Positions 1-64,000 of a stretch of DNA of 64,000 nt are shown here, piece after piece. Position 1 is the stretch's first letter. Every line of letters starts with the position of its first letter. Source of the stretch: Candidatus Bathyarchaeota archaeon (GTDB lineage: Archaea > Thermoproteota > Bathyarchaeia > 40CM-2-53-6); contig CAVTBR010000003.1 in assembly GCA_963733055.1 (NCBI GenBank), positions 32,001 to 96,000 on the forward strand, read 5' to 3'. The notes beneath the pieces are model-generated. The model made no database searches, was not told the origin of the DNA, and worked only from the letters and a program-made list of their open reading frames with translations. The position numbers were made by a program, and so were the translations under genes.

Positions 1-499
1 CTTGGCCGATTGTTGGTTCGTCCATTATCACATGCTTTGGATCCCAAACCAAGATCGCTGCTAGCGCAACACGTTTCCGTTCTCCGCCGCTCAATACGAA
101 TGGCGAAGATTTCTCGTAGCGGTCTAAATCCAAGGTATTTAGGATGGAGGTTACGCGTCTCTCAATAACGTCCTCGCTGAAGCCGAAGTTTCTGAGGGAA
201 AACGCTAACTCTTGGGCGACCGTTTCGGCGAATAGTTGGTTGTCGGGGTTCTGGAAGATTAGGCCGACGTCTCGTGAAAGTTGAGCTACAGATTTCTTGC
301 GGGTGTCTATCCCGTCGACCGTTATGGTTCCAGTATCTGGCTTGAGCAGGCCGTTGAACATTTTTACTAGCGTTGTTTTTCCTGCTCCGTTCTCGCCCAT
401 TATAGCGACGAACTCGCCATCTCGGATTTCGAGGTTTGCTCCTTGCAGAACCTCGGGTCCGTCTGGATAGTGGAAGGTGACGTTTTGGATGGAGATCAT
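1..499 (-). CDS. ECF transporter ATPase (EcfA2/CbiO-like), 3' part outside window
   Basis: Read manually from ATG at 499: MISIQNVTFHYPDG...GENGAGKTT (Walker A), FQNPDNQLF Q-loop, LSGGE signature. ATGA overlap with upstream ATPase. Confidence 0.9.
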   Translation of the reverse strand, partial: MISIQNVTFHYPDGPEVLQGANLEIRDGEFVAIMGENGAGKTTLVKMFNGLLKPDTGTITVDGIDTRKKSVAQLSRDVGLIFQNPDNQLFAETVAQELAFSLRNFGFSEDVIERRVTSILNTLDLDRYEKSSPFVLSGGERKRVALAAILVWDPKHVIMDEPTIGQ

Positions 500-1335
500 T
501 TGGTTAAGAGCCTTCTAAGTTCGTCAGAGGCTTGGTCTACCGTGATTGGATTGGTTAGATTGAATCCTTCCGTGCGTAGGAGATGGAATAACATCGTAAC
601 TCTTGGAAGTCCAACTCCGATCAGTCTTGCTCGCTCATTGTACACCTCGCTCGGCGCTCCATCCAACGCAACTTTGCCATCGTCCATGACGATTACTCGG
701 TTGGCATATCGTGAAACAATATCCAACCGGTGTTCGACAAGTAGTGTCGTCAATCCGATCTCTTTGCTCAGTTTTGCTATTGCGGCGACTATCTCTTCCG
801 CGGATTTCGGGTCCAGGAAGGAGGTAGGTTCATCAAGAACTAATATGCTGGGACGCATCGCAAGAATCCCCGCGATAGCCGCACGTTGCTGTTGTCCTCC
901 TGACAGCTCGTAAGGCGCTTTGCCACGCAGGTCATAGATTCCTGTAGCGCGCATGGCCCATTCAACCCGCTCTATTGCCTCCTCTCTGGGAACGCCCATG
1001 TTCTCCAGCCCGAACCCCACGTCTCTCTCAACCGATAACGAGAAGAGTTGGTTCTCGGGGTTTTGAAAGACAAAGCCTACGTGTGATGCTAGTTCCGCTG
1101 TTGTCTTCCCGTTTACGTTAACCCCGTCAACTTCTAAATTCCCTGTAAGGTCGCCGGAGTAGAAGTTTGGAATGAGCCCGTTGAGGCATCTGCACAGTGT
1201 GGTTTTCCCGCAACCACTCGGTCCAGTTAGGATTACGAACTCGCCTTTCTCTATAGAAACCGAAACGTTCTCCATCGACGGCTTCTCAGCGCCGGCGTAC
1301 TTGAACGAGAGATTCCGCGCTGAGATTGCAGCCAC
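496..1335 (-). CDS. ECF transporter ATPase (EcfA1/CbiO-like)
   Basis: GPSGCGKT, FQNPENQLF, LSGGQQQR, LDEPT, EH switch. Confidence 0.92.
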   Translation of the reverse strand: MAAISARNLSFKYAGAEKPSMENVSVSIEKGEFVILTGPSGCGKTTLCRCLNGLIPNFYSGDLTGNLEVDGVNVNGKTTAELASHVGFVFQNPENQLFSLSVERDVGFGLENMGVPREEAIERVEWAMRATGIYDLRGKAPYELSGGQQQRAAIAGILAMRPSILVLDEPTSFLDPKSAEEIVAAIAKLSKEIGLTTLLVEHRLDIVSRYANRVIVMDDGKVALDGAPSEVYNERARLIGVGLPRVTMLFHLLRTEGFNLTNPITVDQASDELRRLLTK

Positions 1336-1362
1336 CGTACATGCCCCTGCGGGTCTTTACTC

Positions 1363-2421
1363 TCATTCTTGGGTAATTACTCCAGTCTGAGATGGAGCCT
1401 GCGCATTACCCGAAGGCATAGTATTAGCCTTTGTTTGAGGGACCAAGTAATCTCTGATTAGAGACAAAACGAGTTTGAACGCTTGATTAACGTCACCGGT
1501 TACATTCGCTCCAGCGGCAGTTGCATGCCCACCCCCCATTCCGTCCATCCTTACTCCAAGCGGATTCGCCAAATCTCTTCCAACGTGAAGTCCCGTCTCT
1601 GATGCGAATTCGCGGGTCGAACGGAAACTGACGGTCAATTCATCATTTCTCTTGCCTGCCACTATTGCTAGGTGAGCGCCCAAAGCGATGAGGGCTCGCG
1701 CCGCAGATGCATGGTAGGATCCTATTTCTGAAAGTGCAATCACCCACTTGCCCACGCGCTCCATTCTCAATCGCTGCGCAGACTTCAACCGAGCAATTCG
1801 TTCTGATTCGTCCATCGAAGAACGGGTAACTGCTAATGCTGCTTCGGGGTCAGCGCCGGCTCTGATCAGGGAGCATGCTGAGTCGAAGGTTCGGCGCGTA
1901 GCGATTGCCATGTGGCCGGTCTCGACAATCAATCCGATGAAGAGTGCTTGGCTGGCGATTCGGCTTGGAGTTAGGTGAAGTTTCGCGTGCATGTCGAGAA
2001 TCATTTCACAAGTCGATGTAGCCTTATCGTCACAAATCACGAATGTTGCTGTCTTTGCGTTTTCCGGATGGGGCGCGTGGTGGTCGATCATAACCAAAGG
2101 CTTTCTGGACTCGAGAACTGGGCCCTTCAGGTTGCCAAGCTGCTGCAGTGTGTTAGTGTCCACGGTCACGATCAGATCCGCCCTCGACGGATCCGGATTC
2201 TCCACGACTTCTAACGCAACTGTTTTGAGAACTTGCTTCGATAGTTTACTCACTCCGTCCGGGGAAGCGAAGCTTAGCTTAAGTTTTCTGTTAATCCGCT
2301 TGGCGAGAAGGGTGAACGCGTAAGCGGAACAAACGGCGTCTGGATCGGCGTTTTGGTGCCCGAGAACTAGTACCGAATCAACGCTGTTGAGTAGCTTGAC
2401 TAGGCGGGCGTATCTAGGCAT
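1363..2421 (-). CDS. DHH/DHHA1 family phosphoesterase
   Basis: HQNADPDA, VDT, IDHH and GGGH motifs; usual neighbour of prefoldin beta and DUF3194. Confidence 0.88.
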   Translation of the reverse strand: MPRYARLVKLLNSVDSVLVLGHQNADPDAVCSAYAFTLLAKRINRKLKLSFASPDGVSKLSKQVLKTVALEVVENPDPSRADLIVTVDTNTLQQLGNLKGPVLESRKPLVMIDHHAPHPENAKTATFVICDDKATSTCEMILDMHAKLHLTPSRIASQALFIGLIVETGHMAIATRRTFDSACSLIRAGADPEAALAVTRSSMDESERIARLKSAQRLRMERVGKWVIALSEIGSYHASAARALIALGAHLAIVAGKRNDELTVSFRSTREFASETGLHVGRDLANPLGVRMDGMGGGHATAAGANVTGDVNQAFKLVLSLIRDYLVPQTKANTMPSGNAQAPSQTGVITQE

Positions 2422-2708
2422 AGTTTGAGCTCCCTTGCCTTGGCTTCCGCGGCGGAGAACGCCAAATCAGTAGCCTCATCGACCAGAGGATCGACGTCCT
2501 CGTTTCCGCTTGCCAACTCGATTCCAACGTCGACAGAGAGGACTAGAGGCTTGCTACCAACCGCTTCGACCATAACATCAAGGTCACTAAGGCGCTTGAG
2601 TGGTATCTTGGACATTAGGTGTCTTCGCGCCGCGTCCTCGGCTGCGAGGCACATTTGTTCAATTTCATCATCGGTTGGTGCTCGCATTAGTTCGATAGTC
2701 ATTTTCAA
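2400..2708 (-). CDS. DUF3194-like small acidic protein
   Basis: Size, composition and position between pfdB and the DHH gene, as in the conserved archaeal cluster. Confidence 0.65.
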   Translation of the reverse strand: MKMTIELMRAPTDDEIEQMCLAAEDAARRHLMSKIPLKRLSDLDVMVEAVGSKPLVLSVDVGIELASGNEDVDPLVDEATDLAFSAAEAKARELKLCLDTPA

Positions 2709-2750
2709 TCCCTAGGTTGCCGAAGTGGTGTCTAACCACTGGATGGGTTT

Positions 2751-3119
2751 TTACTGTTGGGTGGGCGTTCTTGATCCAAGTCGTTCTTGTAGTTTTTCTT
2801 GAACTTCCTTCAGACGTTCTTTGGTTCTATCTTCCTGCTTGCCCAATACCGTAACTCGTGTTGTAAGCAGTTCCTTCCGCTCTTTCAACTCTGTCAGCAG
2901 GGTCTGTCTATTGGACTTGACAAGTATGCTGCCGACGCTCTTGTAAACGGGTGTCTCGTCAGTTGACTTTTCAAGCTCAGCCAACGCCTTCTCCGTTTCG
3001 TTGAGCTCAAGCTCCAATTGCTGTTTCTGGGATGAAACGGACTGCATGGTTTGCTGCAGCTGCTGTAACCTAACCAGTTGTTCTTGGACTTGTGGTGGCA
3101 GCTCAACTTCTTCGCCCAA
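2751..3119 (-). CDS. pfdB: Prefoldin beta subunit
   Basis: ELPPQVQEQL...QLQQ, VYKSVGSILVK hairpin, coiled coils; TTG start. Confidence 0.95.
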   Translation of the reverse strand: MGEEVELPPQVQEQLVRLQQLQQTMQSVSSQKQQLELELNETEKALAELEKSTDETPVYKSVGSILVKSNRQTLLTELKERKELLTTRVTVLGKQEDRTKERLKEVQEKLQERLGSRTPTQQ

Positions 3120-3273
3120 GACAAATCCCTTCAGAATTCCAGAATCCGCGTACCCATAGACGGCGACCTATTAAGCATTTCAGACCTCGACCGCAACTTA
3201 CCTCTCAACTTGACACTTTCTTTCAACTCTCTAACCTAAATCCAAAACATACCGAGCTGTTAGAAGACTCAGG

Positions 3274-3594
3274 ATGATTACTAACAGCGGCAAACACATT
3301 CAAATTTCCGAAAGGCGCTACTGCAAGAAATGCAAAACCATCAGCGAACAAATCTGTCATAAAGTCAGATACGAAGACAACCCCGAACAAGAAGAAACGC
3401 TACTCAAGAAAAGCTACTGGATATGCTCAACCTGCGTAACGGAAAGCGAGGAACTCAAGGTTCAACCGATTCCCGGCGACAAAGTAAGAATCATGAATCG
3501 GCTGCTCAGAATGCAAGACGACTACGCAATTACGTCAATGAAGATCGCATCGCAATCAGACAGACTTGTGATTGAAATAGCGGTCAAGAATTAG
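3274..3594 (+). CDS. Hypothetical Zn-ribbon protein
   Basis: CKKC...CSTC pair; 106-aa ORF directly upstream of the TGT-like gene. Confidence 0.6.
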   Translation: MITNSGKHIQISERRYCKKCKTISEQICHKVRYEDNPEQEETLLKKSYWICSTCVTESEELKVQPIPGDKVRIMNRLLRMQDDYAITSMKIASQSDRLVIEIAVKN

Positions 3595-3667
3595 CCACTT
3601 ACTTGACCTATCTGAGTTTTAATCTAAGATCCGTTGTGAATTAGCCCAGCCTGTATGGTGGCCACTC

Positions 3668-4777
3668 ATGCCAGACCTTCTCAAAAAGAATATAGAGAAT
3701 GACGAGGAAACGGGGACGACAAGCGGGCTCCTAACCTATGCGAATGCTAAGGTAGGCCTTCCCAACAAGTTCGCCACAACAACCGAACTGAATGCAACAA
3801 AGCTAGTAGGTCTAAAACAGGAATTTCCAACCGAGATTATTGTCGCGGGCAAACTGATCTACCCTGAAACCTTGAAGCGGATTCTGAAAGAAGAAGAGTT
3901 TCTCAAGGAGTTCTCAAGGCGGCTGGCCCGCGAGACGAGCGTTCACGAAGATGCGCTCGGCATGCTGTTTCTAGTCCTGAAGGGAGAAGCGGCTCTTACC
4001 GAGTCAGCGGATTTGCGAACCGTGCTCGACCTCCAATACTTTGCCGACATGGATGTTATCACCGTGCAACAGAGCCCGGGGGTTTCTCCAGCCGACTTCC
4101 TGCGGCTGTACAAATTCGCTGAAAGATGGGTGAAAAACCGGGGGCTGGACAAACCATTGATGCCCGTGCTCTCTCCCGCGGCTACATCGGATGATTTCGA
4201 GAAGAGTCTGAAACCGTTGCTAAAAGGAGGGGTGAAGGCCCTTGGCTTCGACATGCGGGGTGGGTTTTATTATCAGGCGCTTCGTTCGCTAGAGGAAGCG
4301 AAGAAGAAGGATCCTGAGCTGTGGGTTCACGCCTTCCAGATTCCCCCTAAGATTCGATTCGCCAGAGCATATACCCGATGCTCCGAAGGAATGATGCTTC
4401 CTTTCTTTGGGGTTGACAGTTTTAACAGATGGGTTGTTCCGCCACCGCCCGTCCCACTTACCAAAGATAAGATCAACATGTTTGATTCCACGAACTGGGG
4501 TGTCTTCAAACGGAAGGAATGGACCAAGGAATACGGCGCACGGTTGAGTTGCACGTGCCCAATGTGCAACAAGCAGCGGCTACCAACATTCTTTCTCGGG
4601 CAGGTTCTGACCGTTTTGGGGCGGAGCAAGGTTCATGATCATTACGCGCAACGAGAACAGCTGTTGGCGTTGGCGGGGCACGTGAAGCGTGGGAATGTGA
4701 AGGGCTTCGTTTCTAGGAAAAAGTACCCGAACGATTTTCTCAAACAGGCTTCGGGCACGGAACCGGCGGCTGACTAA
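3668..4777 (+). CDS. Divergent tRNA-guanine transglycosylase (TGT)-fold protein
   Basis: TGT-like N-terminus, WVHAF, GVDSFN (cf. GVDxFD), Zn site CTCPMC...H; no DSGG motif. Confidence 0.6.
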   Translation: MPDLLKKNIENDEETGTTSGLLTYANAKVGLPNKFATTTELNATKLVGLKQEFPTEIIVAGKLIYPETLKRILKEEEFLKEFSRRLARETSVHEDALGMLFLVLKGEAALTESADLRTVLDLQYFADMDVITVQQSPGVSPADFLRLYKFAERWVKNRGLDKPLMPVLSPAATSDDFEKSLKPLLKGGVKALGFDMRGGFYYQALRSLEEAKKKDPELWVHAFQIPPKIRFARAYTRCSEGMMLPFFGVDSFNRWVVPPPPVPLTKDKINMFDSTNWGVFKRKEWTKEYGARLSCTCPMCNKQRLPTFFLGQVLTVLGRSKVHDHYAQREQLLALAGHVKRGNVKGFVSRKKYPNDFLKQASGTEPAAD

Positions 4778-5346
4778 ACTTTACCCTCAGTCATCTTCGT
4801 CATCAAGGCGGGAAGGTTCACTTCTGACTTGGTTCTCCAACCCAGAGCCATAACCCCCGCATCGTCTTCATCTAGGTAACCAGTCCTGAGAAAAATGTCT
4901 ACCAATGTCGCCGCCTTCCAACGCCCATACTTCAACGCGATCACTTTCTCAACGTCGTCCCGTGGTGCCTTGCCTTGCTTTGCGACGAGGTATGCGATCG
5001 CGCCGCTAAGCGCTGCTAGATTATCGATGCGCCACCCAATCATCTTGGCTTCTTTCAAACCAAGCGACCCCTTCAGTGCCACGTGGTACCGAGCCTCGTC
5101 CATTGCAACAGGTGTACCCTCTTCTGTCATCTGTCCGCTGGACGGTTCTGTCACTTTCTTGACCTCCAAATCAAGTTCCGATAACATTTGGTTGAGCTGT
5201 TCAAGTACCTGCTCGTAGTTCTTGCCGACTTTTTCTTTCAGCTCCCATTCTCTCGCGCCCGGCATCTTTCCGCGGCGGAAAACTAGAAGGTGAATGGCTC
5301 GTTTCAGTTTGTCCGAATAGAAGCTCTTTGTTTCCGTTTTCTCCAT
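4774..5346 (-). CDS. KITE protein (tandem winged helix; Nse3/MAGE- or Nse1-like) of SMC complex
   Basis: Two wHTH-sized halves; FLRTGYL...LGWRTKSE resembles the MAGE/Nse1 C-terminal wing (F..Q.YL...WGPRA..E); operonic with kleisin and SMC. Confidence 0.7.
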   Translation of the reverse strand: MEKTETKSFYSDKLKRAIHLLVFRRGKMPGAREWELKEKVGKNYEQVLEQLNQMLSELDLEVKKVTEPSSGQMTEEGTPVAMDEARYHVALKGSLGLKEAKMIGWRIDNLAALSGAIAYLVAKQGKAPRDDVEKVIALKYGRWKAATLVDIFLRTGYLDEDDAGVMALGWRTKSEVNLPALMTKMTEGKV

Positions 5347-5350
5347 GAAG

Positions 5351-6151
5351 CTATGCCTCCTTGGGGATGGGTATGGGGAAACTGGTGCCGCCTTCCAGTG
5401 GTTTCTCTGAGGGCGTTTCCTTGGGTATCAACGTGATCTGCTCTCCTTCAAGTAGTAACTGCGCGTAGCCGTATGTGACTAGGAAACTTACCAGGTATGC
5501 TCGTTTCACTGTCTCTTGGTGGTTTGGGCCTTTGACAAACCGCCAGTAGTCGACCGGTTTCGGTTCGGCGGTGTATATTTGGCGCAACTCATTCCATAAC
5601 CCAGTCAATTGTTTTCCGATTTCTTCTCCGTGAATTCCAAGGCCGGTCAGAGTCTCGGAATCCGCTCTCCCTGGGTTCTTACCCCGCTGGTAGGCTCGTC
5701 GTTTCCACCTCTCTTGGATTGGCAAGAGGAGGTTCCAGTAGTCAAGGCCGGCGGAGACCGTTTCGTTCGTTAGTTGTTCCAATTCGGCGATTGGATGCCA
5801 ACTCTGTAGGAATACTTCGGCAAGTCGCTTTTCGCTCATTCTTTGGAACTTCTTTGCCACAAACTCCGGTTCCGCGTAGAGGGCGCTCGATTGAAACTTT
5901 AGCTGGGTATTTTGCAGCCTTACGACTTCCGAGAGCCGATTCAGGGCGTGGGCATCGAGGCAGTGGTCTTCAAACCCCTCCCAATGAGGGAAGTATTCGC
6001 GCAGGGTTTCAACGCCAAGCTTGACATCTAGGAAGAACGGGTTGAATTTCCTTCGCTCGATGGCATCACAGGTTTGGATGACCTCTTTCAACTCTCTTCT
6101 CCCCGACGCCAATACTTGACGCCCGCCCTTTGCTTTCGGCTTCTCTGTCAA
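5351..6151 (-). CDS. Kleisin-like subunit (ScpA/Nse4-like)
   Basis: ScpA-like N-terminal helical region (NPFFLDV...LSEVVRLQ) and C-terminal wHTH (VDYWRFV...ETVKRAYLVSFLVTYGYAQL); 2 nt after SMC stop. Confidence 0.68.
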   Translation of the reverse strand: MTEKPKAKGGRQVLASGRRELKEVIQTCDAIERRKFNPFFLDVKLGVETLREYFPHWEGFEDHCLDAHALNRLSEVVRLQNTQLKFQSSALYAEPEFVAKKFQRMSEKRLAEVFLQSWHPIAELEQLTNETVSAGLDYWNLLLPIQERWKRRAYQRGKNPGRADSETLTGLGIHGEEIGKQLTGLWNELRQIYTAEPKPVDYWRFVKGPNHQETVKRAYLVSFLVTYGYAQLLLEGEQITLIPKETPSEKPLEGGTSFPIPIPKEA

Positions 6152-6153
6152 AT

Positions 6154-8076
6154 CTACTTCAACTCGCTAACTACGGACGAACCACCTACGTTTTGCACCA
6201 CAATCACGTGGCTCTTGTCGGTCACGTTCACTTGACCGGGAGTAATCGCCACGTACTGGCCGTCGACCATGGCCGCCGCATTCGTCATAATGAGTTGTGT
6301 AACGGATTCACGGTTCTTCGGGTCCATGTGAACATCAAACTCGTCGATCGCCCTAAAGGGGGACGTTATGTGCTGCTGCATTGCGAGTAGGAACGCCATC
6401 ATCGCAATGCTCCGTTCCCCCCCGCTCTGGGTAAACGCGTCAAGGGCGGTCGGTTTGTTTCCCTTGTACCCAACCAATATCTCTAGGCCGCACTTTTCGA
6501 TATCGCGTGAGGAAATGAGTCGAATGGAGCCGGTGGCACTCACTGTGCGAAGAATCTCAGAGTACCGACCAGTCAACTCTTCCAAGAAGTTTGCTAGTAC
6601 CTCACGCCATCTTGACAACCGTTTATCGAGTTCAGAAAGAACCTCCTGTCGGCTAACTGCCACCTGATCAGCTTTGAGTTTCAAGTCTTCGTAGACCTTT
6701 GCATATGAGGAGTACATACGCTCGACGTCTTCAGACAACGCCGCCAGGGGTTTCATCTGTTCCTCCACTGCGCCGATTTCGATCATGATGTCGAAGATTT
6801 TTCTGGGGGGTCCTGCCTGCGCTCCTACTTTCTCGGCGGAGGCAATCATTGGGTCTAATTCTTCCTTGGCTAATCGAACCTGAGCTTGTAGGTCCGCCAC
6901 ATCTTCCGTCAATAGCTTCCGCTTGAACCCGGAGACTTCGTACTCGACGTTCGTATCAATTAGGCGGGTGAGAGCGTCTTCGAGGCGGCCGCTCGCGTCA
7001 ACGATCTTCTCGCCGAGGGCGGTGGACTTTTCCTTTTCTCTTTGGAGGCGCTTCTGAGACTCCTCTGCGGTTTCTTTCCAAGAAACCTTCAGTTTATCCA
7101 GGTCTTGTAGTGCTGACGGCGGGGTTGGTTCTGGTCCCGTTTCTGGAGAGTGGAAGTGGCTGAGTAGGTTGGTCGTCCACTCTATGTTGAGTTCTTGTGT
7201 CGTGATCTGCTTGGCAAGCTCGACGCGCTGGTCTTCTAACCCCATTCGCCCGAGGTTGAGCTCGTCATATTTTGCTTGGCGTTTCTTCTTAGAATCTGCC
7301 AGCTCCTGAATCTTGTTGTCGATGGACTGCAGAGCTCTTGTTTTCGAATCTATCCTCTCTTCAATATGTGCCAGAGAGTCTTTCTTCTTCTGTATTCTAC
7401 CCCAGAGCAACTCTTGCTTCAGCGCATTCAGCCTAGTCTCAAGCTGCCGCTTCTGCAGGTAGCGGTCGTATTCACGTTTCCAAAAGTCGTGTGTCTCTTT
7501 CGTCGATTCTAGGACTTGTACGAGTGATTGTTCTTCGCTCATTACATTTTCCAAGCGCTTTCTGGCGTCCTTTACCTCTTCGCGGTATGTTTGGAATCCC
7601 ACTGCTTCCTCTAGCATCTTCAATTTGTCTTGGGGGCTTACCGCGGCGAATCGGCCGACCATGAACTGGTGCATGATGACTAGGATGTTGTCTGGGTTTA
7701 GGCCTCTAGATTGGAGGACGTCGGTGACTGCGGATTTGGGTACGGGTTTGTTTTGGAGGAGGTAGTAGTAGGTGCCATTGGCTTTGATTACTCTAGTAAC
7801 CGTAACGAGATCTGTGTGGTAGTTTGGGAAAGGTCTCTTCTCGCCACTGTTGTCGAGAATTAAGGTGACTCTGGCTTCATCTGTTCCCCACTTTATGAGG
7901 TCGCTTAGTCGTTTCGACCTTTCCGTATATGCTTGTCCTAAGACTACTGAGATGGCGAGTAAGATGGATGATTTGCCGGCGCCGTTCGGTCCACAAATTA
8001 AGTTGAGTCCCGGTTCTAGTGGGACATAGGAATTTTCGTAGGACATGAAATTTGTTAGGACGACGCCTTTTATCAT
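6154..8076 (-). CDS. Short SMC-family ATPase, SMC5/6-like
   Basis: NFMSY, GPNGAGKSS, Q-loop MHQ, long coiled coils, QSGGERS, PFRAIDEFDVHMDPKNRE, ITP. Confidence 0.9.
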   Translation of the reverse strand: MIKGVVLTNFMSYENSYVPLEPGLNLICGPNGAGKSSILLAISVVLGQAYTERSKRLSDLIKWGTDEARVTLILDNSGEKRPFPNYHTDLVTVTRVIKANGTYYYLLQNKPVPKSAVTDVLQSRGLNPDNILVIMHQFMVGRFAAVSPQDKLKMLEEAVGFQTYREEVKDARKRLENVMSEEQSLVQVLESTKETHDFWKREYDRYLQKRQLETRLNALKQELLWGRIQKKKDSLAHIEERIDSKTRALQSIDNKIQELADSKKKRQAKYDELNLGRMGLEDQRVELAKQITTQELNIEWTTNLLSHFHSPETGPEPTPPSALQDLDKLKVSWKETAEESQKRLQREKEKSTALGEKIVDASGRLEDALTRLIDTNVEYEVSGFKRKLLTEDVADLQAQVRLAKEELDPMIASAEKVGAQAGPPRKIFDIMIEIGAVEEQMKPLAALSEDVERMYSSYAKVYEDLKLKADQVAVSRQEVLSELDKRLSRWREVLANFLEELTGRYSEILRTVSATGSIRLISSRDIEKCGLEILVGYKGNKPTALDAFTQSGGERSIAMMAFLLAMQQHITSPFRAIDEFDVHMDPKNRESVTQLIMTNAAAMVDGQYVAITPGQVNVTDKSHVIVVQNVGGSSVVSELK

Positions 8077-8257
8077 CGGATCTTAGCTACCGTTTGAAGT
8101 CTACGTCCCTTCGCCTCGTAAAAAACGTTCAGGGTTTCATGGTTCCGAAATTCATTTCTGGAATTGTCCGACCATTGGATGAGTCGATTGACATCTTCTT
8201 CGCCTTTCGTTGCTTGATCATTCGTGCTCGGTTCTGGCGGCGTTTTTCAAGAAAATT

Positions 8258-8271
8258 ATGACAAGTGTCAT
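8258..8271. promoter_or_regulatory. Palindrome in the divergent smc / gar1-tfb intergenic region
   Basis: ATGACA-AG-TGTCAT, perfect 6-bp arms; TTTAAATA TATA-like box near 8319 upstream of gar1. Confidence 0.3.
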
Positions 8272-8371
8272 GTCAACACTCGTTGCAAGAATTCTAGGCG
8301 AGGTTGAAGGTATGTACGTTTAAATATGCTGCGGGCTTGTCGGGGTCCACGGCGGGAGTGACGAAGGCAGT

Positions 8372-8602
8372 TTGCGGAGGCTCGGCAAAATTCTTCACTT
8401 ATCGAATAGCCGCAGCCTCATAGTAAAATGCGAGGAACCCGTCTTCGTGAAACTTGGAACCCGAACCTGCGATAGTAAACTTAAGGAAATTGGGAAAGTG
8501 CAAGACCTCTTCGGACCAGTGTCTGCTCCATACGTCTCCATCAGGCCCGCAAGTCCTTCGCCAGCAAAATTCGTCCACCGGATCGTTTACTCCCTCGATT
8601 AG
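8372..8602 (+). CDS. gar1: H/ACA RNP subunit Gar1
   Basis: MRRLGKILH...IGKVQDLFGPVSAPY; classic position upstream of tfb. Confidence 0.88.
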   Translation: MRRLGKILHLSNSRSLIVKCEEPVFVKLGTRTCDSKLKEIGKVQDLFGPVSAPYVSIRPASPSPAKFVHRIVYSLD

Positions 8603-8625
8603 TTCAGTTTAGAGTAGATGAGATA

Positions 8626-9582
8626 GTGTCGGAAGAACCCGATGGTGAATTAGGGGAATCGCTGCAAGCCGCTCCCAAGATCACGGTTTGCCCAGAATGC
8701 GGCGGGCCAAAACTTATGCGCGACTACGAGGCCGCAGAAATTGTCTGCATGGCATGTGGTTGCGTGATCGACGAGAAACTGGCCGACACAAGACCCGAAT
8801 GGCGAGCCTTCGACGACGATCAAAAGAAAAGCCGAACTCGCGTTGGCGCTCCGATCACTTACACGATCCACGACAAAGGTCTCTCGACTATTATCGACTG
8901 GCGTGACAGGCGCGCTCTCGGAAAACGCGCCACGGCAACTCAAAGACTCGATCTGTACAAGTTGCGTAAGTGGCAGAGCAGAGTTCGAGTCTCTGACGCC
9001 ACGGAGCGAAACCTTGCGGTCGCGTTGGCCGAGCTAAGTAAACTCGCTTCTGCCCTTAACGTTCCCAAGAATATCCTTGAAACCGCTTCTGTGATTTATC
9101 GCCGCGCCATTAAGAAACGCCTCATTCGTGGGAGATCGATTCACAATGTCACGGCTGCTGCGATCTACATGAGTTGCAGACAGTGCGGCGTGCCAAGAAC
9201 CCTTGATGAAATAGCGTCCTCGTCGAGTCTCAATAAGAAGGATATAGGCCGAAGTTACCGATTCATGGTCAGAGAGCTGGAAGCGTTTGTGCCTCCTTCG
9301 ACCAGTAGGAATTACGCTGCACGGTTCAGTAACAAACTTGTCATCTCTGGAAAAGCTGAGGCTATAGCTATCAAGATTCTAGAGATCGCGAAAGAGATGA
9401 AGCTAACAAGCGGCAGAGGCCCAACAGGGATCGCCGCCGCAGCGACTTACATCGCAACCGTTCTGACGAATGAGAGGAAGACTCAACGAGAGATAGCGGA
9501 GATAGCTAACGTTACTGAGGTCACTATTAGAAATAGGTACAAGGAACTGCTAGAGCGCCTCTTTATCGAAGTGCCCCTCTAG
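8626..9582 (+). CDS. tfb: Transcription initiation factor IIB
   Basis: CPECG Zn ribbon, PEWRAF, HDKGLST, cyclin repeats, VTEVTIRNRYKEL. Confidence 0.97.
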   Translation: MSEEPDGELGESLQAAPKITVCPECGGPKLMRDYEAAEIVCMACGCVIDEKLADTRPEWRAFDDDQKKSRTRVGAPITYTIHDKGLSTIIDWRDRRALGKRATATQRLDLYKLRKWQSRVRVSDATERNLAVALAELSKLASALNVPKNILETASVIYRRAIKKRLIRGRSIHNVTAAAIYMSCRQCGVPRTLDEIASSSSLNKKDIGRSYRFMVRELEAFVPPSTSRNYAARFSNKLVISGKAEAIAIKILEIAKEMKLTSGRGPTGIAAAATYIATVLTNERKTQREIAEIANVTEVTIRNRYKELLERLFIEVPL

Positions 9583-9594
9583 AGAGTTCGTAGA

Positions 9595-12500
9595 TCAAGC
9601 ATGCTTCTTTCGGCCTAGTTTAGAAGTCTCACATAATCCGAATTCGAAGTTTAATCCGTCGATCTGCCATCTCTTGGTATAGTAGGGCTGGCTTACCTTC
9701 ACCTCGCCTGCAGTTATCTTGAGTTGTTTCGCTCGGACTTCCCCTGCGATGTAGCTCCTCTTCGTTTTGAGTAGACTCGCCTCTTTCTTTGAGGGCGCGA
9801 CCACGTAGGCGTGGACGAAGGAATCCACCTTCAGGTCCATCTCCTTTCGCATCTGTTGCATTCTACGAACGGCGTCTCTAGCCAATCCCTCAGCCAATTC
9901 ACTCTTTGTAAGTTTGAGGTCCACTAGAACCGTACCTTCTGGGAAGTCTGCCTTCGCGAAGCGTTCTGAATCGGAGAATCCTGATACTGCGTCTTTCGAA
10001 ACTGGTTTGAGACGTCTGGTGTTGGCCTGATCACGCAATAACACCGCATACGTTTTCAGCGCCTTCTTGAGGGCCTTGGATTCACTGGTTACCAAGACCT
10101 GTGGTACGGGTTGTCTCTGCTTCAAGCCCTTGCTCATTCTAGCTAGGGCAACTGTTGAGATAACGCTCTGGGCTGCTTTCATTTCCTCCTCCAGGGAGTC
10201 AACTATCCACTTTGAGTCGAACTCAGGCCATTTGAGAAGATGCACGGTTTCAGGGTTCCTTGGCTCCGCGTTCCGAAACATGTGTTGGTAGATTGATTCT
10301 GTGAGGAAGGGGGTGATTGGGGCAAGCATGATGAGGGCGGCTTCGAGGGCTGAATAAAGCGTCGCGTAGGCGATTTGTTTGTCTCGTGTTCGCTTCTCTA
10401 CCCAAGTACGGCGTCTGACGTATCGTATGTAGGTGTGGCTTAGGTCCTCGACGAGAAATGCTTTGAGTTTACGTAGTGCCTCGTGAATCTTGTACTCATC
10501 CATTAGAGACGTTACTTCTTTGATCGTCCGGTGTGTCCTGCTGAGAAGCCAGCGATCCTCCGGCCGCAGGCTCTTCCCCATGCGCTTCAAAGAGAGGCCT
10601 GAGGGCGCAAATTTGTCCAAACTCATGTAGGTGCTTGCGAAGACGAACGTGTTCCATATCGTGCTAAGGTCGCCTTGGTGTTGTCGGACCGCGTCCCATG
10701 AGAACTGTAGGTCTTCCCAAAGCGTTGTCTGTAGTACGTAATATCGGAATGCGTCTCGCCCGAATTTCTCAACCACTTCTTGGGCCGAGACGAAATTCCC
10801 TAGCGACTTGTGCATCTCACGGCCTTCGGCGTCGAGTGCGAAGCCGTGCATGAGAACGGTCTTGTAGGGGCAACGGCCCATCGTAACGATCCCATGGCGC
10901 AATAGTCCAAAGAACCACGCGGTTATCTGATCGCGTCCCTCAACTATGAAGTCCGCGGGCCACCAGAATTTGGTTTCCTGCACGTTCGCGGGATGGCCCA
11001 AGCATGCTAGCGATGCCCCGCCCGATTCGAACCATACGTCAATGACATCCTGTACACGAGCCATCTCCCCGCCACAATCGCAGCGTAACCTGACTGCGTC
11101 GACCCAAGGTCTGTGTAAAGTCGGTAAATCGACTTTGGAAACTGCGTTGTCCAGAAGTTCCTGTTTTGAACCTATGATCTTGTCCTTTCCGCACGATGTG
11201 CAGCTCCATACTGGGAGTGGGGTGCCCCAGAACCGCTGTCGAGAGATCACCCAGTCCTTTAGTCCTTGAAGCCAGTTCTTGAATTGATTGGCGCCGGCCC
11301 ACGCGGGAATCCAGAGCGTGGAATCGACTTCCTTGATGAACAGATCTTTGAGTTGTGCGATATGGATGAGCCACTGTTTTGTGGCGCGAATTATTAGTGG
11401 GGTTTTGCAGCGCCAGCAGACGGGGCTGCGGTGTTCAATTTCTCCGGCATATAGTAACACTCCAAGGGACTTCAGGTCGTCAATGATTTCGGGGTTGGCT
11501 TCTCTGACAGATTTTCCTGCGTATTTTCCGGCTTCTGGGACGAATTTGCCTTGATCGTTTACGAGCATGAGTACGGGTAAGTTGTTTCGCACGCCAACAT
11601 CGTAATCCTCTTCCCCGTGTCCGGGTGCTGAATGAACACATCCGGTTCCTTCTGTCAAGGTGACGTATTCTTTGCTGAGCACGACGCGGTGACCGTTCTG
11701 TAGGCTGACCTGGGCAGGTACAAGGGTCTCCAGTGGACCTCTGTACGTGAGGCCTTCAAGTTTGCTTCCTGGGAAGGTGTCCAAGACTTCGAAAGACCGG
11801 CCGGTTTCATTCTGAACCGCTTCTACTCGTTCCTTTGCGAATATGTACGTCTCGCCATTAGACCTGACACGAGCATATTGGAAGTCTGGATTAACCATGA
11901 CCGCGACGTTCGACGGTAAGGTCCATGGAGTGGTGGTCCAGATCAGGATGTATTCGTTTGGCTTGTCTACGACCGGGAATTTTACGTATATTGACGGATC
12001 GCGGAGCATCTTGTATTCCAAGACGACTTCGTAATCAGAGAGTACAGTTTCGCATCGGGGGCACCAGTGTACAACCCTCTGCCCATGTTCAAACAGTCCC
12101 TTCGACCACGCCTGTTTGAGCCCCCACCAGTCGCATTCAATGTAATAGTCCAGGTGAGTCATGTAGGGCTGGTTCCAATCCATCCATATTCCTAACTCCT
12201 GGAACGCCTTAGTCATCGCCGCTGCGTTCGTTTCAGCGAATCTTCTGCATTCTGAGATGAATCGTTCTAAGCCGAAGCTCTCGATCTCTTTCTTGGATTT
12301 AACACCAAACTTCTGTTCGATGGCTAATTCGATGGGAAGCCCGTGGCAATCATAGCCGGGTTGGTCCCGAACGTTGAATCCGCGTGAACGTTTGTACCGG
12401 ATCACAGTATCCTTGAGAACCTTGTTCCACGAGGTGCCTATGTGTGGTGTGTCGGAGCTTGGAAATGGGGGTCCGTCAAGGAAGTAGAACTTCTTTCCGC

Positions 12501-12627
12501 TCGATCTAACCTTCTTTACTAATTCATAGGTACGATCGCGTTCCCAGGCTTCTTGGACCTCAGCTTCTACTGCCTTGTGATCGTATTGCTTGGTTAATTC
12601 GCCGACGTACTTGCTCTTTGCTACCAA
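9595..12627 (-). CDS. ileS: Isoleucyl-tRNA synthetase
   Basis: DGPP, HIGT, GYDCHGLP, WTTTPWTLP editing domain, ISRQRFWG, EMHKS. Confidence 0.96.
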   Translation of the reverse strand: MVAKSKYVGELTKQYDHKAVEAEVQEAWERDRTYELVKKVRSSGKKFYFLDGPPFPSSDTPHIGTSWNKVLKDTVIRYKRSRGFNVRDQPGYDCHGLPIELAIEQKFGVKSKKEIESFGLERFISECRRFAETNAAAMTKAFQELGIWMDWNQPYMTHLDYYIECDWWGLKQAWSKGLFEHGQRVVHWCPRCETVLSDYEVVLEYKMLRDPSIYVKFPVVDKPNEYILIWTTTPWTLPSNVAVMVNPDFQYARVRSNGETYIFAKERVEAVQNETGRSFEVLDTFPGSKLEGLTYRGPLETLVPAQVSLQNGHRVVLSKEYVTLTEGTGCVHSAPGHGEEDYDVGVRNNLPVLMLVNDQGKFVPEAGKYAGKSVREANPEIIDDLKSLGVLLYAGEIEHRSPVCWRCKTPLIIRATKQWLIHIAQLKDLFIKEVDSTLWIPAWAGANQFKNWLQGLKDWVISRQRFWGTPLPVWSCTSCGKDKIIGSKQELLDNAVSKVDLPTLHRPWVDAVRLRCDCGGEMARVQDVIDVWFESGGASLACLGHPANVQETKFWWPADFIVEGRDQITAWFFGLLRHGIVTMGRCPYKTVLMHGFALDAEGREMHKSLGNFVSAQEVVEKFGRDAFRYYVLQTTLWEDLQFSWDAVRQHQGDLSTIWNTFVFASTYMSLDKFAPSGLSLKRMGKSLRPEDRWLLSRTHRTIKEVTSLMDEYKIHEALRKLKAFLVEDLSHTYIRYVRRRTWVEKRTRDKQIAYATLYSALEAALIMLAPITPFLTESIYQHMFRNAEPRNPETVHLLKWPEFDSKWIVDSLEEEMKAAQSVISTVALARMSKGLKQRQPVPQVLVTSESKALKKALKTYAVLLRDQANTRRLKPVSKDAVSGFSDSERFAKADFPEGTVLVDLKLTKSELAEGLARDAVRRMQQMRKEMDLKVDSFVHAYVVAPSKKEASLLKTKRSYIAGEVRAKQLKITAGEVKVSQPYYTKRWQIDGLNFEFGLCETSKLGRKKHA

Positions 12628-12654
12628 GTCTGATTAACCGCCAGAAATTTCACT

Positions 12655-12758
12655 GAATGGTTTGATGAAAAGCCAGGAAGTGATTCGGAGCAGGATATTT
12701 CCTGTTTACGAGAGCTACGGTGCGATTTCCTGGTCACCTTTCACAGACGACACCATTC
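12655..12758 (-). other. Long multi-stem hairpin in the ileS upstream region
   Basis: Nested complementary segments (minus strand) GAATGGT/ACCATTC, TGAAAGG/CTTTTCA, CCAGGAA/TTCCTGG, CAGGA/TCCTG. Confidence 0.4.
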
Positions 12759-12836
12759 GCTTCCACTCCGGTCTACAACTTATTTTAATTTAGCGTCTCT
12801 GTTGCAAACCTTCGTTGCTGATTGTCGCGCTGCGGT

Positions 12837-13190
12837 TCAGGATTTGCGTATATGATTAGGGATCGGGCCTGACAGTTTCAAACTAAGTTGGACAAATCCG
12901 CGATATTTCTTCTTACTGTACCAGGGTGCTTGGAGTACGATTAGTCGGCCGCGTCCTTTCGTAACCGTGTACACGTTGTTCTGACGTTTTTTCATTAATC
13001 GTTTCAACTTGGTTCGAGCGGGTTCTGGATGGCAGGTCATCATGTTTGTACCAATTAGTTTCTTTCCTCCATCGGCAAGATGAGATTCGACAGCCTTCTT
13101 GTTTAATTCCAGTATAACGCCTGCTGAATCGCAGACCGTGATCGAGCCTGGAAACTCCTCAACCCAACTATGATTCTTAATGCGAGCCAA
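12837..13190 (-). CDS. Stand-alone PAS-domain protein
   Basis: SITVCDSAGVILELN...LIGTNMMTCHP PAS pattern. Confidence 0.75.
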   Translation of the reverse strand: MARIKNHSWVEEFPGSITVCDSAGVILELNKKAVESHLADGGKKLIGTNMMTCHPEPARTKLKRLMKKRQNNVYTVTKGRGRLIVLQAPWYSKKKYRGFVQLSLKLSGPIPNHIRKS

Positions 13191-13316
13191 GACTGACCTG
13201 CCTAATTCGCGGGTCTTGCCAGATAAGAGAGTTGTTGCTAGTTTTCGGAAAAATGTATGCGGGTCTTGGGGGTGGCTGAAGCGTAGGATTTCAAATCTGC
13301 TATCGGCTTGCTCGCG

Positions 13317-15029
13317 TTAGTAAGTGCGTTCCTTCGGTTGGTAACGCGTGATTGTCACGGGGGAGTAGTCGAGCCGGGGACCGTCAGGCGTCATGTATGC
13401 GAGTGTGTGCTTCAGCCAATGTGCGTCGTCTCGTTTTGGATAGTCTAAGCGGAAGTGGGCGCCACGCGACTCGGTTCGCGCGTACGCACCAAGCAATACA
13501 ACTTCGGCCACGTCGAGCATGGACTGGAGTTCCATGACATTTACGAAGTTCATGTTGTATTCTGGGGCTTTGTCTTCAACATGCTGATACGCACGTTGCT
13601 TTAGAGCCCGTATCTTTTTCAGGGCTTCTCCCAACCCTTGGCTGGTTCGAAACACGTTAGCGTGCTCGTCCATGGTTGCCTGGAGTTCCTGCTTCACGTC
13701 GTAGGGATTCTCTCTACCTTCCCCGCGAAATATGCCGTCGTAGATTCGCTTCTCTTCTAAAGCAACGGTCTGTTGCGGGAAATCCGCTGATTGGTGTTGC
13801 GTTGCGTATTCCGCCACGGCGTGCCCCGTCAGCTTTCCCCAAACTAGGCAGGTAGCCGTCGAGTTCGTTCCCAACCGGTTAGCGCCATTAACGGTAATAC
13901 ATGCCGCCTCTCCGGCGGCCCACAAACCTTTGACTGGAGTGGCACCGTCAATGTTGGCATGAACTCCGCCCATGGTAAAGTGGCACACATACCGGACTGG
14001 AATCAATCCTTCGATCGGATCGACTCCTCGCAACTTAATGCAGATCTCGCGGATATCCGACAATCGCTCTTTGATCTTTTCTGCGCCTAGATGACGGATG
14101 TCAAGATGCACGTATTCCAGGCCGCTTTCGTCTCGGAAGCCTCGGCCTTCTTGGATCTCACGTGCAATGGCACGTGCAACGATGTCCCGCGGACCGAGTT
14201 CGAGTTTTTCTGGTGCATACTTTTTCATGAACCTCTCGCCGTCCTTGTTGACGAGTATTCCGCCGTCGCCTCGTGCGCCTTCCGTGATTAGTACGCCTGA
14301 GGGCACGAGCCCCGTCGGGTGGAATTGCACGAACTCCATGTTCTTCAGAGGGATACCTGCGCGGTACGCCATTGCGAGGCCGTCCGGTGTGGAGGTGTGG
14401 GAGTACGTTGCGAAAGCGTACAGTCGACCTGCCCCGCCGGTGGCTATGACGCCCGCCTTTGCTTGGAATGCGTGGAAGTTGCCTGTACGGAGTTCAATGG
14501 CTGTGGCTCCATGGAATCCTTCCTTGTCAACGAGCAGGCCGGTCACGAACCATTCATGGTAAAACTCGATGTTGGAGTAGCTGAGGCATGTGTCGTAGAG
14601 GGTTTGCATCTCATAGAATCCCACTCGATCACTGGCGAAGGTCGCCCTGGGATAACTGTGTCCGCCGAACGCTCGTTGCGCGATGCGTCCGTCACCTTCG
14701 CGACTCCAGGGCATACCCAAATGTTCTAGCTGGTAGATCTCTTGGGGGGCGATGGAGGCTAGCCGCTCGACGGCGTCTTGGTCTGCGAGGTAATCGCTGC
14801 CTTTTATGGTATCAAAGATATGGCCTTCCAGAGAGTCACCCCGGTCGGAGTGAAGGACTGCGCCGGTGCCACCTTGGGCGCAGACGGAATGCGACCGCAT
14901 GGCGTGTACCTTACTGATGACCCCGACACTCAGCTTCCCATTGCTGATTCGAGTGGCTTCGATAGCCGCTCGCAGGCCAGCGATCCCCGAGCCAATAATC
15001 AAGACGTCGTGCGTGATTGTATCAGTCAC
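13317..15029 (-). CDS. sdhA: Succinate dehydrogenase/fumarate reductase flavoprotein subunit
   Basis: GSGIAG FAD loop, RSHSVCAQGG (covalent FAD His), QFHPTG, TEGARG, HFTMGG, GANRLG, ESRGAH; likely GTG start at 15029 after GGGAG. Confidence 0.9.
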   Translation of the reverse strand: MTDTITHDVLIIGSGIAGLRAAIEATRISNGKLSVGVISKVHAMRSHSVCAQGGTGAVLHSDRGDSLEGHIFDTIKGSDYLADQDAVERLASIAPQEIYQLEHLGMPWSREGDGRIAQRAFGGHSYPRATFASDRVGFYEMQTLYDTCLSYSNIEFYHEWFVTGLLVDKEGFHGATAIELRTGNFHAFQAKAGVIATGGAGRLYAFATYSHTSTPDGLAMAYRAGIPLKNMEFVQFHPTGLVPSGVLITEGARGDGGILVNKDGERFMKKYAPEKLELGPRDIVARAIAREIQEGRGFRDESGLEYVHLDIRHLGAEKIKERLSDIREICIKLRGVDPIEGLIPVRYVCHFTMGGVHANIDGATPVKGLWAAGEAACITVNGANRLGTNSTATCLVWGKLTGHAVAEYATQHQSADFPQQTVALEEKRIYDGIFRGEGRENPYDVKQELQATMDEHANVFRTSQGLGEALKKIRALKQRAYQHVEDKAPEYNMNFVNVMELQSMLDVAEVVLLGAYARTESRGAHFRLDYPKRDDAHWLKHTLAYMTPDGPRLDYSPVTITRYQPKERTY

Positions 15030-15240
15030 GGCCGAGACTCCCTTCGACCTATGAGTATTTGCGCATAACGGACTCTTCCATTTCTCAGAAGACTCGCCCT
15101 CAAACCTTCCCCAACCAATCCGGTCAGGCAGAAGGAGGAACAATCACAATCTTACGCGCCAATAATTGTGAACGATATTCATCCCTCAATCATATAACCC
15201 TCTTTGGCTAGTCCGGCCCACAGTTACTGGAGGGTCTGTT

Positions 15241-16605
15241 TTGATGTCTACTCAGGAATTAAGCTACGAAGAAGCTCCACGAATAGTTGTAACGCCACCC
15301 GGACCTAAATCTAAACAACTTCTCGCGAAACAAACGCAGCTAGAAACTCGCGCAGTGACCTATAGCAAAGCTTTCCCATTCGCGATAGATTTGGCTCGAG
15401 GTGCAACAATCAAAGACGTGGACGGAAACATATTCATTGACTGGATGGGCGGTATTTGTGTTCTCAACGTGGGGCACAATAACCCGTTCGTGACGACCGC
15501 TGTCAAATCTCAAATGGAAAGGATTTGGCATGCGCTTGAGATCCCGACTGAGATCCGTATGCAATTCCTTGAAAAGATTCACGCCGTTTTGCCAGGGAAC
15601 CTACGAGGACACGCGAAGACTCTCTTGACGGTTACGGGAGGCGACGCTTGTGAGACCGCGATCAGCCTTGCAAAACAGGTGACGGGGAGAAGTACTATCG
15701 TCGCTTTCGGAGGATCATACCACGGAGTACACCAGGGGATTGTGAGTCTAACCGCCAGCCGATCATATTTGCGGAGTTCGGGAACAGTAAGGCACGGAGT
15801 GTTCCACCTCCCCTTCCCATACCCCTACCGATTCCCATTCCCTGTAGATAGCAAGGGAGGTGAGGGCAGGGTGATTCTCGCATACCTTGAGAATCTACTA
15901 TCTGACGAACACTCAGGCCTTGATCTTCCTGCCGGCATATTAGTGGAGCCAATCCAAGGCGAAGGAGGGTACATTGTTCCACCAAATGACTTCCTTCCCG
16001 GGCTGAGGAAAATCGCTGACAAATACCAAATCCCACTGATAATCGATGAAGTCCAAACCGGATTCGCACGAACCGGAAAATTCTGGGGTTGCGAAATTAC
16101 GAACACTTCACCAGACATAATGTGCATATCAAAATCCGTAGGCGCCGGACTACCACTCTCACTCGTCGCGTACCGCGAGGAATATGATCAAAAACTCCCG
16201 GACGGATTCCATCTTGGGACCTATCGCGGAAACCCACTAGCTATGGCTGCTGGGGCAGCAACCATTGATTACATCAAGCAAGAAAATCTGCTGAACAGAG
16301 CTGAGAAGCTCGGAACCACGGCTAAGTCGGAATTTGAAAGGATCGCCAAATCCAGCAAGAACGTAGGAGAAGTGAGGGGAGTGGGTTGCATGATTGGAAA
16401 CGAAATTGTGGAATCAAAGGTGAGCAAGGCACCTTCAAAGGATATCGCCGTGCGACTGCGAAAGACGATGTTCGAGAACGGATTGCTAATGCATACCTGC
16501 GGCCACTTCGGCAACGTGCTAAGGTTCATGGCCCCACTGGTCATAAGCGACAACCTAATGCAGAAAGGACTAAGCGTTTACGAGAAAGCCGTCAAGTCCA
16601 TCTGA
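15241..16605 (+). CDS. Class III PLP aminotransferase (4-aminobutyrate aminotransferase-like)
   Basis: GSYHG, EPIQGEGG, DEVQTGFARTG, SKS PLP lysine, GTYRGN. Confidence 0.85.
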   Translation: MMSTQELSYEEAPRIVVTPPGPKSKQLLAKQTQLETRAVTYSKAFPFAIDLARGATIKDVDGNIFIDWMGGICVLNVGHNNPFVTTAVKSQMERIWHALEIPTEIRMQFLEKIHAVLPGNLRGHAKTLLTVTGGDACETAISLAKQVTGRSTIVAFGGSYHGVHQGIVSLTASRSYLRSSGTVRHGVFHLPFPYPYRFPFPVDSKGGEGRVILAYLENLLSDEHSGLDLPAGILVEPIQGEGGYIVPPNDFLPGLRKIADKYQIPLIIDEVQTGFARTGKFWGCEITNTSPDIMCISKSVGAGLPLSLVAYREEYDQKLPDGFHLGTYRGNPLAMAAGAATIDYIKQENLLNRAEKLGTTAKSEFERIAKSSKNVGEVRGVGCMIGNEIVESKVSKAPSKDIAVRLRKTMFENGLLMHTCGHFGNVLRFMAPLVISDNLMQKGLSVYEKAVKSI

Positions 16606-16628
16606 ACCATCCCTCGTATCCATAGTGA

Positions 16629-17951
16629 TTGAAGATGACAGTTAAGACAATCAATCCGTACACCGAAAAAACATTGCACGAATACAGAGAAGATTCTATA
16701 GAAGACCTAAAATCCAAAATTGCGGGGTTGAGAAAGGCCCAGCAGCTTTGGAAGGTCGACCTCTCCGAGAGGCTCTCGAAGCTGCGAGAGGTTCGGAAAA
16801 GATTTGAAGCCAGCGCGAAAGAACTCGCCCAATTGATGAGCACTGAAATGGGGAAACCTGTAGCTCAAAGCGAGGCTGAGCTGAAGAAATGTATGTGGAC
16901 GATCGATTACATTGCAGAGAACGCGGAGGAAATGCTCGCACCAGAGCACGTAAAAACTGAGGCTAAGAAGAGCTACGTAAGATTCGACCCCCTCGGGGTA
17001 GTTTTCCTAATCATGCCATGGAATTTCCCTGCATGGCAATTCATCCGCGCCGCCATTCCAGCAATGGCAGCGGGCAACTCCATCCTTCTCAAACATGCAT
17101 CAATAGTCTCTGGAACCAGCCTTAAACTGCAAGACACAATCGGGTTGGACGTGTTCAAATCGACCGTTGCACGTGGACCCGTGGCGTTGGAGGCGATAAA
17201 ATATGCCGATGGGGTCTCTCTAACTGGGTCGACTGAAGTAGGCGAAATGGTAGCCGGAGAGGCGGGAAAGCAACTCAAGAAAGTTGTGCTGGAGCTAGGC
17301 GGATCTGACCCGTACATTATCCTCGACGGCTCAACCCTTGACCAGGCGGTCAAGAACTGCGTTTACGCACGAATGCAGAACAACGGTCAGTCGTGCATAG
17401 CCTCGAAGAGATTCATCGTTCACGAAAGCGTCTTCGACCAGTTCTACAAAGGGATGAAAGAAGAGTTCTCGAAGGTGAAGATCGGCGACCCCCTCGACAA
17501 TAACACATTCCTTGGTCCCCTCTCCAGCAAAGAGCAGAAGGAGATAGTAGCTGGACAAGTCAACAAGCTCAAGACCATGGGCCAGGTGGAAGAGTTAGCG
17601 CAAGGACTCAAAGGGAACTTCATACCTCCGACTATGGCGAGAGTCGAGCCGCTTTTCGATGAAGAAGTGTTCGGGCCAGTTGCAGTCCTTAAGAAATTCA
17701 AGACCACTAACGAGGCGGTTACCATAGCGAACGAAACACCATTCGGCCTAGGCGCATCCGTCTGGGGAGACGCAGAGGCAGCGGAGAAACTTGTACCCTC
17801 TATCGAAGCGGGCATGGTCTTCATAAACAAAGTCGTCGCGTCAGACCCACGCCTACCCTTTGGTGGAGTGAAAAAGAGCGGCATAGGGAGCGAACTCTCC
17901 CGCTACGGGTTACTTGAATTCACATCCAAGAGAACAATCTGGGTAAACTAG
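16629..17951 (+). CDS. NAD(P)-dependent succinate-semialdehyde dehydrogenase (Sad-like ALDH)
   Basis: PWNFP, LKHAS, LTGS, ELGGSDP, NNGQSCIASKR, EEVFGP, PFGGVKKSG. Confidence 0.88.
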   Translation: MKMTVKTINPYTEKTLHEYREDSIEDLKSKIAGLRKAQQLWKVDLSERLSKLREVRKRFEASAKELAQLMSTEMGKPVAQSEAELKKCMWTIDYIAENAEEMLAPEHVKTEAKKSYVRFDPLGVVFLIMPWNFPAWQFIRAAIPAMAAGNSILLKHASIVSGTSLKLQDTIGLDVFKSTVARGPVALEAIKYADGVSLTGSTEVGEMVAGEAGKQLKKVVLELGGSDPYIILDGSTLDQAVKNCVYARMQNNGQSCIASKRFIVHESVFDQFYKGMKEEFSKVKIGDPLDNNTFLGPLSSKEQKEIVAGQVNKLKTMGQVEELAQGLKGNFIPPTMARVEPLFDEEVFGPVAVLKKFKTTNEAVTIANETPFGLGASVWGDAEAAEKLVPSIEAGMVFINKVVASDPRLPFGGVKKSGIGSELSRYGLLEFTSKRTIWVN

Positions 17952-18079
17952 CCGAAAAAACCTCAACCCCGCTGGTTATCGGCCAACTACCCGCCCTAAC
18001 TATCGGTCAATCAGCGCTGAGCATAATTTAACTAACTATCCCATTCAAACGCTGTCCACAGGTTAGTGTCGCGATCTCA

Positions 18080-19075
18080 TTGTACTGTTTAGGGATAGAG
18101 TCGACTGCCCACACGTTTGGCGCGAGTGTCGTCACGGAGGGGGGTCAGATTCTCTCGGATGTTCGAGATGTTTACGTTTCTGCTCCTGGGACAGGAATCC
18201 ATCCGCGAGAAGCCGCCGAGCACCATAGTATGGTCGCCGCGAAAGTGGTTTCAGGTGGGCTTGGCAATGCTGGCGTTAAGGCTTCCGAACTTGCCGGAGT
18301 TGCCGTGGCGTTAGGTCCTGGGCTAGGTCCGTGCTTAAGGGTTGGAGCAACGGTCGCAAGATCAATCGCCTCATTCTTCAAGATCCCTCTGATCCCTGTC
18401 AACCATGCCATCGGGCATATCGAGATCGGCACCCTGACCACGGGAGCGAAGGATCCATTGGTCGTGTTGGTCTCAGGGGGTCATACCGCGATCGCTGCCT
18501 TCTCTGGTGGGAGATGGCGGATATTCGGCGAAACGGAGGACATCACCCTCGGAAACCTGTACGACATGTTCGCGAGAGAAATCAATCTGCCCTCACCTGC
18601 TGGGCGTGAGATCGAAAAACTGGCGGCAAAATCAGAGAATTTCATTTCTCTCCCCTATGTCGTGAAAGGAAACGATGTTTCATACTCCGGTTTGTTAACG
18701 GCTTCTCTCGCGAAACTCAAGGCTGGAGCTTCTCTTGAAGATGTATGTTATTCCATGCAAGAAGTGTCATGTTCGATGCTGGCTGAAGCCGTGGAGAGAA
18801 GCCTTGCGTATACCGCCAAGAAGGAAGTACTCTTAACTGGAGGAGTTGCGGCGAATAGGACGCTTCAGAAGAAGCTTTCAGACGTTGCAGGCTTACATGA
18901 AGCTACGCCCCACGTCGTTAATCAAGCGTACACTGGAGATTGCGGACCACAAATCGCGTGGACAGGCATGCTCGCGTTGCAATCTGGTGTAACGATAGCC
19001 ATTGCCGAATCGCGGGTAAGGCCCAGATGGAGGCTAGAGGACGTTGACGTCGTCTGGAGAAGAGAGGCTCCCTAA
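18080..19075 (+). CDS. kae1: KEOPS t6A synthase Kae1
   Basis: GIESTAHT, HPREAAEHH, NHAIGHIE, SGGHT, GGVAAN. Confidence 0.95.
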   Translation: MYCLGIESTAHTFGASVVTEGGQILSDVRDVYVSAPGTGIHPREAAEHHSMVAAKVVSGGLGNAGVKASELAGVAVALGPGLGPCLRVGATVARSIASFFKIPLIPVNHAIGHIEIGTLTTGAKDPLVVLVSGGHTAIAAFSGGRWRIFGETEDITLGNLYDMFAREINLPSPAGREIEKLAAKSENFISLPYVVKGNDVSYSGLLTASLAKLKAGASLEDVCYSMQEVSCSMLAEAVERSLAYTAKKEVLLTGGVAANRTLQKKLSDVAGLHEATPHVVNQAYTGDCGPQIAWTGMLALQSGVTIAIAESRVRPRWRLEDVDVVWRREAP

Positions 19076-19703
19076 ACTAATCTACAAGGGTGCCGAGGCC
19101 GAGATCTACTTGGAAAACTGGTGTGGATCCACGGCAGTCAGAAAAACTCGGATCCCGAAGCCATATCGCGTCCCCCAGTTAGACGCAACAATCCGTCGGG
19201 GTAGAACGATTCATGAAACGAACCTCATGCATGAGGTAAGGAAGCTTGGCGTCCCCGTTCCGACAATCCAGCACATCGATACAGAAAACTCCTCATTCAT
19301 CATGGATTACGTAAAGGGAGACACGCTAAAGGAACAGCTGTACGCACTCTCGCCGGACATGAGACACAGACAATGCAGTCAACTGGGACGAATGGTCGCT
19401 TTAATTCATGAAGGCGGCATAGTACACGGCGACCTAACAATCTCTAACGTCTTGTGCACCGACAACAAATTATTCTTGATCGATTTTGGTCTGGGTGACT
19501 TTTCAACAGAACTTGAAGACCGTGGAGTCGATCTGCTTCTCCTCAGCCGCGCCATGAAAAGCACTCACATCAAATTTCACGAAGAAATCTTCAGCGCATT
19601 TCTACATGGCTATTCCGCAACGGCCGGAAAGAGACTGAGCATCGAATCACTTAACAAGATGCGAGAGATCGAAAGACGAGGCAGATACTTTGAGAGAGCA
19701 TAA
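19044..19703 (+). CDS. bud32: KEOPS kinase Bud32
   Basis: KGAEA, KPYR, HGDLT, IDFGL, RGRY C-terminus. Confidence 0.93.
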   Translation: MTSSGEERLPKLIYKGAEAEIYLENWCGSTAVRKTRIPKPYRVPQLDATIRRGRTIHETNLMHEVRKLGVPVPTIQHIDTENSSFIMDYVKGDTLKEQLYALSPDMRHRQCSQLGRMVALIHEGGIVHGDLTISNVLCTDNKLFLIDFGLGDFSTELEDRGVDLLLLSRAMKSTHIKFHEEIFSAFLHGYSATAGKRLSIESLNKMREIERRGRYFERA

Positions 19704-20289
19704 ACCAACTATCTACTTTGCAACCGGAAACAAGGGTAAATTTGTTGAAGCGGCTCTTATAGCGAAAGTCTTTGGAATAACGCTCAAACAGATGAAGGAC
19801 GAAAAGATCGAGATCCAATCCGACGAACTCGAGGACATAGCGTCATTCGCGGCCAAATGCGCATCCGAGACAAGGCGACGCTCCGTTGTTGCAGAAGACG
19901 CAGGCTTATTCGTAAACAGTCTACGAGGCTTCCCGGGACCATACTCCGCCTACGTGTTCAGAACCTTAGGGACTAATGGAGTGCTGAACCTTATGAAAGG
20001 TGCGAGGGACAGACGCGCTTCCTTCCGCGCTGTGGTATCATACGCTAGACCGAAGTACCCTCCCGTAAGCTTCGACGGCGAAGTAATGGGCATCATCACT
20101 CGCAAATCACGGGGTACTCTGGGATTTGGATTTGACCCCATCTTCTCTCCCGTTCAGGGCGATGGACGAACATTCGCTCAAATGGATACGCTGGAGAAGA
20201 ACCTCCTGTCTCACAGAGCAAAGGCGTTCGTGAAATTCTTCACATGGCTCTCAATGAACGAAGGTTCTTCGCCTAGACAAGTTAAATAA
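19690..20289 (+). CDS. rdgB: Non-canonical purine NTP pyrophosphatase (RdgB/HAM1)
   Basis: ATGNKGK, EDAGL, GFPGPYS, GFGFDPIF, SHRA. Confidence 0.93.
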   Translation: MREHKPTIYFATGNKGKFVEAALIAKVFGITLKQMKDEKIEIQSDELEDIASFAAKCASETRRRSVVAEDAGLFVNSLRGFPGPYSAYVFRTLGTNGVLNLMKGARDRRASFRAVVSYARPKYPPVSFDGEVMGIITRKSRGTLGFGFDPIFSPVQGDGRTFAQMDTLEKNLLSHRAKAFVKFFTWLSMNEGSSPRQVK

Positions 20290-20338
20290 CCGAGAGCCAA
20301 AGACTAAGTCGAATTTCCAAATTGGAGCGTGCGCACTA

Positions 20339-20788
20339 ACGGCTAGACTATACACAAGCAAGCGGGGCAAGTCAGGGTCTACGCGACCAATTAGCAAGAA
20401 AACGCCTTCGTGGGTCAAGTATACGCCAGACGAGGTTGAGTCATTAGTCCTCAAGCTTTCCCGGGAAGGCAATACAGCGAGTACGATTGGCGTTTTGATG
20501 CGTGACCGATATGGAGTACCCTTAGTGAAATCGATCACGGGAAAGAATGTTCAGGAAATACTGAAACCTGGTCGACAGGCCGGAACCCTCCCAGAAGATT
20601 TGAGCGCGCTGCTCAAGAAGGCTGACGACCTGAGACGTCACCTAGAGAAGAATCGGAAAGATCACGTAAACAAACGTTCTCTCGCAATGATCGAATCCAA
20701 GATTCACAGGCTAGAGAAGTATTACAGGGTTAAAGGGCAACTCAGCCCAGAATGGCATTACAAACATGTCGTCGCGTCAGTGGCATAA
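20339..20788 (+). CDS. rps15: 30S ribosomal protein uS15 (apparent ACG start)
   Basis: In frame upstream of called ORF: (ACG)ARLYTSKRGKSGSTRP...; LPEDL, ESKIHRL..YY. Confidence 0.93.
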   Translation, partial: TARLYTSKRGKSGSTRPISKKTPSWVKYTPDEVESLVLKLSREGNTASTIGVLMRDRYGVPLVKSITGKNVQEILKPGRQAGTLPEDLSALLKKADDLRRHLEKNRKDHVNKRSLAMIESKIHRLEKYYRVKGQLSPEWHYKHVVASVA

Positions 20789-20791
20789 TAA

Positions 20792-22236
20792 ATGCCTGGG
20801 GACGGACAACGAGGCGCTTTCCTTGAACGCGCAAAAGAAGCCTGCGGAAGTAATTAGGAAACACCTACAAGCGGACTCAACTTTTACAGCAATATCCCAT
20901 AACGATGCAGACGGCCTCTCTTCGGCCGGCATCATCGGCGCTGCTCTTACACGCGCCTCCGCTCGCTACAAGGTACGAATAGTAGAAGAGCTTCGCGAGG
21001 ACATTATTGACGAAATATCCGCTGGGAAACCTGACATCGTAATCTTCACGGACATTGGTAGCGGCTATTCGGAACTCGTAAACTCACGTCTTGAGGCCAA
21101 AGAAGTAGTCATTTTAGACCACCACCCACCCGACGGCAAGGCGGGACCGAAGATTGCTCAACTAAATCCACATGAATTCGGAATCGACGGCGCAACCAAG
21201 ATCAGCGCAGCGGGGGTAACATACTTGGTCGCGAGAGAGCTCGACGAAGGGAACAAAGACCTCAGCACACTCGGGATCGTAGGAGCGCTGGGTGACATGC
21301 AAGATAAGAACGAACGGAGAGCACTCGCAGGCCTCAACCAACTCCTGGTTGATGATGCCGTGTCATCCGGGAATGCGAAGGTTGACTCCGACCTCGTTGT
21401 GTATGGCAGAGAAACTCGCCCAATATACCGCGCCCTAGCCTATACGACCTCGCCCTACCTCCCAAACCTAAGCGGTCGGGAAGATAACTGCCTCCTGCTA
21501 CTATCGAAGGCGGGGATTCCTGTAAAGGAAGGGGACCGCTTCAGAACCGCTGCCGACCTCTCGCAGGAAGAGAAACAGAAACTCCTCAACGGCATAATTG
21601 CCTACCTTACATCCCAAGGCTTCCCCTCAAACGTAGTGCTCGATATGGTGGGGACCGTATACACATTCATCAACGAACCGCAGGGAAGTCCGACTAGAGA
21701 TGCACGAGAATTCTCCGCCCTGCTGAAACGCGTGTGGAAGAACAGGCAACCCTTCAATAGGTATTAGCATTGGACTAGGGGATCGAAATACCGCCCTAAC
21801 CGAAGCCACCGAAGTCGTCGCCACCTACCGGAAGACTTTGGCCACCTACATGGAGTGGTTAACAAAATCTCCGGATGCAATCCAGAAATTCAAGATAATC
21901 TGGGCTATCCGAGGGGAGAACCAGATACAAGAGAGCATGACCGGAGCCTTCTCATCGATCATATCCTCAGCGGGTAATCTGACTCCGGATCACGCTATAA
22001 TCGTCGTAACCAGAGCAAAGGATGGCGGAATCAAACTCTCAGCAAGAGCTCCCGCGAAACTGCTAGCCATGGGCATGAACCTTGGCGCAGCGCTGAACAG
22101 CACGGCGAAGAAGTACGCTGGCATCGGAGGAGGACATAACGTGGCAGCTGGCGCCCACATCAAGACAGATGACCCAGTTCCATTCCTTGAAGAACTCGAT
22201 CAAGCCCTCCTCGCGCAGCTGAAGACAAATGTATGA
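20792..22236 (+). CDS. RecJ/Cdc45-like DHH nuclease (GAN-like), split by frameshifts near 20840 and 21726
   Basis: HNDADG, DIG, LDHH, NPH, GDMQ, then LLNACGR in shifted frame, GGGHNVAAG; lies between rps15 and rps3ae as usual. Confidence 0.85.
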
Positions 22237-22477
22237 AACAGAAATTCGCATCCAATACTCATCAGCAATCTTCGCCAAAGCCGTGAAGAAGGCGTTATCC
22301 CCTGACGACAACATACCAAACAACAAATTGATCATATCGACAAGTGCAAACGGTCCAGTGCTCTCTGTTCGAATCAAGGGATGTCAGAAAATCGAAACGA
22401 TGCAACAAACCCTGCAAGATATCTTTCGCTGCATTCAAGCAACTGAGACATCACTGAAGAAAATTGGAAACCCCTAA
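22229..22477 (+). CDS. KEOPS Pcc1-family paralog
   Basis: 82 aa, ALSPDD motif, conserved position between DHH nuclease and rps3ae. Confidence 0.7.
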   Translation: MYETEIRIQYSSAIFAKAVKKALSPDDNIPNNKLIISTSANGPVLSVRIKGCQKIETMQQTLQDIFRCIQATETSLKKIGNP

Positions 22478-22557
22478 CCACCGCTCGCTAGCTATGAACG
22501 CTTTAAATAAGGCACAAACGGTACGTTGCCAAAATCTGAAGTCCGAGTGGAAGACTA

Positions 22558-23196
22558 TTGTCCAAAGCCTCGAAAAAAGTCAGAGACAAGTGGCGATTGA
22601 AGGAATGGTACGATGTCTACACCCCACCCTACTTTGGAGAAAACGTTGTCGCCAGCATACCCTGTGAGCTCCCCACAGCTGTAATCGGCCGCGTAGTCGA
22701 AACAACGTTGTATGATATTACAAACGATTTTGCTCACCAATCGATCAAACTGTACTTTCTGGTCGTCAATACGAAGGAGCATAGGGCTGATACGATACTG
22801 AAATCGCACGAGTACGCCACCGATTATCTAAGAAGCCTTGTGAGGCGCGGAAGTACTCGAATGGACGGCATCTTCAACGCAACTACAAAGGACCAATACT
22901 CGACACGGATTTCAGTGGTTGCGTTCACGCGTGATAGAATCAATGCGTCACAGGAACACGGTGTCCGCCAAATTATGCGCCAGATTGTTGAAGAGAAGGC
23001 TAACACTCTGAATTACGATCAATTATCGCAAGAAGTCGTTCTGGGCAAACTTGGATCAGATATTTACAATCTTGCGAAGAAGATCGCCCCGCTCAGGCAT
23101 GTGGGGGTAAGGAAATCAAGAGTCCTTTCGATACCGCCTGGAGTCATGGCTACCCCCGCCCAAGTCATGGAACAGGCCAAGGCTGCAGCAGCCTGA
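22558..23196 (+). CDS. rps3ae: 30S ribosomal protein eS1 (S3Ae)
   Basis: RDKWRLKEWY, GRVVETTL, DYLRSLVRR, KKIAPLR. Confidence 0.95.
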   Translation: MSKASKKVRDKWRLKEWYDVYTPPYFGENVVASIPCELPTAVIGRVVETTLYDITNDFAHQSIKLYFLVVNTKEHRADTILKSHEYATDYLRSLVRRGSTRMDGIFNATTKDQYSTRISVVAFTRDRINASQEHGVRQIMRQIVEEKANTLNYDQLSQEVVLGKLGSDIYNLAKKIAPLRHVGVRKSRVLSIPPGVMATPAQVMEQAKAAAA

Positions 23197-23206
23197 TCCA
23201 AGTCGA

Positions 23207-23479
23207 TCAATGCGTCGAGCGCTTGTACATTCGTCTGATTTCCTCATGGATCGCGTCGAGTTCGCGACGGAGCTCGACAGCTTTAGCTTTTGAACCAGGA
23301 TCTTTCGCGCTATCGGGCGAAGATAGGTTGGCGCCGAAAGTGTCGATCTCCCGAGCCAGATGTCGGATGCGCTCCTGCAGATCAGCTGTCTTCTCAAGGC
23401 TGTAAAGAGTCCCGGCGAGTGCACCGGTGAGACCGCCCGCAGCAATTCCGGCAAGGAAAGAGAGAACATCAAATGCCAT
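23207..23479 (-). CDS. Small membrane-anchored coiled-coil protein
   Basis: Gly-rich N-terminal TM (SFLAGIAAGGLTGALAG) followed by heptads. Confidence 0.55.
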   Translation of the reverse strand: MAFDVLSFLAGIAAGGLTGALAGTLYSLEKTADLQERIRHLAREIDTFGANLSSPDSAKDPGSKAKAVELRRELDAIHEEIRRMYKRSTH

Positions 23480-23589
23480 GCCTAGACCACAACATCCAGC
23501 AAACCTTGCCATGCATACTCCAATTTAAAACGCTCAGGAATACAATTACGAGGGATGAGGGTGTTGGTCTGGAAGATCGGTGAGAGAAT

Positions 23590-24888
23590 GTGAAAGCGGT
23601 TGTTCTAGCGGCAGGGGAAGGAACTCGCATGTGGCCTCTTGCCACTACCAAACCCAAGCATCTTCTCTCCATAGCGGGGCGGCCGATTATCGGATTCGTT
23701 CTTAAAGCGATCTCAGAGAACCGGATTAAGGATGTCTTGTTGGTTGTCGGTTTCAAGGGAGAGTTGATGCAGGATGTTCTCGGCGACGGGGGGACCTACG
23801 GGTTAAACATCGAATACCTACGTCAACGCGATTGGACTGGGACGGCGTCGGCGTTAAGAGTTGCTCGCGACGCGGTGGGCACCGAGCCCTTTCTCGCCAT
23901 ATATGGAGATTTGTGGGCAAACGCAACAAGTATTGGCGGTGTTGTCGAGAAGGCTCGAGAATGCTCAAGGGTTATGGGGGTCGTGCAGATGCCGAACCCC
24001 TCGGAATACGGGGTTGTCGAGCTGAAAGGCGATAGAGTTGTAAGAGTTCAAGAGAAACCCGCGAAGAGGACAACGGTGGAGGCGTGGGTAAACGCCGGAA
24101 TATACGTTCTAGACGATCAAGTATTCCGTGCGATTGAAGAAACGTCGTGGTCGAAAAGGAACGAATACGAGCTAACCACCTCGTTACAACGGTTGATCGA
24201 TAATGGACAAGACATCAAGGCGGCGACAATCGATCGAGAAGATTGGATGGATGTGGGTAGGCCGTGGGATCTTCTCGAAGCGAATGAAAGAACGCTAATG
24301 AATTTCACCCCCAGAGTTCGCGGAGTTGTCGAACCAGGGTCAACGATGAAAGGGCCTATTTGCCTTGAAGAGTCGGCCACGATCAAATCAGGGTCCTACA
24401 TTGAAGGGCCTGTATACATTGGCGAAAGAAGCAGGGTCGGTCCGAACGCAAGAATTAGACCTTGCACGAGCATCGGAGAGGACGTTGTAATCGGAGCCTC
24501 CTGTGAGATCAAGAATAGTGTGATCATGAACGGCACTAAGATTCCACACCTCTCCTATGTTGGCGACAGTGTGATTGGCGAGAACTGTAACATTGCCGCC
24601 GGGACGATAACAGCAAACATACGTCTGGACGAACAACCAATCATGGTGAGCGTGAAGGGACGGACGCTAAGTTCGGGGAGGAAGAAACTCGGGACGATTA
24701 TGGGAGACCAGTCGCAAACCGGAATTAATACGAATATCATGCCGGGAGTCAAAATTGGCCCCTTTGCACACGTTGGTCCGGGAGTCACTGTATACGAGGA
24801 CGTGCCGACGGAGCATGCGGTTTTCGTGAGGCAGACACTTATCAGTAAACTGATGAAGAAACGCGGCATAAGGAAGCGTCACGCTTAG
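23590..24888 (+). CDS. Bifunctional sugar-1-phosphate nucleotidyltransferase/acetyltransferase (archaeal GlmU-like)
   Basis: LAAGEGTR, PK, EKP, hexapeptide repeats, HLSYVGDS. Confidence 0.9.
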   Translation: MKAVVLAAGEGTRMWPLATTKPKHLLSIAGRPIIGFVLKAISENRIKDVLLVVGFKGELMQDVLGDGGTYGLNIEYLRQRDWTGTASALRVARDAVGTEPFLAIYGDLWANATSIGGVVEKARECSRVMGVVQMPNPSEYGVVELKGDRVVRVQEKPAKRTTVEAWVNAGIYVLDDQVFRAIEETSWSKRNEYELTTSLQRLIDNGQDIKAATIDREDWMDVGRPWDLLEANERTLMNFTPRVRGVVEPGSTMKGPICLEESATIKSGSYIEGPVYIGERSRVGPNARIRPCTSIGEDVVIGASCEIKNSVIMNGTKIPHLSYVGDSVIGENCNIAAGTITANIRLDEQPIMVSVKGRTLSSGRKKLGTIMGDQSQTGINTNIMPGVKIGPFAHVGPGVTVYEDVPTEHAVFVRQTLISKLMKKRGIRKRHA

Positions 24889-26096
24889 GCGTGTCTTTTT
24901 GTGCTCGTTATCGAGACGACATCTCTATCCTTCAATACGTAGTCATCGGCGAGCCGCATCTTTGACCTTGCTTCAGTAGCGTAAAGGAAACCTTCGGCTA
25001 AGTCGGAATGTATCATTGAAGCGAATTGTTTCGCTGTCGTTCCGTAAGGAACCAGGTAGGCGTCGGGTAGGACCCTGCCCTTATGGTCAGTCAGTTTCTC
25101 GGGGTCTTCAACGGGGTATATTGTTATCATTTGCAGAAGTTTGAAGAACGCTAAGTTGAGGGATTCTTGGACTCCTGTCGAACCAAATGGAAGGAGAACT
25201 TTTTCTTTTATCCGTGTCAACGCATTCAACTGGTCTGTATTCGGCGGATTCTTTTCGTTCACTTTGAAGTTGCTGTCTCCGGGGAGGTAGGTTACGATAC
25301 CTTTCTCAGCGGCACGTCTTAGGGCTAGCTCGGCTTCCGCACAGCAGGGCACCACCATGTGGCCCAGATCGCTCAAGGATTTCAGGTTGTTTTCGGCTGG
25401 GGGGACATCCATTTTGTTTGCTGCAATTAGGAGCGGTTTCGATTTGCTGCGCAGTTCACTGACCAAACGCAAAATGTCATCATCGGACCAGGAGCTGGGT
25501 TTCTCGAAGTTCAGGCTGGTCTTCCCTTTCGCCGAGATTAAATGGTCCCTGCGTATTCCGAGGCCGCTTAGTTTGTCTTCGAGGATTGTTATGAGGTCTT
25601 CCTTAGGGCCTTCGACTCGTCTAACAGCACGATCCCATTCCTTCTTGATGATTTGCAGAAGCCACATATCCAGTTCATGTTCAAGAAATCGAACGTCTTC
25701 CCGCGGGTTGTGTGTGCCCGCGTCGCATGTTTTTCCCTCGGAATCCGTTGAACCCGACGCATCGACGACGTGGATGAGGGCGTCGGCTTGTCGTATCTCA
25801 TCTAGAAACTGATTTCCGAGGCCTCGGCCCTGCCAAGCCCCTGGAACAAGTCCAGCACAATCAACAATCTCAACCGGCACGAGTCTAATTCCATCGATAC
25901 ACGTGGAATTGCCAGGCGTGTCCGTTACATTGAACTCTCGACAGACACATGGCGTTCGAACGTATCCCATCCCAATGTTTGGTTTGATCGTGGTGAAAGG
26001 GTAGTTTGCGATGGCTACGTGCGCTAGAGTGGCAGCGCTGAAGAATGTGCTCTTTCCGACGTTAGGTTTTCCTACAACACCCACTATGCGCGGCAA
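24885..26096 (-). CDS. ychF: Obg-family NTPase YchF with TGS domain
   Basis: GKPNVGKST, YPFTT, GLVPGA, GLGNQFL, NKMD, IHSDL. Confidence 0.9.
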   Translation of the reverse strand: MPRIVGVVGKPNVGKSTFFSAATLAHVAIANYPFTTIKPNIGMGYVRTPCVCREFNVTDTPGNSTCIDGIRLVPVEIVDCAGLVPGAWQGRGLGNQFLDEIRQADALIHVVDASGSTDSEGKTCDAGTHNPREDVRFLEHELDMWLLQIIKKEWDRAVRRVEGPKEDLITILEDKLSGLGIRRDHLISAKGKTSLNFEKPSSWSDDDILRLVSELRSKSKPLLIAANKMDVPPAENNLKSLSDLGHMVVPCCAEAELALRRAAEKGIVTYLPGDSNFKVNEKNPPNTDQLNALTRIKEKVLLPFGSTGVQESLNLAFFKLLQMITIYPVEDPEKLTDHKGRVLPDAYLVPYGTTAKQFASMIHSDLAEGFLYATEARSKMRLADDYVLKDRDVVSITSTKRHA

Positions 26097-26115
26097 ATCA
26101 TATTTTCCTACAACA

Positions 26116-26805
26116 TCAACCCTTGTTGACTGGGATCCCGGTGATTCGTATTCCTGCGGCGTTTACTTTGTATCGAATGTTTATTCCAATTAGAAGGGCC
26201 GTGATCTGTTCGACGATTCGAGAGTTCTCTAAGCGTCCTCCATCAACCGCTCTGACTCCAGGTATTTTCGTTGCGAGTTCCATTACCGACTTTCGTGTCT
26301 CCTGAGAATCCCCACAAACGATAACGTCTGAATCCACATTCTTTCCGATGTCTTGAAGGGCTTCGGCGACCACGTTGTGGAATGCAGAAGCAACCTTCGT
26401 GTGAGGAGGAAGTAATCTTGCCGCCTGTTGCGCTGCCGAGCCTTCCCAAACTCCGAGGGCGGTAGAAGCGGACCCTCCAACGGCCGTTGTGAGTGGAACG
26501 ACGACGTCGACGAAGATATCGTCCAGTTGAATGCTGTCGTGTACTGATTTGATCATATCCACGTGAGCCGCGAAGGGGACGGACATTACTATAATATCAG
26601 CCGCAGCGGCCGCCTTAGGATTTTCCATGCCCGAGACGTTCGCCTTCTCCCCTAGAGCAGTCCTAGCTTTCTTGGCTGCGTCTTCAGCTTTTTGCAATTG
26701 CCTCGATCCTATAATTACCTTCTCACCGGCCTTAGCCCAACGTAAAACTAAACCGAATCCTTGATCTCCTGTTCCGCCTATCACCGCAATAGTGCGTTCG
26801 GTCAT
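26116..26805 (-). CDS. npdG: F420H2:NADP+ oxidoreductase (Fno/NpdG)
   Basis: IAVIGGTGDQGFGL, IGSR, SVPF, GSAAQ, AFHN, GIRITG. Confidence 0.9.
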   Translation of the reverse strand: MTERTIAVIGGTGDQGFGLVLRWAKAGEKVIIGSRQLQKAEDAAKKARTALGEKANVSGMENPKAAAAADIIVMSVPFAAHVDMIKSVHDSIQLDDIFVDVVVPLTTAVGGSASTALGVWEGSAAQQAARLLPPHTKVASAFHNVVAEALQDIGKNVDSDVIVCGDSQETRKSVMELATKIPGVRAVDGGRLENSRIVEQITALLIGINIRYKVNAAGIRITGIPVNKG

Positions 26806-26898
26806 GTTACAGTCCTTCAAAATCGTGCCCAAAGGAATTCGCAATTAAAGGCTGACTGTTCAAGCCCATTCTTGAATATCCTGGCAAGGTGCCTCGAT

Positions 26899-28230
26899 TT
26901 ACGTGGGGAAGTCCTGGATAAATCCGCCACGCATCATGTATCTCGTCTGTTCGCGTGCTCGCTTGATGATAGATCTGGCGCTCTCGTAAACTTCCTGTCG
27001 AGTTCTCTTCAGTCTGGCGACTCCTTGCTCAACCGCCTTCTCGGCGACAGCCGTCGCTTCGCGCGGAAATACTTCCCAATCATCCATTGTCGGAATGATG
27101 TTTTTCGCGGACAACCCCCGTTCCTCGGCAAGTTTAGCGAGTTCAGCCGCCGCTGCCAGGCACATTTCATCGGTAATGGTTCGTGCGCGTACGTCAATTG
27201 TTCCCCTGAATATTCCAGGAAACCCTAGCGAATTGTTTAGTTGGTTTACAAAATCAGAACGTCCAGTTGCGACAACAGCGGCGCCACTCTCCTCTGCCTC
27301 CCATGGCCAGATCTCGGGTACGGGGTTCGCGCATGCGAAGATGATTGCCTTGTCAGCCATTTTTGAGACGAAGTTCCTAGTTATGACGCCGGGTCCGGGT
27401 GTCGACAGTGCGATGCATGCATCAGCTCCAACCATGGAGGCTTCGATGCCACCTTCCCGTCCCTCAGAATTGGTATCTTGACAGAGTTTCCATTTCTTAG
27501 GCGTGTTTTGTAAGTCCTTCCTGTTTCGGTGGAGTGTGCCTTTGCTGTCTACGAGGATCATGTTTCCTGCCCTAGCACCAGATAGTATTAGTAAACGTGC
27601 CAGTGCGACGTTGGCTGCTCCAGCTCCAATCATTGAGATCTTTACGTCTGATACCTTCTTTCCGACAACCTTGAGGGCGTTTATGAAACCGGCTAGTACC
27701 ACGGTGGCTGTGCCTTGTTGGTCGTCATGCCAAACGGGTATGTCTAGCTGCTTCTGTAGAGTGTCAAGGATTTCGAAGCATTTCGGCTGGGCTATGTCTT
27801 CAAGGTTTATTCCTGCGAATGATGGTTTGATCCATTTAACTGCCGAGATAATTTCTTCTGGTTTCTTGGTACCTAGGCAGATGGGAAATGCGTCTATTCC
27901 GCCCAAGTATTTGTAGAGCAAGGCTTTGCCCTCCATGACCGGGAGGCCTGCTTCGGGCCCGATGTCACCGAGGCCTAAAACGCGGGATCCATCGGTAACG
28001 ATGGCTATTGTATTCCATTTGTTCGTGTTCTCGAAAACAGCTTCAGGTCTGGCTTTGATCTCATCGCAAGCCTCAGCGACACCAGGGGTGTACCATATCG
28101 CGAAATCGTCGAAGGACCGAACTGGAACCTTGGGTACGATTTCGATTTTTCCACGATAGAATGGGTGATATTTTTTCGCTAGTTGAGCTGGAAGGTATGC
28201 TTTCCGAAGAGACTCCTCGTCTGATGTCAT
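26899..28230 (-). CDS. NAD(P)-dependent malic enzyme
   Basis: YTPGVA, VLGLGDIG, MEGK, NLEDI, HDDQQGT, GAGAA, NPVPE, ATGRSD. Confidence 0.93.
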   Translation of the reverse strand: MTSDEESLRKAYLPAQLAKKYHPFYRGKIEIVPKVPVRSFDDFAIWYTPGVAEACDEIKARPEAVFENTNKWNTIAIVTDGSRVLGLGDIGPEAGLPVMEGKALLYKYLGGIDAFPICLGTKKPEEIISAVKWIKPSFAGINLEDIAQPKCFEILDTLQKQLDIPVWHDDQQGTATVVLAGFINALKVVGKKVSDVKISMIGAGAANVALARLLILSGARAGNMILVDSKGTLHRNRKDLQNTPKKWKLCQDTNSEGREGGIEASMVGADACIALSTPGPGVITRNFVSKMADKAIIFACANPVPEIWPWEAEESGAAVVATGRSDFVNQLNNSLGFPGIFRGTIDVRARTITDEMCLAAAAELAKLAEERGLSAKNIIPTMDDWEVFPREATAVAEKAVEQGVARLKRTRQEVYESARSIIKRAREQTRYMMRGGFIQDFPT

Positions 28231-28357
28231 GGTTTTGATTCCGCTTACTTGTTTGCAAGCCGCTTAAATAGCAGCGCGACTTTTCACATTGCTTGAAGTT
28301 CAGAGACGCGTCATTTGTCTTAAAGTTAAGCTTCGAAAAGGTTGGTCGAAATTTACA

Positions 28358-28789
28358 ATGGGTGCCCAGAAATATCTTACTCATACATGGTTGGGACGTG
28401 AAAAGGGTGACTTACAGCTTTACCTTCGTCAGCTCGCGATAGTGTGGCGGCGCGAACCTACCGTTCACAGAGTCGAGCATCCGACTAGGCTGGATCGGGC
28501 GAGGACGTTGGGGTACAAAGCGAAACAGGGCTACGTAGTTGTCAGGGTTAGGATAAGGAAGGGCGGGGCACGCAAACCGCGACCCAGATCGGGGCGTAGG
28601 CAAAAAGCCTTGGGAGTCACGAGATTCACGCGCGCAATGAGTCTGAAGAACATCGCGGAGGAGAAAGCGAGAAAGAGATATCCAAACCTTCGAGTACTCA
28701 ATTCATACTACGTCTGGGAAGACGGAAGGCATCATTGGTATGAAACCATCATGCGGGACCCACACAACCCCGTATCCAAGGAAAACTGA
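28358..28789 (+). CDS. rpl15e: 50S ribosomal protein eL15, C-terminally short
   Basis: PTRLDRARTLGYKAKQG, AEEKARKRYPNL.VLNSY; ATG at 28358. Confidence 0.93.
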   Translation: MGAQKYLTHTWLGREKGDLQLYLRQLAIVWRREPTVHRVEHPTRLDRARTLGYKAKQGYVVVRVRIRKGGARKPRPRSGRRQKALGVTRFTRAMSLKNIAEEKARKRYPNLRVLNSYYVWEDGRHHWYETIMRDPHNPVSKEN

Positions 28790-28842
28790 AACCGGCCAAA
28801 GTCCACGTAGTAAGTCCTGCTGATTCCTAGAGGTTTTCGTAT

Positions 28843-29205
28843 CTACAGTAAGGACAATTCGCCCGTGATCTTGTCAACAAGCTCTGCTGGTGCGGGGCCG
28901 ATTCCGACACAAGTCGCCGTTCCCGGGTCTATCTGAGTTAAGCCGCTGTCATGAATAATCGTCGCTACCAATCCTAACTCCTCTGCATCTCTCTTGAGAT
29001 GTTCAAGGTCACTCTCGGTATTCACCTTGACCACGATTTTGCGTTGTCCTTCCTCAAACCATTGCTTCCACCATTCTGGGTGTCGTCTCCTGGTTTCTTC
29101 TGCCGCGGTTACTGAAGCATGGCTGACTTGAACCGCGATCTTTCCCTTGCCCATCTCCAGGTCACGCCTAACCGCAATGGCTAATTTGTACTTGAAATCG
29201 CTCGT
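28843..29205 (-). CDS. pth2: Peptidyl-tRNA hydrolase Pth2 (apparent ACG start)
   Basis: (ACG)SDFKYKLAIAVRRDLEMGKGKIAVQVSHA, KIVVKV, DSGLTQ, GIGP. Confidence 0.93.
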   Translation of the reverse strand, partial: TSDFKYKLAIAVRRDLEMGKGKIAVQVSHASVTAAEETRRRHPEWWKQWFEEGQRKIVVKVNTESDLEHLKRDAEELGLVATIIHDSGLTQIDPGTATCVGIGPAPAELVDKITGELSLL

Positions 29206-29270
29206 GGTTTAATCCTCGGCTTTATCTTGTCGCTGTCCCAAATAAGCGAAGAGATGGGCGGTAAGCTTTC

Positions 29271-29735
29271 TTGAAGTCGGGCCAGAGTATCCAGACAATT
29301 GAGATAAGCACCATTGCTCATGCAACAGATGACTTGGACAAAGTACAGCAAGCATTAGCACGTTTAGTCCCTGATTCACTGAAAAGTCGACAGCTATTCA
29401 CGCGTCGTTACATGCAGGGTCACTACGGCAACCCTATAGTGACGTTTGAAGCCCGGCTCACAAAAGGATCGGAAATTGACGAGTTTACAACCTTCCTTCG
29501 GAGCCAACTCGCACACAAGGACAAACTCACAATTCAGCGAGACCTAAGCCTTTATTCTGACGGTGACGGGAATCTTTACATTCGCATCGATAAGCAAAGT
29601 TTGTTTCGCGGAATCGTGCAGCTCGGAGAAGAAGACTCGATTAGAGTGCGAATGAAATTCACTAGGTTCACGGGCCAAGCCTCTGACCTGATGATCAAAT
29701 ACCTGGAGTCGGAAGAGAACTGTCAAACTTCGTAG
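29271..29735 (+). CDS. Predicted RNA-binding protein of the exosome/RNase P superoperon
   Basis: HATDD, GHYGNPI, YIRIDKQ motifs. Confidence 0.82.
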   Translation: MKSGQSIQTIEISTIAHATDDLDKVQQALARLVPDSLKSRQLFTRRYMQGHYGNPIVTFEARLTKGSEIDEFTTFLRSQLAHKDKLTIQRDLSLYSDGDGNLYIRIDKQSLFRGIVQLGEEDSIRVRMKFTRFTGQASDLMIKYLESEENCQTS

Positions 29736-30430
29736 ACCTCCATATCCTCCCCAAAGTCGATGACGCGAACGAGTGCGCGCGTGTCGCTCAAATCCTCAAG
29801 GCTGCGGGCTACTCGACCGTAGGGCTTACGATCCCTACTGGCCTTCTGGTTGAGCGTGTCAATTCTATTCGACGAATATTTGAAGATCAAGGAATTGCAA
29901 CCGCGCTTCGGATAGATGTCGGATCCCCTTCTAGAATGGAACTGCTCCGATCGCTTCGGAGATTCAGAAACGGCTACGATATAGTCGGGGTGAAGTGTGC
30001 GAATCCCCGGGTTGCAACAGTTGCATGTAGAGACCGGAGGGTTGATGTTGTGTTCTTCGATCCCTTTTTGCGAGGTGTGCGATTCAGTCATTCTCTTGCA
30101 CGCCTACTTCATGGTGCCCTCGAAATCAACTTGATCGCCGACATACTCTCGTCAACCGACGGCGGTATCCTGTCTAGAATGCGGAAGACTATCGCCGTTG
30201 CCCATGAGCATAACGTGAAAGTCGTGTTATCGAGTGGAGCGAGAACGGCCGAGATGGTGAGAAGTCCGATTCAGTTAAGTGCCATCGCCTCAACCCTTGG
30301 GCTCGGAGGAGCGGTCTCGATGGGCGCGGTGTCAATAGTGCCGGCGTCCATCATAACTGAGAATGCTGAGAAGCGGAAGCCCGAGTACGTGGAAGAAGGC
30401 GTGAGAATAGTTGTATCATCACGGCGTTGA
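29720..30430 (+). CDS. rnp3: RNase P protein Rpp30 (apparent CTG start)
   Basis: (CTG)SNFVDLHI in frame with called ORF; RVDVV, LEIN, LSSGA, RSP. Confidence 0.82.
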   Translation: MSNFVDLHILPKVDDANECARVAQILKAAGYSTVGLTIPTGLLVERVNSIRRIFEDQGIATALRIDVGSPSRMELLRSLRRFRNGYDIVGVKCANPRVATVACRDRRVDVVFFDPFLRGVRFSHSLARLLHGALEINLIADILSSTDGGILSRMRKTIAVAHEHNVKVVLSSGARTAEMVRSPIQLSAIASTLGLGGAVSMGAVSIVPASIITENAEKRKPEYVEEGVRIVVSSRR

Positions 30431-30433
30431 GCT

Positions 30434-30757
30434 ATGATGACTCGGCGCTACCTACTTGTGAAAGTCCTTTACGGCAGGGATTTTACTGATCAACAGTTCC
30501 ACGACACACTCAACTCGTCGGTACGTACGCATTTCGGCGACGTCGGTTTTGCACGTATGGATCCAAAGATTATAAAATTCAGCCAAAACACATCGACCAG
30601 CATCGTTTCCTGTGAAAAAAGCGCGGTCCAGGAACTTGCGTCCGCTTTAGCCCTTATCACTGATTGCGGTGGAACCAGTATTACATTCTTGGTGCTGGCT
30701 GCCTCTGGAACTATCAAAGGGCTACGAAAACGAAAGTTTGGGCAACGTTTTTCATGA
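30434..30757 (+). CDS. rnp2: RNase P protein Pop5/Rpp14
   Basis: RRYL, FGDVG, SGTIKGL. Confidence 0.85.
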   Translation: MMTRRYLLVKVLYGRDFTDQQFHDTLNSSVRTHFGDVGFARMDPKIIKFSQNTSTSIVSCEKSAVQELASALALITDCGGTSITFLVLAASGTIKGLRKRKFGQRFS

Positions 30758-30777
30758 AGCGACTGGACTCTGATTGA

Positions 30778-30849
30778 GGGGATGACGAAGCCAGTCCCAG
30801 TCAGATCTCTTTGCTGAAGATATGACGACCTCAGCGACGGTCGGACCCC
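30778..30849 (+). ncRNA. Box C/D guide sRNA candidate
   Basis: GGGG/CCCC terminal stem, C box ATGACGA 30782-88, D' CAGA 30802 or CTGA 30814, C' ATGACGA 30822-28, D box CGGA 30842-45 compensatory to C box. Confidence 0.65.
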
Positions 30850-31006
30850 ACAATTACGATTTGGAGATTTGTGGATGCCGTTTCATTTCGTCGTGACTCA
30901 GTGATTCTGGATCTGGTCACAATATTTCCAGTAGGATACGCGGAGTAAAGGGTTTAATTAGGGAATACTACTCAAATGGCTGAATTTCGTAACAGGTGAA
31001 TTTGAA

Positions 31007-31753
31007 TTGTCAATGTTTGCCGTTCCGGGCGCATACGACCGCGCGATCACAGTTTTCTCACCAGATGGACGCCTATTCCAGGTTGAGTACGCGTCCGAGA
31101 CCGTAAAGAGAGGAGCTACCGTTCTCGGCATTGCATGCCCCGAGGGCGTAGTCTTAGCAGCCGAAGAACGTGCCACATCAAAACTCCAAGATCCTACATT
31201 CATGTGGAAGATCTTTCAAATCGACGAACATGTAGGCGCGGCTGTTGCCGGATTAAGCTGCGACGCCCACATTTTAGTCGACCAAGCGTGCGTCTACGCT
31301 CAATCAAACCGACTCCTCTACGATGAACCCATTGACGTAGAGATTCTAACGAGGAGAATTGGGGAGATAAAGCAGCTTTACACGCAGCACGCGGGAGTTC
31401 GTCCGTTCGGAATATCGATGCTGTTTGGCGGTCTGGATCGAAAGGGCAGTAGACTTTTCTGGACAGACCCAAGTGGTGCTTTTCTTGCCTACAAGGCTTG
31501 GGCCATCGGTGCGGGGGGCGACGCCGCCAACGAAATTCTTGAAGCCGACTACAAGGACACTATGACACTTGACGACGCTTTAGCCCTTGCTCTGAAATGC
31601 ATGGGCAAAGTATTGGAAGACAAGTTGGACGCACAGAAAATCAGAATTGCAACTGTATCCGCTGCTACCAAGAAGTTTACCAAACTCACCCAGGACGATG
31701 TTGACAAGTATATCAAACGGCTTGATTCGACGAAAAAGGCCGCTAGCCGATGA
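31007..31753 (+). CDS. psmA: Proteasome alpha subunit
   Basis: YDRAITVFSPDGRLFQVEYA, RPFG. Confidence 0.97.
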   Translation: MSMFAVPGAYDRAITVFSPDGRLFQVEYASETVKRGATVLGIACPEGVVLAAEERATSKLQDPTFMWKIFQIDEHVGAAVAGLSCDAHILVDQACVYAQSNRLLYDEPIDVEILTRRIGEIKQLYTQHAGVRPFGISMLFGGLDRKGSRLFWTDPSGAFLAYKAWAIGAGGDAANEILEADYKDTMTLDDALALALKCMGKVLEDKLDAQKIRIATVSAATKKFTKLTQDDVDKYIKRLDSTKKAASR

Positions 31754-32439
31754 GTGAAAAATTCACTACGGCTCGAATCTCAAAAAGCGGAGAAAAATTC
31801 GAAATCCTGGTTAAACCCGACCCTGCATTAGAGTACAAGATGGGAAAGCAGCTAGGCATATCCCAGCTCCTAGTCATAGACGAAGTCTACACCGACGCGG
31901 GGAAAGGCACTCACGCCTCCGCGGAAAAACTACAGAAAGCCTTCGGCACGGAAGACCCGGTTGCGATTGTGGAAGAGATAATGAAGCATGGCGAGCTTCA
32001 ACTCACCACAGACCAAAGGCGTCAATTAGTCGAGGACAAGCGCAAGCAGATCATTGCCTTTGTCGCCAGAAACTGCATCGACCCAAGAAGTGGGACGCCC
32101 CATCCACCAATACGCATCGAACAGGCAATGAATCAGATCAAGTACTCCATTGATCCTTTCAAGAACGCCGATGAACAAGCGAAGGATGTGATAGAGGAGC
32201 TCAGGACACTTCTACCGATCAAGATGGAGCAGATGCGTGTCGCGATTAAGATTCTTGCGGAATTTGCGCCTAAGGGGTATGGAGCGGTTAAGGGATATGG
32301 GACGATCAGCAGGGAGGAGTGGCAGGCCGATGGGGCGCTCGTTGCGGTGGTTGAAATGCCCGCTGGCCTTTATGGGCCGTTCGTTGAGAGGCTTGGCAAG
32401 ATCACTCAGGGTACAATTCAGACAAAGATACTGAAGTAG
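31750..32439 (+). CDS. Ribosome maturation factor SBDS
   Basis: KFEILV, FGT, GELQLT, PHPP.RIE; follows psmA. Confidence 0.93.
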   Translation: MSEKFTTARISKSGEKFEILVKPDPALEYKMGKQLGISQLLVIDEVYTDAGKGTHASAEKLQKAFGTEDPVAIVEEIMKHGELQLTTDQRRQLVEDKRKQIIAFVARNCIDPRSGTPHPPIRIEQAMNQIKYSIDPFKNADEQAKDVIEELRTLLPIKMEQMRVAIKILAEFAPKGYGAVKGYGTISREEWQADGALVAVVEMPAGLYGPFVERLGKITQGTIQTKILK

Positions 32440-32531
32440 GTAGCCTAACGCAGACCTCGTATTCGACCTTAGTCCACTTTGGGCGATCGAGCTACCGATT
32501 TATCTGAATAGGCTGGAAATCGTGACTAGGG

Positions 32532-32831
32532 TTGCGAGGGAGCCGCTTTCGAAAATGGGCAGTAGTTGCGGCGGGCATATTCCTTCTCCTTCTCTTCGTA
32601 TACCTGTTAGGAACCCACAGTTCTTTTTACGGCACGACCTCAACGTCGACCGGAAACACTGCTACCGTTAACTCTCTTGTTACTAACTCGCCAATTTACA
32701 TGCCCTTGCCTCCAATCTCATCTTCTCCGACCCCCAAACCACCCCAAACACTTCTCGTAGCCGGGTCGCTTATCATCCTCGTGACAGCAGCTCTCCTAGG
32801 AGCACTGATTTGGAAGCGAAGAAAGAGATAG
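32532..32831 (+). CDS. Small two-TM protein with Ser/Thr/Pro linker
   Basis: Hydrophobic N- and C-terminal segments, basic WKRRKR tail. Confidence 0.5.
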   Translation: MRGSRFRKWAVVAAGIFLLLLFVYLLGTHSSFYGTTSTSTGNTATVNSLVTNSPIYMPLPPISSSPTPKPPQTLLVAGSLIILVTAALLGALIWKRRKR

Positions 32832-32974
32832 AGAGAATCAATCGCACCGGCCGAAATTCCCCCACACCAATTGAACCGAGAGGCAACATGTGGTCGCTTT
32901 TGCGGAAAACTCAATGTATATCTAGCAGTTTCCTTGTTTTTCTCGAATTCATCTATATGATTGAGTTGGAATAG

Positions 32975-33682
32975 TTGACAGTCCTAGCAGAGAGAAAACA
33001 GTTAGTCGGCCCAGGGGATGTTCTCGCAGAAGGCCCATACTTTGCGGGCGAGAACACATACCGTGAGGGGTCTAAGATTTTCGCCTCACGTGTGGGGATG
33101 GCTGATGTAGTCGGGAACAAGCTGATAGTCATGCCCGTCAAGGGAGCATACATCCCTCGCATGGACGACATCGTCCTCGGTCGAGTCTTTGACATTGGAA
33201 TGTCGGGGTGGCAAGTGGATATCTACGCACCCTACCCTGCAATGTTACCCGCCTCGGAAACTCCTATGCACCGAGGACGCGATTCAGTTCGTCGAGATCT
33301 CCGTAGCATCTATGGCGTCGGAGATCTTATGATCGCTCAGGTCATCGCGTTCGACAGGACCCGTGATCCTCTCTTGACGACAAAAGGGAGAGGACTGGGC
33401 AAGGTGTCTTCAGGGCGCGTGGTGCGCATCAACAATACGAAGATACCGCGAATCATCGGGAAGAAAGGCTCGATGATAACAATGTTGAAGAAGGAGACTG
33501 GAACCGATATCGTACCAGGCCAAAACGGCGTAATCTTGGTTACTGGAAGAAATCCTGACCAGGAACTGATAGCTGTAGAAGCTATCTACATGATCGAACG
33601 AGAAGCGCATACTTCAGGTCTGACAGATCGAGTGAAGGCAATGATAATGGAGCGCATGAAGGGAATAAGCGTTGGGCAATAA
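32975..33682 (+). CDS. rrp4: Exosome cap subunit Rrp4
   Basis: YIPR.DDIV.G, S1 domain, KH RIIGKKGSM, EAHTSGLT. Confidence 0.95.
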   Translation: MTVLAERKQLVGPGDVLAEGPYFAGENTYREGSKIFASRVGMADVVGNKLIVMPVKGAYIPRMDDIVLGRVFDIGMSGWQVDIYAPYPAMLPASETPMHRGRDSVRRDLRSIYGVGDLMIAQVIAFDRTRDPLLTTKGRGLGKVSSGRVVRINNTKIPRIIGKKGSMITMLKKETGTDIVPGQNGVILVTGRNPDQELIAVEAIYMIEREAHTSGLTDRVKAMIMERMKGISVGQ

Positions 33683-34436
33683 AGAACAAGTGCAGCTGAT
33701 TAATCAAAACGGACTCCGCGTGGACGGCCGACGGCTTGATGAACTGCGGCCAATCAAATTGGAAGTTGGAGTACTCGACAAGGCAGATGGTTCGGCTTAC
33801 ATCGAGCATGGGAGGAATAAGATTCTAGCAGCGGTATTCGGCCCTCGCGAGGCACATCCAAAGCATATCGCGCTCGCCGACAGAGCTGTTGTGAAGTGCA
33901 GGTATCATATGGCACCGTTCTCGACGGACGAAAGGAAGTCACCTGCCCCATCCAGGCGTGAGCTCGAACTCTCCAAGGTCATCAGAGAATCGCTTGAGCC
34001 TTCGATAATGTCGGAGTATTTCCCGAGGTCAACTATTGACATCATCATTGAGGTTCTTCAGGCGGATGCGGGAACGAGATGTGCTGGGATTACTGCCGCC
34101 TCCCTGGCTCTGGCAGATGCCGGAATTCCATTGCGGGAGCTGGTCGCCGCGTGTGCGGCTGGTAAGATAGATGGCAAGGTAGTTCTAGACCTTTCTGATA
34201 TCGAGGACAAGAAGGGCGATGCGGACCTGCCCGTGGCCTATATGCCGAAATCGAACGCAATTGGGTTGCTACAAATGGATGGCTCGATGACTGAAGATGA
34301 ATTGAAACAGGCTTTAGAGATTGCGGTTAACGCTTGCAAGACGATATACGACATGCAGCGCGACGCCCTTCGGCGAAAGTACCATATCGAGCGAGATGAG
34401 TCTGAGACTGAAGAAGTTGCGGAGGTCAAAGCATAA
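33672..34436 (+). CDS. rrp41: Exosome catalytic subunit Rrp41
   Basis: RVDGR, ADGSA, GPRE, MAPFS, QADAGTR, GDADLP. Confidence 0.96.
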   Translation: MGNKEQVQLINQNGLRVDGRRLDELRPIKLEVGVLDKADGSAYIEHGRNKILAAVFGPREAHPKHIALADRAVVKCRYHMAPFSTDERKSPAPSRRELELSKVIRESLEPSIMSEYFPRSTIDIIIEVLQADAGTRCAGITAASLALADAGIPLRELVAACAAGKIDGKVVLDLSDIEDKKGDADLPVAYMPKSNAIGLLQMDGSMTEDELKQALEIAVNACKTIYDMQRDALRRKYHIERDESETEEVAEVKA

Positions 34437-35251
34437 TGTCCGCGACACGCCAACCTTCCCCGCTTGCAAAGCTCGAACAGAAAACTGTGCGCGACCTAAT
34501 TCTGAAGGGCAAGCGGATTGATGAACGAGGCCCGTTAGACTACCGGCCTCTTACGATTACGCTTGGAATTGTGGAGAAGGCTAACGGATCTGCTCAAGTT
34601 TACCTGGGCAAGACCAGGGTCCTGGCTGGGGTGAAGGTGCAAGTTGGCACCCCTTTTCCAGATACTCCGAATGAAGGGATACTCACAGTCAACGCGGAAT
34701 TCGTTCCGCTCGCCTACCCTACATTTGAGGCAGGTCCGCCCGACGAGAATTCAATTGAACTTGCGCGCGTCGTGGATCGCGGAATACGTGAATCGAAAGC
34801 AATAGACCTTGCCAAGATGTGCATTGACCCCGGGAAGAAAGTTCTCGTGGTTTTCGTGGACATTTACATTCTTGATCATGACGGAAACCTGATTGACGCA
34901 GCGGGATTGGCGGCGCTGGGAGCACTCGTAAACTCGAAAATGCAGGCATTTGACGTAAAAGGCGGCGAGATCAAGTACAAAGACTCGCAAATCCCTCTCC
35001 CGATGCAAAACTACCCCGTTCCCGTCACATCCGTGAAACTTGACAGTTCGGTCATCGTTGATCCATGCCTCGAGGAGGAACAAGTCATGAGTTGCCGGCT
35101 AACCGTCACGACCGACAAGAATGACAATATTTGCGCCATGCAGAAAGGCGGATTAGGCGTCTTTACCCCTGAGGAAATAACGCAGACCATCTCGTCTTCG
35201 GTGCGCAAATCGAGAGAACTACGTGAGAAGATTCTTTCGAAAGTGAACTAA
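34436..35251 (+). CDS. rrp42: Exosome subunit Rrp42
   Basis: KANGSA, PFPDTP, ELARVVDRGIRES, DHDGNL.DA, AMQK. Confidence 0.96.
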   Translation: MSATRQPSPLAKLEQKTVRDLILKGKRIDERGPLDYRPLTITLGIVEKANGSAQVYLGKTRVLAGVKVQVGTPFPDTPNEGILTVNAEFVPLAYPTFEAGPPDENSIELARVVDRGIRESKAIDLAKMCIDPGKKVLVVFVDIYILDHDGNLIDAAGLAALGALVNSKMQAFDVKGGEIKYKDSQIPLPMQNYPVPVTSVKLDSSVIVDPCLEEEQVMSCRLTVTTDKNDNICAMQKGGLGVFTPEEITQTISSSVRKSRELREKILSKVN

Positions 35252-35252
35252 C

Positions 35253-35654
35253 GTGGGCAGAACATACAAGGTAGGCCCATCAGGAAGCTTTGGAGCGCGA
35301 TATGGAACAGTCGCGCGTAAGAGATACTCCGTCATCATGACTGGAATGAAAGCACCACACGAATGCCCTCAGTGCCATATCAGCACAGTCAAACGCCTCT
35401 CTGTCGGAATCTGGCTCTGCGGTAGCTGCGGGTTCAAGTTCGCTGGCGGCGCCTACTTGCCGACAACAAAACTTGGTCAAGTAGCTGAAAGAGCGTCCCG
35501 CGCCGGCGTGGCGAGCAGTGCGGTCGCCGAGCTCAAAGCCGAGAAAGCACGGCAGATGGAAGCCGAAACCAAGGCCAAGATTGCGAAACGAAGGCGCAGA
35601 AAAGCCAAAACCGAAAAAGAACCGGAGAAAACCGTCGAAGAGAAGACCGAGTAA
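35253..35654 (+). CDS. rpl37ae: 50S ribosomal protein eL43 (L37Ae) with C-terminal extension
   Basis: FGARYG, CPQC, GIWLCGSC, GGAY.P. Confidence 0.93.
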   Translation: MGRTYKVGPSGSFGARYGTVARKRYSVIMTGMKAPHECPQCHISTVKRLSVGIWLCGSCGFKFAGGAYLPTTKLGQVAERASRAGVASSAVAELKAEKARQMEAETKAKIAKRRRRKAKTEKEPEKTVEEKTE

Positions 35655-35734
35655 AGCATCAAACCCGATTACCCCGACACACAACGTGACACGCAAATAC
35701 GCGCCTGACTCACAACGGTCCAAAGACGTAGAAA

Positions 35735-36034
35735 ATGAAACGATCCAAGAGCAGGGCAGAAGCAAGAATCACCGCCCGGTTCAAGCCGCGCCAACAAATG
35801 GAAGCAATCGCCGAATCCCTATGCCCTGAAATGTTGTACCCGGCCGGCGAAAAGGCGACCGCGAGAATCACAAAGAAAGGAAACACGCTAAAACTCCAAT
35901 TCAAGGCAAGAGATACTGCTGCCTTGAGGGCGATATTGACTTCATACCTCAGATTATTGGGGACAGCCGTAAACGTTTCAAGATCGCTCCAGGAATTAGA
36001 AATGAAACGTAAACCAAACCTGCTCAGGCACTGA
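35735..36034 (+). CDS. pcc1: KEOPS Pcc1-family protein
   Basis: SLCPE, ARDTAALRAILTSYLRLL; exosome operon position. Confidence 0.8.
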   Translation: MKRSKSRAEARITARFKPRQQMEAIAESLCPEMLYPAGEKATARITKKGNTLKLQFKARDTAALRAILTSYLRLLGTAVNVSRSLQELEMKRKPNLLRH

Positions 36035-36056
36035 CTCGGAATAGATATGATGCCAG

Positions 36057-37267
36057 ATGATTGAGATTATAGATTCCGAGATGCGGTCGAAAGGGATTGA
36101 TGGAATTGTCGTGTTTGGAGAAACGACTCTCGCGGACCCGGACCTTACCTATGTCGTAGGAGGAGTACTTCCTCGAGGTGGCACGTACTTCAAGAAACGC
36201 GGCAGATCACCCCTACTCGTTGTCAGCAATTTGGACTACGGGTCAGCCAAGAGGGCGGGTAAAGTCAAGAGAATCCAAACTCTGACACAGTGTGGATATG
36301 AGAAACTCCTCAAACGATTCGAGAACAGCGCCTTCCCACACCTCATCTCACAAATACTCAGAGCGGAAGGAGTTCGAGGAAAGGTAGTGCTCTTCGGCAG
36401 AAACGATTCGGCCAAGAGTTTACAATTGGCTGAGAGGCTGAAAAGATTAGGCGTCAACGTTACCGGACAACAATCCCCTACTACACTTGAGGCCGCACGA
36501 GATACGAAAGACCCCAAAGAGATTCAAGAGATTCAGAAGGTTGGAGGCAAAACAGCAAAGGTAGTCGATGAAGTACTTCATGCACTCCGGAATGCGAAGG
36601 AGAAACGCGGCCACTTGCAAATTGGAACGAAACATGCGACCGTTGGATTACTCAAATTCATGATCGCGTCGAAACTAGCTCGTGAAAAACTAATTGCGCC
36701 CGAGGGCACGATATTCGCGATTGGCCCGTCAGGGGCAGACCCCCACAACGCCGGGGTGGACCGGCAGAAATTAGAAAGGGAAAGCTGATTGTCTTTGACA
36801 TCTTCCCTCAAGCTACGAGTGGGTACTGGTTCGACATGACTCGAAGTTTTGTCGTGGGCAGGGCAGATTCGAGGGCGAGGAAAATGTTCGAGGCCGTCAA
36901 AACTGCTCAAATGGCCTCGCTTGATTTCTTGCGAGCCGGCGTAACGGGAGAGGCCGCCATGGAAGTCTCTTGCGACACTATAGAACGAGCCGGGTACAGA
37001 ACAGTGAGGGAGATTTTTCAAGGTAAGGCAAAGAGCATATCGGAGGGCTACATCCATTCGCTCGGGCACGGGGTCGGGCTTACCATCGGGGAAAGCCCCT
37101 ACCTTAGCCTCTCAGCAAAAGATCCACTGAAGAGCGGAGAGGTTGTCACTGTGGAACCGGGTGTCTACCTGCCAGGCTATGGTGGCGTTCGAATCGAGGA
37201 CACCGTTGCTGTCAAATCGAAACGCGTCGAGATCCTGGCGAAAGTTGAAAAGGAATTAGAGCTTTAA
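36057..37267 (+). CDS. M24 Xaa-Pro aminopeptidase, frameshift near 36778
   Basis: PH, then IVFDIFP...DMTRS in shifted frame, HSLGHGVGL, VTVEPGVY, GGVRIED. Confidence 0.85.
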
Positions 37268-37286
37268 CTAATCCAGGTGTTCCACC

Positions 37287-37775
37287 TTAAACACCCTCAT
37301 CGTTGACGTAGCCGTTCCCGACGGTTGCAATGTCATCTTTGGACAAAGCCATTTCATCAAGACGGTAGAAGACCTTCACGAGGCCATGGTCAACGCCGTT
37401 CCGAACGCGAAATTCGGGATCGCGTTCTGTGAATCGAGCGGACCTTGCCTGGTTCGATCAGAGGGAAATGACCCTGACCTTAAGCAGTTGGCCTCGAAGA
37501 CTGCGCTTCAGCTCGCGGCTGGACATAGTTTCATAATATTCATGCGCAACATGTTTCCAATAAACGTCCTCGACAAGGTGAAAGCTGTCCCGGAAGTTTG
37601 CAACATCTACTTGGCCAGCGCAAATCCTTTCCAAGTCATCTTGGCCGAAACGGGCCAAGGACGTGGAATCCTAGGAGTCGTCGATGGTTTCGCATCTAAA
37701 GGAATCGAGACGGAAAAGGACGTCCGAGATAGGAAGGATTTCCTTAGGAAGATCGGTTACAAGCTTTCAACTTGA
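37287..37775 (+). CDS. DUF355 adenosine/AMP-binding (adenosine-specific kinase family) protein
   Basis: In-frame extension [16 protein letters not shown] upstream of called ORF; FCESSG, GVVDG, IGYK; start codon unclear. Confidence 0.85.
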
Positions 37776-39200
37776 TTTCTTACGATCACTAGACGCTAAA
37801 TACCACCGCGTCCCAGCGGCAGTGTCTTCAAGTCCAATCCCAGAAGCTAGGATTTCATCTCTCAAGCGATCCGCACTGGTCCAGTCGCCCCGTTTTCTCG
37901 CGTCCTCTCGTAATCGCAGTATGACATTCAACAGGTCATCGATGACATCGTGTTGGCCGGCTTGGTTGGATGTCAGAATTCCGAAGACGTTTCCGAAGTA
38001 GCCGAGAGTCTTGGAGACCAGTTCAGCTGAGGCCCCGTCAATCTTGCGCGCCGCATATGCCTCCGCATCCTTTGCGTATGCGATCATCGTTGCCAAGGCA
38101 CGGGGAGTATTGAAGTCGTCGTCCATGGCCTCATTGAATTCGACAATTGCTTTCGCGGATAGCTTCTGAATGGGTTCTGCTGCGTCCTGTTCAGCGTGAC
38201 CATTCGACTCTGCTTTCGCTCTGAATTCGTTGTATACAGACCTTAGTTTGTCCAGAACTTCCTCTGCTTGTTGGATGTCTGCTTCGTTGAAGCTGAGTTG
38301 GGATCGGTAATGTCTCATTCCGTAGTACAAACGAAGGGCTTCGGCATCATGCTTTCGGAGCGTATCCGCAATCGTAATGAAGTTGCCGAGTGAATGGCCC
38401 ATGCGTTCTCCGCTTATCGTGAGGAGCCCACCGTGTACCCAGAATCGAACTAGGGGAGAAACCCCTGTCGCAGCCTCTGCCTGAGCAATTTCGGCTTCGT
38501 GGTGGGGGAAGATCAAGTCGAGGCCGCCTCCGTGGATGTCATAAGTTGGGCCGAAATAGTTAGTGGTAATCGCCGTATCCTCGATATGCCATCCAGGTCT
38601 GCCCTTTCCCCAAGGGCTGTCCCACCAGGGTTCTCCTGGTTTCGCGCTCTTCCATAAGGCGAAATCAGCATGGCTCTTCTTTCGCGGGTCGGGGTCGATT
38701 CTGTGTATGACGAGTTGTTCAACTTTCTGTCCAGAAAGTTTACCGTAATCAGGGAATTTGGAAACGTCATAGTAGACGTCGCCCTCGACTTGGTACGCGA
38801 AGCCCTTAGCGATTAGTGTGGAGATCTGTGCAATGATTTCTGGAATATGCTCGGACGCTTTCGCGTATAGGTTGACACTTGTAATTCCCAGTGCCGCCAT
38901 GTCTCTCATGAATTCTTTCGTGAAATTGTCAGCCATCCTCAATGGATCCTCGCCAGAAGCATTCGCTCGGTTGATGATCTTGTCTTCAACGTCCGTGACG
39001 TTCATGAGGTAATACAGGCTGTATCCTTTGGCCCGAAGATATCGAGCAATTATGTCGTAGGCAAGATAAGTGCGAGCGTGGCCGATGTGGCTGTGGTCGT
39101 AGACTGTAGGGCCGCATACGAACATTTGGACTCTATTTCCGTGCTGAGGTGTAAACCCTTCGACGGTTCGCGTCCTGGTGTTGTATATCCTAAGACCCAT
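37767..39200 (-). CDS. cysS: Cysteinyl-tRNA synthetase
   Basis: [34 protein letters not shown]. Confidence 0.94.
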
Positions 39201-39499
39201 GCCAAACTTCCTCTCTTGTAAGAAGGACAGGCGAGATAAGCAACTTCGCTTTAGTCAGTCGTAGGGAAAATGGTTCGAGAACAAATACGGTCACCCATCT
39301 TTCCTCACTGGTTGCGATTGGTTCAAGAAGATCTAATTAATCTTATGATCAAATCGGAATCCAAATCCGGAACCAATCCTGATTCGGGAGACAATTGGAG
39401 GGCGGATAGGTCGGCGAGCGATGATTCGGGGTACTTGTTTACCCTCACACATATATTGAACCGACCGGTTCCAGTCTGCAAAAATGGATGATTATCATT

Positions 39500-40767
39500 A
39501 TGGCTCAAGCGGTTCTCAAAACTGAGAAGAAAACAGAGGAAGTAGTGCAACCGGAAGTGAATATTGGGACGCTTGGGCACGTTGACAACGGCAAGAGCAC
39601 ACTTGTTCAGGCTCTGACCGGACAGTGGACTGCGCGCCACTCTGAGGAACTGCGAAGAGGAATTACGATTAGAATAGGATATGCTGACGCTTTCATATAC
39701 AAGTGCCCAACGTGTCGCGCTCCAAGTAACTACACGGTGCACCCAAAATGCCCTAACTGCGGTAGCGAGGCAAAGCTCATGCGGGCAGTAAGTTTCGTCG
39801 ACTGCCCCGGACACCATAGTCTCATGGTCACTATGCTCTCAGGCTCGGCACTGATGGATGGCGCATTGTTTGTCTTGGCAAGCAGCGCAAAATGTCCTCA
39901 GGCCCAAGACAGAGAGCACCTGCTTGCCGGGAGAGCGTTGGCATTAAGAAGCTCGTTATCGTGCAAAACAAGATTGATGTTGTCACAAAAGAGAGGGCGC
40001 AGGAGAATTACAAGGAGATTCGGGCATTTGTTAAAGGGACCATCGCGGATGGAGCCCCCATCATCCCGATTTCCGCTCAGCACGGAACGAATATTGACGT
40101 GCTACTGAAGGAAATCGAGGATAACATTCCTACCCCGAAGCGTGACTTTACGGCCCCGCCTAGGCTGTACGTTTTGCGTTCCTTCGAGGTAAACAAGCCT
40201 GGGACCGAAATCGATGACCTAGTTGGGGGAGTGATCGGGGGGTCGATCGTACAGGGCCTCTTTCGTGTCGGCGACCAGATCGAAATAAAGCCGGGCATTC
40301 CAATTCAAGAAGGAGGAAAGACTCGGTACGAGAGGTTACTCACGACAGTAAGAAGCCTTAGCGTTAGCCGGGGACAGGTGCAAGAGGCGAAAAGCGGAGG
40401 ATTGGTCGGCCTCGGAACTGACTTAGATCCTTCACTCACAAAGTCCGACGGGCTTGTCGGGAGCGTCGCCGGAAAAGTTGACACTCTGCCACCCACTGTG
40501 GGGAAGATAACTCTCGAAGTGAGCCTTTTCGAAAAGGTCGTAGGGACCGAGTTAGCCGTTCCGGTTGAGAAGATCAGAACAAACGAGGCTCTCGTGTTGA
40601 ACGTGGGAACAACCGTTACCTCAGGGCTAGTGAGTTCAGCTCGAGAATCCTTGATTGATGTTACGCTCAAGAAACCTGTGTGCGCCGAGCCCGGGTCGAA
40701 GGTCGCAATAAGTCGAAGAATCTCGGACAGCTGGCGGTTGATTGGTTTCGGAGCACTGAAGGCCTAG
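39500..40767 (+). CDS. eif2g: Translation initiation factor aIF2 gamma, frameshift near 39930
   Basis: [25 protein letters not shown], then QNKID and WRLIG in next frame. Confidence 0.95.
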
Positions 40768-40769
40768 AA

Positions 40770-41177
40770 ATGCCCGTCAAAGTAATTCTCGATTCCAACT
40801 TTCTGATGATACCGTTCCAGTTCCACCTGGATATCTTTCAAGAGTTGGAATACTTATTCCAGAAGAAAGTCGACCTCGTAGTTCCTTCCGCCGTTAAGAG
40901 TGAACTTACACAGATTTCAGCGCGAGGCGGAGAAGGCGCTGCTGAAGCTTCATTGGCACTTCAGCTTGCATCACGCTGCCGCGTAGTTGAAGTGGCACTC
41001 AACCCAGGTGAGACGGTCGATGATGCAATAGTTAAGGCGTCCCAAAAGCTTGGGGCCGTCGTCGCGACGAACGACATCGAACTCAAAAAGAAGCTAAGAG
41101 ATATTAACATCCCGGTTGTGTACCTCAGAGATAAATCAAAACTAGAAGTCGAAGGTATCGAGCCTGCCTACTTCTAG
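40770..41177 (+). CDS. PIN-domain protein (Fcf1/Utp24-like)
   Basis: ILDSNFL, VDD, VATND; conserved position between eif2g and rpo7. Confidence 0.85.
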   Translation: MPVKVILDSNFLMIPFQFHLDIFQELEYLFQKKVDLVVPSAVKSELTQISARGGEGAAEASLALQLASRCRVVEVALNPGETVDDAIVKASQKLGAVVATNDIELKKKLRDINIPVVYLRDKSKLEVEGIEPAYF

Positions 41178-41209
41178 ACCGACATGATGCTTACGCGAGG
41201 ATAAGAAAA

Positions 41210-41785
41210 ATGTTCAGATTGGTAACCGTGGAGGACATAGTTAGGATTCCGCCGCAAAGCTTCGGGCATCCCATCGACAAGGCCGCGAAAGATCAGATCA
41301 AACTAAAATACGAAAACGTAGTCGACGAAGAACTAGGGTATGTAATCCTCGTTGTAGACGTTGACGTCGATGCAGTGGGAAAGATTCTGCCCGGAGACGG
41401 CTCGACGTATCATAAGGTCAGTTTCAAATTGCTATCATTCTACCCTGAAATGCATGAGGTCGTCGAGGGCGAAGTCGTAGAGGTTACTGATTTCGGGGCT
41501 TTCGTTAGGATCGGACCCGAGGACGCACTGCTTCACGTTTCGCAGATCATGGACGATTACATCTCCTTCGATGAGAAGCATGGAGTACTTGTTGGCAAAG
41601 AGTCGCAAAGGAAGTTAGGTAAGGGCGATATGGTGAGAGGACGCATTATTGCTGTAAGTTTCCCTCGCGGCGGAGCAGGAGGCAAGATCGGTATCACTAT
41701 GCGCCAGCCTTTCCTCGGCAAGCTCGACTGGATTGAAGGCGATATCAAACGGACAAAGGTCGTTCGTGAGGAGAAGGCTTCTTGA
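41210..41785 (+). CDS. rpo7: RNA polymerase subunit Rpo7 (E')
   Basis: VRIPP, EVVEGEV, FGAFV, HVSQI, TMRQPFLGK. Confidence 0.96.
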   Translation: MFRLVTVEDIVRIPPQSFGHPIDKAAKDQIKLKYENVVDEELGYVILVVDVDVDAVGKILPGDGSTYHKVSFKLLSFYPEMHEVVEGEVVEVTDFGAFVRIGPEDALLHVSQIMDDYISFDEKHGVLVGKESQRKLGKGDMVRGRIIAVSFPRGGAGGKIGITMRQPFLGKLDWIEGDIKRTKVVREEKAS

Positions 41786-41967
41786 CGGACAAGGCGTGCA
41801 AGAATTGCAGATACATCAGTAATGGCCCGATTTGTCCGAACTGTAAGTCGACGAACCTGAGCGACGATTGGAGCGGGCTTGTGGTTATCGTGGACCCCAA
41901 CGCGTCCGATGTCGCGAAAAGAATGGGCATCAAAGCCGCAGGACGATACGCAGTACGTGTCCGCTGA
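41782..41967 (+). CDS. spt4: Transcription elongation factor Spt4 (RpoE'')
   Basis: ACKNC, CPNC, W.G.V.I.DP, G.YA. Confidence 0.95.
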   Translation: MTDKACKNCRYISNGPICPNCKSTNLSDDWSGLVVIVDPNASDVAKRMGIKAAGRYAVRVR

Positions 41968-41993
41968 CGACCCTTAGCGACAAGCTGTTCCAC

Positions 41994-42512
41994 GTGACAA
42001 GTTACGTACTAACAGCAAAACTGAGAAAAACGCTCAGTCGGCCATTAGGCGTTCTCGTGTCAGGAAACGAAGATGAATGTAATCGAATCTTGAGGGAAGT
42101 CATCGCCAAGGAGAACCCAACCAAGGTAATTCTTGTAGGGGACACCGTATCTAGAAACGCAGCTCAGATGGGCATCAGATCAGATCTAATGATCATCGAT
42201 AACCTCAAGAAGCGGACTAAAGCAAAGCCATACACGTTTCAATCGAAGGTAAAGATCAGAACCACTAACCATGCCGGAATGATCGAGGCCAAAGCGAGGG
42301 AGGCCGTCGAGCAAGCCGTCCTCAGGGGGAGTGACCTAATTGAAGTGGACGGCGAGGAGGACTTACTTGCGATCGTTGCAGTGCAGACCTCGCCAGTTGG
42401 TTCGTTGGTAGTCTACGGGCAACCTGGCGAGGGCATTGTTCTCGTCAGGGTTTCAGAAGCAAAGAAAGCCGAGGCTCAGGCGATCATCGAGCAGATGGAG
42501 AAGAAAAGTTAG
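41994..42512 (+). CDS. DUF359 protein (archaeal GTP-dependent dephospho-CoA kinase family)
   Basis: VGD, VDGEEDL, YGQPGEG; GTG start. Confidence 0.87.
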   Translation: MTSYVLTAKLRKTLSRPLGVLVSGNEDECNRILREVIAKENPTKVILVGDTVSRNAAQMGIRSDLMIIDNLKKRTKAKPYTFQSKVKIRTTNHAGMIEAKAREAVEQAVLRGSDLIEVDGEEDLLAIVAVQTSPVGSLVVYGQPGEGIVLVRVSEAKKAEAQAIIEQMEKKS

Positions 42513-42514
42513 AA

Positions 42515-42733
42515 TTACTTAGCCTTAACGAAGTCTGTGAAGCTACAGGAACCGCAAGTCCACCGCTCCACCGGACTCTTATGATATGCCATAATGTTTC
42601 CGCAACGCGGGCATTTACGGTTCTTCAGTTTTATCGTTCCCTTTTCGGAATCAACTTCATAGAGGCCACCCAACCTCGCCTTGGGCCCTTTCTTCTCACT
42701 CGGCTTGCTCTCAGTCGCTTTGGTTTCGCTCAC
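42515..42733 (-). CDS. rps27ae: 30S ribosomal protein eS31 (S27Ae)
   Basis: CPRCG..MA.H....R..CGSC. Confidence 0.93.
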   Translation of the reverse strand: MSETKATESKPSEKKGPKARLGGLYEVDSEKGTIKLKNRKCPRCGNIMAYHKSPVERWTCGSCSFTDFVKAK

Positions 42734-43209
42734 TTGGCCTCACTATCCTTACCTTTCTTTGCAGCCTCACCAGCGGGTTTCCCCTCTGTCTTTGGCTTAG
42801 CTTCCTTTGCTTGCTCCGCAGGTTTCTCTGGCTTAGCCTCGGCGGCCGGCTTTCCGGCCTTAGGCTTCTCGGGCTTCGGCTTTGGTTCCTCTTTCTTTGC
42901 CTCCTGTTCCCTTACCTTCTTCCGTTCCTCGGGGGGAAGGTTGCGGGTCTGGATATACTTCGGGACTGTTTGCTTAGCAATTTCGGCGTCGTCATAAACT
43001 TCGACTGCGCAGACGGCGTTTTGTGTTCCGGTTCTGGTTTCCACATCTACAATGAACACGTTCTCGGGTTTAGTGTTATATTTCGAGGCAACCGCCTTTC
43101 GCAACTCCAATCTGGAAGGGGTCCCTTGGCGCTCATGATCGACTTCAATGTTCACTTCTTTACGTTTGAGAAGCGGATTATACGTGTCCTGTTTGACTTT
43201 GAAATCCAT
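42730..43209 (-). CDS. rps24e: 30S ribosomal protein eS24 with long K/E/P/A tail
   Basis: NPLLKRKE, TPSR, VY, P.YI..RN. Confidence 0.92.
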   Translation of the reverse strand: MDFKVKQDTYNPLLKRKEVNIEVDHERQGTPSRLELRKAVASKYNTKPENVFIVDVETRTGTQNAVCAVEVYDDAEIAKQTVPKYIQTRNLPPEERKKVREQEAKKEEPKPKPEKPKAGKPAAEAKPEKPAEQAKEAKPKTEGKPAGEAAKKGKDSEAK

Positions 43210-43221
43210 GGTAATGTCCGC

Positions 43222-43695
43222 CTATCTTCCTTTCTTCGCTGACTTCTTCGCTGCAGTCTTCGGGCGTGGCTTCTCTGGCGGCTTCGACGGGGGTGCCTTC
43301 GATGGTGCTGCCGGTTTCGCTTCAACGGGCCGCTTTGGTTCGGCGGGTGCTTCTTTGGTGAGAGCGAAGTTGATTTGGTAGGTTTCGTCGGTTATCGTTC
43401 TCCCACGTACCAGCTTCCTTCTTCTTTCGCCGTTTCGAGTGGGCTTGAACCCCGGGCCGGATGAGAGGACGATGTATTTCTTCACTCCCCCGTGCACGTC
43501 TGCTCGCATGGGTATCCCATTCTTGTCACACCCGCCTGTTATGCGAAGCTTTGATTGAGCAATACCCAAGGGCGAACCGTCTATCGTCTCGCCCAGTGAA
43601 CGACCTATCAGAGCCTGGGCTCTAGCTCCCTCGAGCTCGCTAGCTGAGGACTTACCATTCGCGGGGTCAGAGACTATCAGCTTGAATTTCGCCAT
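43222..43695 (-). CDS. rps6e: 30S ribosomal protein eS6 with K/P/A tail
   Basis: MAKFKLIVSDP, ITGG.D..G.PM, GERRRK.VRG, QIN. Confidence 0.94.
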   Translation of the reverse strand: MAKFKLIVSDPANGKSSASELEGARAQALIGRSLGETIDGSPLGIAQSKLRITGGCDKNGIPMRADVHGGVKKYIVLSSGPGFKPTRNGERRRKLVRGRTITDETYQINFALTKEAPAEPKRPVEAKPAAPSKAPPSKPPEKPRPKTAAKKSAKKGR

Positions 43696-43873
43696 TACGA
43701 TGACCTTGTTGAAAGTTTGGAACGGTACTACCGACTGAGGGCCTTTTATTAACATTACATTGCTTGGCCGCACGAGCTCTAAAGTAGATCAGCTCGAAAT
43801 GGTGATTAATCAAATGCTGAAGAATTAGAAAGCTGAACCCATGCCCTGCTAATCGAACTAAACTAACGGCAAC

Positions 43874-44254
43874 CTAGTAGTGGTGAGGTGATTGCCGGCC
43901 GGGATTGCTTCGCAGGAACAACTTTAGCTCCGATATGCTGAGGAATCCATGTTCTCTCTTTTCCTCGCCGACCGCCTCTAGCCAAATGTGTTTGGCTTTC
44001 CGCCCTTCCACCTCATGAATCAGCTCTTCCACAGTCAATGCTCTCAGGGTGCTAGGTGGACTCCCTTCTTTGACACGACGAGCCAACGTCACTCTTTCGG
44101 ATGGTTTGAGACCTCCTTGGAGCTTGAAGTAACTCATCGAATCGCTTTCCGAGCGCAGAATACCAACCGTTGTTGAATCCTTCAACTCAATCAAAAGCAT
44201 AGAATACTGATGAATTTCGCTTATCGCTTGAAGTACGTCACTCGCGGAGATCAT
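43874..44254 (-). CDS. Hypothetical protein
   Basis: Fills the intergenic gap, plausible composition, no recognised motif. Confidence 0.45.
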   Translation of the reverse strand: MISASDVLQAISEIHQYSMLLIELKDSTTVGILRSESDSMSYFKLQGGLKPSERVTLARRVKEGSPPSTLRALTVEELIHEVEGRKAKHIWLEAVGEEKREHGFLSISELKLFLRSNPGRQSPHHY

Positions 44255-44471
44255 CGGGATCAGAGTCCATCTCGCGACGACAACCAGTCGCAACTGGGCG
44301 CAGTGCCTATTCAAGTTTCATGGCAAATCAGCGAATCGGCTGGCCTTTCGTGACAAGAGAATTCGGAAGCTTCAATTTTGCAAGCCGGTGAGCCAAATTT
44401 TGCGGCAGAAACGTTCTTAAAAGGCACACATGACCTTACGCTATAAATTGGCAAATGTGCGGTGAAAGCGA

Positions 44472-44858
44472 ATGCCAAAATCGTTCTACGTTAAGTTCGA
44501 AGTCCCGAAGGAGCTTTCAGAGAAGGCTCTGCAGGTTGTACAGGTCGCTAAGGATTCTGGGAAAGTCAGGAAGGGAACCAACGAAAGCACAAAAGCGGTT
44601 GAAAGGGCGGTCGCGAGGCTTGTTCTCATCGCGGAGGATGTGGACCCACCCCAAGTAGTCGCGCACATTCCGATTCTGTGCGAGGAACGCAAGATCCCTT
44701 ACCTTTTTGTTCCCAGCAAACTTGACCTAGGCCGGGCTGCAGGTATTGATGTTGGCTGTGCGGCAGTGACCGTCCTGGAAGCTGGCGAAGGCGCCAAATC
44801 GCTTAAGGAAGTTACCGACTCAATCGATCAACTGAAGAAAACTGGGGCTAAATCTTAG
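44472..44858 (+). CDS. rpl7ae: 50S ribosomal protein eL8 / L7Ae
   Basis: KGTNE.TK..ER, IAEDVDP, LC.E..IPY, LG.AAG. Confidence 0.97.
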
Positions 44859-44860
44859 GC

Positions 44861-45085
44861 ATGAGTGCGGCCAAGGAGCGCTCCGAGGAGGCCATTACGC
44901 CCGCCGAAGTTACTCAGATAATAGGAAGAACAGGCGTGACGGGTGAGGTCATCCAGGTTCGAGTTAGGATCTTAGAGGGTCGGGACAAAGGCCGAGTCAT
45001 TACAAGGAATATCAAGGGCCCAATACGTACTGGAGACGTTCTAATGCTTAGGGAAACCGAGAGGGAAGCCAAGAAGATTAGGTAG
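44861..45085 (+). CDS. rps28e: 30S ribosomal protein eS28
   Basis: GRTG..GE, RN.KGP, ETEREA. Confidence 0.96.
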
Positions 45086-45102
45086 GGAGACGCGTCTGAG
45101 AG

Positions 45103-45297
45103 TTGCCGAGAACCCATACATGCTCCTTTTGTGGAAAGGACTTCCACCAAGGAACAGGCATCATGTTTATTCAAAATGACGGGTCGATTTTCTATTTCTG
45201 TTCGACCAAATGCAGGAAGAGCATGATGGTCTACAAGAGGGATCCACGGAAGCTGAAGTGGACCCTGTACTATGGGAAGAAGGAAAGAGGCAAGTAG
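45103..45297 (+). CDS. rpl24e: 50S ribosomal protein eL24
   Basis: CSFCG, GTG, FCSTKC, PRKLKWT. Confidence 0.96.
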
Positions 45298-45308
45298 GCC
45301 CGTTAGCG

Positions 45309-45767
45309 TTGGAAACGGAGCAGACGTTTTCTTTTCTTAAGCCCGAAAGCGTCATGAGAGGGTTTGTTGGCGAAATCGTCTCTCGATTTGAGAAAAAGGG
45401 TCTCGTCTTGGTCGGCGCAAAGTTGATTCAAATGTCGAGAGAGCAGGCCGAAAAGTTGTACGGTGTGCACAAGGGTAAACCCTTCTTCAATGAGCTTGTG
45501 TCTCATGTCACGTCCGGACCTGTCTTCTTGATGGTTTGGGAAGGTCCGAACGCTGTCACGGTTGTTAGGAATCTAGTGGGAGCCACGAATCCACTCAACG
45601 CGGCGGCTGGAACGATTCGGGGGGACTTTGCTCTTCAAGTAACTCCAAATGCTATTCATGGGGCTGATTCGCCGGAGAACGCCAAACGGGAAATGTCAAT
45701 CTTCTTCTCAAGTAGTGAGTTTACGAAATATTCCAAACCGACGGAACGCGAATTCTTGCTAAAATGA
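45309..45767 (+). CDS. ndk: Nucleoside diphosphate kinase
   Basis: [32 protein letters not shown]; TTG start. Confidence 0.95.
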
Positions 45768-45768
45768 C

Positions 45769-47548
45769 TTAGAAACCCCAGACGGGATTCTCTCTTCTCT
45801 TGAGCTGAATTAACTCCTTTATCGTTTCCTGGTCGCTCTCAACGAGTTCGGATGGGAATTTCGTGGTAAGCGTCTTCAAGTGCCTTTCAGGTACATCTAC
45901 ATAAATCGTGTCGCCTTCGGAGAGGTTCCGTCCAACAACACCATCTTCTATGGAAACCGCCACTTGACTACCGACGACAGCTTCTTGCACGTCCTTGCCT
46001 TGATCCTGCATCCTCTGAACCAGACCCAATTTCTTCCCAGATGAGGATATGAGCGGGTACTTCGGTTTCAGTCGGCCCGTAACAATCTCTAGACCCACAA
46101 TCGCGGGTTTGCTCCGTCTAAAAATGAACCCCGAAAGGAATCTGGCTTTGCAAGGTCTTACTAACTGCGTCTAGTTCCGCCTTCACTCCTGCGCTCCGTT
46201 GTTCCTCATTCCACCTCAAATAATCCTCCATCATATGGTAGATAACGTCAGAATGAAAGATCGGCGTCTCGCTAATTCTCGACTCTTCCTCAGCGTCGGG
46301 AAGAATCTTGACATTGAAAGCCAGAATTACCCTCAACAAACGGTCTTCTTGACTGGCCGTTTCAGCCTCTACTACGTCACGCTTCGAAACGTCACCAATA
46401 TCTGCCAAGTGGATTGGAATGTCATGTCGTGAGAGCTCTTCTGTAACCGCTTCCAACGATCCCAGAGTATCAGTCTTAAGGACAATTCCGGAGCGCTCAG
46501 TCTTTATTCGAAGCTTCTCAACCTCATCTTCTATAATTCGAACGTATTCCTTAGTGTTCTTTCCTTTCGGTACAGCGTATATGGTTGAACCAGCAAGTGC
46601 ACTTTCCAGCGAAGGTGCAGCGATTTTGACTCCGGAAGCCGCTGTAACTCTACGCACGCTAGTGAATCGGTCCTTCGGATCCCTGATCTCGTCAAGAGGT
46701 TTGGGCACGAGTATGGCACGGACTTCCGTTACTATTGGTTTGTCACGCCCGCCCAGAACAATTGTATCATGAATTTTCAACGATCCGTCGTAGATTATAG
46801 CGTTGACCGTAGTCCCGAGCCCCGGCTCATCTTTTACCTCTAGTATCGTTCCACGCGCCGGGCCCGAGGTGACTTGGAGTTCGTTTTCAAGGTAAGCCTG
46901 TGTCAAGCCAGTCAGGATGGCAAGCAATTCTGGAATTCCTTCACCCGTTTTCGCGCTCACTGGAATTATCGCCACGTTTTGTTTGAAATCTGCTATTCTA
47001 TCAAACCGTTCCGCGCGAAATCCGAGCCTAGATAGTGTCCCAAGAATCGTGTATACTCGATTGTCCAGCTCGGTTTGCACTTCTGGAAACTGATCCTTGA
47101 GCGAGCGGAGAAACGAAGAGTCGCTTTGCGATTTCCATCCCGGGATCGCATCAATCTTGTTGGCAGCAACAATGAATGGTGTTTTTCTACTCTTGAGAAT
47201 GTTTATGGATTCTACCGTCTGAGGTTCTATACCCTTCGTGACGTCGACGACGAGAATCGCGATATCTGCCGCCGAGCCGCCTCTTCTTCGCAGGTTCGAG
47301 AAAGTCTCATGCCCTGGCGTGTCGATGAAGAGAAGACCGGGAACTTTTAGCTCAAAATGAAACTGCTGTAGGAGGTCGCCGCAGATACGCCGGATTGTCT
47401 CGCTCGGAAGCAGGCTTGCTCCAATTAACTGAGTGATCAGTCCAGGCTCGTGTTTAGCGACAGTTGTACCACGCAGCTTGTCCAGTAACGTGGTCTTTCC
47501 ATGGTCTACATGACCAAGCACAACGACGATTGGTTGACGTATCGGCAA
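45769..47548 (-). CDS. infB: Translation initiation factor aIF5B (IF2), frameshift near 46165
   Basis: RQPIV, GHVDHGKT, DTPGHE, NKID, DTLGSLEA; C-terminal part (FRRSKPAIVG...WG) in shifted frame. Confidence 0.94.
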
Positions 47549-47768
47549 ACATCTCACGCACGGATGATATTTTCATACAAGCGTAGAAGCAGTTTGCCCT
47601 TAAACTTTGCACGGATTAGAACGTTGTTTGCGGTGCGAGGCCTGCTTTTCCATAGTAGGGATTGCTTACTATCGTTGTTCCGAACTCATCGGGTGAGAGT
47701 ACCGTTCTATTTCAGTTGCGGCCATCAACTTAGCACAAAATCGCTTAGGAATGACACGTTAGTCGTTT

Positions 47769-49652
47769 TCACCTGATCAGCCTTGCAGAGTTGAGAATGA
47801 AGATAAGCTCGGAGACAACATGTATTCCCGCAGCCAAGAGCGGGCTCAGGAACCCTAAGAATGCAAGAGTGACGCCTATTCCATCTACGACGACTGTTCC
47901 ATAGAAGTTTGTCATTATTGTGCGATAGGCTTTCTTACTCAGCCTTGCAACGTCTGCAATCTTTTGAAGGTCATTCGTCATCAGAACTATGGCTGCTTCT
48001 TCAATTGCAACGTCAGTTCCAGCTCCCATTCCGATTCCGACGCTAGCCCGCGCTAGTGCGGGCGCGTCGTTGATGCCGTCGCCAGCCATCGCGACTCTGT
48101 GGCCTTCAGCGACGAGCTTTTCGACTAGAGCAACCTTGTCTCCTGGGAGCAATTCTGCGTATACTTCGTCTATCCCTACTTCGTTCGCTACGATCTGAGC
48201 CGCGACTTTGTTGTCGCCTGTGAGCATTATCGTTTTTATTCCCATGTTTCTTAGGTCTGTCATTGCTTTTCTGCTCTCGTCTCTAATTCTGTCGGCGACA
48301 GCAATGAGCCCACATACCTTGTTCTCGTGGGCGACGTATACCGCAGTTTTTCCTTGAGCGGCCTGCGTCGTCGATATGGACAGGGCCTCCCGCGAGATTG
48401 CAATACCTTTCTCACGCAGCAAAGTACCGTTGCCGACTAGGATGCTATGTCCCTCACTTTCTACGGCAACTCCCTTACCCGGCACGTAACTGAATGTTGA
48501 GTGTGCGATTCCCCTCACGCCAAGCTCTGAAGCTTTTTCGACGATCGCACCCGCAATCGGGTGATTCAGGTACCGTTCTGCGGTTACTGCAAATTGAAGT
48601 ACTTGTTGAGTGTTACAATTGTCTACCGCTGTCACATCCGTAACGATAGGCGTGCCAAAAGTCAATGTTCCAGTTTTATCAATTACAACTGTGTCTATGC
48701 GGCTCATTTCCTCGACATAGACCCCTCCCTTGATGATGGCCCCTCGCTTTGCCGCCTTGCCCATGATCGCAACTATCGCGAGCGGAGTTCCTGCAGCAAC
48801 TCCACACGCACCGGCAACCACAATGACCGAAAGCGTTGACGTCAGGTTTCTCGTAAGCAAAAAGGTGAGGACAGAGAAACCAATCGCAAATTCAACCAAC
48901 CACGTAGCAAGCCGGTCCGAAGTCTTCTGTATGGGGGCCTTCTTGTTTTCCGCCTCCTCCACGAGTTTAATGATCTTTCCGAATAAGGTCTCGCTACCAA
49001 CCTTGGCCGTCCGCACCTCGACAATGCCTGATTCATTTACGCTTCCGGCGTAAACCGTATCCCCACTACTCTTCTCAACTCTTGCTGATTCGCCGGTCAT
49101 CATGGATTGGTTGACGAATGCTGACCCAGCGACAATCGTTCCGTCCACGGGTATGCGCTCGCCATCCCGCACAATGACGACATCGTTCGGTTGGAGCGAT
49201 TCTATGTCAGCTTCAATTTCGGTATCGTTACGTCTAACAAGGGCTCTCTTTGGGTCTGACTTTTCGAGCAGAGTTATGGTTTGCCGTCCTTTATCGACTG
49301 CATAGGTCTCGATGTACTCTGATAGGAGGACGAAGAATGTGATTACCACCGACACGGTATACTGCCCGACAATAAGCGAAGCTAGGATCGCAACGGTCAT
49401 GGACACCTCCATATTCACGTGACCATGTCTGAGCGCCCCGAATGTTTCTTTGTAAACTGGGTAGCCGCCCGCTAAGGTCGCGAGTATGGCAATGAAGTCG
49501 ATCGGTAGGAACGTATGCCATATTCCGACCCAGCTGAGCAGCGCGGCAACGCCCATGAACGAAAGTCGTAGCAGCTCTCGCGACGTGTTCCCTTTGTGTT
49601 CTTCCTGTGCCTCATCGTCTTCTTTACTTCTCTCCTGCTTACTGCTCATCAC
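47769..49652 (-). CDS. P1B-type heavy-metal ATPase with GACG TM motif
   Basis: TGES, DKTGTLT, HP, MLTGD, GDGINDAP; VVAGACG in place of CPC; no N-terminal HMA domain. Confidence 0.92.
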   Translation of the reverse strand: MMSSKQERSKEDDEAQEEHKGNTSRELLRLSFMGVAALLSWVGIWHTFLPIDFIAILATLAGGYPVYKETFGALRHGHVNMEVSMTVAILASLIVGQYTVSVVITFFVLLSEYIETYAVDKGRQTITLLEKSDPKRALVRRNDTEIEADIESLQPNDVVIVRDGERIPVDGTIVAGSAFVNQSMMTGESARVEKSSGDTVYAGSVNESGIVEVRTAKVGSETLFGKIIKLVEEAENKKAPIQKTSDRLATWLVEFAIGFSVLTFLLTRNLTSTLSVIVVAGACGVAAGTPLAIVAIMGKAAKRGAIIKGGVYVEEMSRIDTVVIDKTGTLTFGTPIVTDVTAVDNCNTQQVLQFAVTAERYLNHPIAGAIVEKASELGVRGIAHSTFSYVPGKGVAVESEGHSILVGNGTLLREKGIAISREALSISTTQAAQGKTAVYVAHENKVCGLIAVADRIRDESRKAMTDLRNMGIKTIMLTGDNKVAAQIVANEVGIDEVYAELLPGDKVALVEKLVAEGHRVAMAGDGINDAPALARASVGIGMGAGTDVAIEEAAIVLMTNDLQKIADVARLSKKAYRTIMTNFYGTVVVDGIGVTLAFLGFLSPLLAAGIHVVSELIFILNSARLIR

Positions 49653-49684
49653 TAAGGTCTTCCCTTTCTATTGGCGTGCATCAC

Positions 49685-49948
49685 TCATCGAGTTCTGGCA
49701 ATAACTTCCTGAAGTTCAAGAGCCGCCTCAGAAGCAGACTTGTTCTTCCCAGATTTTGCGACGCAGTCTTCTACCAAATCTTCAACGATAATCTGCACCG
49801 CACTGTCTAACCCTGCCTGTACAGCAGAGATCTGCTGGACAACCTCAGAGTAGGACCTCCCCTGCTCAAGCATTTCCATTATTCCGTGCACGTGGCCATG
49901 AATTCGGGCAATCCTCTTGGCCACATCATCCCTCTTGTGCGACGACAT
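49685..49948 (-). CDS. CsoR/RcnR-family repressor
   Basis: KRIARIHGHVHGIMEM, QISAV..GL; directly upstream of P1B ATPase. Confidence 0.88.
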   Translation of the reverse strand: MSSHKRDDVAKRIARIHGHVHGIMEMLEQGRSYSEVVQQISAVQAGLDSAVQIIVEDLVEDCVAKSGKNKSASEAALELQEVIARTR

Positions 49949-49952
49949 ATCC

Positions 49953-49971
49953 TATCCTAGGGGGGAGGATA
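49953..49971. promoter_or_regulatory. CsoR/RcnR-type operator
   Basis: TATCCT-AGGGGGG-AGGATA inverted repeat around a G tract, 4 nt from the repressor ATG. Confidence 0.7.
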
Positions 49972-50246
49972 CGAGCAGGAGGGATATAACTCAATCCCAT
50001 GAGCTTGTCAGGCCTGCAGGAGCGAACACATTCATCGGTTCAAGAGTCGATGGCAAATGGAGTTATGTTATAGGGATCAACAGCTTTGCTCTGGACCAAT
50101 CCCGGTCCAGAACGGCACGCGAGGTCATGTCAAGGCGCAAGGCGAAGTAACAGCGTGGAACATTTGGAATAAGACGCCGAAAGTATGCACGATGTTTTTA
50201 CACGAGTCAGATTAGCTTTCGCACTGGGTTCTACGGGGCTATAGCG

Positions 50247-53108
50247 CTGCAACAACTCAACGTCTTCGACGAACTCGCCAAACCATTACGCGACGCCATA
50301 GTTGAACGTGGGTTCGCGTCCCCGACAAACCCACAGCTCCGGGCCATTCCCGAAATCCTAGCAGGTAAAAACGTCCTTCTGATCTCGCCAACTGCTTCCG
50401 GAAAGACGGAGGCAGCCGTTCTTCCAGTTCTCAGCAAGTACATCGCCGACCGTGGCGAGGACCGTGGGATCAAGATTCTGTACATCACTCCGCTGCGGGC
50501 CCTGAACCGAGACATGTTGGAACGGTTTGAATGGTGGGGAAAGCGACTCGACGTGCGGATTGCAGTTAGACACGGCGATACGGACGTTAAGGAACGGAGT
50601 TTTCAAGCAAAGAACCCGCCCGACATGCTAATCATAACACCTGAGACACTTCAAGCAATATTGACTGGGAGGGTGATGAAGCGTCATTTACAATCTGTGA
50701 GATATCTAATCATCGATGAAGTTCATGAATTAGCGGAGGATAAGCGGGGCACCCAACTTACAATAGCAATTGAGCGGCTAAGAGGTGCCGCCAATCATGA
50801 CTTTCAAATGATCGGTCTATCTGCAACCATTGGCTCCCCAGAGAAAGTTGCAAAATTCCTAGTTGGAAACGGCAGGGAAGCTACCATCATTCAAGTTCCC
50901 GTCGGACGAGAAATCCGCCTCAACGTGATCTGCCCCAAACCTACACCAAAAGATACCGCCCTGGCTTCGAGGTTATTTACACACCCGGAAGTCGCGGCAC
51001 GTCTAAGCATTATGCGCAAAATGATCGAGGACCATCGTTCCGTCATATTGTTCACGAACACACGTTCCATAGCCGAAATTCTTGCCAGTCGTATGAAGGT
51101 TTGGGACGTGGATTTCCCTGTCTCAATCCACCATGGCTCCCTAGCAAAACCCTCTAGGATTAGCGCTGAGCGCGGCCTGAAGGGGGGGCAACTTCGAGGA
51201 CTCGTAGCAACTTCTTCCCTTGAACTTGGAATTGATGTTGGAAGCGTGGACTTTGTAATTCAATACATGAGCCCGAGACAGGTCACTCGATTAATTCAAA
51301 GGGTGGGAAGAAGCGGGCACAGAATTGGCAGAGTTGCCGACGGAGTAATCGTTGCACTCGATTCGGATGATACCCTCGAATCTATGGTCATCGCCAGACG
51401 TGCTCTTGCCGAAGAGTTGGAGCCCGTTTCCATCCCAGAGAAACCCCTCGACGTCCTTGCCCATCAACTGGTAGGGTTGCTGATTCAGAAGGGTAGGTGG
51501 TACCTTAACGAAATCATGGAACTCGTGACTAAGGCCTACCCGTACAAGGACCTGACAGAACAGGAACTGCTTGGGGTGATTAACTACATGCACTCCCGTT
51601 TTCCCCGTCTAGCCTGGTATTCAGACTTGGACAAGGTTATGCTTCGACCTAGGAGAATCAACTCCCTTTACACATACTACTTCGGAAAGCTCTCGATGAT
51701 TCCGGACGAAAAACAGTACCTGATCATAGACGAATCGGACGATCAAGCTGTCGGTGTACTCGACGAGGCTTTCGTGGCCGAATACGGCGAACCTGGCCGA
51801 AAATTCATCGTTCGCGGGAGTCCTTGGAAAATGACAAGCATTCGAGGGGACAAAATCTACGTGAAACAAATCCGAGATCCGACGGGCTCGATTCCAAGCT
51901 GGATAGGCGAAGAAATCCCCGTCCCTTATGAGATTGGTCAGGAAGTCGGCTCAATAAGACGGAGGGCAGAGGAATCAATTCGAGTTAACGGAGGGGATAG
52001 TGAACTAATCGAGGAACTATGCGCTGATTACCCGATCAACGCTGAGACCATGCGCCGATCCCTAAGCGAAACCCTCGAACAGATATCACTCGGAATCAGC
52101 GTCCCAACGGATAGGCGTGTAATAGTCGAGGACTGGGACGACTTTGTCATCATACACGCACACTTCGGGCTGTTAGTAAACAGAACACTCGCTCGATTAG
52201 TGGGACACTTGCTCTCGGAAGAGATCGGCGTCACAATCGGAGTACAACAGGATCCCTACCGAATATTGATACAGACATCGGGCTCCGCAGGAGCAACTAA
52301 GGTCGCGGATACTTTGAGGCAGCTTGGGAAAATGGAGATCCAGAACTTAGTCCTTGAATCGACCAAGAAAACAGGTCTCTTCAAACGACGCTTAATTCAT
52401 GTGGCCAAACGGTTTGGCGCAATAACGAAATGGGTTCAGACCGGAAGCGTGAACCTTCGCCAGCTAATGAAGAGCTTCGAAGGAACAGTCATCATGGATG
52501 AAGCTTTCAAGGAAACTTTAGAGAAGGACCTTGACGTCGCCAACACTGTCAGGGTTCTTCAACAGATAGGCAACAACCTGGAGCTGCTAGTGGCCCCTCA
52601 GTCACCCGACGCTAGCCCAATCGCCCGGATCGGGATTGAGAGAATAAGCAGAAAGACAGACCTAATCCCACCTGAGAAGATGAGGCGGATTCTCATCGAG
52701 TCAACGAAGGTGAGAATCCTTAACGAATTTCGGACATTGGCATGCCCGAAATGTTTTGTCTACGCACAGATACAACGAGTGAAGGACATGCCAGACGACT
52801 TCACATGCCCAGAGTGCAAAAAAGCCTGTCTCGGAATCACGGCTGAACTACCGGAAGCAATTGAAAAAATACACCTCAAGAAAACACACAAACTGTCTGA
52901 ACGAGAAGGGAGAATTGTCGAAGACCTCAAAGGAAGTGCCCTGCTGCTACGGAAATACCGTAAAGTTGCAGCTTATGTGATGGCCGGTAGAAGAATTCGC
53001 CCTTCTGAGGCGAGAGTGGTACTCAGGCGAACCGCAAAGGTTTCGGACCGGCTCTTTGAGGGGATTATGGAAGCGGAAAGGAAGGTGCTGCGACGCCGCT
53101 TTGTATAA
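50247..53108 (+). CDS. lhr: Lhr-type SF2 helicase with C-terminal Zn ribbon (non-canonical start)
   Basis: Q motif and SPTASGKT lie in frame upstream of called ATG; DEVH, SAT, HHGSL, SSLELGID, QRVGRSGH; CPKC...CPEC. Confidence 0.9.
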   Translation: MQQLNVFDELAKPLRDAIVERGFASPTNPQLRAIPEILAGKNVLLISPTASGKTEAAVLPVLSKYIADRGEDRGIKILYITPLRALNRDMLERFEWWGKRLDVRIAVRHGDTDVKERSFQAKNPPDMLIITPETLQAILTGRVMKRHLQSVRYLIIDEVHELAEDKRGTQLTIAIERLRGAANHDFQMIGLSATIGSPEKVAKFLVGNGREATIIQVPVGREIRLNVICPKPTPKDTALASRLFTHPEVAARLSIMRKMIEDHRSVILFTNTRSIAEILASRMKVWDVDFPVSIHHGSLAKPSRISAERGLKGGQLRGLVATSSLELGIDVGSVDFVIQYMSPRQVTRLIQRVGRSGHRIGRVADGVIVALDSDDTLESMVIARRALAEELEPVSIPEKPLDVLAHQLVGLLIQKGRWYLNEIMELVTKAYPYKDLTEQELLGVINYMHSRFPRLAWYSDLDKVMLRPRRINSLYTYYFGKLSMIPDEKQYLIIDESDDQAVGVLDEAFVAEYGEPGRKFIVRGSPWKMTSIRGDKIYVKQIRDPTGSIPSWIGEEIPVPYEIGQEVGSIRRRAEESIRVNGGDSELIEELCADYPINAETMRRSLSETLEQISLGISVPTDRRVIVEDWDDFVIIHAHFGLLVNRTLARLVGHLLSEEIGVTIGVQQDPYRILIQTSGSAGATKVADTLRQLGKMEIQNLVLESTKKTGLFKRRLIHVAKRFGAITKWVQTGSVNLRQLMKSFEGTVIMDEAFKETLEKDLDVANTVRVLQQIGNNLELLVAPQSPDASPIARIGIERISRKTDLIPPEKMRRILIESTKVRILNEFRTLACPKCFVYAQIQRVKDMPDDFTCPECKKACLGITAELPEAIEKIHLKKTHKLSEREGRIVEDLKGSALLLRKYRKVAAYVMAGRRIRPSEARVVLRRTAKVSDRLFEGIMEAERKVLRRRFV

Positions 53109-53155
53109 GCAGAGACTCCGGAAGCACGATTAAGCTCTGAAGAGCACTGAATCAT

Positions 53156-53214
53156 GGGCGATGACGAAAGCTGGTATTGGAGATCCTGTGATCGAAGAAA
53201 CCAGACCTGAGCCC
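53156..53214 (+). ncRNA. Box C/D guide sRNA, predicted 16S rRNA helix 18 targets
   Basis: GGGC/GCCC stem, C ATGACGA 53161-67, 12-nt guide, D' GAGA, C' GTGATCG, 12-nt guide, D CTGA 53207-10. Confidence 0.8.
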
Positions 53215-53267
53215 TGATTATCATGCTAAGCGCGTCTGTCGAAACGGAGATCCGAACAGCTATTGAG

Positions 53268-53660
53268 TCAGCAGAGTTCCCGGTGCCTCTCCCAGCGGCT
53301 CAAGCTTATGAAACCTAGATGACGGTAGAACTCCTCAGTTCCCTCGAACGGTATAACATAGATCATGCACTCGGGGTAATTTTCCATGACTTTCTGTAGT
53401 AACCCGGAACCAACACCCTCGTTCTTGCGTGATGGGGCTACTTCAAGGAGCATTATCCTCAACTCGAATCGACTCCACCTACCAAGAATACTGATCCCGA
53501 CTAAGGTGTTCGCCTGAACAGCAATCCAATATTCGTGGCCCACGCCCAACACATTGAATTTCTCACCCTCTCCAGAAATCGGCAGTCCCTCTCCAAACTT
53601 GAGTCTCGAAACATCGCTAAGGGTACCGTTACGACATTCGATTGAGAGGGACATGGTCAA
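53268..53660 (-). CDS. GNAT-family acetyltransferase
   Basis: LEVAPSRKNEGVGSGLL and FYRHLGF motifs. Confidence 0.75.
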   Translation of the reverse strand: MTMSLSIECRNGTLSDVSRLKFGEGLPISGEGEKFNVLGVGHEYWIAVQANTLVGISILGRWSRFELRIMLLEVAPSRKNEGVGSGLLQKVMENYPECMIYVIPFEGTEEFYRHLGFISLSRWERHRELC

Positions 53661-53771
53661 CGAGGAAGCTTACCGAAGCACCAAAAAGGTTTAAGTTAGG
53701 TTAAGCCAATCGGCCGTTTGTCAACCGCGGCAACACGCATGCGAGCTTGGCGTCAAGGAAAATGATATTCG

Positions 53772-54506
53772 ATGGGTAAACAAATTCGGGTTCAGCGCCG
53801 AGGCAGGGGAGGCTCCAATTTCAGAGCCCACACCTTTAGGCGCATTGCGCCCACTAGATTCCCGGTGGTCAAGACGACTGACCCATCGCTGAGGGGAACT
53901 GTAAGGGAGATTATGCATGAGCCCGCGCGCGGCGCTCCACTTGCGCTTATAGAATTCACCGATGGGACATCTTGCTGCCTCCCCGCAACGGAAGGGTTGT
54001 TCATTAATCAAGGCATCATCGTCGGACGCGACGCGTCCCCTGATGTCGGAAACGTACTTCACCTAGGTCGCATTCCTGAAGGGACCCTCATCTCTAGTGT
54101 AGAGCTTCACCCCGGCGACGGCGGTCGCCTAGCCAAGTCGTCAGGCACCTATTGCCTCGTTGTTTCTCACACCCCACAGGGTACGGAACTACGGCTTCCC
54201 TCTGGCAAATCGCTGTACATGAACGACAAGTGTCGAGCAATGGTGGGAGTTGTTGCCGGGGCGGGAAGGATTGAGAAACCATTCCTAAAAGCCGGAACGG
54301 TATGGAAATTAATGCGAACCCGCGGCCGATTCTGGCCAATGGTTAGTGGGCAGAAGATGATTTCGGCCTCACATCCGCACGGCGGGGGCCGACACAAGCA
54401 TTCTGGCAAGCCAACGACTGTAGGTCGCAATACTCCGCCTGGAAGGAAAGTAGGAATGATCGCAGCCCGTCAGACTGGGCGTGCCAAACGTGCAATAAGA
54501 ACCTAA
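53772..54506 (+). CDS. rpl2: 50S ribosomal protein uL2
   Basis: QRRGRG, HEPAR.AP, PGDGG, HPHGGG, PPGRKVG. Confidence 0.97.
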   Translation: MGKQIRVQRRGRGGSNFRAHTFRRIAPTRFPVVKTTDPSLRGTVREIMHEPARGAPLALIEFTDGTSCCLPATEGLFINQGIIVGRDASPDVGNVLHLGRIPEGTLISSVELHPGDGGRLAKSSGTYCLVVSHTPQGTELRLPSGKSLYMNDKCRAMVGVVAGAGRIEKPFLKAGTVWKLMRTRGRFWPMVSGQKMISASHPHGGGRHKHSGKPTTVGRNTPPGRKVGMIAARQTGRAKRAIRT

Positions 54507-54524
54507 GCAGAGTTGAGATGAAAC

Positions 54525-54917
54525 TTGACGCTTACCGATCCTTTGTCAAATGCCTTGAACACAATATACAACAACGAGAGACGTCACAAACGCGAGTGTA
54601 TTGTCTGGCCAGCTTCAAAACTCATGGGCCAGGTACTGCGAGTGATGCAGAAAAACGGATACATTGGGGAATTCGAATTTATCGACGACGGCCGTGCTGG
54701 AAAATACAGAATTCAGCTTCTTGGCCGAGTGAATAAGTGCGGAGTAATCAAGCCGCGCTACGCGATGAGAATCCCAGAGATCGAGCGATGGGAGGAGCGT
54801 TATCTTCCATCTCGCGAAGTTGGCGTTTTGATCGTGAGCACACCTAAGGGTGTTGTTTCGCACGGCGACGCTAGGACAGCTAAGACTGGTGGGCGTCTCT
54901 TGGCCTACGTATTCTGA
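54525..54917 (+). CDS. rps8: 30S ribosomal protein uS8
   Basis: DPLSNAL, GYIGEFE, NKCGVIKPR, YLP, GG.LLAYV. Confidence 0.97.
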   Translation: MTLTDPLSNALNTIYNNERRHKRECIVWPASKLMGQVLRVMQKNGYIGEFEFIDDGRAGKYRIQLLGRVNKCGVIKPRYAMRIPEIERWEERYLPSREVGVLIVSTPKGVVSHGDARTAKTGGRLLAYVF

Positions 54918-54996
54918 CATCGTGACTTTGGAAACCCTTTATTTCGCATTTGTGGGTTGCGTATAGTTTAGGTAAGTGAAAGAGAGCTAGAGAAAA

Positions 54997-55596
54997 ATGG
55001 CTAAGGGCCCCCAATACAATCTTCCATTCAGACGCCGGCGTGAGGGTAGGACTAACTACGGAAAACGTAGGAAGCTTGTCACATCCGGCATGACTAGACT
55101 CGTGGTACGCCCCTCAAACAAACATATCGCAGCTCAATTGGTGCGAGCACAGGCGGATGGAGATCGAATACTTGCGAGCGCACATTCGTCCGAATTGAAA
55201 GAATTTGGCTGGAAGGCCCCGTGTGGCAATTTACCTGCCGCGTATCTGACAGGACTGTTGGCTGGGCAAAGAGCCAAGTCGAGCGGAGTATCTGAGGCCA
55301 TTTTAGACATCGGGCTTCACGCAAGGGGCCCCGGTTCCCGATTATTCGCAGTCGCAAAGGGCGCGGTTGAAGCGGGGCTAAGCGTACCACATGAGGAAAA
55401 AGTATTCCCAAGCAAAGAACGTGTACAAGGGAAACATGTCGTTGATTACTCGAAAAAGCTAGGTTCAGACATCGAGCGCTACAAGAAGACCTTCTCAACA
55501 TACCTGAAACAGAAGTTGAAACCTGAAGACCTGACTACCCACTTCGAACAGGTCCAAGCCAAAATGAAAGGAAAACCGGAGGCCCCCAGTAATTGA
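54997..55596 (+). CDS. rpl18: 50S ribosomal protein uL18
   Basis: RRRREG.TNY..R, RLVVR, GNLPAAYLTG, AILDIG. Confidence 0.97.
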   Translation: MAKGPQYNLPFRRRREGRTNYGKRRKLVTSGMTRLVVRPSNKHIAAQLVRAQADGDRILASAHSSELKEFGWKAPCGNLPAAYLTGLLAGQRAKSSGVSEAILDIGLHARGPGSRLFAVAKGAVEAGLSVPHEEKVFPSKERVQGKHVVDYSKKLGSDIERYKKTFSTYLKQKLKPEDLTTHFEQVQAKMKGKPEAPSN

Positions 55597-56222
55597 GCAC
55601 AACCGGGAAAAGAAAAGCAAAGCCGAAGGTTGCACGCAAAACAGCGACAAAACCCCGTGCGGCGAAGAAGCATGTGCCGGCAACCAAGAAGTCAATAGAG
55701 ACTCCATCGCTGCCGCCCGCAAAGAAGGAGAGTTTAGCGCCTGAGAAGTCTTACCTACTAGTGATTAGGCTCAAGGGAGAATTCGGAACCCCATGGGACC
55801 TTGGAACAGCCTTGACGACCCTACATCTGAAAGGAAAATTCAACGCGGTCCTAGTCGAAAATAAACCTGAAAATATTGGAATGCTCAGAAAAGTGAAAGA
55901 CTACGTCACGTGGGGCGACGTCAGCGCGAACGATGTTGCGATGTTGCTCAAGGAGAGAGGCGAGTTCACGGGAGGCTCTCCCATGACGGATGAGACGATT
56001 AAGAAAAAATTCGGCGAACCGACAGTCCAAGATTTGGCGTCCGCCTTGATTAATGGTCGAATTGACCTGCGAACTCTACGGCAAGGAGGACTGAGCCCAG
56101 TGTTTAGGCTGCATCCACCTTCGGGAGGGTTTGATGGAACCATAAAACGACCATACACCAGCCGGGGCGAACTGGGAAACCGAGGACCGACAATGAAAGA
56201 CCTGCTCGACCGAATGATGTGA
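55593..56222 (+). CDS. rpl30: 50S ribosomal protein uL30 with basic N-terminal extension
   Basis: GML.KVKDYVTWG, FRLHPP.GG, GELG.R. Confidence 0.94.
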   Translation: MSTTGKRKAKPKVARKTATKPRAAKKHVPATKKSIETPSLPPAKKESLAPEKSYLLVIRLKGEFGTPWDLGTALTTLHLKGKFNAVLVENKPENIGMLRKVKDYVTWGDVSANDVAMLLKERGEFTGGSPMTDETIKKKFGEPTVQDLASALINGRIDLRTLRQGGLSPVFRLHPPSGGFDGTIKRPYTSRGELGNRGPTMKDLLDRMM

Positions 56223-56275
56223 ATCCCTAGTTCGCAGGCACTCTCTAAAGAATTCTCAATGATCCTTGACCTGAC

Positions 56276-57040
56276 TTGGTCCACCCTCCTTTAAGGTCAA
56301 TTCCAATTCGTTTCCCAATCGTGGCGCCCGGTCAACGCCTGAGCTCTATCGTATCAACGTCCCTAGAGAGTTCGGGACTGGCACTACAACATAGAGATGT
56401 CGTTGCCGTCGCTAGCAAAGTAGTTTCTACTTGTGAAGGACGAATCGTCAAGCTCCGGGACGTGCGGGTGTCGCCCAAGGCGATGAGAATGGCCCGCAAG
56501 TGGAACATGAATCGACACCTGACCGCGGTCGTATTGAGTGAGGCCGATGAAGTCCTCGGCGGTGTTCCTGGATTTCTGCTAACGATAAAGAACGGAACTT
56601 TGACACCCAACGCGGGTGTAGACCTTAAGAACTCCCCCGTCGGTACGGCAACTCTCTGGCCACTCGATCCAGATAAATCGGCCCAACAGCTGCGGTCAGG
56701 TCTGGAACGTAGGTATCGCACGAGAATTGGGGTCGAAATTGTGGACAGTCACCTAACGCCCTTGCGGTTAGGAACAGTCGGTTTAGCCATTGGGGTTTCC
56801 GGATTCCTTCCAATCCTCGATAATCGCACAAGAACAGACTTGTTCGGACGGACCATCAAGGTTACCCAGACGAACTTGGCAGACGATTTAGCGGCTATGG
56901 CTCACATGCTGATGGGCGAAGGAGCTGAGCGGGTAGGCGCTGTGTTGATCCGCGGTGCGCGGGTGGCGTTGAACAGTTCAGGCGGCAGCAAATCCGCTAA
57001 GTTGAATCAGAATAAATGCCTGATTGGTAGCAAATTATGA
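56276..57040 (+). CDS. cofE: CofE-family F420-0:glutamate ligase-like protein
   Basis: VASKVVS..EG, NAGVD..N, P.DPD.SA, PLR.G, DLFG, MGE. Confidence 0.75.
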   Translation: MVHPPLRSIPIRFPIVAPGQRLSSIVSTSLESSGLALQHRDVVAVASKVVSTCEGRIVKLRDVRVSPKAMRMARKWNMNRHLTAVVLSEADEVLGGVPGFLLTIKNGTLTPNAGVDLKNSPVGTATLWPLDPDKSAQQLRSGLERRYRTRIGVEIVDSHLTPLRLGTVGLAIGVSGFLPILDNRTRTDLFGRTIKVTQTNLADDLAAMAHMLMGEGAERVGAVLIRGARVALNSSGGSKSAKLNQNKCLIGSKL

Positions 57041-57090
57041 GGTACGTACTGGATCGATGGGCCTGGTCGTAGAAGAGTTTGGAAGAGGTC

Positions 57091-58845
57091 TTAGATGTCT
57101 GAGGGAAGGTGTTTCTCCGGAGCTCTGCCCGCAAAGCGGTATAGCTTGCGCTCGCCATCAGAATCAATGACAGTAGTGATCAATTTCGAGTCCCTTAGTC
57201 TCTTTAGATGGTAATGGACGATTTGCTGGCTTAACCCCAAATCTTTCGCGAGTTGCGCCTCCCATATTCCCGGGTGTTCAAGCACCCAGAGCATAATTCG
57301 GGTACGCAGGGTATCAATTGAGCCGCCTTCAGTTGGTTTAACGTAGAATCTGCGAGTCAACCCGTCGCGGAATGATGATATTGAGCCGGCCTTCTCTAAC
57401 TCTATCAACCTCAGCATCCCAATTCTGTCCTTCTCACTGGAGCGGTTGATCTCGCCTGCGTTGAGCCCCGGCTTTCGCGCCAAGAGACGGACAACTTCTT
57501 GACCCGTGGTATTTCGCTTTCTTGCGTGCGAGGCAATCGAGACCGCAGAACAAACCGAGAGCCATTTGTAACGGCCTTCTTCAATCCAAGCGGATCCAGC
57601 AACTCCGACGCTGCTCGCAAGAACAATCGCGGCGACCCACTCGAGTGGGTTATTTTGATTGGACGGGGTGACTACCTTAACCAGTCCATTCTGAGAAACT
57701 CCGTACAAGCTTCCGTCGTCTAATATTGTGGCGGCGATCAAGGGTACACGAACCACTCCATTCCCGGTCTGTACAATGTCGCCTCCAATGTTCATTCGAA
57801 TGTAACTCACATTTGTGGTGGGAGGTGTTGTGGTGGCCGTCGGTTGAAGGTTTAGAGAGGGTCCGTACCAGACAACGTACAAATTATCCTGGGAGTCCGT
57901 CGAAATTGCAAGGTACTTTGACTGTCCAGCCGTATAATTCAGTTGTTTAAGGTATACAAGTTGGCCCCTCGCGGATATTTGGGAGACGTATACTGATTCG
58001 TTCGACGTCTGTGTTTGCCATACGACGAAGGCTCCGTCTTGGCCTGATAATGGTGTGATTGACACATCACGCAGAGTGTCCTCAAAACGCGCAACCTGCA
58101 GCCTTGTTAGGAGCGTTCCGTTCGATCCAAGCTTCGCGTAGTTGACTGTCGAACCGAGTTGGCCATTGGTCTGACTCTCTCCCCAAGCCAACTGCAGATG
58201 TCTGGAAGAATTATCGAAGACGACTCTAGCTTCCGGAGGAAATGCGTTTACTTGGTTGTACGCCGCGATGGGTTCGAATTGCGTAAATGTGTTAGATGAT
58301 ATCCAGCCGTATTCGACAATTGCACGTGCTGTGTTTGGGTTGTATTCGGTCCAGGTCATGTAAATTGTCCCATTATTGTCAGGTGCCAACGAGGGCCACA
58401 TTATCAGCGATCTACGGGTGATGAGAGTCTGGATCTTCTGAAGAGATGTTGAGTTGAAGTGTAGAATGTATAAGTCCGAGGACAAATTGGGCGAAGAGGT
58501 GATCTCATCCGCCCAAACAATGATTGCGTTATTGCGATTGTCTACAGCCAAGTCGGCTGATTGAACAGTAGTACTATTCGTGATCCTAGTGGGTGGGACA
58601 GCATCAGTCCCGTTTGGACTGTATTTACTGTACCATATACCCGGCCCAGCGAGTGAGTTGTTGAGTGCTGGAACGAGCCACAGCACATGGACGTTTCCCT
58701 TCGTATCCTGGAAGACTTTTGTGTGCCAGTCGCTCGAAGCAGCTGCTCCTGAGTTCCTTGGGTAGCCCTGCGCTCCGACGGCGACCGGAGCTGAGGCTAG
58801 CAGAGCAAACGTTAACGCAAGTAGGGCGACGAACGCTCTCGGCAT
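57091..58845 (-). CDS. Membrane-spanning protein: signal peptide, extracellular beta-propeller, TM, tandem wHTH
   Basis: Repeating hydrophobic-W blade motifs (VHVLW, AIIVW, IYMTW, LQLAW, AFVVW, LYVVW); C-terminal HPGIWEAQLAKDLGLSQQIVHYHL. Confidence 0.75.
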   Translation of the reverse strand: MPRAFVALLALTFALLASAPVAVGAQGYPRNSGAAASSDWHTKVFQDTKGNVHVLWLVPALNNSLAGPGIWYSKYSPNGTDAVPPTRITNSTTVQSADLAVDNRNNAIIVWADEITSSPNLSSDLYILHFNSTSLQKIQTLITRRSLIMWPSLAPDNNGTIYMTWTEYNPNTARAIVEYGWISSNTFTQFEPIAAYNQVNAFPPEARVVFDNSSRHLQLAWGESQTNGQLGSTVNYAKLGSNGTLLTRLQVARFEDTLRDVSITPLSGQDGAFVVWQTQTSNESVYVSQISARGQLVYLKQLNYTAGQSKYLAISTDSQDNLYVVWYGPSLNLQPTATTTPPTTNVSYIRMNIGGDIVQTGNGVVRVPLIAATILDDGSLYGVSQNGLVKVVTPSNQNNPLEWVAAIVLASSVGVAGSAWIEEGRYKWLSVCSAVSIASHARKRNTTGQEVVRLLARKPGLNAGEINRSSEKDRIGMLRLIELEKAGSISSFRDGLTRRFYVKPTEGGSIDTLRTRIMLWVLEHPGIWEAQLAKDLGLSQQIVHYHLKRLRDSKLITTVIDSDGERKLYRFAGRAPEKHLPSDI

Positions 58846-58914
58846 CTGGACAGCTCATCATTATTCGTATAAGCCTCGCATTAAGAACGTGTCGTTTCAT
58901 GCGTGCACGTGTAT

Positions 58915-59867
58915 TTAGATGCCGACTAATTCGGTTTGCATTTTTGTAGGCGGGTAATTATAGGTTACAACCAGCCACGAATCTAGAATCCGGTAGCTGT
59001 TGGCGTTCCTGTAGACCTGATGAGCTTGATTCCAGCGTTGCAAGGCAATGTCCGACGAGGGAAACAATAATGCACGTGAGACTTGGATCGATCCTCCACT
59101 CCCAATTATCGATTTCGTCGCCATCACAGTATCGTTAAGTTGAGTTGGAAATCGACCGACAAATAACGCCACATAACTCTGGTCAGTGACTCCACTTGCA
59201 TATACGCTTCTTCTAACTCTGAGGTCGTCAAACAGGCCTTGCCCATTCGAGCTTACTTTGTCCAGAATGGCCTGTACGTTCTGCAGGCCCGTGTTCTTGT
59301 CATTACTCAACAGTATATGTTGATTCACGACAGCAAAGTAGCCAAGACCCGGGCTCTGTCGCCGGGCTCCTGCAGCAGTAGAGAATAGACCAAAAACCCG
59401 TCATAGAGGGCGGGCGGACGGACCCTCGTGAGGTTACTGGTGGCAAGTTCCTGAGAAAGAATTGCTTGTTTGCTTGCGGAGACTTGGAGTAATATCGCTG
59501 ACCCGCTGTATTTGGGTTCGGGCAGTTGAATCGCTACTTCGTATGTAACATCTACCGGAATTACTGAAAATCCTAGTTGGGGTAATTGTATGAGCGCGTC
59601 CATGCCGAATAATGATGAGTTACCGCTTACCGAGTATGCTTGTCTGTAATTTACGTATCCAACGTACTCGGCGTTTGCGGGAATATATTGCATCCAGTCT
59701 TGAGAGTTGAATACAAATGTGTCTGGAATGTGTTCGACGGTGGGAAGGGTCGAGTAATATGAAGCGCCGATGATTATGATGATCACGACGAACGTACCGA
59801 GGAAAGAGTATGTTCGCAGTCGCCGTGGGTCGCTTTTCTTCGACTCGCTTCGCTTTCTTGATGCCAA
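58915..59867 (-). CDS. Single-TM exported protein, frameshift near 59350
   Basis: Basic N-terminus plus TM; two abutting ORFs join through GLGYFAVVNQHILL in shifted frame. Confidence 0.55.
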
Positions 59868-59902
59868 CTATTCAGCACGAGCTTAATTCCTAGCGTAGGA
59901 TT

Positions 59903-60271
59903 ATGCGTTCTGGAAAGGGTGTTATGTTAACGTTTCTTACTCTCTTATCCAAGTCGGCGCGGATTGCGGTTGGGCTTCTAGTTGCCGACGGTGCTGCGGC
60001 TTACGGTTTAACTTTGCTAAGCTATCGCTTCACCGAAACGCTGGGTGACCTCATGCTCGTTGAAGTTGCGATTTTGTTCATCATGGCGGGGCTATTGGAT
60101 TTCTCATCTTCAGTCGGGGCAGTTCAATTCAGGAAGACGATCCTAGGCTCTAAACAGGAATATTCCTCGTCCGCCCATAAAGAGGCGGAAAAGAAAGCAT
60201 TAGTGTTTCTCCTTGACGGCGTTATCCTACTCTTCCTGCTGGTAGCGCTCGCACTTTATGGCGTATCATGA
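59903..60271 (+). CDS. Small multi-TM membrane protein
   Basis: Three hydrophobic segments. Confidence 0.55.
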   Translation: MRSGKGVMLTFLTLLSKSARIAVGLLVADGAAAYGLTLLSYRFTETLGDLMLVEVAILFIMAGLLDFSSSVGAVQFRKTILGSKQEYSSSAHKEAEKKALVFLLDGVILLFLLVALALYGVS

Positions 60272-60334
60272 CAAAACGCTGAGACTAAGAAAAACGGGGG
60301 GCGCCGGAGGGTTTCCTCTCGGCGCAAGTTCTAG

Positions 60335-62761
60335 TTACTTTGTAGTGGTTGGTTTCTTCTTCCGGCTTCGCATCCAGAGGGCTGCGCCTACGATTGCAAT
60401 GATTACGACGATCGGTACGGCGACAACCATTGCGTCCGTTGAGGCGGAGGAGACTGTAACGGGGTCAGTGGTTTGCGATTGGCCTGGGAGTGGTGTCCAT
60501 AGGACTCTACCGTTAAGCCAGTCAGCGCTGGTGGTGCTCAAGGTTTGGTACTCCATCTCGTCTAGTTTGATGGTTCCGTTCTGGATTCCTGCTACGATGC
60601 CGGGTGTTGGGACGATGCCAGTGAAGTTCGCTCGGTACCATACCGAGCCGAAGGCTGGGGGTGCCGCTGCAGCGGTTGTGTAGCGACTGGAGTTATCAGT
60701 CAGGAGCGGAGCGAAATCAGTCCACGTGTTCCCTCCATCGGTGCTCTGCTGCACCATCACTAGCATATCTGCGGCTGGTCCTGTGCCGGATATGGTTACG
60801 GAACCACTACCCAGCATTGGGCTTCCCGCAGCAGCGATTGGCGCAGGCGGTGCGACGTTGACCGTGTAACCCGCTTGTTGTAGGAGTGAGGCTGCCGCGT
60901 TGAGGTCGTAGGAATCAGGTGTTAGGCTTGAGTCGTACCACACACCGAATCCTGGGCCGGGGGCAACTGCCATTGAAACTCCGACACCGTTTAGGAGTGA
61001 GCTTACGATCAAGTCTCGTGGGATCATGTGGCTGATTGCTTTGCGGATATCGCGGGCTGCTCCAGCTGCTTTGGTTGGGTCGCTCGTTCCGGCCGGTGTG
61101 GCTGTTCCGGTGCCGAAGATGGGGTTATTCATGTTGATTCCCATCTCCTGCCAACCCAGCTCAGGTACCGACATAACGTTGACGTTAGAGATGGCTTGAA
61201 GCGTCGACCTGTCTTTGGCAAGACCGTACTGTGAATCGAGCATGTCCACCTGCCCGTTCTTGAGGGCTGCGATGGCTGCGTCTTTGCTGCTGATCCACTG
61301 AACCTTGTACGTGTCAACCGAGAACTGTCCCATCGATTTGAGGCCGGTGGCGTTCCAGTAGCCTGGGAAGCTCGTTAGGGTTGCGATGTTGTTGGTGAAG
61401 TCGTAGCTCTGCAACTCATATGCTCCCGCGCCCACTGGACCGACGGCAGTGTAACTGCCCGAACCACCATACTGTTTCGTATCCCAAGTATAGGTATACG
61501 GCCCAGAGGCGGTGCTGAACGGCGCGCTATCCCATGTTGAGAAGGGGAACTTCTCCATGATGTGCATGGGTAGCGGTGCAAAGGCCGCGAAGGTCGGACT
61601 TGTGAAGGCGTAGATTGCGGGCATGTGGAACTGGAATTGGTACCTGCTCGTAGCTTTCCACCAACCATCTGTCTCAGGAACTCCCGGGCCAGTGTTGTCG
61701 TCAACCCTCGATGTTCCATTTAGGAACGTGAAGGTGACTTTGCTTCCGAGGTAAGAAACAGCGCTGCCCAGTCCTACGCTGGCTGTGCTTGGATTCGTTA
61801 ATGCGTATTGGGTGAAGACGAAGTCGTCAGCGGTTGCTTCAACACCACTTTGGAACATTACACCAGGTTTGATGTTCACGGTCCAAGTGGTTCCGTCTGC
61901 GCTTGCGGTTATGTTCTGAGCGGTGCCGGGTATGTAGCAACTGCAACGAGGATCAGCCTCTTGCAGAGCTCCACCTATGATTGGTGTCCACACGTAGTAT
62001 GCATATTGGCTGTTGGATGCGGCTGTGACGGCTGGGTTTAGGTTGTTGCCTGGGAAGATGTTGGCTGCTTCTGCTAGGGTTAGAGTGTTACTTCCTCCCC
62101 AGTGCTGAAGGTCTCCTCCAGGGAAGGTGACGTCGCTGTAGAGGGTAGAGTTACCCCACTCTGTGAACTTTGACACTCTTGGAACGACGCTAACGGGCTC
62201 GAAGATGTAATTGTACGGAGCGTCGTTGAAGACTTGATCCTCAAATTGGTGAGTCAGTTGGATCTGTGTCGCGGTGTCTGTTGTGGTGTAAAGCTTGTCG
62301 AAGATTGCGTTCACTGTTGGACTGTTGTAATATGCGTAATTGCTTCCGGTAGGTGGAACATATGCGGGTCTTCCGTCAAAGTTTCCACGGAAATCGGGAA
62401 CAAAGCCTGTGAAGCCCCATCCGATGAATCCTATATCATACCCACCTTGGGCAAACGAGGAACCCGGGGGGGCTGTGGCTGCGAAGAGTCGATTCGATAG
62501 TTGGTCGAAGTTCACGTAGAACAACTTCGCATCGATGCCTACGGATATCATGTTGCTGGTTATGATGCTCGCGTACTGTCTCCTCACCGAGTTTCCACCC
62601 GTGGGAGCGATCAGAGTAACCGAAAACAAAGTCGGCGTCTGAGCATACGCGTGACTGAACATAACCGGAACTGCTGTTGATGCAGTAACGTAGATTAGAA
62701 GTGCTAAGGATATGCCTTGAATGATGTACTTTAGGGATTTGTTAGACATTTTCATTTTCAC
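60335..62761 (-). CDS. ABC peptide/nickel-family (SBP family 5) substrate-binding protein with C-terminal anchor
   Basis: DGTTWTVNIKPGV.F..G...TADD..FT, GAGAYEL, IRKAISH.I.R, AASLL..AG; C-terminal TM plus basic tail. Confidence 0.88.
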   Translation of the reverse strand: MKMKMSNKSLKYIIQGISLALLIYVTASTAVPVMFSHAYAQTPTLFSVTLIAPTGGNSVRRQYASIITSNMISVGIDAKLFYVNFDQLSNRLFAATAPPGSSFAQGGYDIGFIGWGFTGFVPDFRGNFDGRPAYVPPTGSNYAYYNSPTVNAIFDKLYTTTDTATQIQLTHQFEDQVFNDAPYNYIFEPVSVVPRVSKFTEWGNSTLYSDVTFPGGDLQHWGGSNTLTLAEAANIFPGNNLNPAVTAASNSQYAYYVWTPIIGGALQEADPRCSCYIPGTAQNITASADGTTWTVNIKPGVMFQSGVEATADDFVFTQYALTNPSTASVGLGSAVSYLGSKVTFTFLNGTSRVDDNTGPGVPETDGWWKATSRYQFQFHMPAIYAFTSPTFAAFAPLPMHIMEKFPFSTWDSAPFSTASGPYTYTWDTKQYGGSGSYTAVGPVGAGAYELQSYDFTNNIATLTSFPGYWNATGLKSMGQFSVDTYKVQWISSKDAAIAALKNGQVDMLDSQYGLAKDRSTLQAISNVNVMSVPELGWQEMGINMNNPIFGTGTATPAGTSDPTKAAGAARDIRKAISHMIPRDLIVSSLLNGVGVSMAVAPGPGFGVWYDSSLTPDSYDLNAAASLLQQAGYTVNVAPPAPIAAAGSPMLGSGSVTISGTGPAADMLVMVQQSTDGGNTWTDFAPLLTDNSSRYTTAAAAPPAFGSVWYRANFTGIVPTPGIVAGIQNGTIKLDEMEYQTLSTTSADWLNGRVLWTPLPGQSQTTDPVTVSSASTDAMVVAVPIVVIIAIVGAALWMRSRKKKPTTTK

Positions 62762-62985
62762 GTAATTTAAGGCTCAGTAAGAACCGTATTTAGGCTTTCC
62801 CACAAAGCCCTCCTCTAGGTTCACGTATGAACTCAGAGCCCGACAAAATCGGGTTGGTGCCGCAAATTCGGTGCAGGGTCTTCGGTTGGTCCGCTAATCC
62901 CCTACGCGTTAGATTCTCGCATGATTCCTTGAAGCGCAAACGTTAATTGTTTGAAACTCGCGCATTGTCAATGTAAGGATAGGAC

Positions 62986-63954
62986 ATGGCAAGCCTAATC
63001 CGATACGTTATCCGCCGCTTGCTATTCATGATCCCCGTCTTCCTTGGAGTTGCAGTTCTGACTTTTGGTGTAGGAAACGCAGCAGGGAACCCGATAAATC
63101 TGATCCGTGCCGGTCTCAGGAATCCGAACCCTGCGGTATTGAAAGCGCTAACAGCCTACTATCACCTAGATCGACCCGTTTGGGAACGATTCCTGTACTG
63201 GTTGTGGGACCTCCTGCATGGAAACTTGGGCGTGTCGATATCGGGAAGGCCTGTTCTGTCTCAGATTGGGCCGTGGACATTCACTACCTTAGAGTTGCAG
63301 ATTCTAGCGTTGATATTGGCAGTTGTCATAGGCGTACCAGTCGGAGTGTATTCTTCCAAGCATCAATACTCCAAGGCCGATTACGCGATAACGACCACAG
63401 CGATTTTTGGATTTTCGATGCCAGTTTTCTGGTTCGGAATTATGCTCATCGTGATCTTCTCATTGTGGCTCGGTTGGTTGCCAAGTAGTGGAGCTGTTAG
63501 TGTAAGTCGACCGTGGTGGGGAAGCAGTTTGCTAGACCCTATAGCACATTTGATTCTCCCCACGGTTGTATTAGTTTACGTAGAGTTGGCAACCTTTGTT
63601 CGCCTCGTGCGGGCAAATATGCTTGAGGTTATGCGGCAGGATTACATTCTAGCCGCCCGTGCCAGCGGGCTTAGTGAGCGAACTGTCACATATCGGTACG
63701 CTTTGAGGAACGCTATCAGTCCGGTAGTCACAATCATTGGGCTTGGATTTGGCGCGGCACTTGCTGGTGCGCCGGCTACAGAGACGACCTTCTCATGGCC
63801 GGGTCTCGGCCTAGCATTCACCCAAGCGGCCCTCACATTAGACATACCTCTCGTACAGGGGATAACGATCGTCATAACGGTGATGGTGTTGATGGCAAAC
63901 CTGATAACTGATTTCGTGTACGCCTTGATTGATCCGCGCGTAACCATACAGTGA
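62986..63954 (+). CDS. ABC peptide transporter permease (DppB/OppB family)
   Basis: GNLGVS, S.P.FW, HLILP, DYI.AARA.GL (EAA loop), E..FSWPGLG, DPRV. Confidence 0.93.
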   Translation: MASLIRYVIRRLLFMIPVFLGVAVLTFGVGNAAGNPINLIRAGLRNPNPAVLKALTAYYHLDRPVWERFLYWLWDLLHGNLGVSISGRPVLSQIGPWTFTTLELQILALILAVVIGVPVGVYSSKHQYSKADYAITTTAIFGFSMPVFWFGIMLIVIFSLWLGWLPSSGAVSVSRPWWGSSLLDPIAHLILPTVVLVYVELATFVRLVRANMLEVMRQDYILAARASGLSERTVTYRYALRNAISPVVTIIGLGFGAALAGAPATETTFSWPGLGLAFTQAALTLDIPLVQGITIVITVMVLMANLITDFVYALIDPRVTIQ

Positions 63955-64000
63955 GTGGCTCCCGGTTGTCTCAGAGTGTTCCTAAGCGAGGAGCGAGTCA

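Follow-up and report, generated by a model that had tools for sequence, protein, structure and literature searches.

Initiation at the near-cognate codons CUG and ACG, read by Met-tRNAi, is familiar from eukaryotes and their viruses, and plant organelles have genomic ACG start codons that are edited to AUG. CUG initiation occurs in human cells, as the available part of one report states (PMC4705826). The archaeal initiation core of aIF1, aIF1A, and aIF2 is homologous to the eukaryotic core, and aIF1 is described in the available part of the same source as destabilizing archaeal initiation complexes on non-AUG codons (PMC6237735). Conserved noncanonical starts in bacteria include ATC in Deinococcus dnaA, CTG in Deinococcus rpsL, and ATT or ATA in infC, and conserved CTG and ATC starts in Deinococcus were proven by N-terminal proteomics, according to the accessible text of a report that also cites TTG-dominated start usage in Aeropyrum pernix (PMC2830850). 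No report of ACG starts in archaea was found in the literature, judged mostly from titles and abstracts.

Our comparison of a 64-kb stretch of DNA (the window, meaning the whole stretch analyzed) and its genome with relatives makes it likely that ACG and CTG (CUG) are genuine, heritable near-cognate start codons in this genus of Bathyarchaeia. ATA is probably an occasional start codon in the genus, and TTA is perhaps another; ACG, CTG, and ATA are one base off AUG, whereas TTA would form two mismatches with the initiator anticodon and is therefore a poor fit to simple near-cognate pairing. The initial annotation had proposed relaxed start-codon choice in this lineage, and this proposal is supported by ACG and CTG at the homologous starts of close relatives. 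The genome holding the window is called G000, its sister genome (a separate species) is G013, and the relatives are numbered G001 and so on. Direct reading of the sequence confirmed the five codons proposed as starts (uS15 ACG, Pth2 ACG, Rpp30 CTG, DUF355 TTA, and Lhr CTG or ATA), and all five sites are present exactly as first described (Table 1).

Table 1. Genes with odd start codons in the window and their upstream motifs
Feature	Position	Strand	Remarks
GGAG, Shine-Dalgarno-like	20324..20327	+	11 nt 5' of uS15 ACG
uS15 (S13e/S15P) gene	20339..20788	+	ACG start at 20339-20341
Pth2 (peptidyl-tRNA hydrolase 2) gene	28843..29205	-	ACG start at 29205-29203
GAGG, Shine-Dalgarno-like	29214..29217	-	8 nt 5' of Pth2 ACG
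PF01877 RNA-binding protein gene	29271..29735	+	TTG start; 3' end overlaps Rpp30 start by 16 nt
GGAG	29705..29708	+	11 nt 5' of Rpp30 CTG
Rpp30 (RNase P subunit) gene	29720..30430	+	CTG start at 29720
AGGTG Shine-Dalgarno motif	37275..37279	+	7 nt 5' of DUF355 TTA
DUF355 (PF04008, adenosine-specific kinase) gene	37287..37775	+	homologous start codon is TTA 37287
GGGG (GAGG in G013)	50235..50238	+	8 nt 5' of Lhr CTG
Lhr helicase gene	50247..53108	+	likely start CTG 50247; alternative ATA 50241

Family profiles begin 2 to 6 residues after the odd codon (28 for Lhr). In the uS15 gene of G000, no ATG, GTG, or TTG occurs among the 27 in-frame codons that separate the ACG from the preceding stop, the first downstream canonical codon (TTG 20495) lies 52 codons in, and positions 2 to 60 of the Pfam Ribosomal_S13_N profile align to residues 2 to 60, with ACG as residue 1. 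The Pth2 start reads TAA ACC ACG, with an in-frame stop two codons 5'; residues 6 to 120 align to positions 1 to 115 of PF01981, and the first downstream canonical codon is ATG 29154. For Rpp30, none of the 11 codons from an in-frame TGA at 29684 to the CTG is canonical, the PF01876 match begins at residue 5, and ATG 29936 is the first canonical codon downstream; the 16-nt overlap with the PF01877 gene may permit translational coupling. The TTA of DUF355 sits five codons after an in-frame TAA (37269), residues 6 to 159 align to positions 1 to 154 of PF04008, and the next canonical codon is ATG 37386. An in-frame TAA (50148) lies upstream of both candidate Lhr codons, the DEAD domain begins at residue 28, and the first downstream canonical codon, ATG 50514, is past the GKT Walker A motif.

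Alignment of orthologous starts, a check proposed in the initial annotation, was run for six genes (uS15, Pth2, Rpp30, DUF355, Lhr, and uS4) in 29 to 31 genomes each, and ACG (uS15, Pth2) or CTG (Rpp30) recurs at the homologous codon in 11 to 13 species, which as members of one genus are nonindependent samples. The aligned uS15 start is ACG in 11 of 18 genus genomes and TTG or ATG in six of the other seven (G008 has TCG, in a broken gene), and it is TTG or ATG in all 12 genomes from other genera. Pth2 has ACG in 11 of 19 genus genomes; Rpp30 has CTG in 13 of 19 and GTG or TTG in 6, with ATG or TTG at 9 of 11 loci in other genera. For these three genes, genomes without ACG or CTG nearly all show ATG, GTG, or TTG at the identical aligned codon. 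Because ACG and CTG recur across the genus, with ATG, GTG, or TTG elsewhere at that exact codon, sequencing errors turning ATG into ACG, which had been considered for these starts, are excluded. Four DNA runs contained only small shares as contigs (at most 0.17); in a comparison over positions 20200 to 30100, coverage of the starts was unclear in X1, and X2 to X4 represented relatives at about 90%, so that these runs yielded nothing usable on the start codons.

The aligned DUF355 start is TTA in G000 and G013, CTG in G001, and ATG, GTG, or TTG in 16 other genus genomes. The suggestion of an indel after GTG 37277 fails, since AGGTG lies 8 nt before TTA in G013 versus 7 nt in G000, which puts the GTG in two different wrong frames. 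Over 13 codons of the DUF355 N terminus, the two genomes differ by five synonymous and two conservative changes, a substitution pattern which indicates that this N terminus is translated. In Lhr, 13 genus relatives have ATG aligned with ATA 50241; CTG 50247 appears more likely to be the start than ATA, as G013 has ACA at the ATA position, only the CTG is common to G000 and G013, and the CTG follows the G-rich motif by 8 nt. The uS4 start aligns as ACG in G000 and G013, with a TGA three codons 5', and as ATG, TTG, or GTG in 27 other genomes. The near-cognate trait, set on a background in which TTG is already the commonest start, is still spreading; judging from the alignments, the changes in uS15, Pth2, and Rpp30 arose earlier in the genus, whereas those at the starts of uS4, DUF355, and Lhr are confined to the branch of G000 and G013.

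Conservation extends to the exact codon. ACG accounts for 27% of Thr codons and CTG for 17.6% of Leu codons, yet all 11 Thr-start uS15 cases have ACG and all 13 Leu-start Rpp30 cases have CTG, with no synonymous variants; the next three uS15 codons each occur in two to four synonymous forms. In Pth2, the Thr codon varies (ACT, ACG, GCA) in species with a TTG just upstream and is ACG without exception in species lacking that TTG.

Among 963 high-confidence starts in G000, TTG (396) was the commonest, followed by ATG (384) and GTG (183), which confirmed genome-wide the TTG-rich background noted in the initial annotation. In a relative, 251 canonical starts were unambiguous; the G000 codons aligned with them were TTG (64), ATG (63), and GTG (21), with ACG (6), CTG (5), and ATA (4) ranking next and every other codon at 4 or fewer; apart from the first five of these codons, the remaining 92 cells were spread across about 58 codons. 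ACG and CTG thus occur at homologous starts in G000 more than expected by chance. Based on one relative's contig and manual review, roughly 5 to 8% of conserved genes appear to start with ACG or CTG, including those for uS4 and a thermosome subunit. Forced near-cognate cases were a GGR-like FAD protein, an ABC ATPase, uS4, a DEAD helicase, a thermosome subunit, an Mrp/Nuo subunit, and others, and the G000 genes with no canonical start for a conserved N terminus were Pth2, uS4, DUF355, Lhr, Rpp30, and 11 more. Two other approaches were set aside: automatic start-column calling over 14 syntenic genomes was noisy, its recurrent TTA and CTG "starts" being internal Met/Leu columns, and a count of 84 of 521 pairs with homology at least 5 codons before the first canonical start was discarded as an estimate because it was inflated by upstream-gene overlap and shadow frames.

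Near-cognate starts were enriched in Shine-Dalgarno signals. An in-register run of at least 4 nt preceded 12 of 16 near-cognate starts versus 394 of 963 canonical ones (Fisher P = 0.009), and a run of at least 5 nt preceded 6 of 16 versus 134 of 963 (P = 0.018), although the canonical set is biased, since its members must have a stop no more than four codons upstream and GGTGA often supplies this stop as its TGA; 4 of the 16 had no recognizable motif. In an independent test on stretches from the upstream stop to the first canonical codon, a 5-nt Shine-Dalgarno match was more frequent before ACG (23/516) and CTG (20/500) than before any other codon (mean, 714/33430). We propose that Shine-Dalgarno pairing (register GGAGGTGA, about 6 to 9 nt upstream) would bring the near-cognate codon into the small-subunit P site, where the initiator Met-tRNA would accept it despite one mismatch, so that the protein would begin where its orthologues begin. 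Use of the initiator tRNA, and hence of methionine, at ACG and CTG starts, the efficiency of these starts, and the lineage's reason for tolerating them are points that we infer.

Whether the initiation machinery changed was considered through aIF1 and the tRNAs. G000 encodes two aIF1 paralogues. Paralogue 1 (contig C3, 220712-220930, minus strand) scores 134.1 bits against the NF002096/PRK00939 cutoff of 98 and has the CxxC...CxC knuckle; paralogue 2 (contig C1, 735391-735675) scores 80.6 bits, below that cutoff of 98 and above the Pfam SUI1 cutoff, lacks the N-terminal cysteine motif (zinc knuckle), and differs in basic loop 1. Paralogue 2 is family restricted and present in all four genomes of a sister genus (g12), yet uS15 and Pth2 have canonical starts in the three g12 genomes examined, so its link to the odd starts is a weak lead. 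The tRNA genes of G000 are heavily interrupted by introns: ARAGORN found 7 tRNAs when introns were disallowed and 33, some of them dubious, when introns were permitted, and an Rfam tRNA search found 13. Searches of G000 by motif and stem for the anticodon arm, the A1-U72 acceptor, and the T-arm of an initiator tRNA gave unconvincing results, and the gene was not located. It is conceivable, though rather doubtful, that a lineage-level loosening of P-site proofreading through changed initiation machinery made ACG and CUG efficient, regular starts, adequate even for ribosomal proteins and the thermosome; candidate causes are the second aIF1 paralogue or an unusual initiator tRNA among the intron-interrupted tRNA genes. 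In that case, the start-codon set would be an evolvable, lineage-specific part of the archaeal genetic code.

The preferred reading, near-cognate initiation at the odd codons themselves, has to be weighed against start-codon mRNA editing, in which C-to-U changes would make ACG into AUG and CUG into UUG, A-to-I changes would let AUA and UUA be read as AUG and UUG, and initiation would be canonical in the RNA. ACG, CTG, ATA, and TTA are all one deamination-type transition from ATG or TTG, and the exact-codon conservation is equally compatible with editing; however, single transitions from canonical starts combined with a near-cognate pairing filter give the identical codon set. Editing also predicts GCG (as GUG) and TCG (as UUG) starts, but inspection of the genome-sample candidates revealed, on small numbers, no forced TCG, GCG, GTA, AAG, or AGG start, and enrichment of strong Shine-Dalgarno motifs is what weak codons, rather than edited ones, would be expected to show. 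We know of no mRNA C-to-U editing system in archaea. Overall, we consider editing very unlikely. The profile of the organellar DYW deaminase (PF14432) gave no match in G000 and likewise none in 14 control genomes, and so no positive control. Even less probable than editing is that the odd codons are ordinary sense codons, with translation beginning at a nearby canonical codon up- or downstream to give extended or shortened proteins, or with some of the genes decaying. In favor of this reading, public calls in the uS15 family are 153, 177, or 182 amino acids versus 149, five genome-sample candidates (A396, A597, A1834, A1927, and A2002) have an ATG one or two codons away, Rpp30 has an ATG two codons upstream in G013 and a TTG three codons upstream in G006, and in 8 of the 11 genomes with an ACG start in uS15, a GTG at which initiation is conceivable lies in frame 2 to 4 codons upstream, within a GGAGnGTG motif. 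This motif is kept across the genus irrespective of the start codon, but the frame and distance of its GTG differ between species and the GTG also occurs where the start is ATG, as would a component of the ribosome-binding site. Stops directly upstream further argue against other starts: they lie two codons away in Pth2 (G000, G013, and G007) and uS15 (G001; in G000 and G011, no canonical codon lies in frame) and also precede the starts of uS4, the GGR-like gene, and the ABC ATPase gene. The next canonical codon is 13 to 91 codons downstream, within conserved domains, and neither ACG nor CTG varies at its third base, although the codons beside them are saturated with synonymous changes.

We regard as the least probable explanation a dedicated or altered tRNA pairing perfectly with ACG, CUG, or UUG in place of mismatch pairing by the standard initiator; this tRNA could be an additional initiator carrying an altered anticodon, or it could be an elongator Thr or Leu tRNA. 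The rank of TTG as commonest start, the TTA at one start, and the failure to find the initiator among the interrupted tRNA genes could be accommodated in this way. However, the tRNA with anticodon CGU (G000 contig C1, 223557-223665) has a G1-C72 acceptor end, which we take to mark it as elongator-like, no initiator-like gene with another anticodon was seen, and the low share of ACG and CTG starts together with their need for Shine-Dalgarno motifs fits weak mismatch pairing better.

For this uncultured archaeon from soil or sediment, and for its genus, near-cognate initiation would mean that several ordinary genes, some of them essential, start at ACG or CTG and that gene finders misplace their starts. 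Gene finders accept ATG, GTG, and TTG alone or follow the table-11 list, which to our knowledge lacks ACG, and such genes are therefore truncated or overextended; under canonical calling, the N termini of uS15, Pth2, Rpp30, DUF355, Lhr, and uS4 in G000 would lose 17 to 91 codons (Lhr, 89 to 91). If ACG and CUG are conserved starts of highly expressed genes, this would also show that a eukaryote-like archaeal core can use near-cognate codons as a normal mode, which bears on the evolution of start-codon stringency between archaea and eukaryotes. A defined set of genes, in a clade where usage is graded, is suited to testing what aIF1, the Shine-Dalgarno motif, and the initiator tRNA each contribute.

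Among known systems, plant-organelle editing shares genomic ACG exactly at the place of the start codon but, unlike the genus described here, involves no CTG, ATA, or TTA starts and no Shine-Dalgarno enrichment. As in A. pernix, a TACK archaeon, TTG exceeds ATG (396 versus 384 of 963 starts here), although the available account of A. pernix, as cited in PMC2830850, describes canonical alternatives only, with no ACG or CTG starts as far as seen. Like the bacterial cases, the starts in this genus are kept across related species, affect essential genes, including one for a ribosomal protein, and were missed by annotation; however, the bacterial cases in the accessible text of PMC2830850 amount to a handful of genes per genome, with ACG absent, whereas about 5 to 8% of conserved genes would be affected here and ACG is as common as CTG. 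Eukaryotic near-cognate initiation similarly favors ACG and CUG, each with one mismatch to the CAU anticodon. In contrast to eukaryotic scanning, the codon here would be placed by Shine-Dalgarno pairing, and in contrast to the alternative or regulatory starts of eukaryotes, it would serve as the sole start of housekeeping genes, including those for ribosomal proteins.

The window (G000:C3:32001-96000) covers an archaeal exosome/RNase P/ribosomal-protein neighborhood in the Candidatus Bathyarchaeota genome under study (G000; 2.88 Mb, 3 contigs, GC 0.505, zero N); public sources label proteins from this lineage Candidatus Bathyarchaeia. The initial annotation had inferred relaxed start-codon choice from five genes there, and all five odd codons are present exactly as described. 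Between the preceding in-frame stop and the odd codon, none of these genes contains an ATG, GTG or TTG (canonical starts), and one must go 17 to 91 codons into the gene (89-91 in Lhr) to reach the nearest downstream canonical codon. Counting the odd codon as residue 1, the match to the Pfam profile sets in at residue 2 in uS15, 6 in Pth2, 5 in Rpp30, 6 in DUF355 and 28 in Lhr (DEAD domain).

Orthologous loci were compared in 30 relatives, of which 18 are congeneric with G000 and 12 belong to different genera within the order. The same odd codons recur in independent assemblies of different species, and the sequencing or polishing error that had been entertained at the start codons is therefore excluded. 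The Pth2 ACG follows a stop by two codons in G000, its sister species G013 and a further relative, G007. In Lhr, the ATA of G000 occupies the aligned column of the ATG in 13 relatives, and a CTG two codons past the ATA/ACA column is kept in G000 and G013, 8 nt after GGGG or GAGG. The ACG of uS4 is confined to G000 and G013, with canonical starts in 27 relatives, which argues that the trait is still being gained. Elsewhere in the window, a cofE-like gene starts with TTG in G000; its ortholog in the relative G001 (L237-L238) has ACG at a column holding TTG or ATG in five relatives. The G008 uS15 locus gives piecewise matches with internal TGA and TAG, and G017 Rpp30 has one internal TGA; these may reflect frameshifts or faulty assembly in the two relatives. 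In g14, another genus of the family, the uS15 start could be either a TTA at the aligned position or an in-frame GTG three codons 5', within GGAGTGTG.

Positions and start codons of the features discussed (window coordinates unless a contig is named; genus counts include G000)
Feature	Position	Strand	Start codon or content	Same genus	Other genera
uS15	20339		ACG	n=18: ACG 11, TTG 3, ATG 3, TCG 1 (G008, broken gene)	n=12: TTG 9, ATG 3
Pth2	29205		ACG	n=19: ACG start 11; TTG then ACG/ACT/GCA 5; TTG 1; GTG 2	canonical codon at most 4 codons away in 10/11 (remaining one, G019)
Rpp30	29720		CTG	n=19: CTG 13 (G017 frame read by eye), GTG 1, TTG 5	n=11 loci: ATG 8, TTG 1 among 9 readable
DUF355	37287		TTA (candidate)	n=19: TTA 2 (G000, G013), CTG 1 (G001), canonical 16	
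Lhr	50247 / 50241		CTG / ATA	n=17: ATG 13, TTG 2 (by eye), ATA (G000), ACA (G013)	
cofE-like gene	56270-57040		TTG at 56276		
Candidate insertion	12837-18000				
Open frame	13317-15143	-	insertion-like		
Open frame	15241-16605		insertion-like		
Open frame	16629-17951		insertion-like		
Candidate insertion	47772-49954				
Open frame	47769-49652	-	insertion-like		
Second SUI1/aIF1 gene	G000:C1:735391-735675	+	95 aa		
tRNA, anticodon CGU	G000:C1:223557-223665		two insertions		
Pair A833	G000:C3 ~187.6 kb	-	ATG CGT TGA		
uS15, G008 (L030)	G008:C16:90351-90784		TCG at start column		
Rpp30, G017 (L075)	G017:C6:79884-80516				
uS15, g14 (L269)	G132:C1:35377-35820		TTA at aligned start		

Judged from the alignments, the conservation pattern of ACG and CTG is that of start codons, not of sense codons. 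Only 27% of the Thr codons in G000 are ACG, and 17.6% of its Leu codons are CTG; the odd codon is nevertheless ACG in all 11 uS15 cases and CTG in all 13 Rpp30 cases, and the three codons next to the uS15 ACG show two to four synonymous forms apiece in the same genomes. In Pth2, the Thr codon drifts (ACT, ACG, GCA) when TTG lies directly 5' and is always ACG without it.

The suggestion that DUF355 carries an indel after the GTG at 37277 is refuted: AGGTG precedes TTA by 7 nt in G000 and by 8 nt in G013, which puts the embedded GTG into a different wrong frame in each species. It behaves as a Shine-Dalgarno element. Between the two species, the 13 codons past TTA show five synonymous and two conservative differences and are therefore translated; TTA itself, with two mismatches to the CAU anticodon, is a candidate start only.

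The TTG-dominated background proposed in the initial annotation holds genome-wide (TTG 396, ATG 384 and GTG 183 in a high-confidence set of 963). As an ortholog sample we used the whole 769-kb contig C2 of the relative G015, with 521 open frames paired with G000 as reciprocal best hits. At 251 unambiguous canonical G015 starts, G000 has TTG 64, ATG 63, GTG 21, ACG 6, CTG 5 and ATA 4, every other codon reaching at most 4; the reverse direction (n=246) gave ATG 70, TTG 65, GTG 18 and CTG 3. Case inspection yielded solid ACG starts for a geranylgeranyl-reductase-like FAD protein, an ABC ATPase, uS4, a DEAD-box helicase, a DUF1512 protein and a KaiC-like protein, and solid CTG starts for a thermosome subunit, an Mrp/Nuo antiporter subunit, a 2-oxoacid:ferredoxin oxidoreductase, an XPD-like helicase and an AAA_17 kinase, leaving out several further ACG, CTG, ATA and ATC candidates with an ATG one or two codons off. 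Eight solid near-cognate starts (one base from AUG) against 148 canonical ones in this sample, which is blind to genes with an odd start in both genomes, give about 5%, and five of about 69 conserved window genes give about 7%; hence ACG and CTG would start roughly 5-8% of conserved G000 genes. In pair A833, conserved protein sequence follows ATG CGT TGA in the same frame where G015 has ATG CGC TCC, which could mean that an in-frame TGA stands right after the start codon, that the start has shifted or that the gene is broken.

Editing of the start codon (C-to-U, A-to-I) could produce the pattern by turning the odd codons canonical in the mRNA, and it would account for all four of them (ACG, CTG, ATA, TTA), but it also predicts GCG and TCG starts, neither of which was seen among the forced cases, that is, genes in which no canonical start can supply the conserved N-terminus; the inspected G000 cases likewise included no forced GTA, AAG or AGG start. 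Translation from a nearby canonical codon is possible in some species, since 8 of the 11 genomes with the uS15 ACG have an in-frame GTG 2-4 codons 5', but it is impossible in the forced cases.

Initiation at the near-cognate codons themselves probably works through mRNA-rRNA pairing that holds the weak codon in the P site, where the initiator tRNA would accept it with one mismatch. Shine-Dalgarno pairing in G000 has the register GGAGGTGA, located roughly from -14 to -7, with a 5-nt match at only about 8% of starts. Runs of at least 4 nt precede 12/16 near-cognate versus 394/963 canonical starts (p 0.009), and runs of at least 5 nt 6/16 versus 134/963 (p 0.018), an enrichment that fits such pairing. 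In a separate count over regions 5' of first canonical codons, the 5-nt motif was most often found before ACG (23/516) and CTG (20/500; mean 714/33430). The Rpp30 CTG lies in a 16-nt overlap with the end of the upstream gene, so translational coupling may help there; Pth2, as the first gene of a separate unit, shows that such coupling is not a general feature.

Archaeal aIF1 is described as destabilizing complexes on non-AUG codons (PMC6237735). Two SUI1-domain genes occur in G000 and 13/18 genus relatives and in 0/12 from other genera. One encodes a canonical zinc-knuckle aIF1, almost invariant throughout the order; the other lacks the zinc knuckle, has an altered basic loop and scores 80.6 bits, under the NCBIfam cut-off of 98 bits. 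Among 120 genomes drawn from the class, this second paralogue was found in 4/4 of the sister genus g12 and was missing from the remaining 116, g13 and g14 of the same family included, and within the genomes examined it appears restricted to G000's genus and g12. The uS15 and Pth2 starts are canonical in the three g12 genomes examined, and the link from this paralogue to the odd starts, which goes back to a single phylogenetic event, is therefore weak. The initiator tRNA was sought in G000 and not located, because most tRNA genes are interrupted: ARAGORN without introns finds only 7 and the Rfam tRNA model only 13 in a genome that is 96% complete. A T-arm scan showed an encoded CCA after most tRNA 3' ends.

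Two regions of the window are candidate lineage-specific insertions. Of 13 syntenic relatives, no more than 2 match any of their open frames, of which the table gives examples (flanking genes, 8-12), and the first and third tabulated frames of the 5' region have none among the matches listed for these relatives.

Odd starts also affect annotation, as the varying lengths of public proteins illustrate. Public calls for this uS15 protein family are 149, 153, 177 or 182 aa; the 182-aa call is from G013 (90,485-bp contig), and its length fits an ATG 33 codons 5' of the ACG. Literature searches, judged at listing level, turned up no publication about archaeal ACG starts. For switches to CUG, a study of annotated starts in 36 clades found a value of about 3 x 10^-5 per AUG; it makes no mention of ACG (PMC5622118). 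TTG-dominant starts have been reported for Aeropyrum pernix, and conserved CTG and ATC starts are proven in Deinococcus (PMC2830850).
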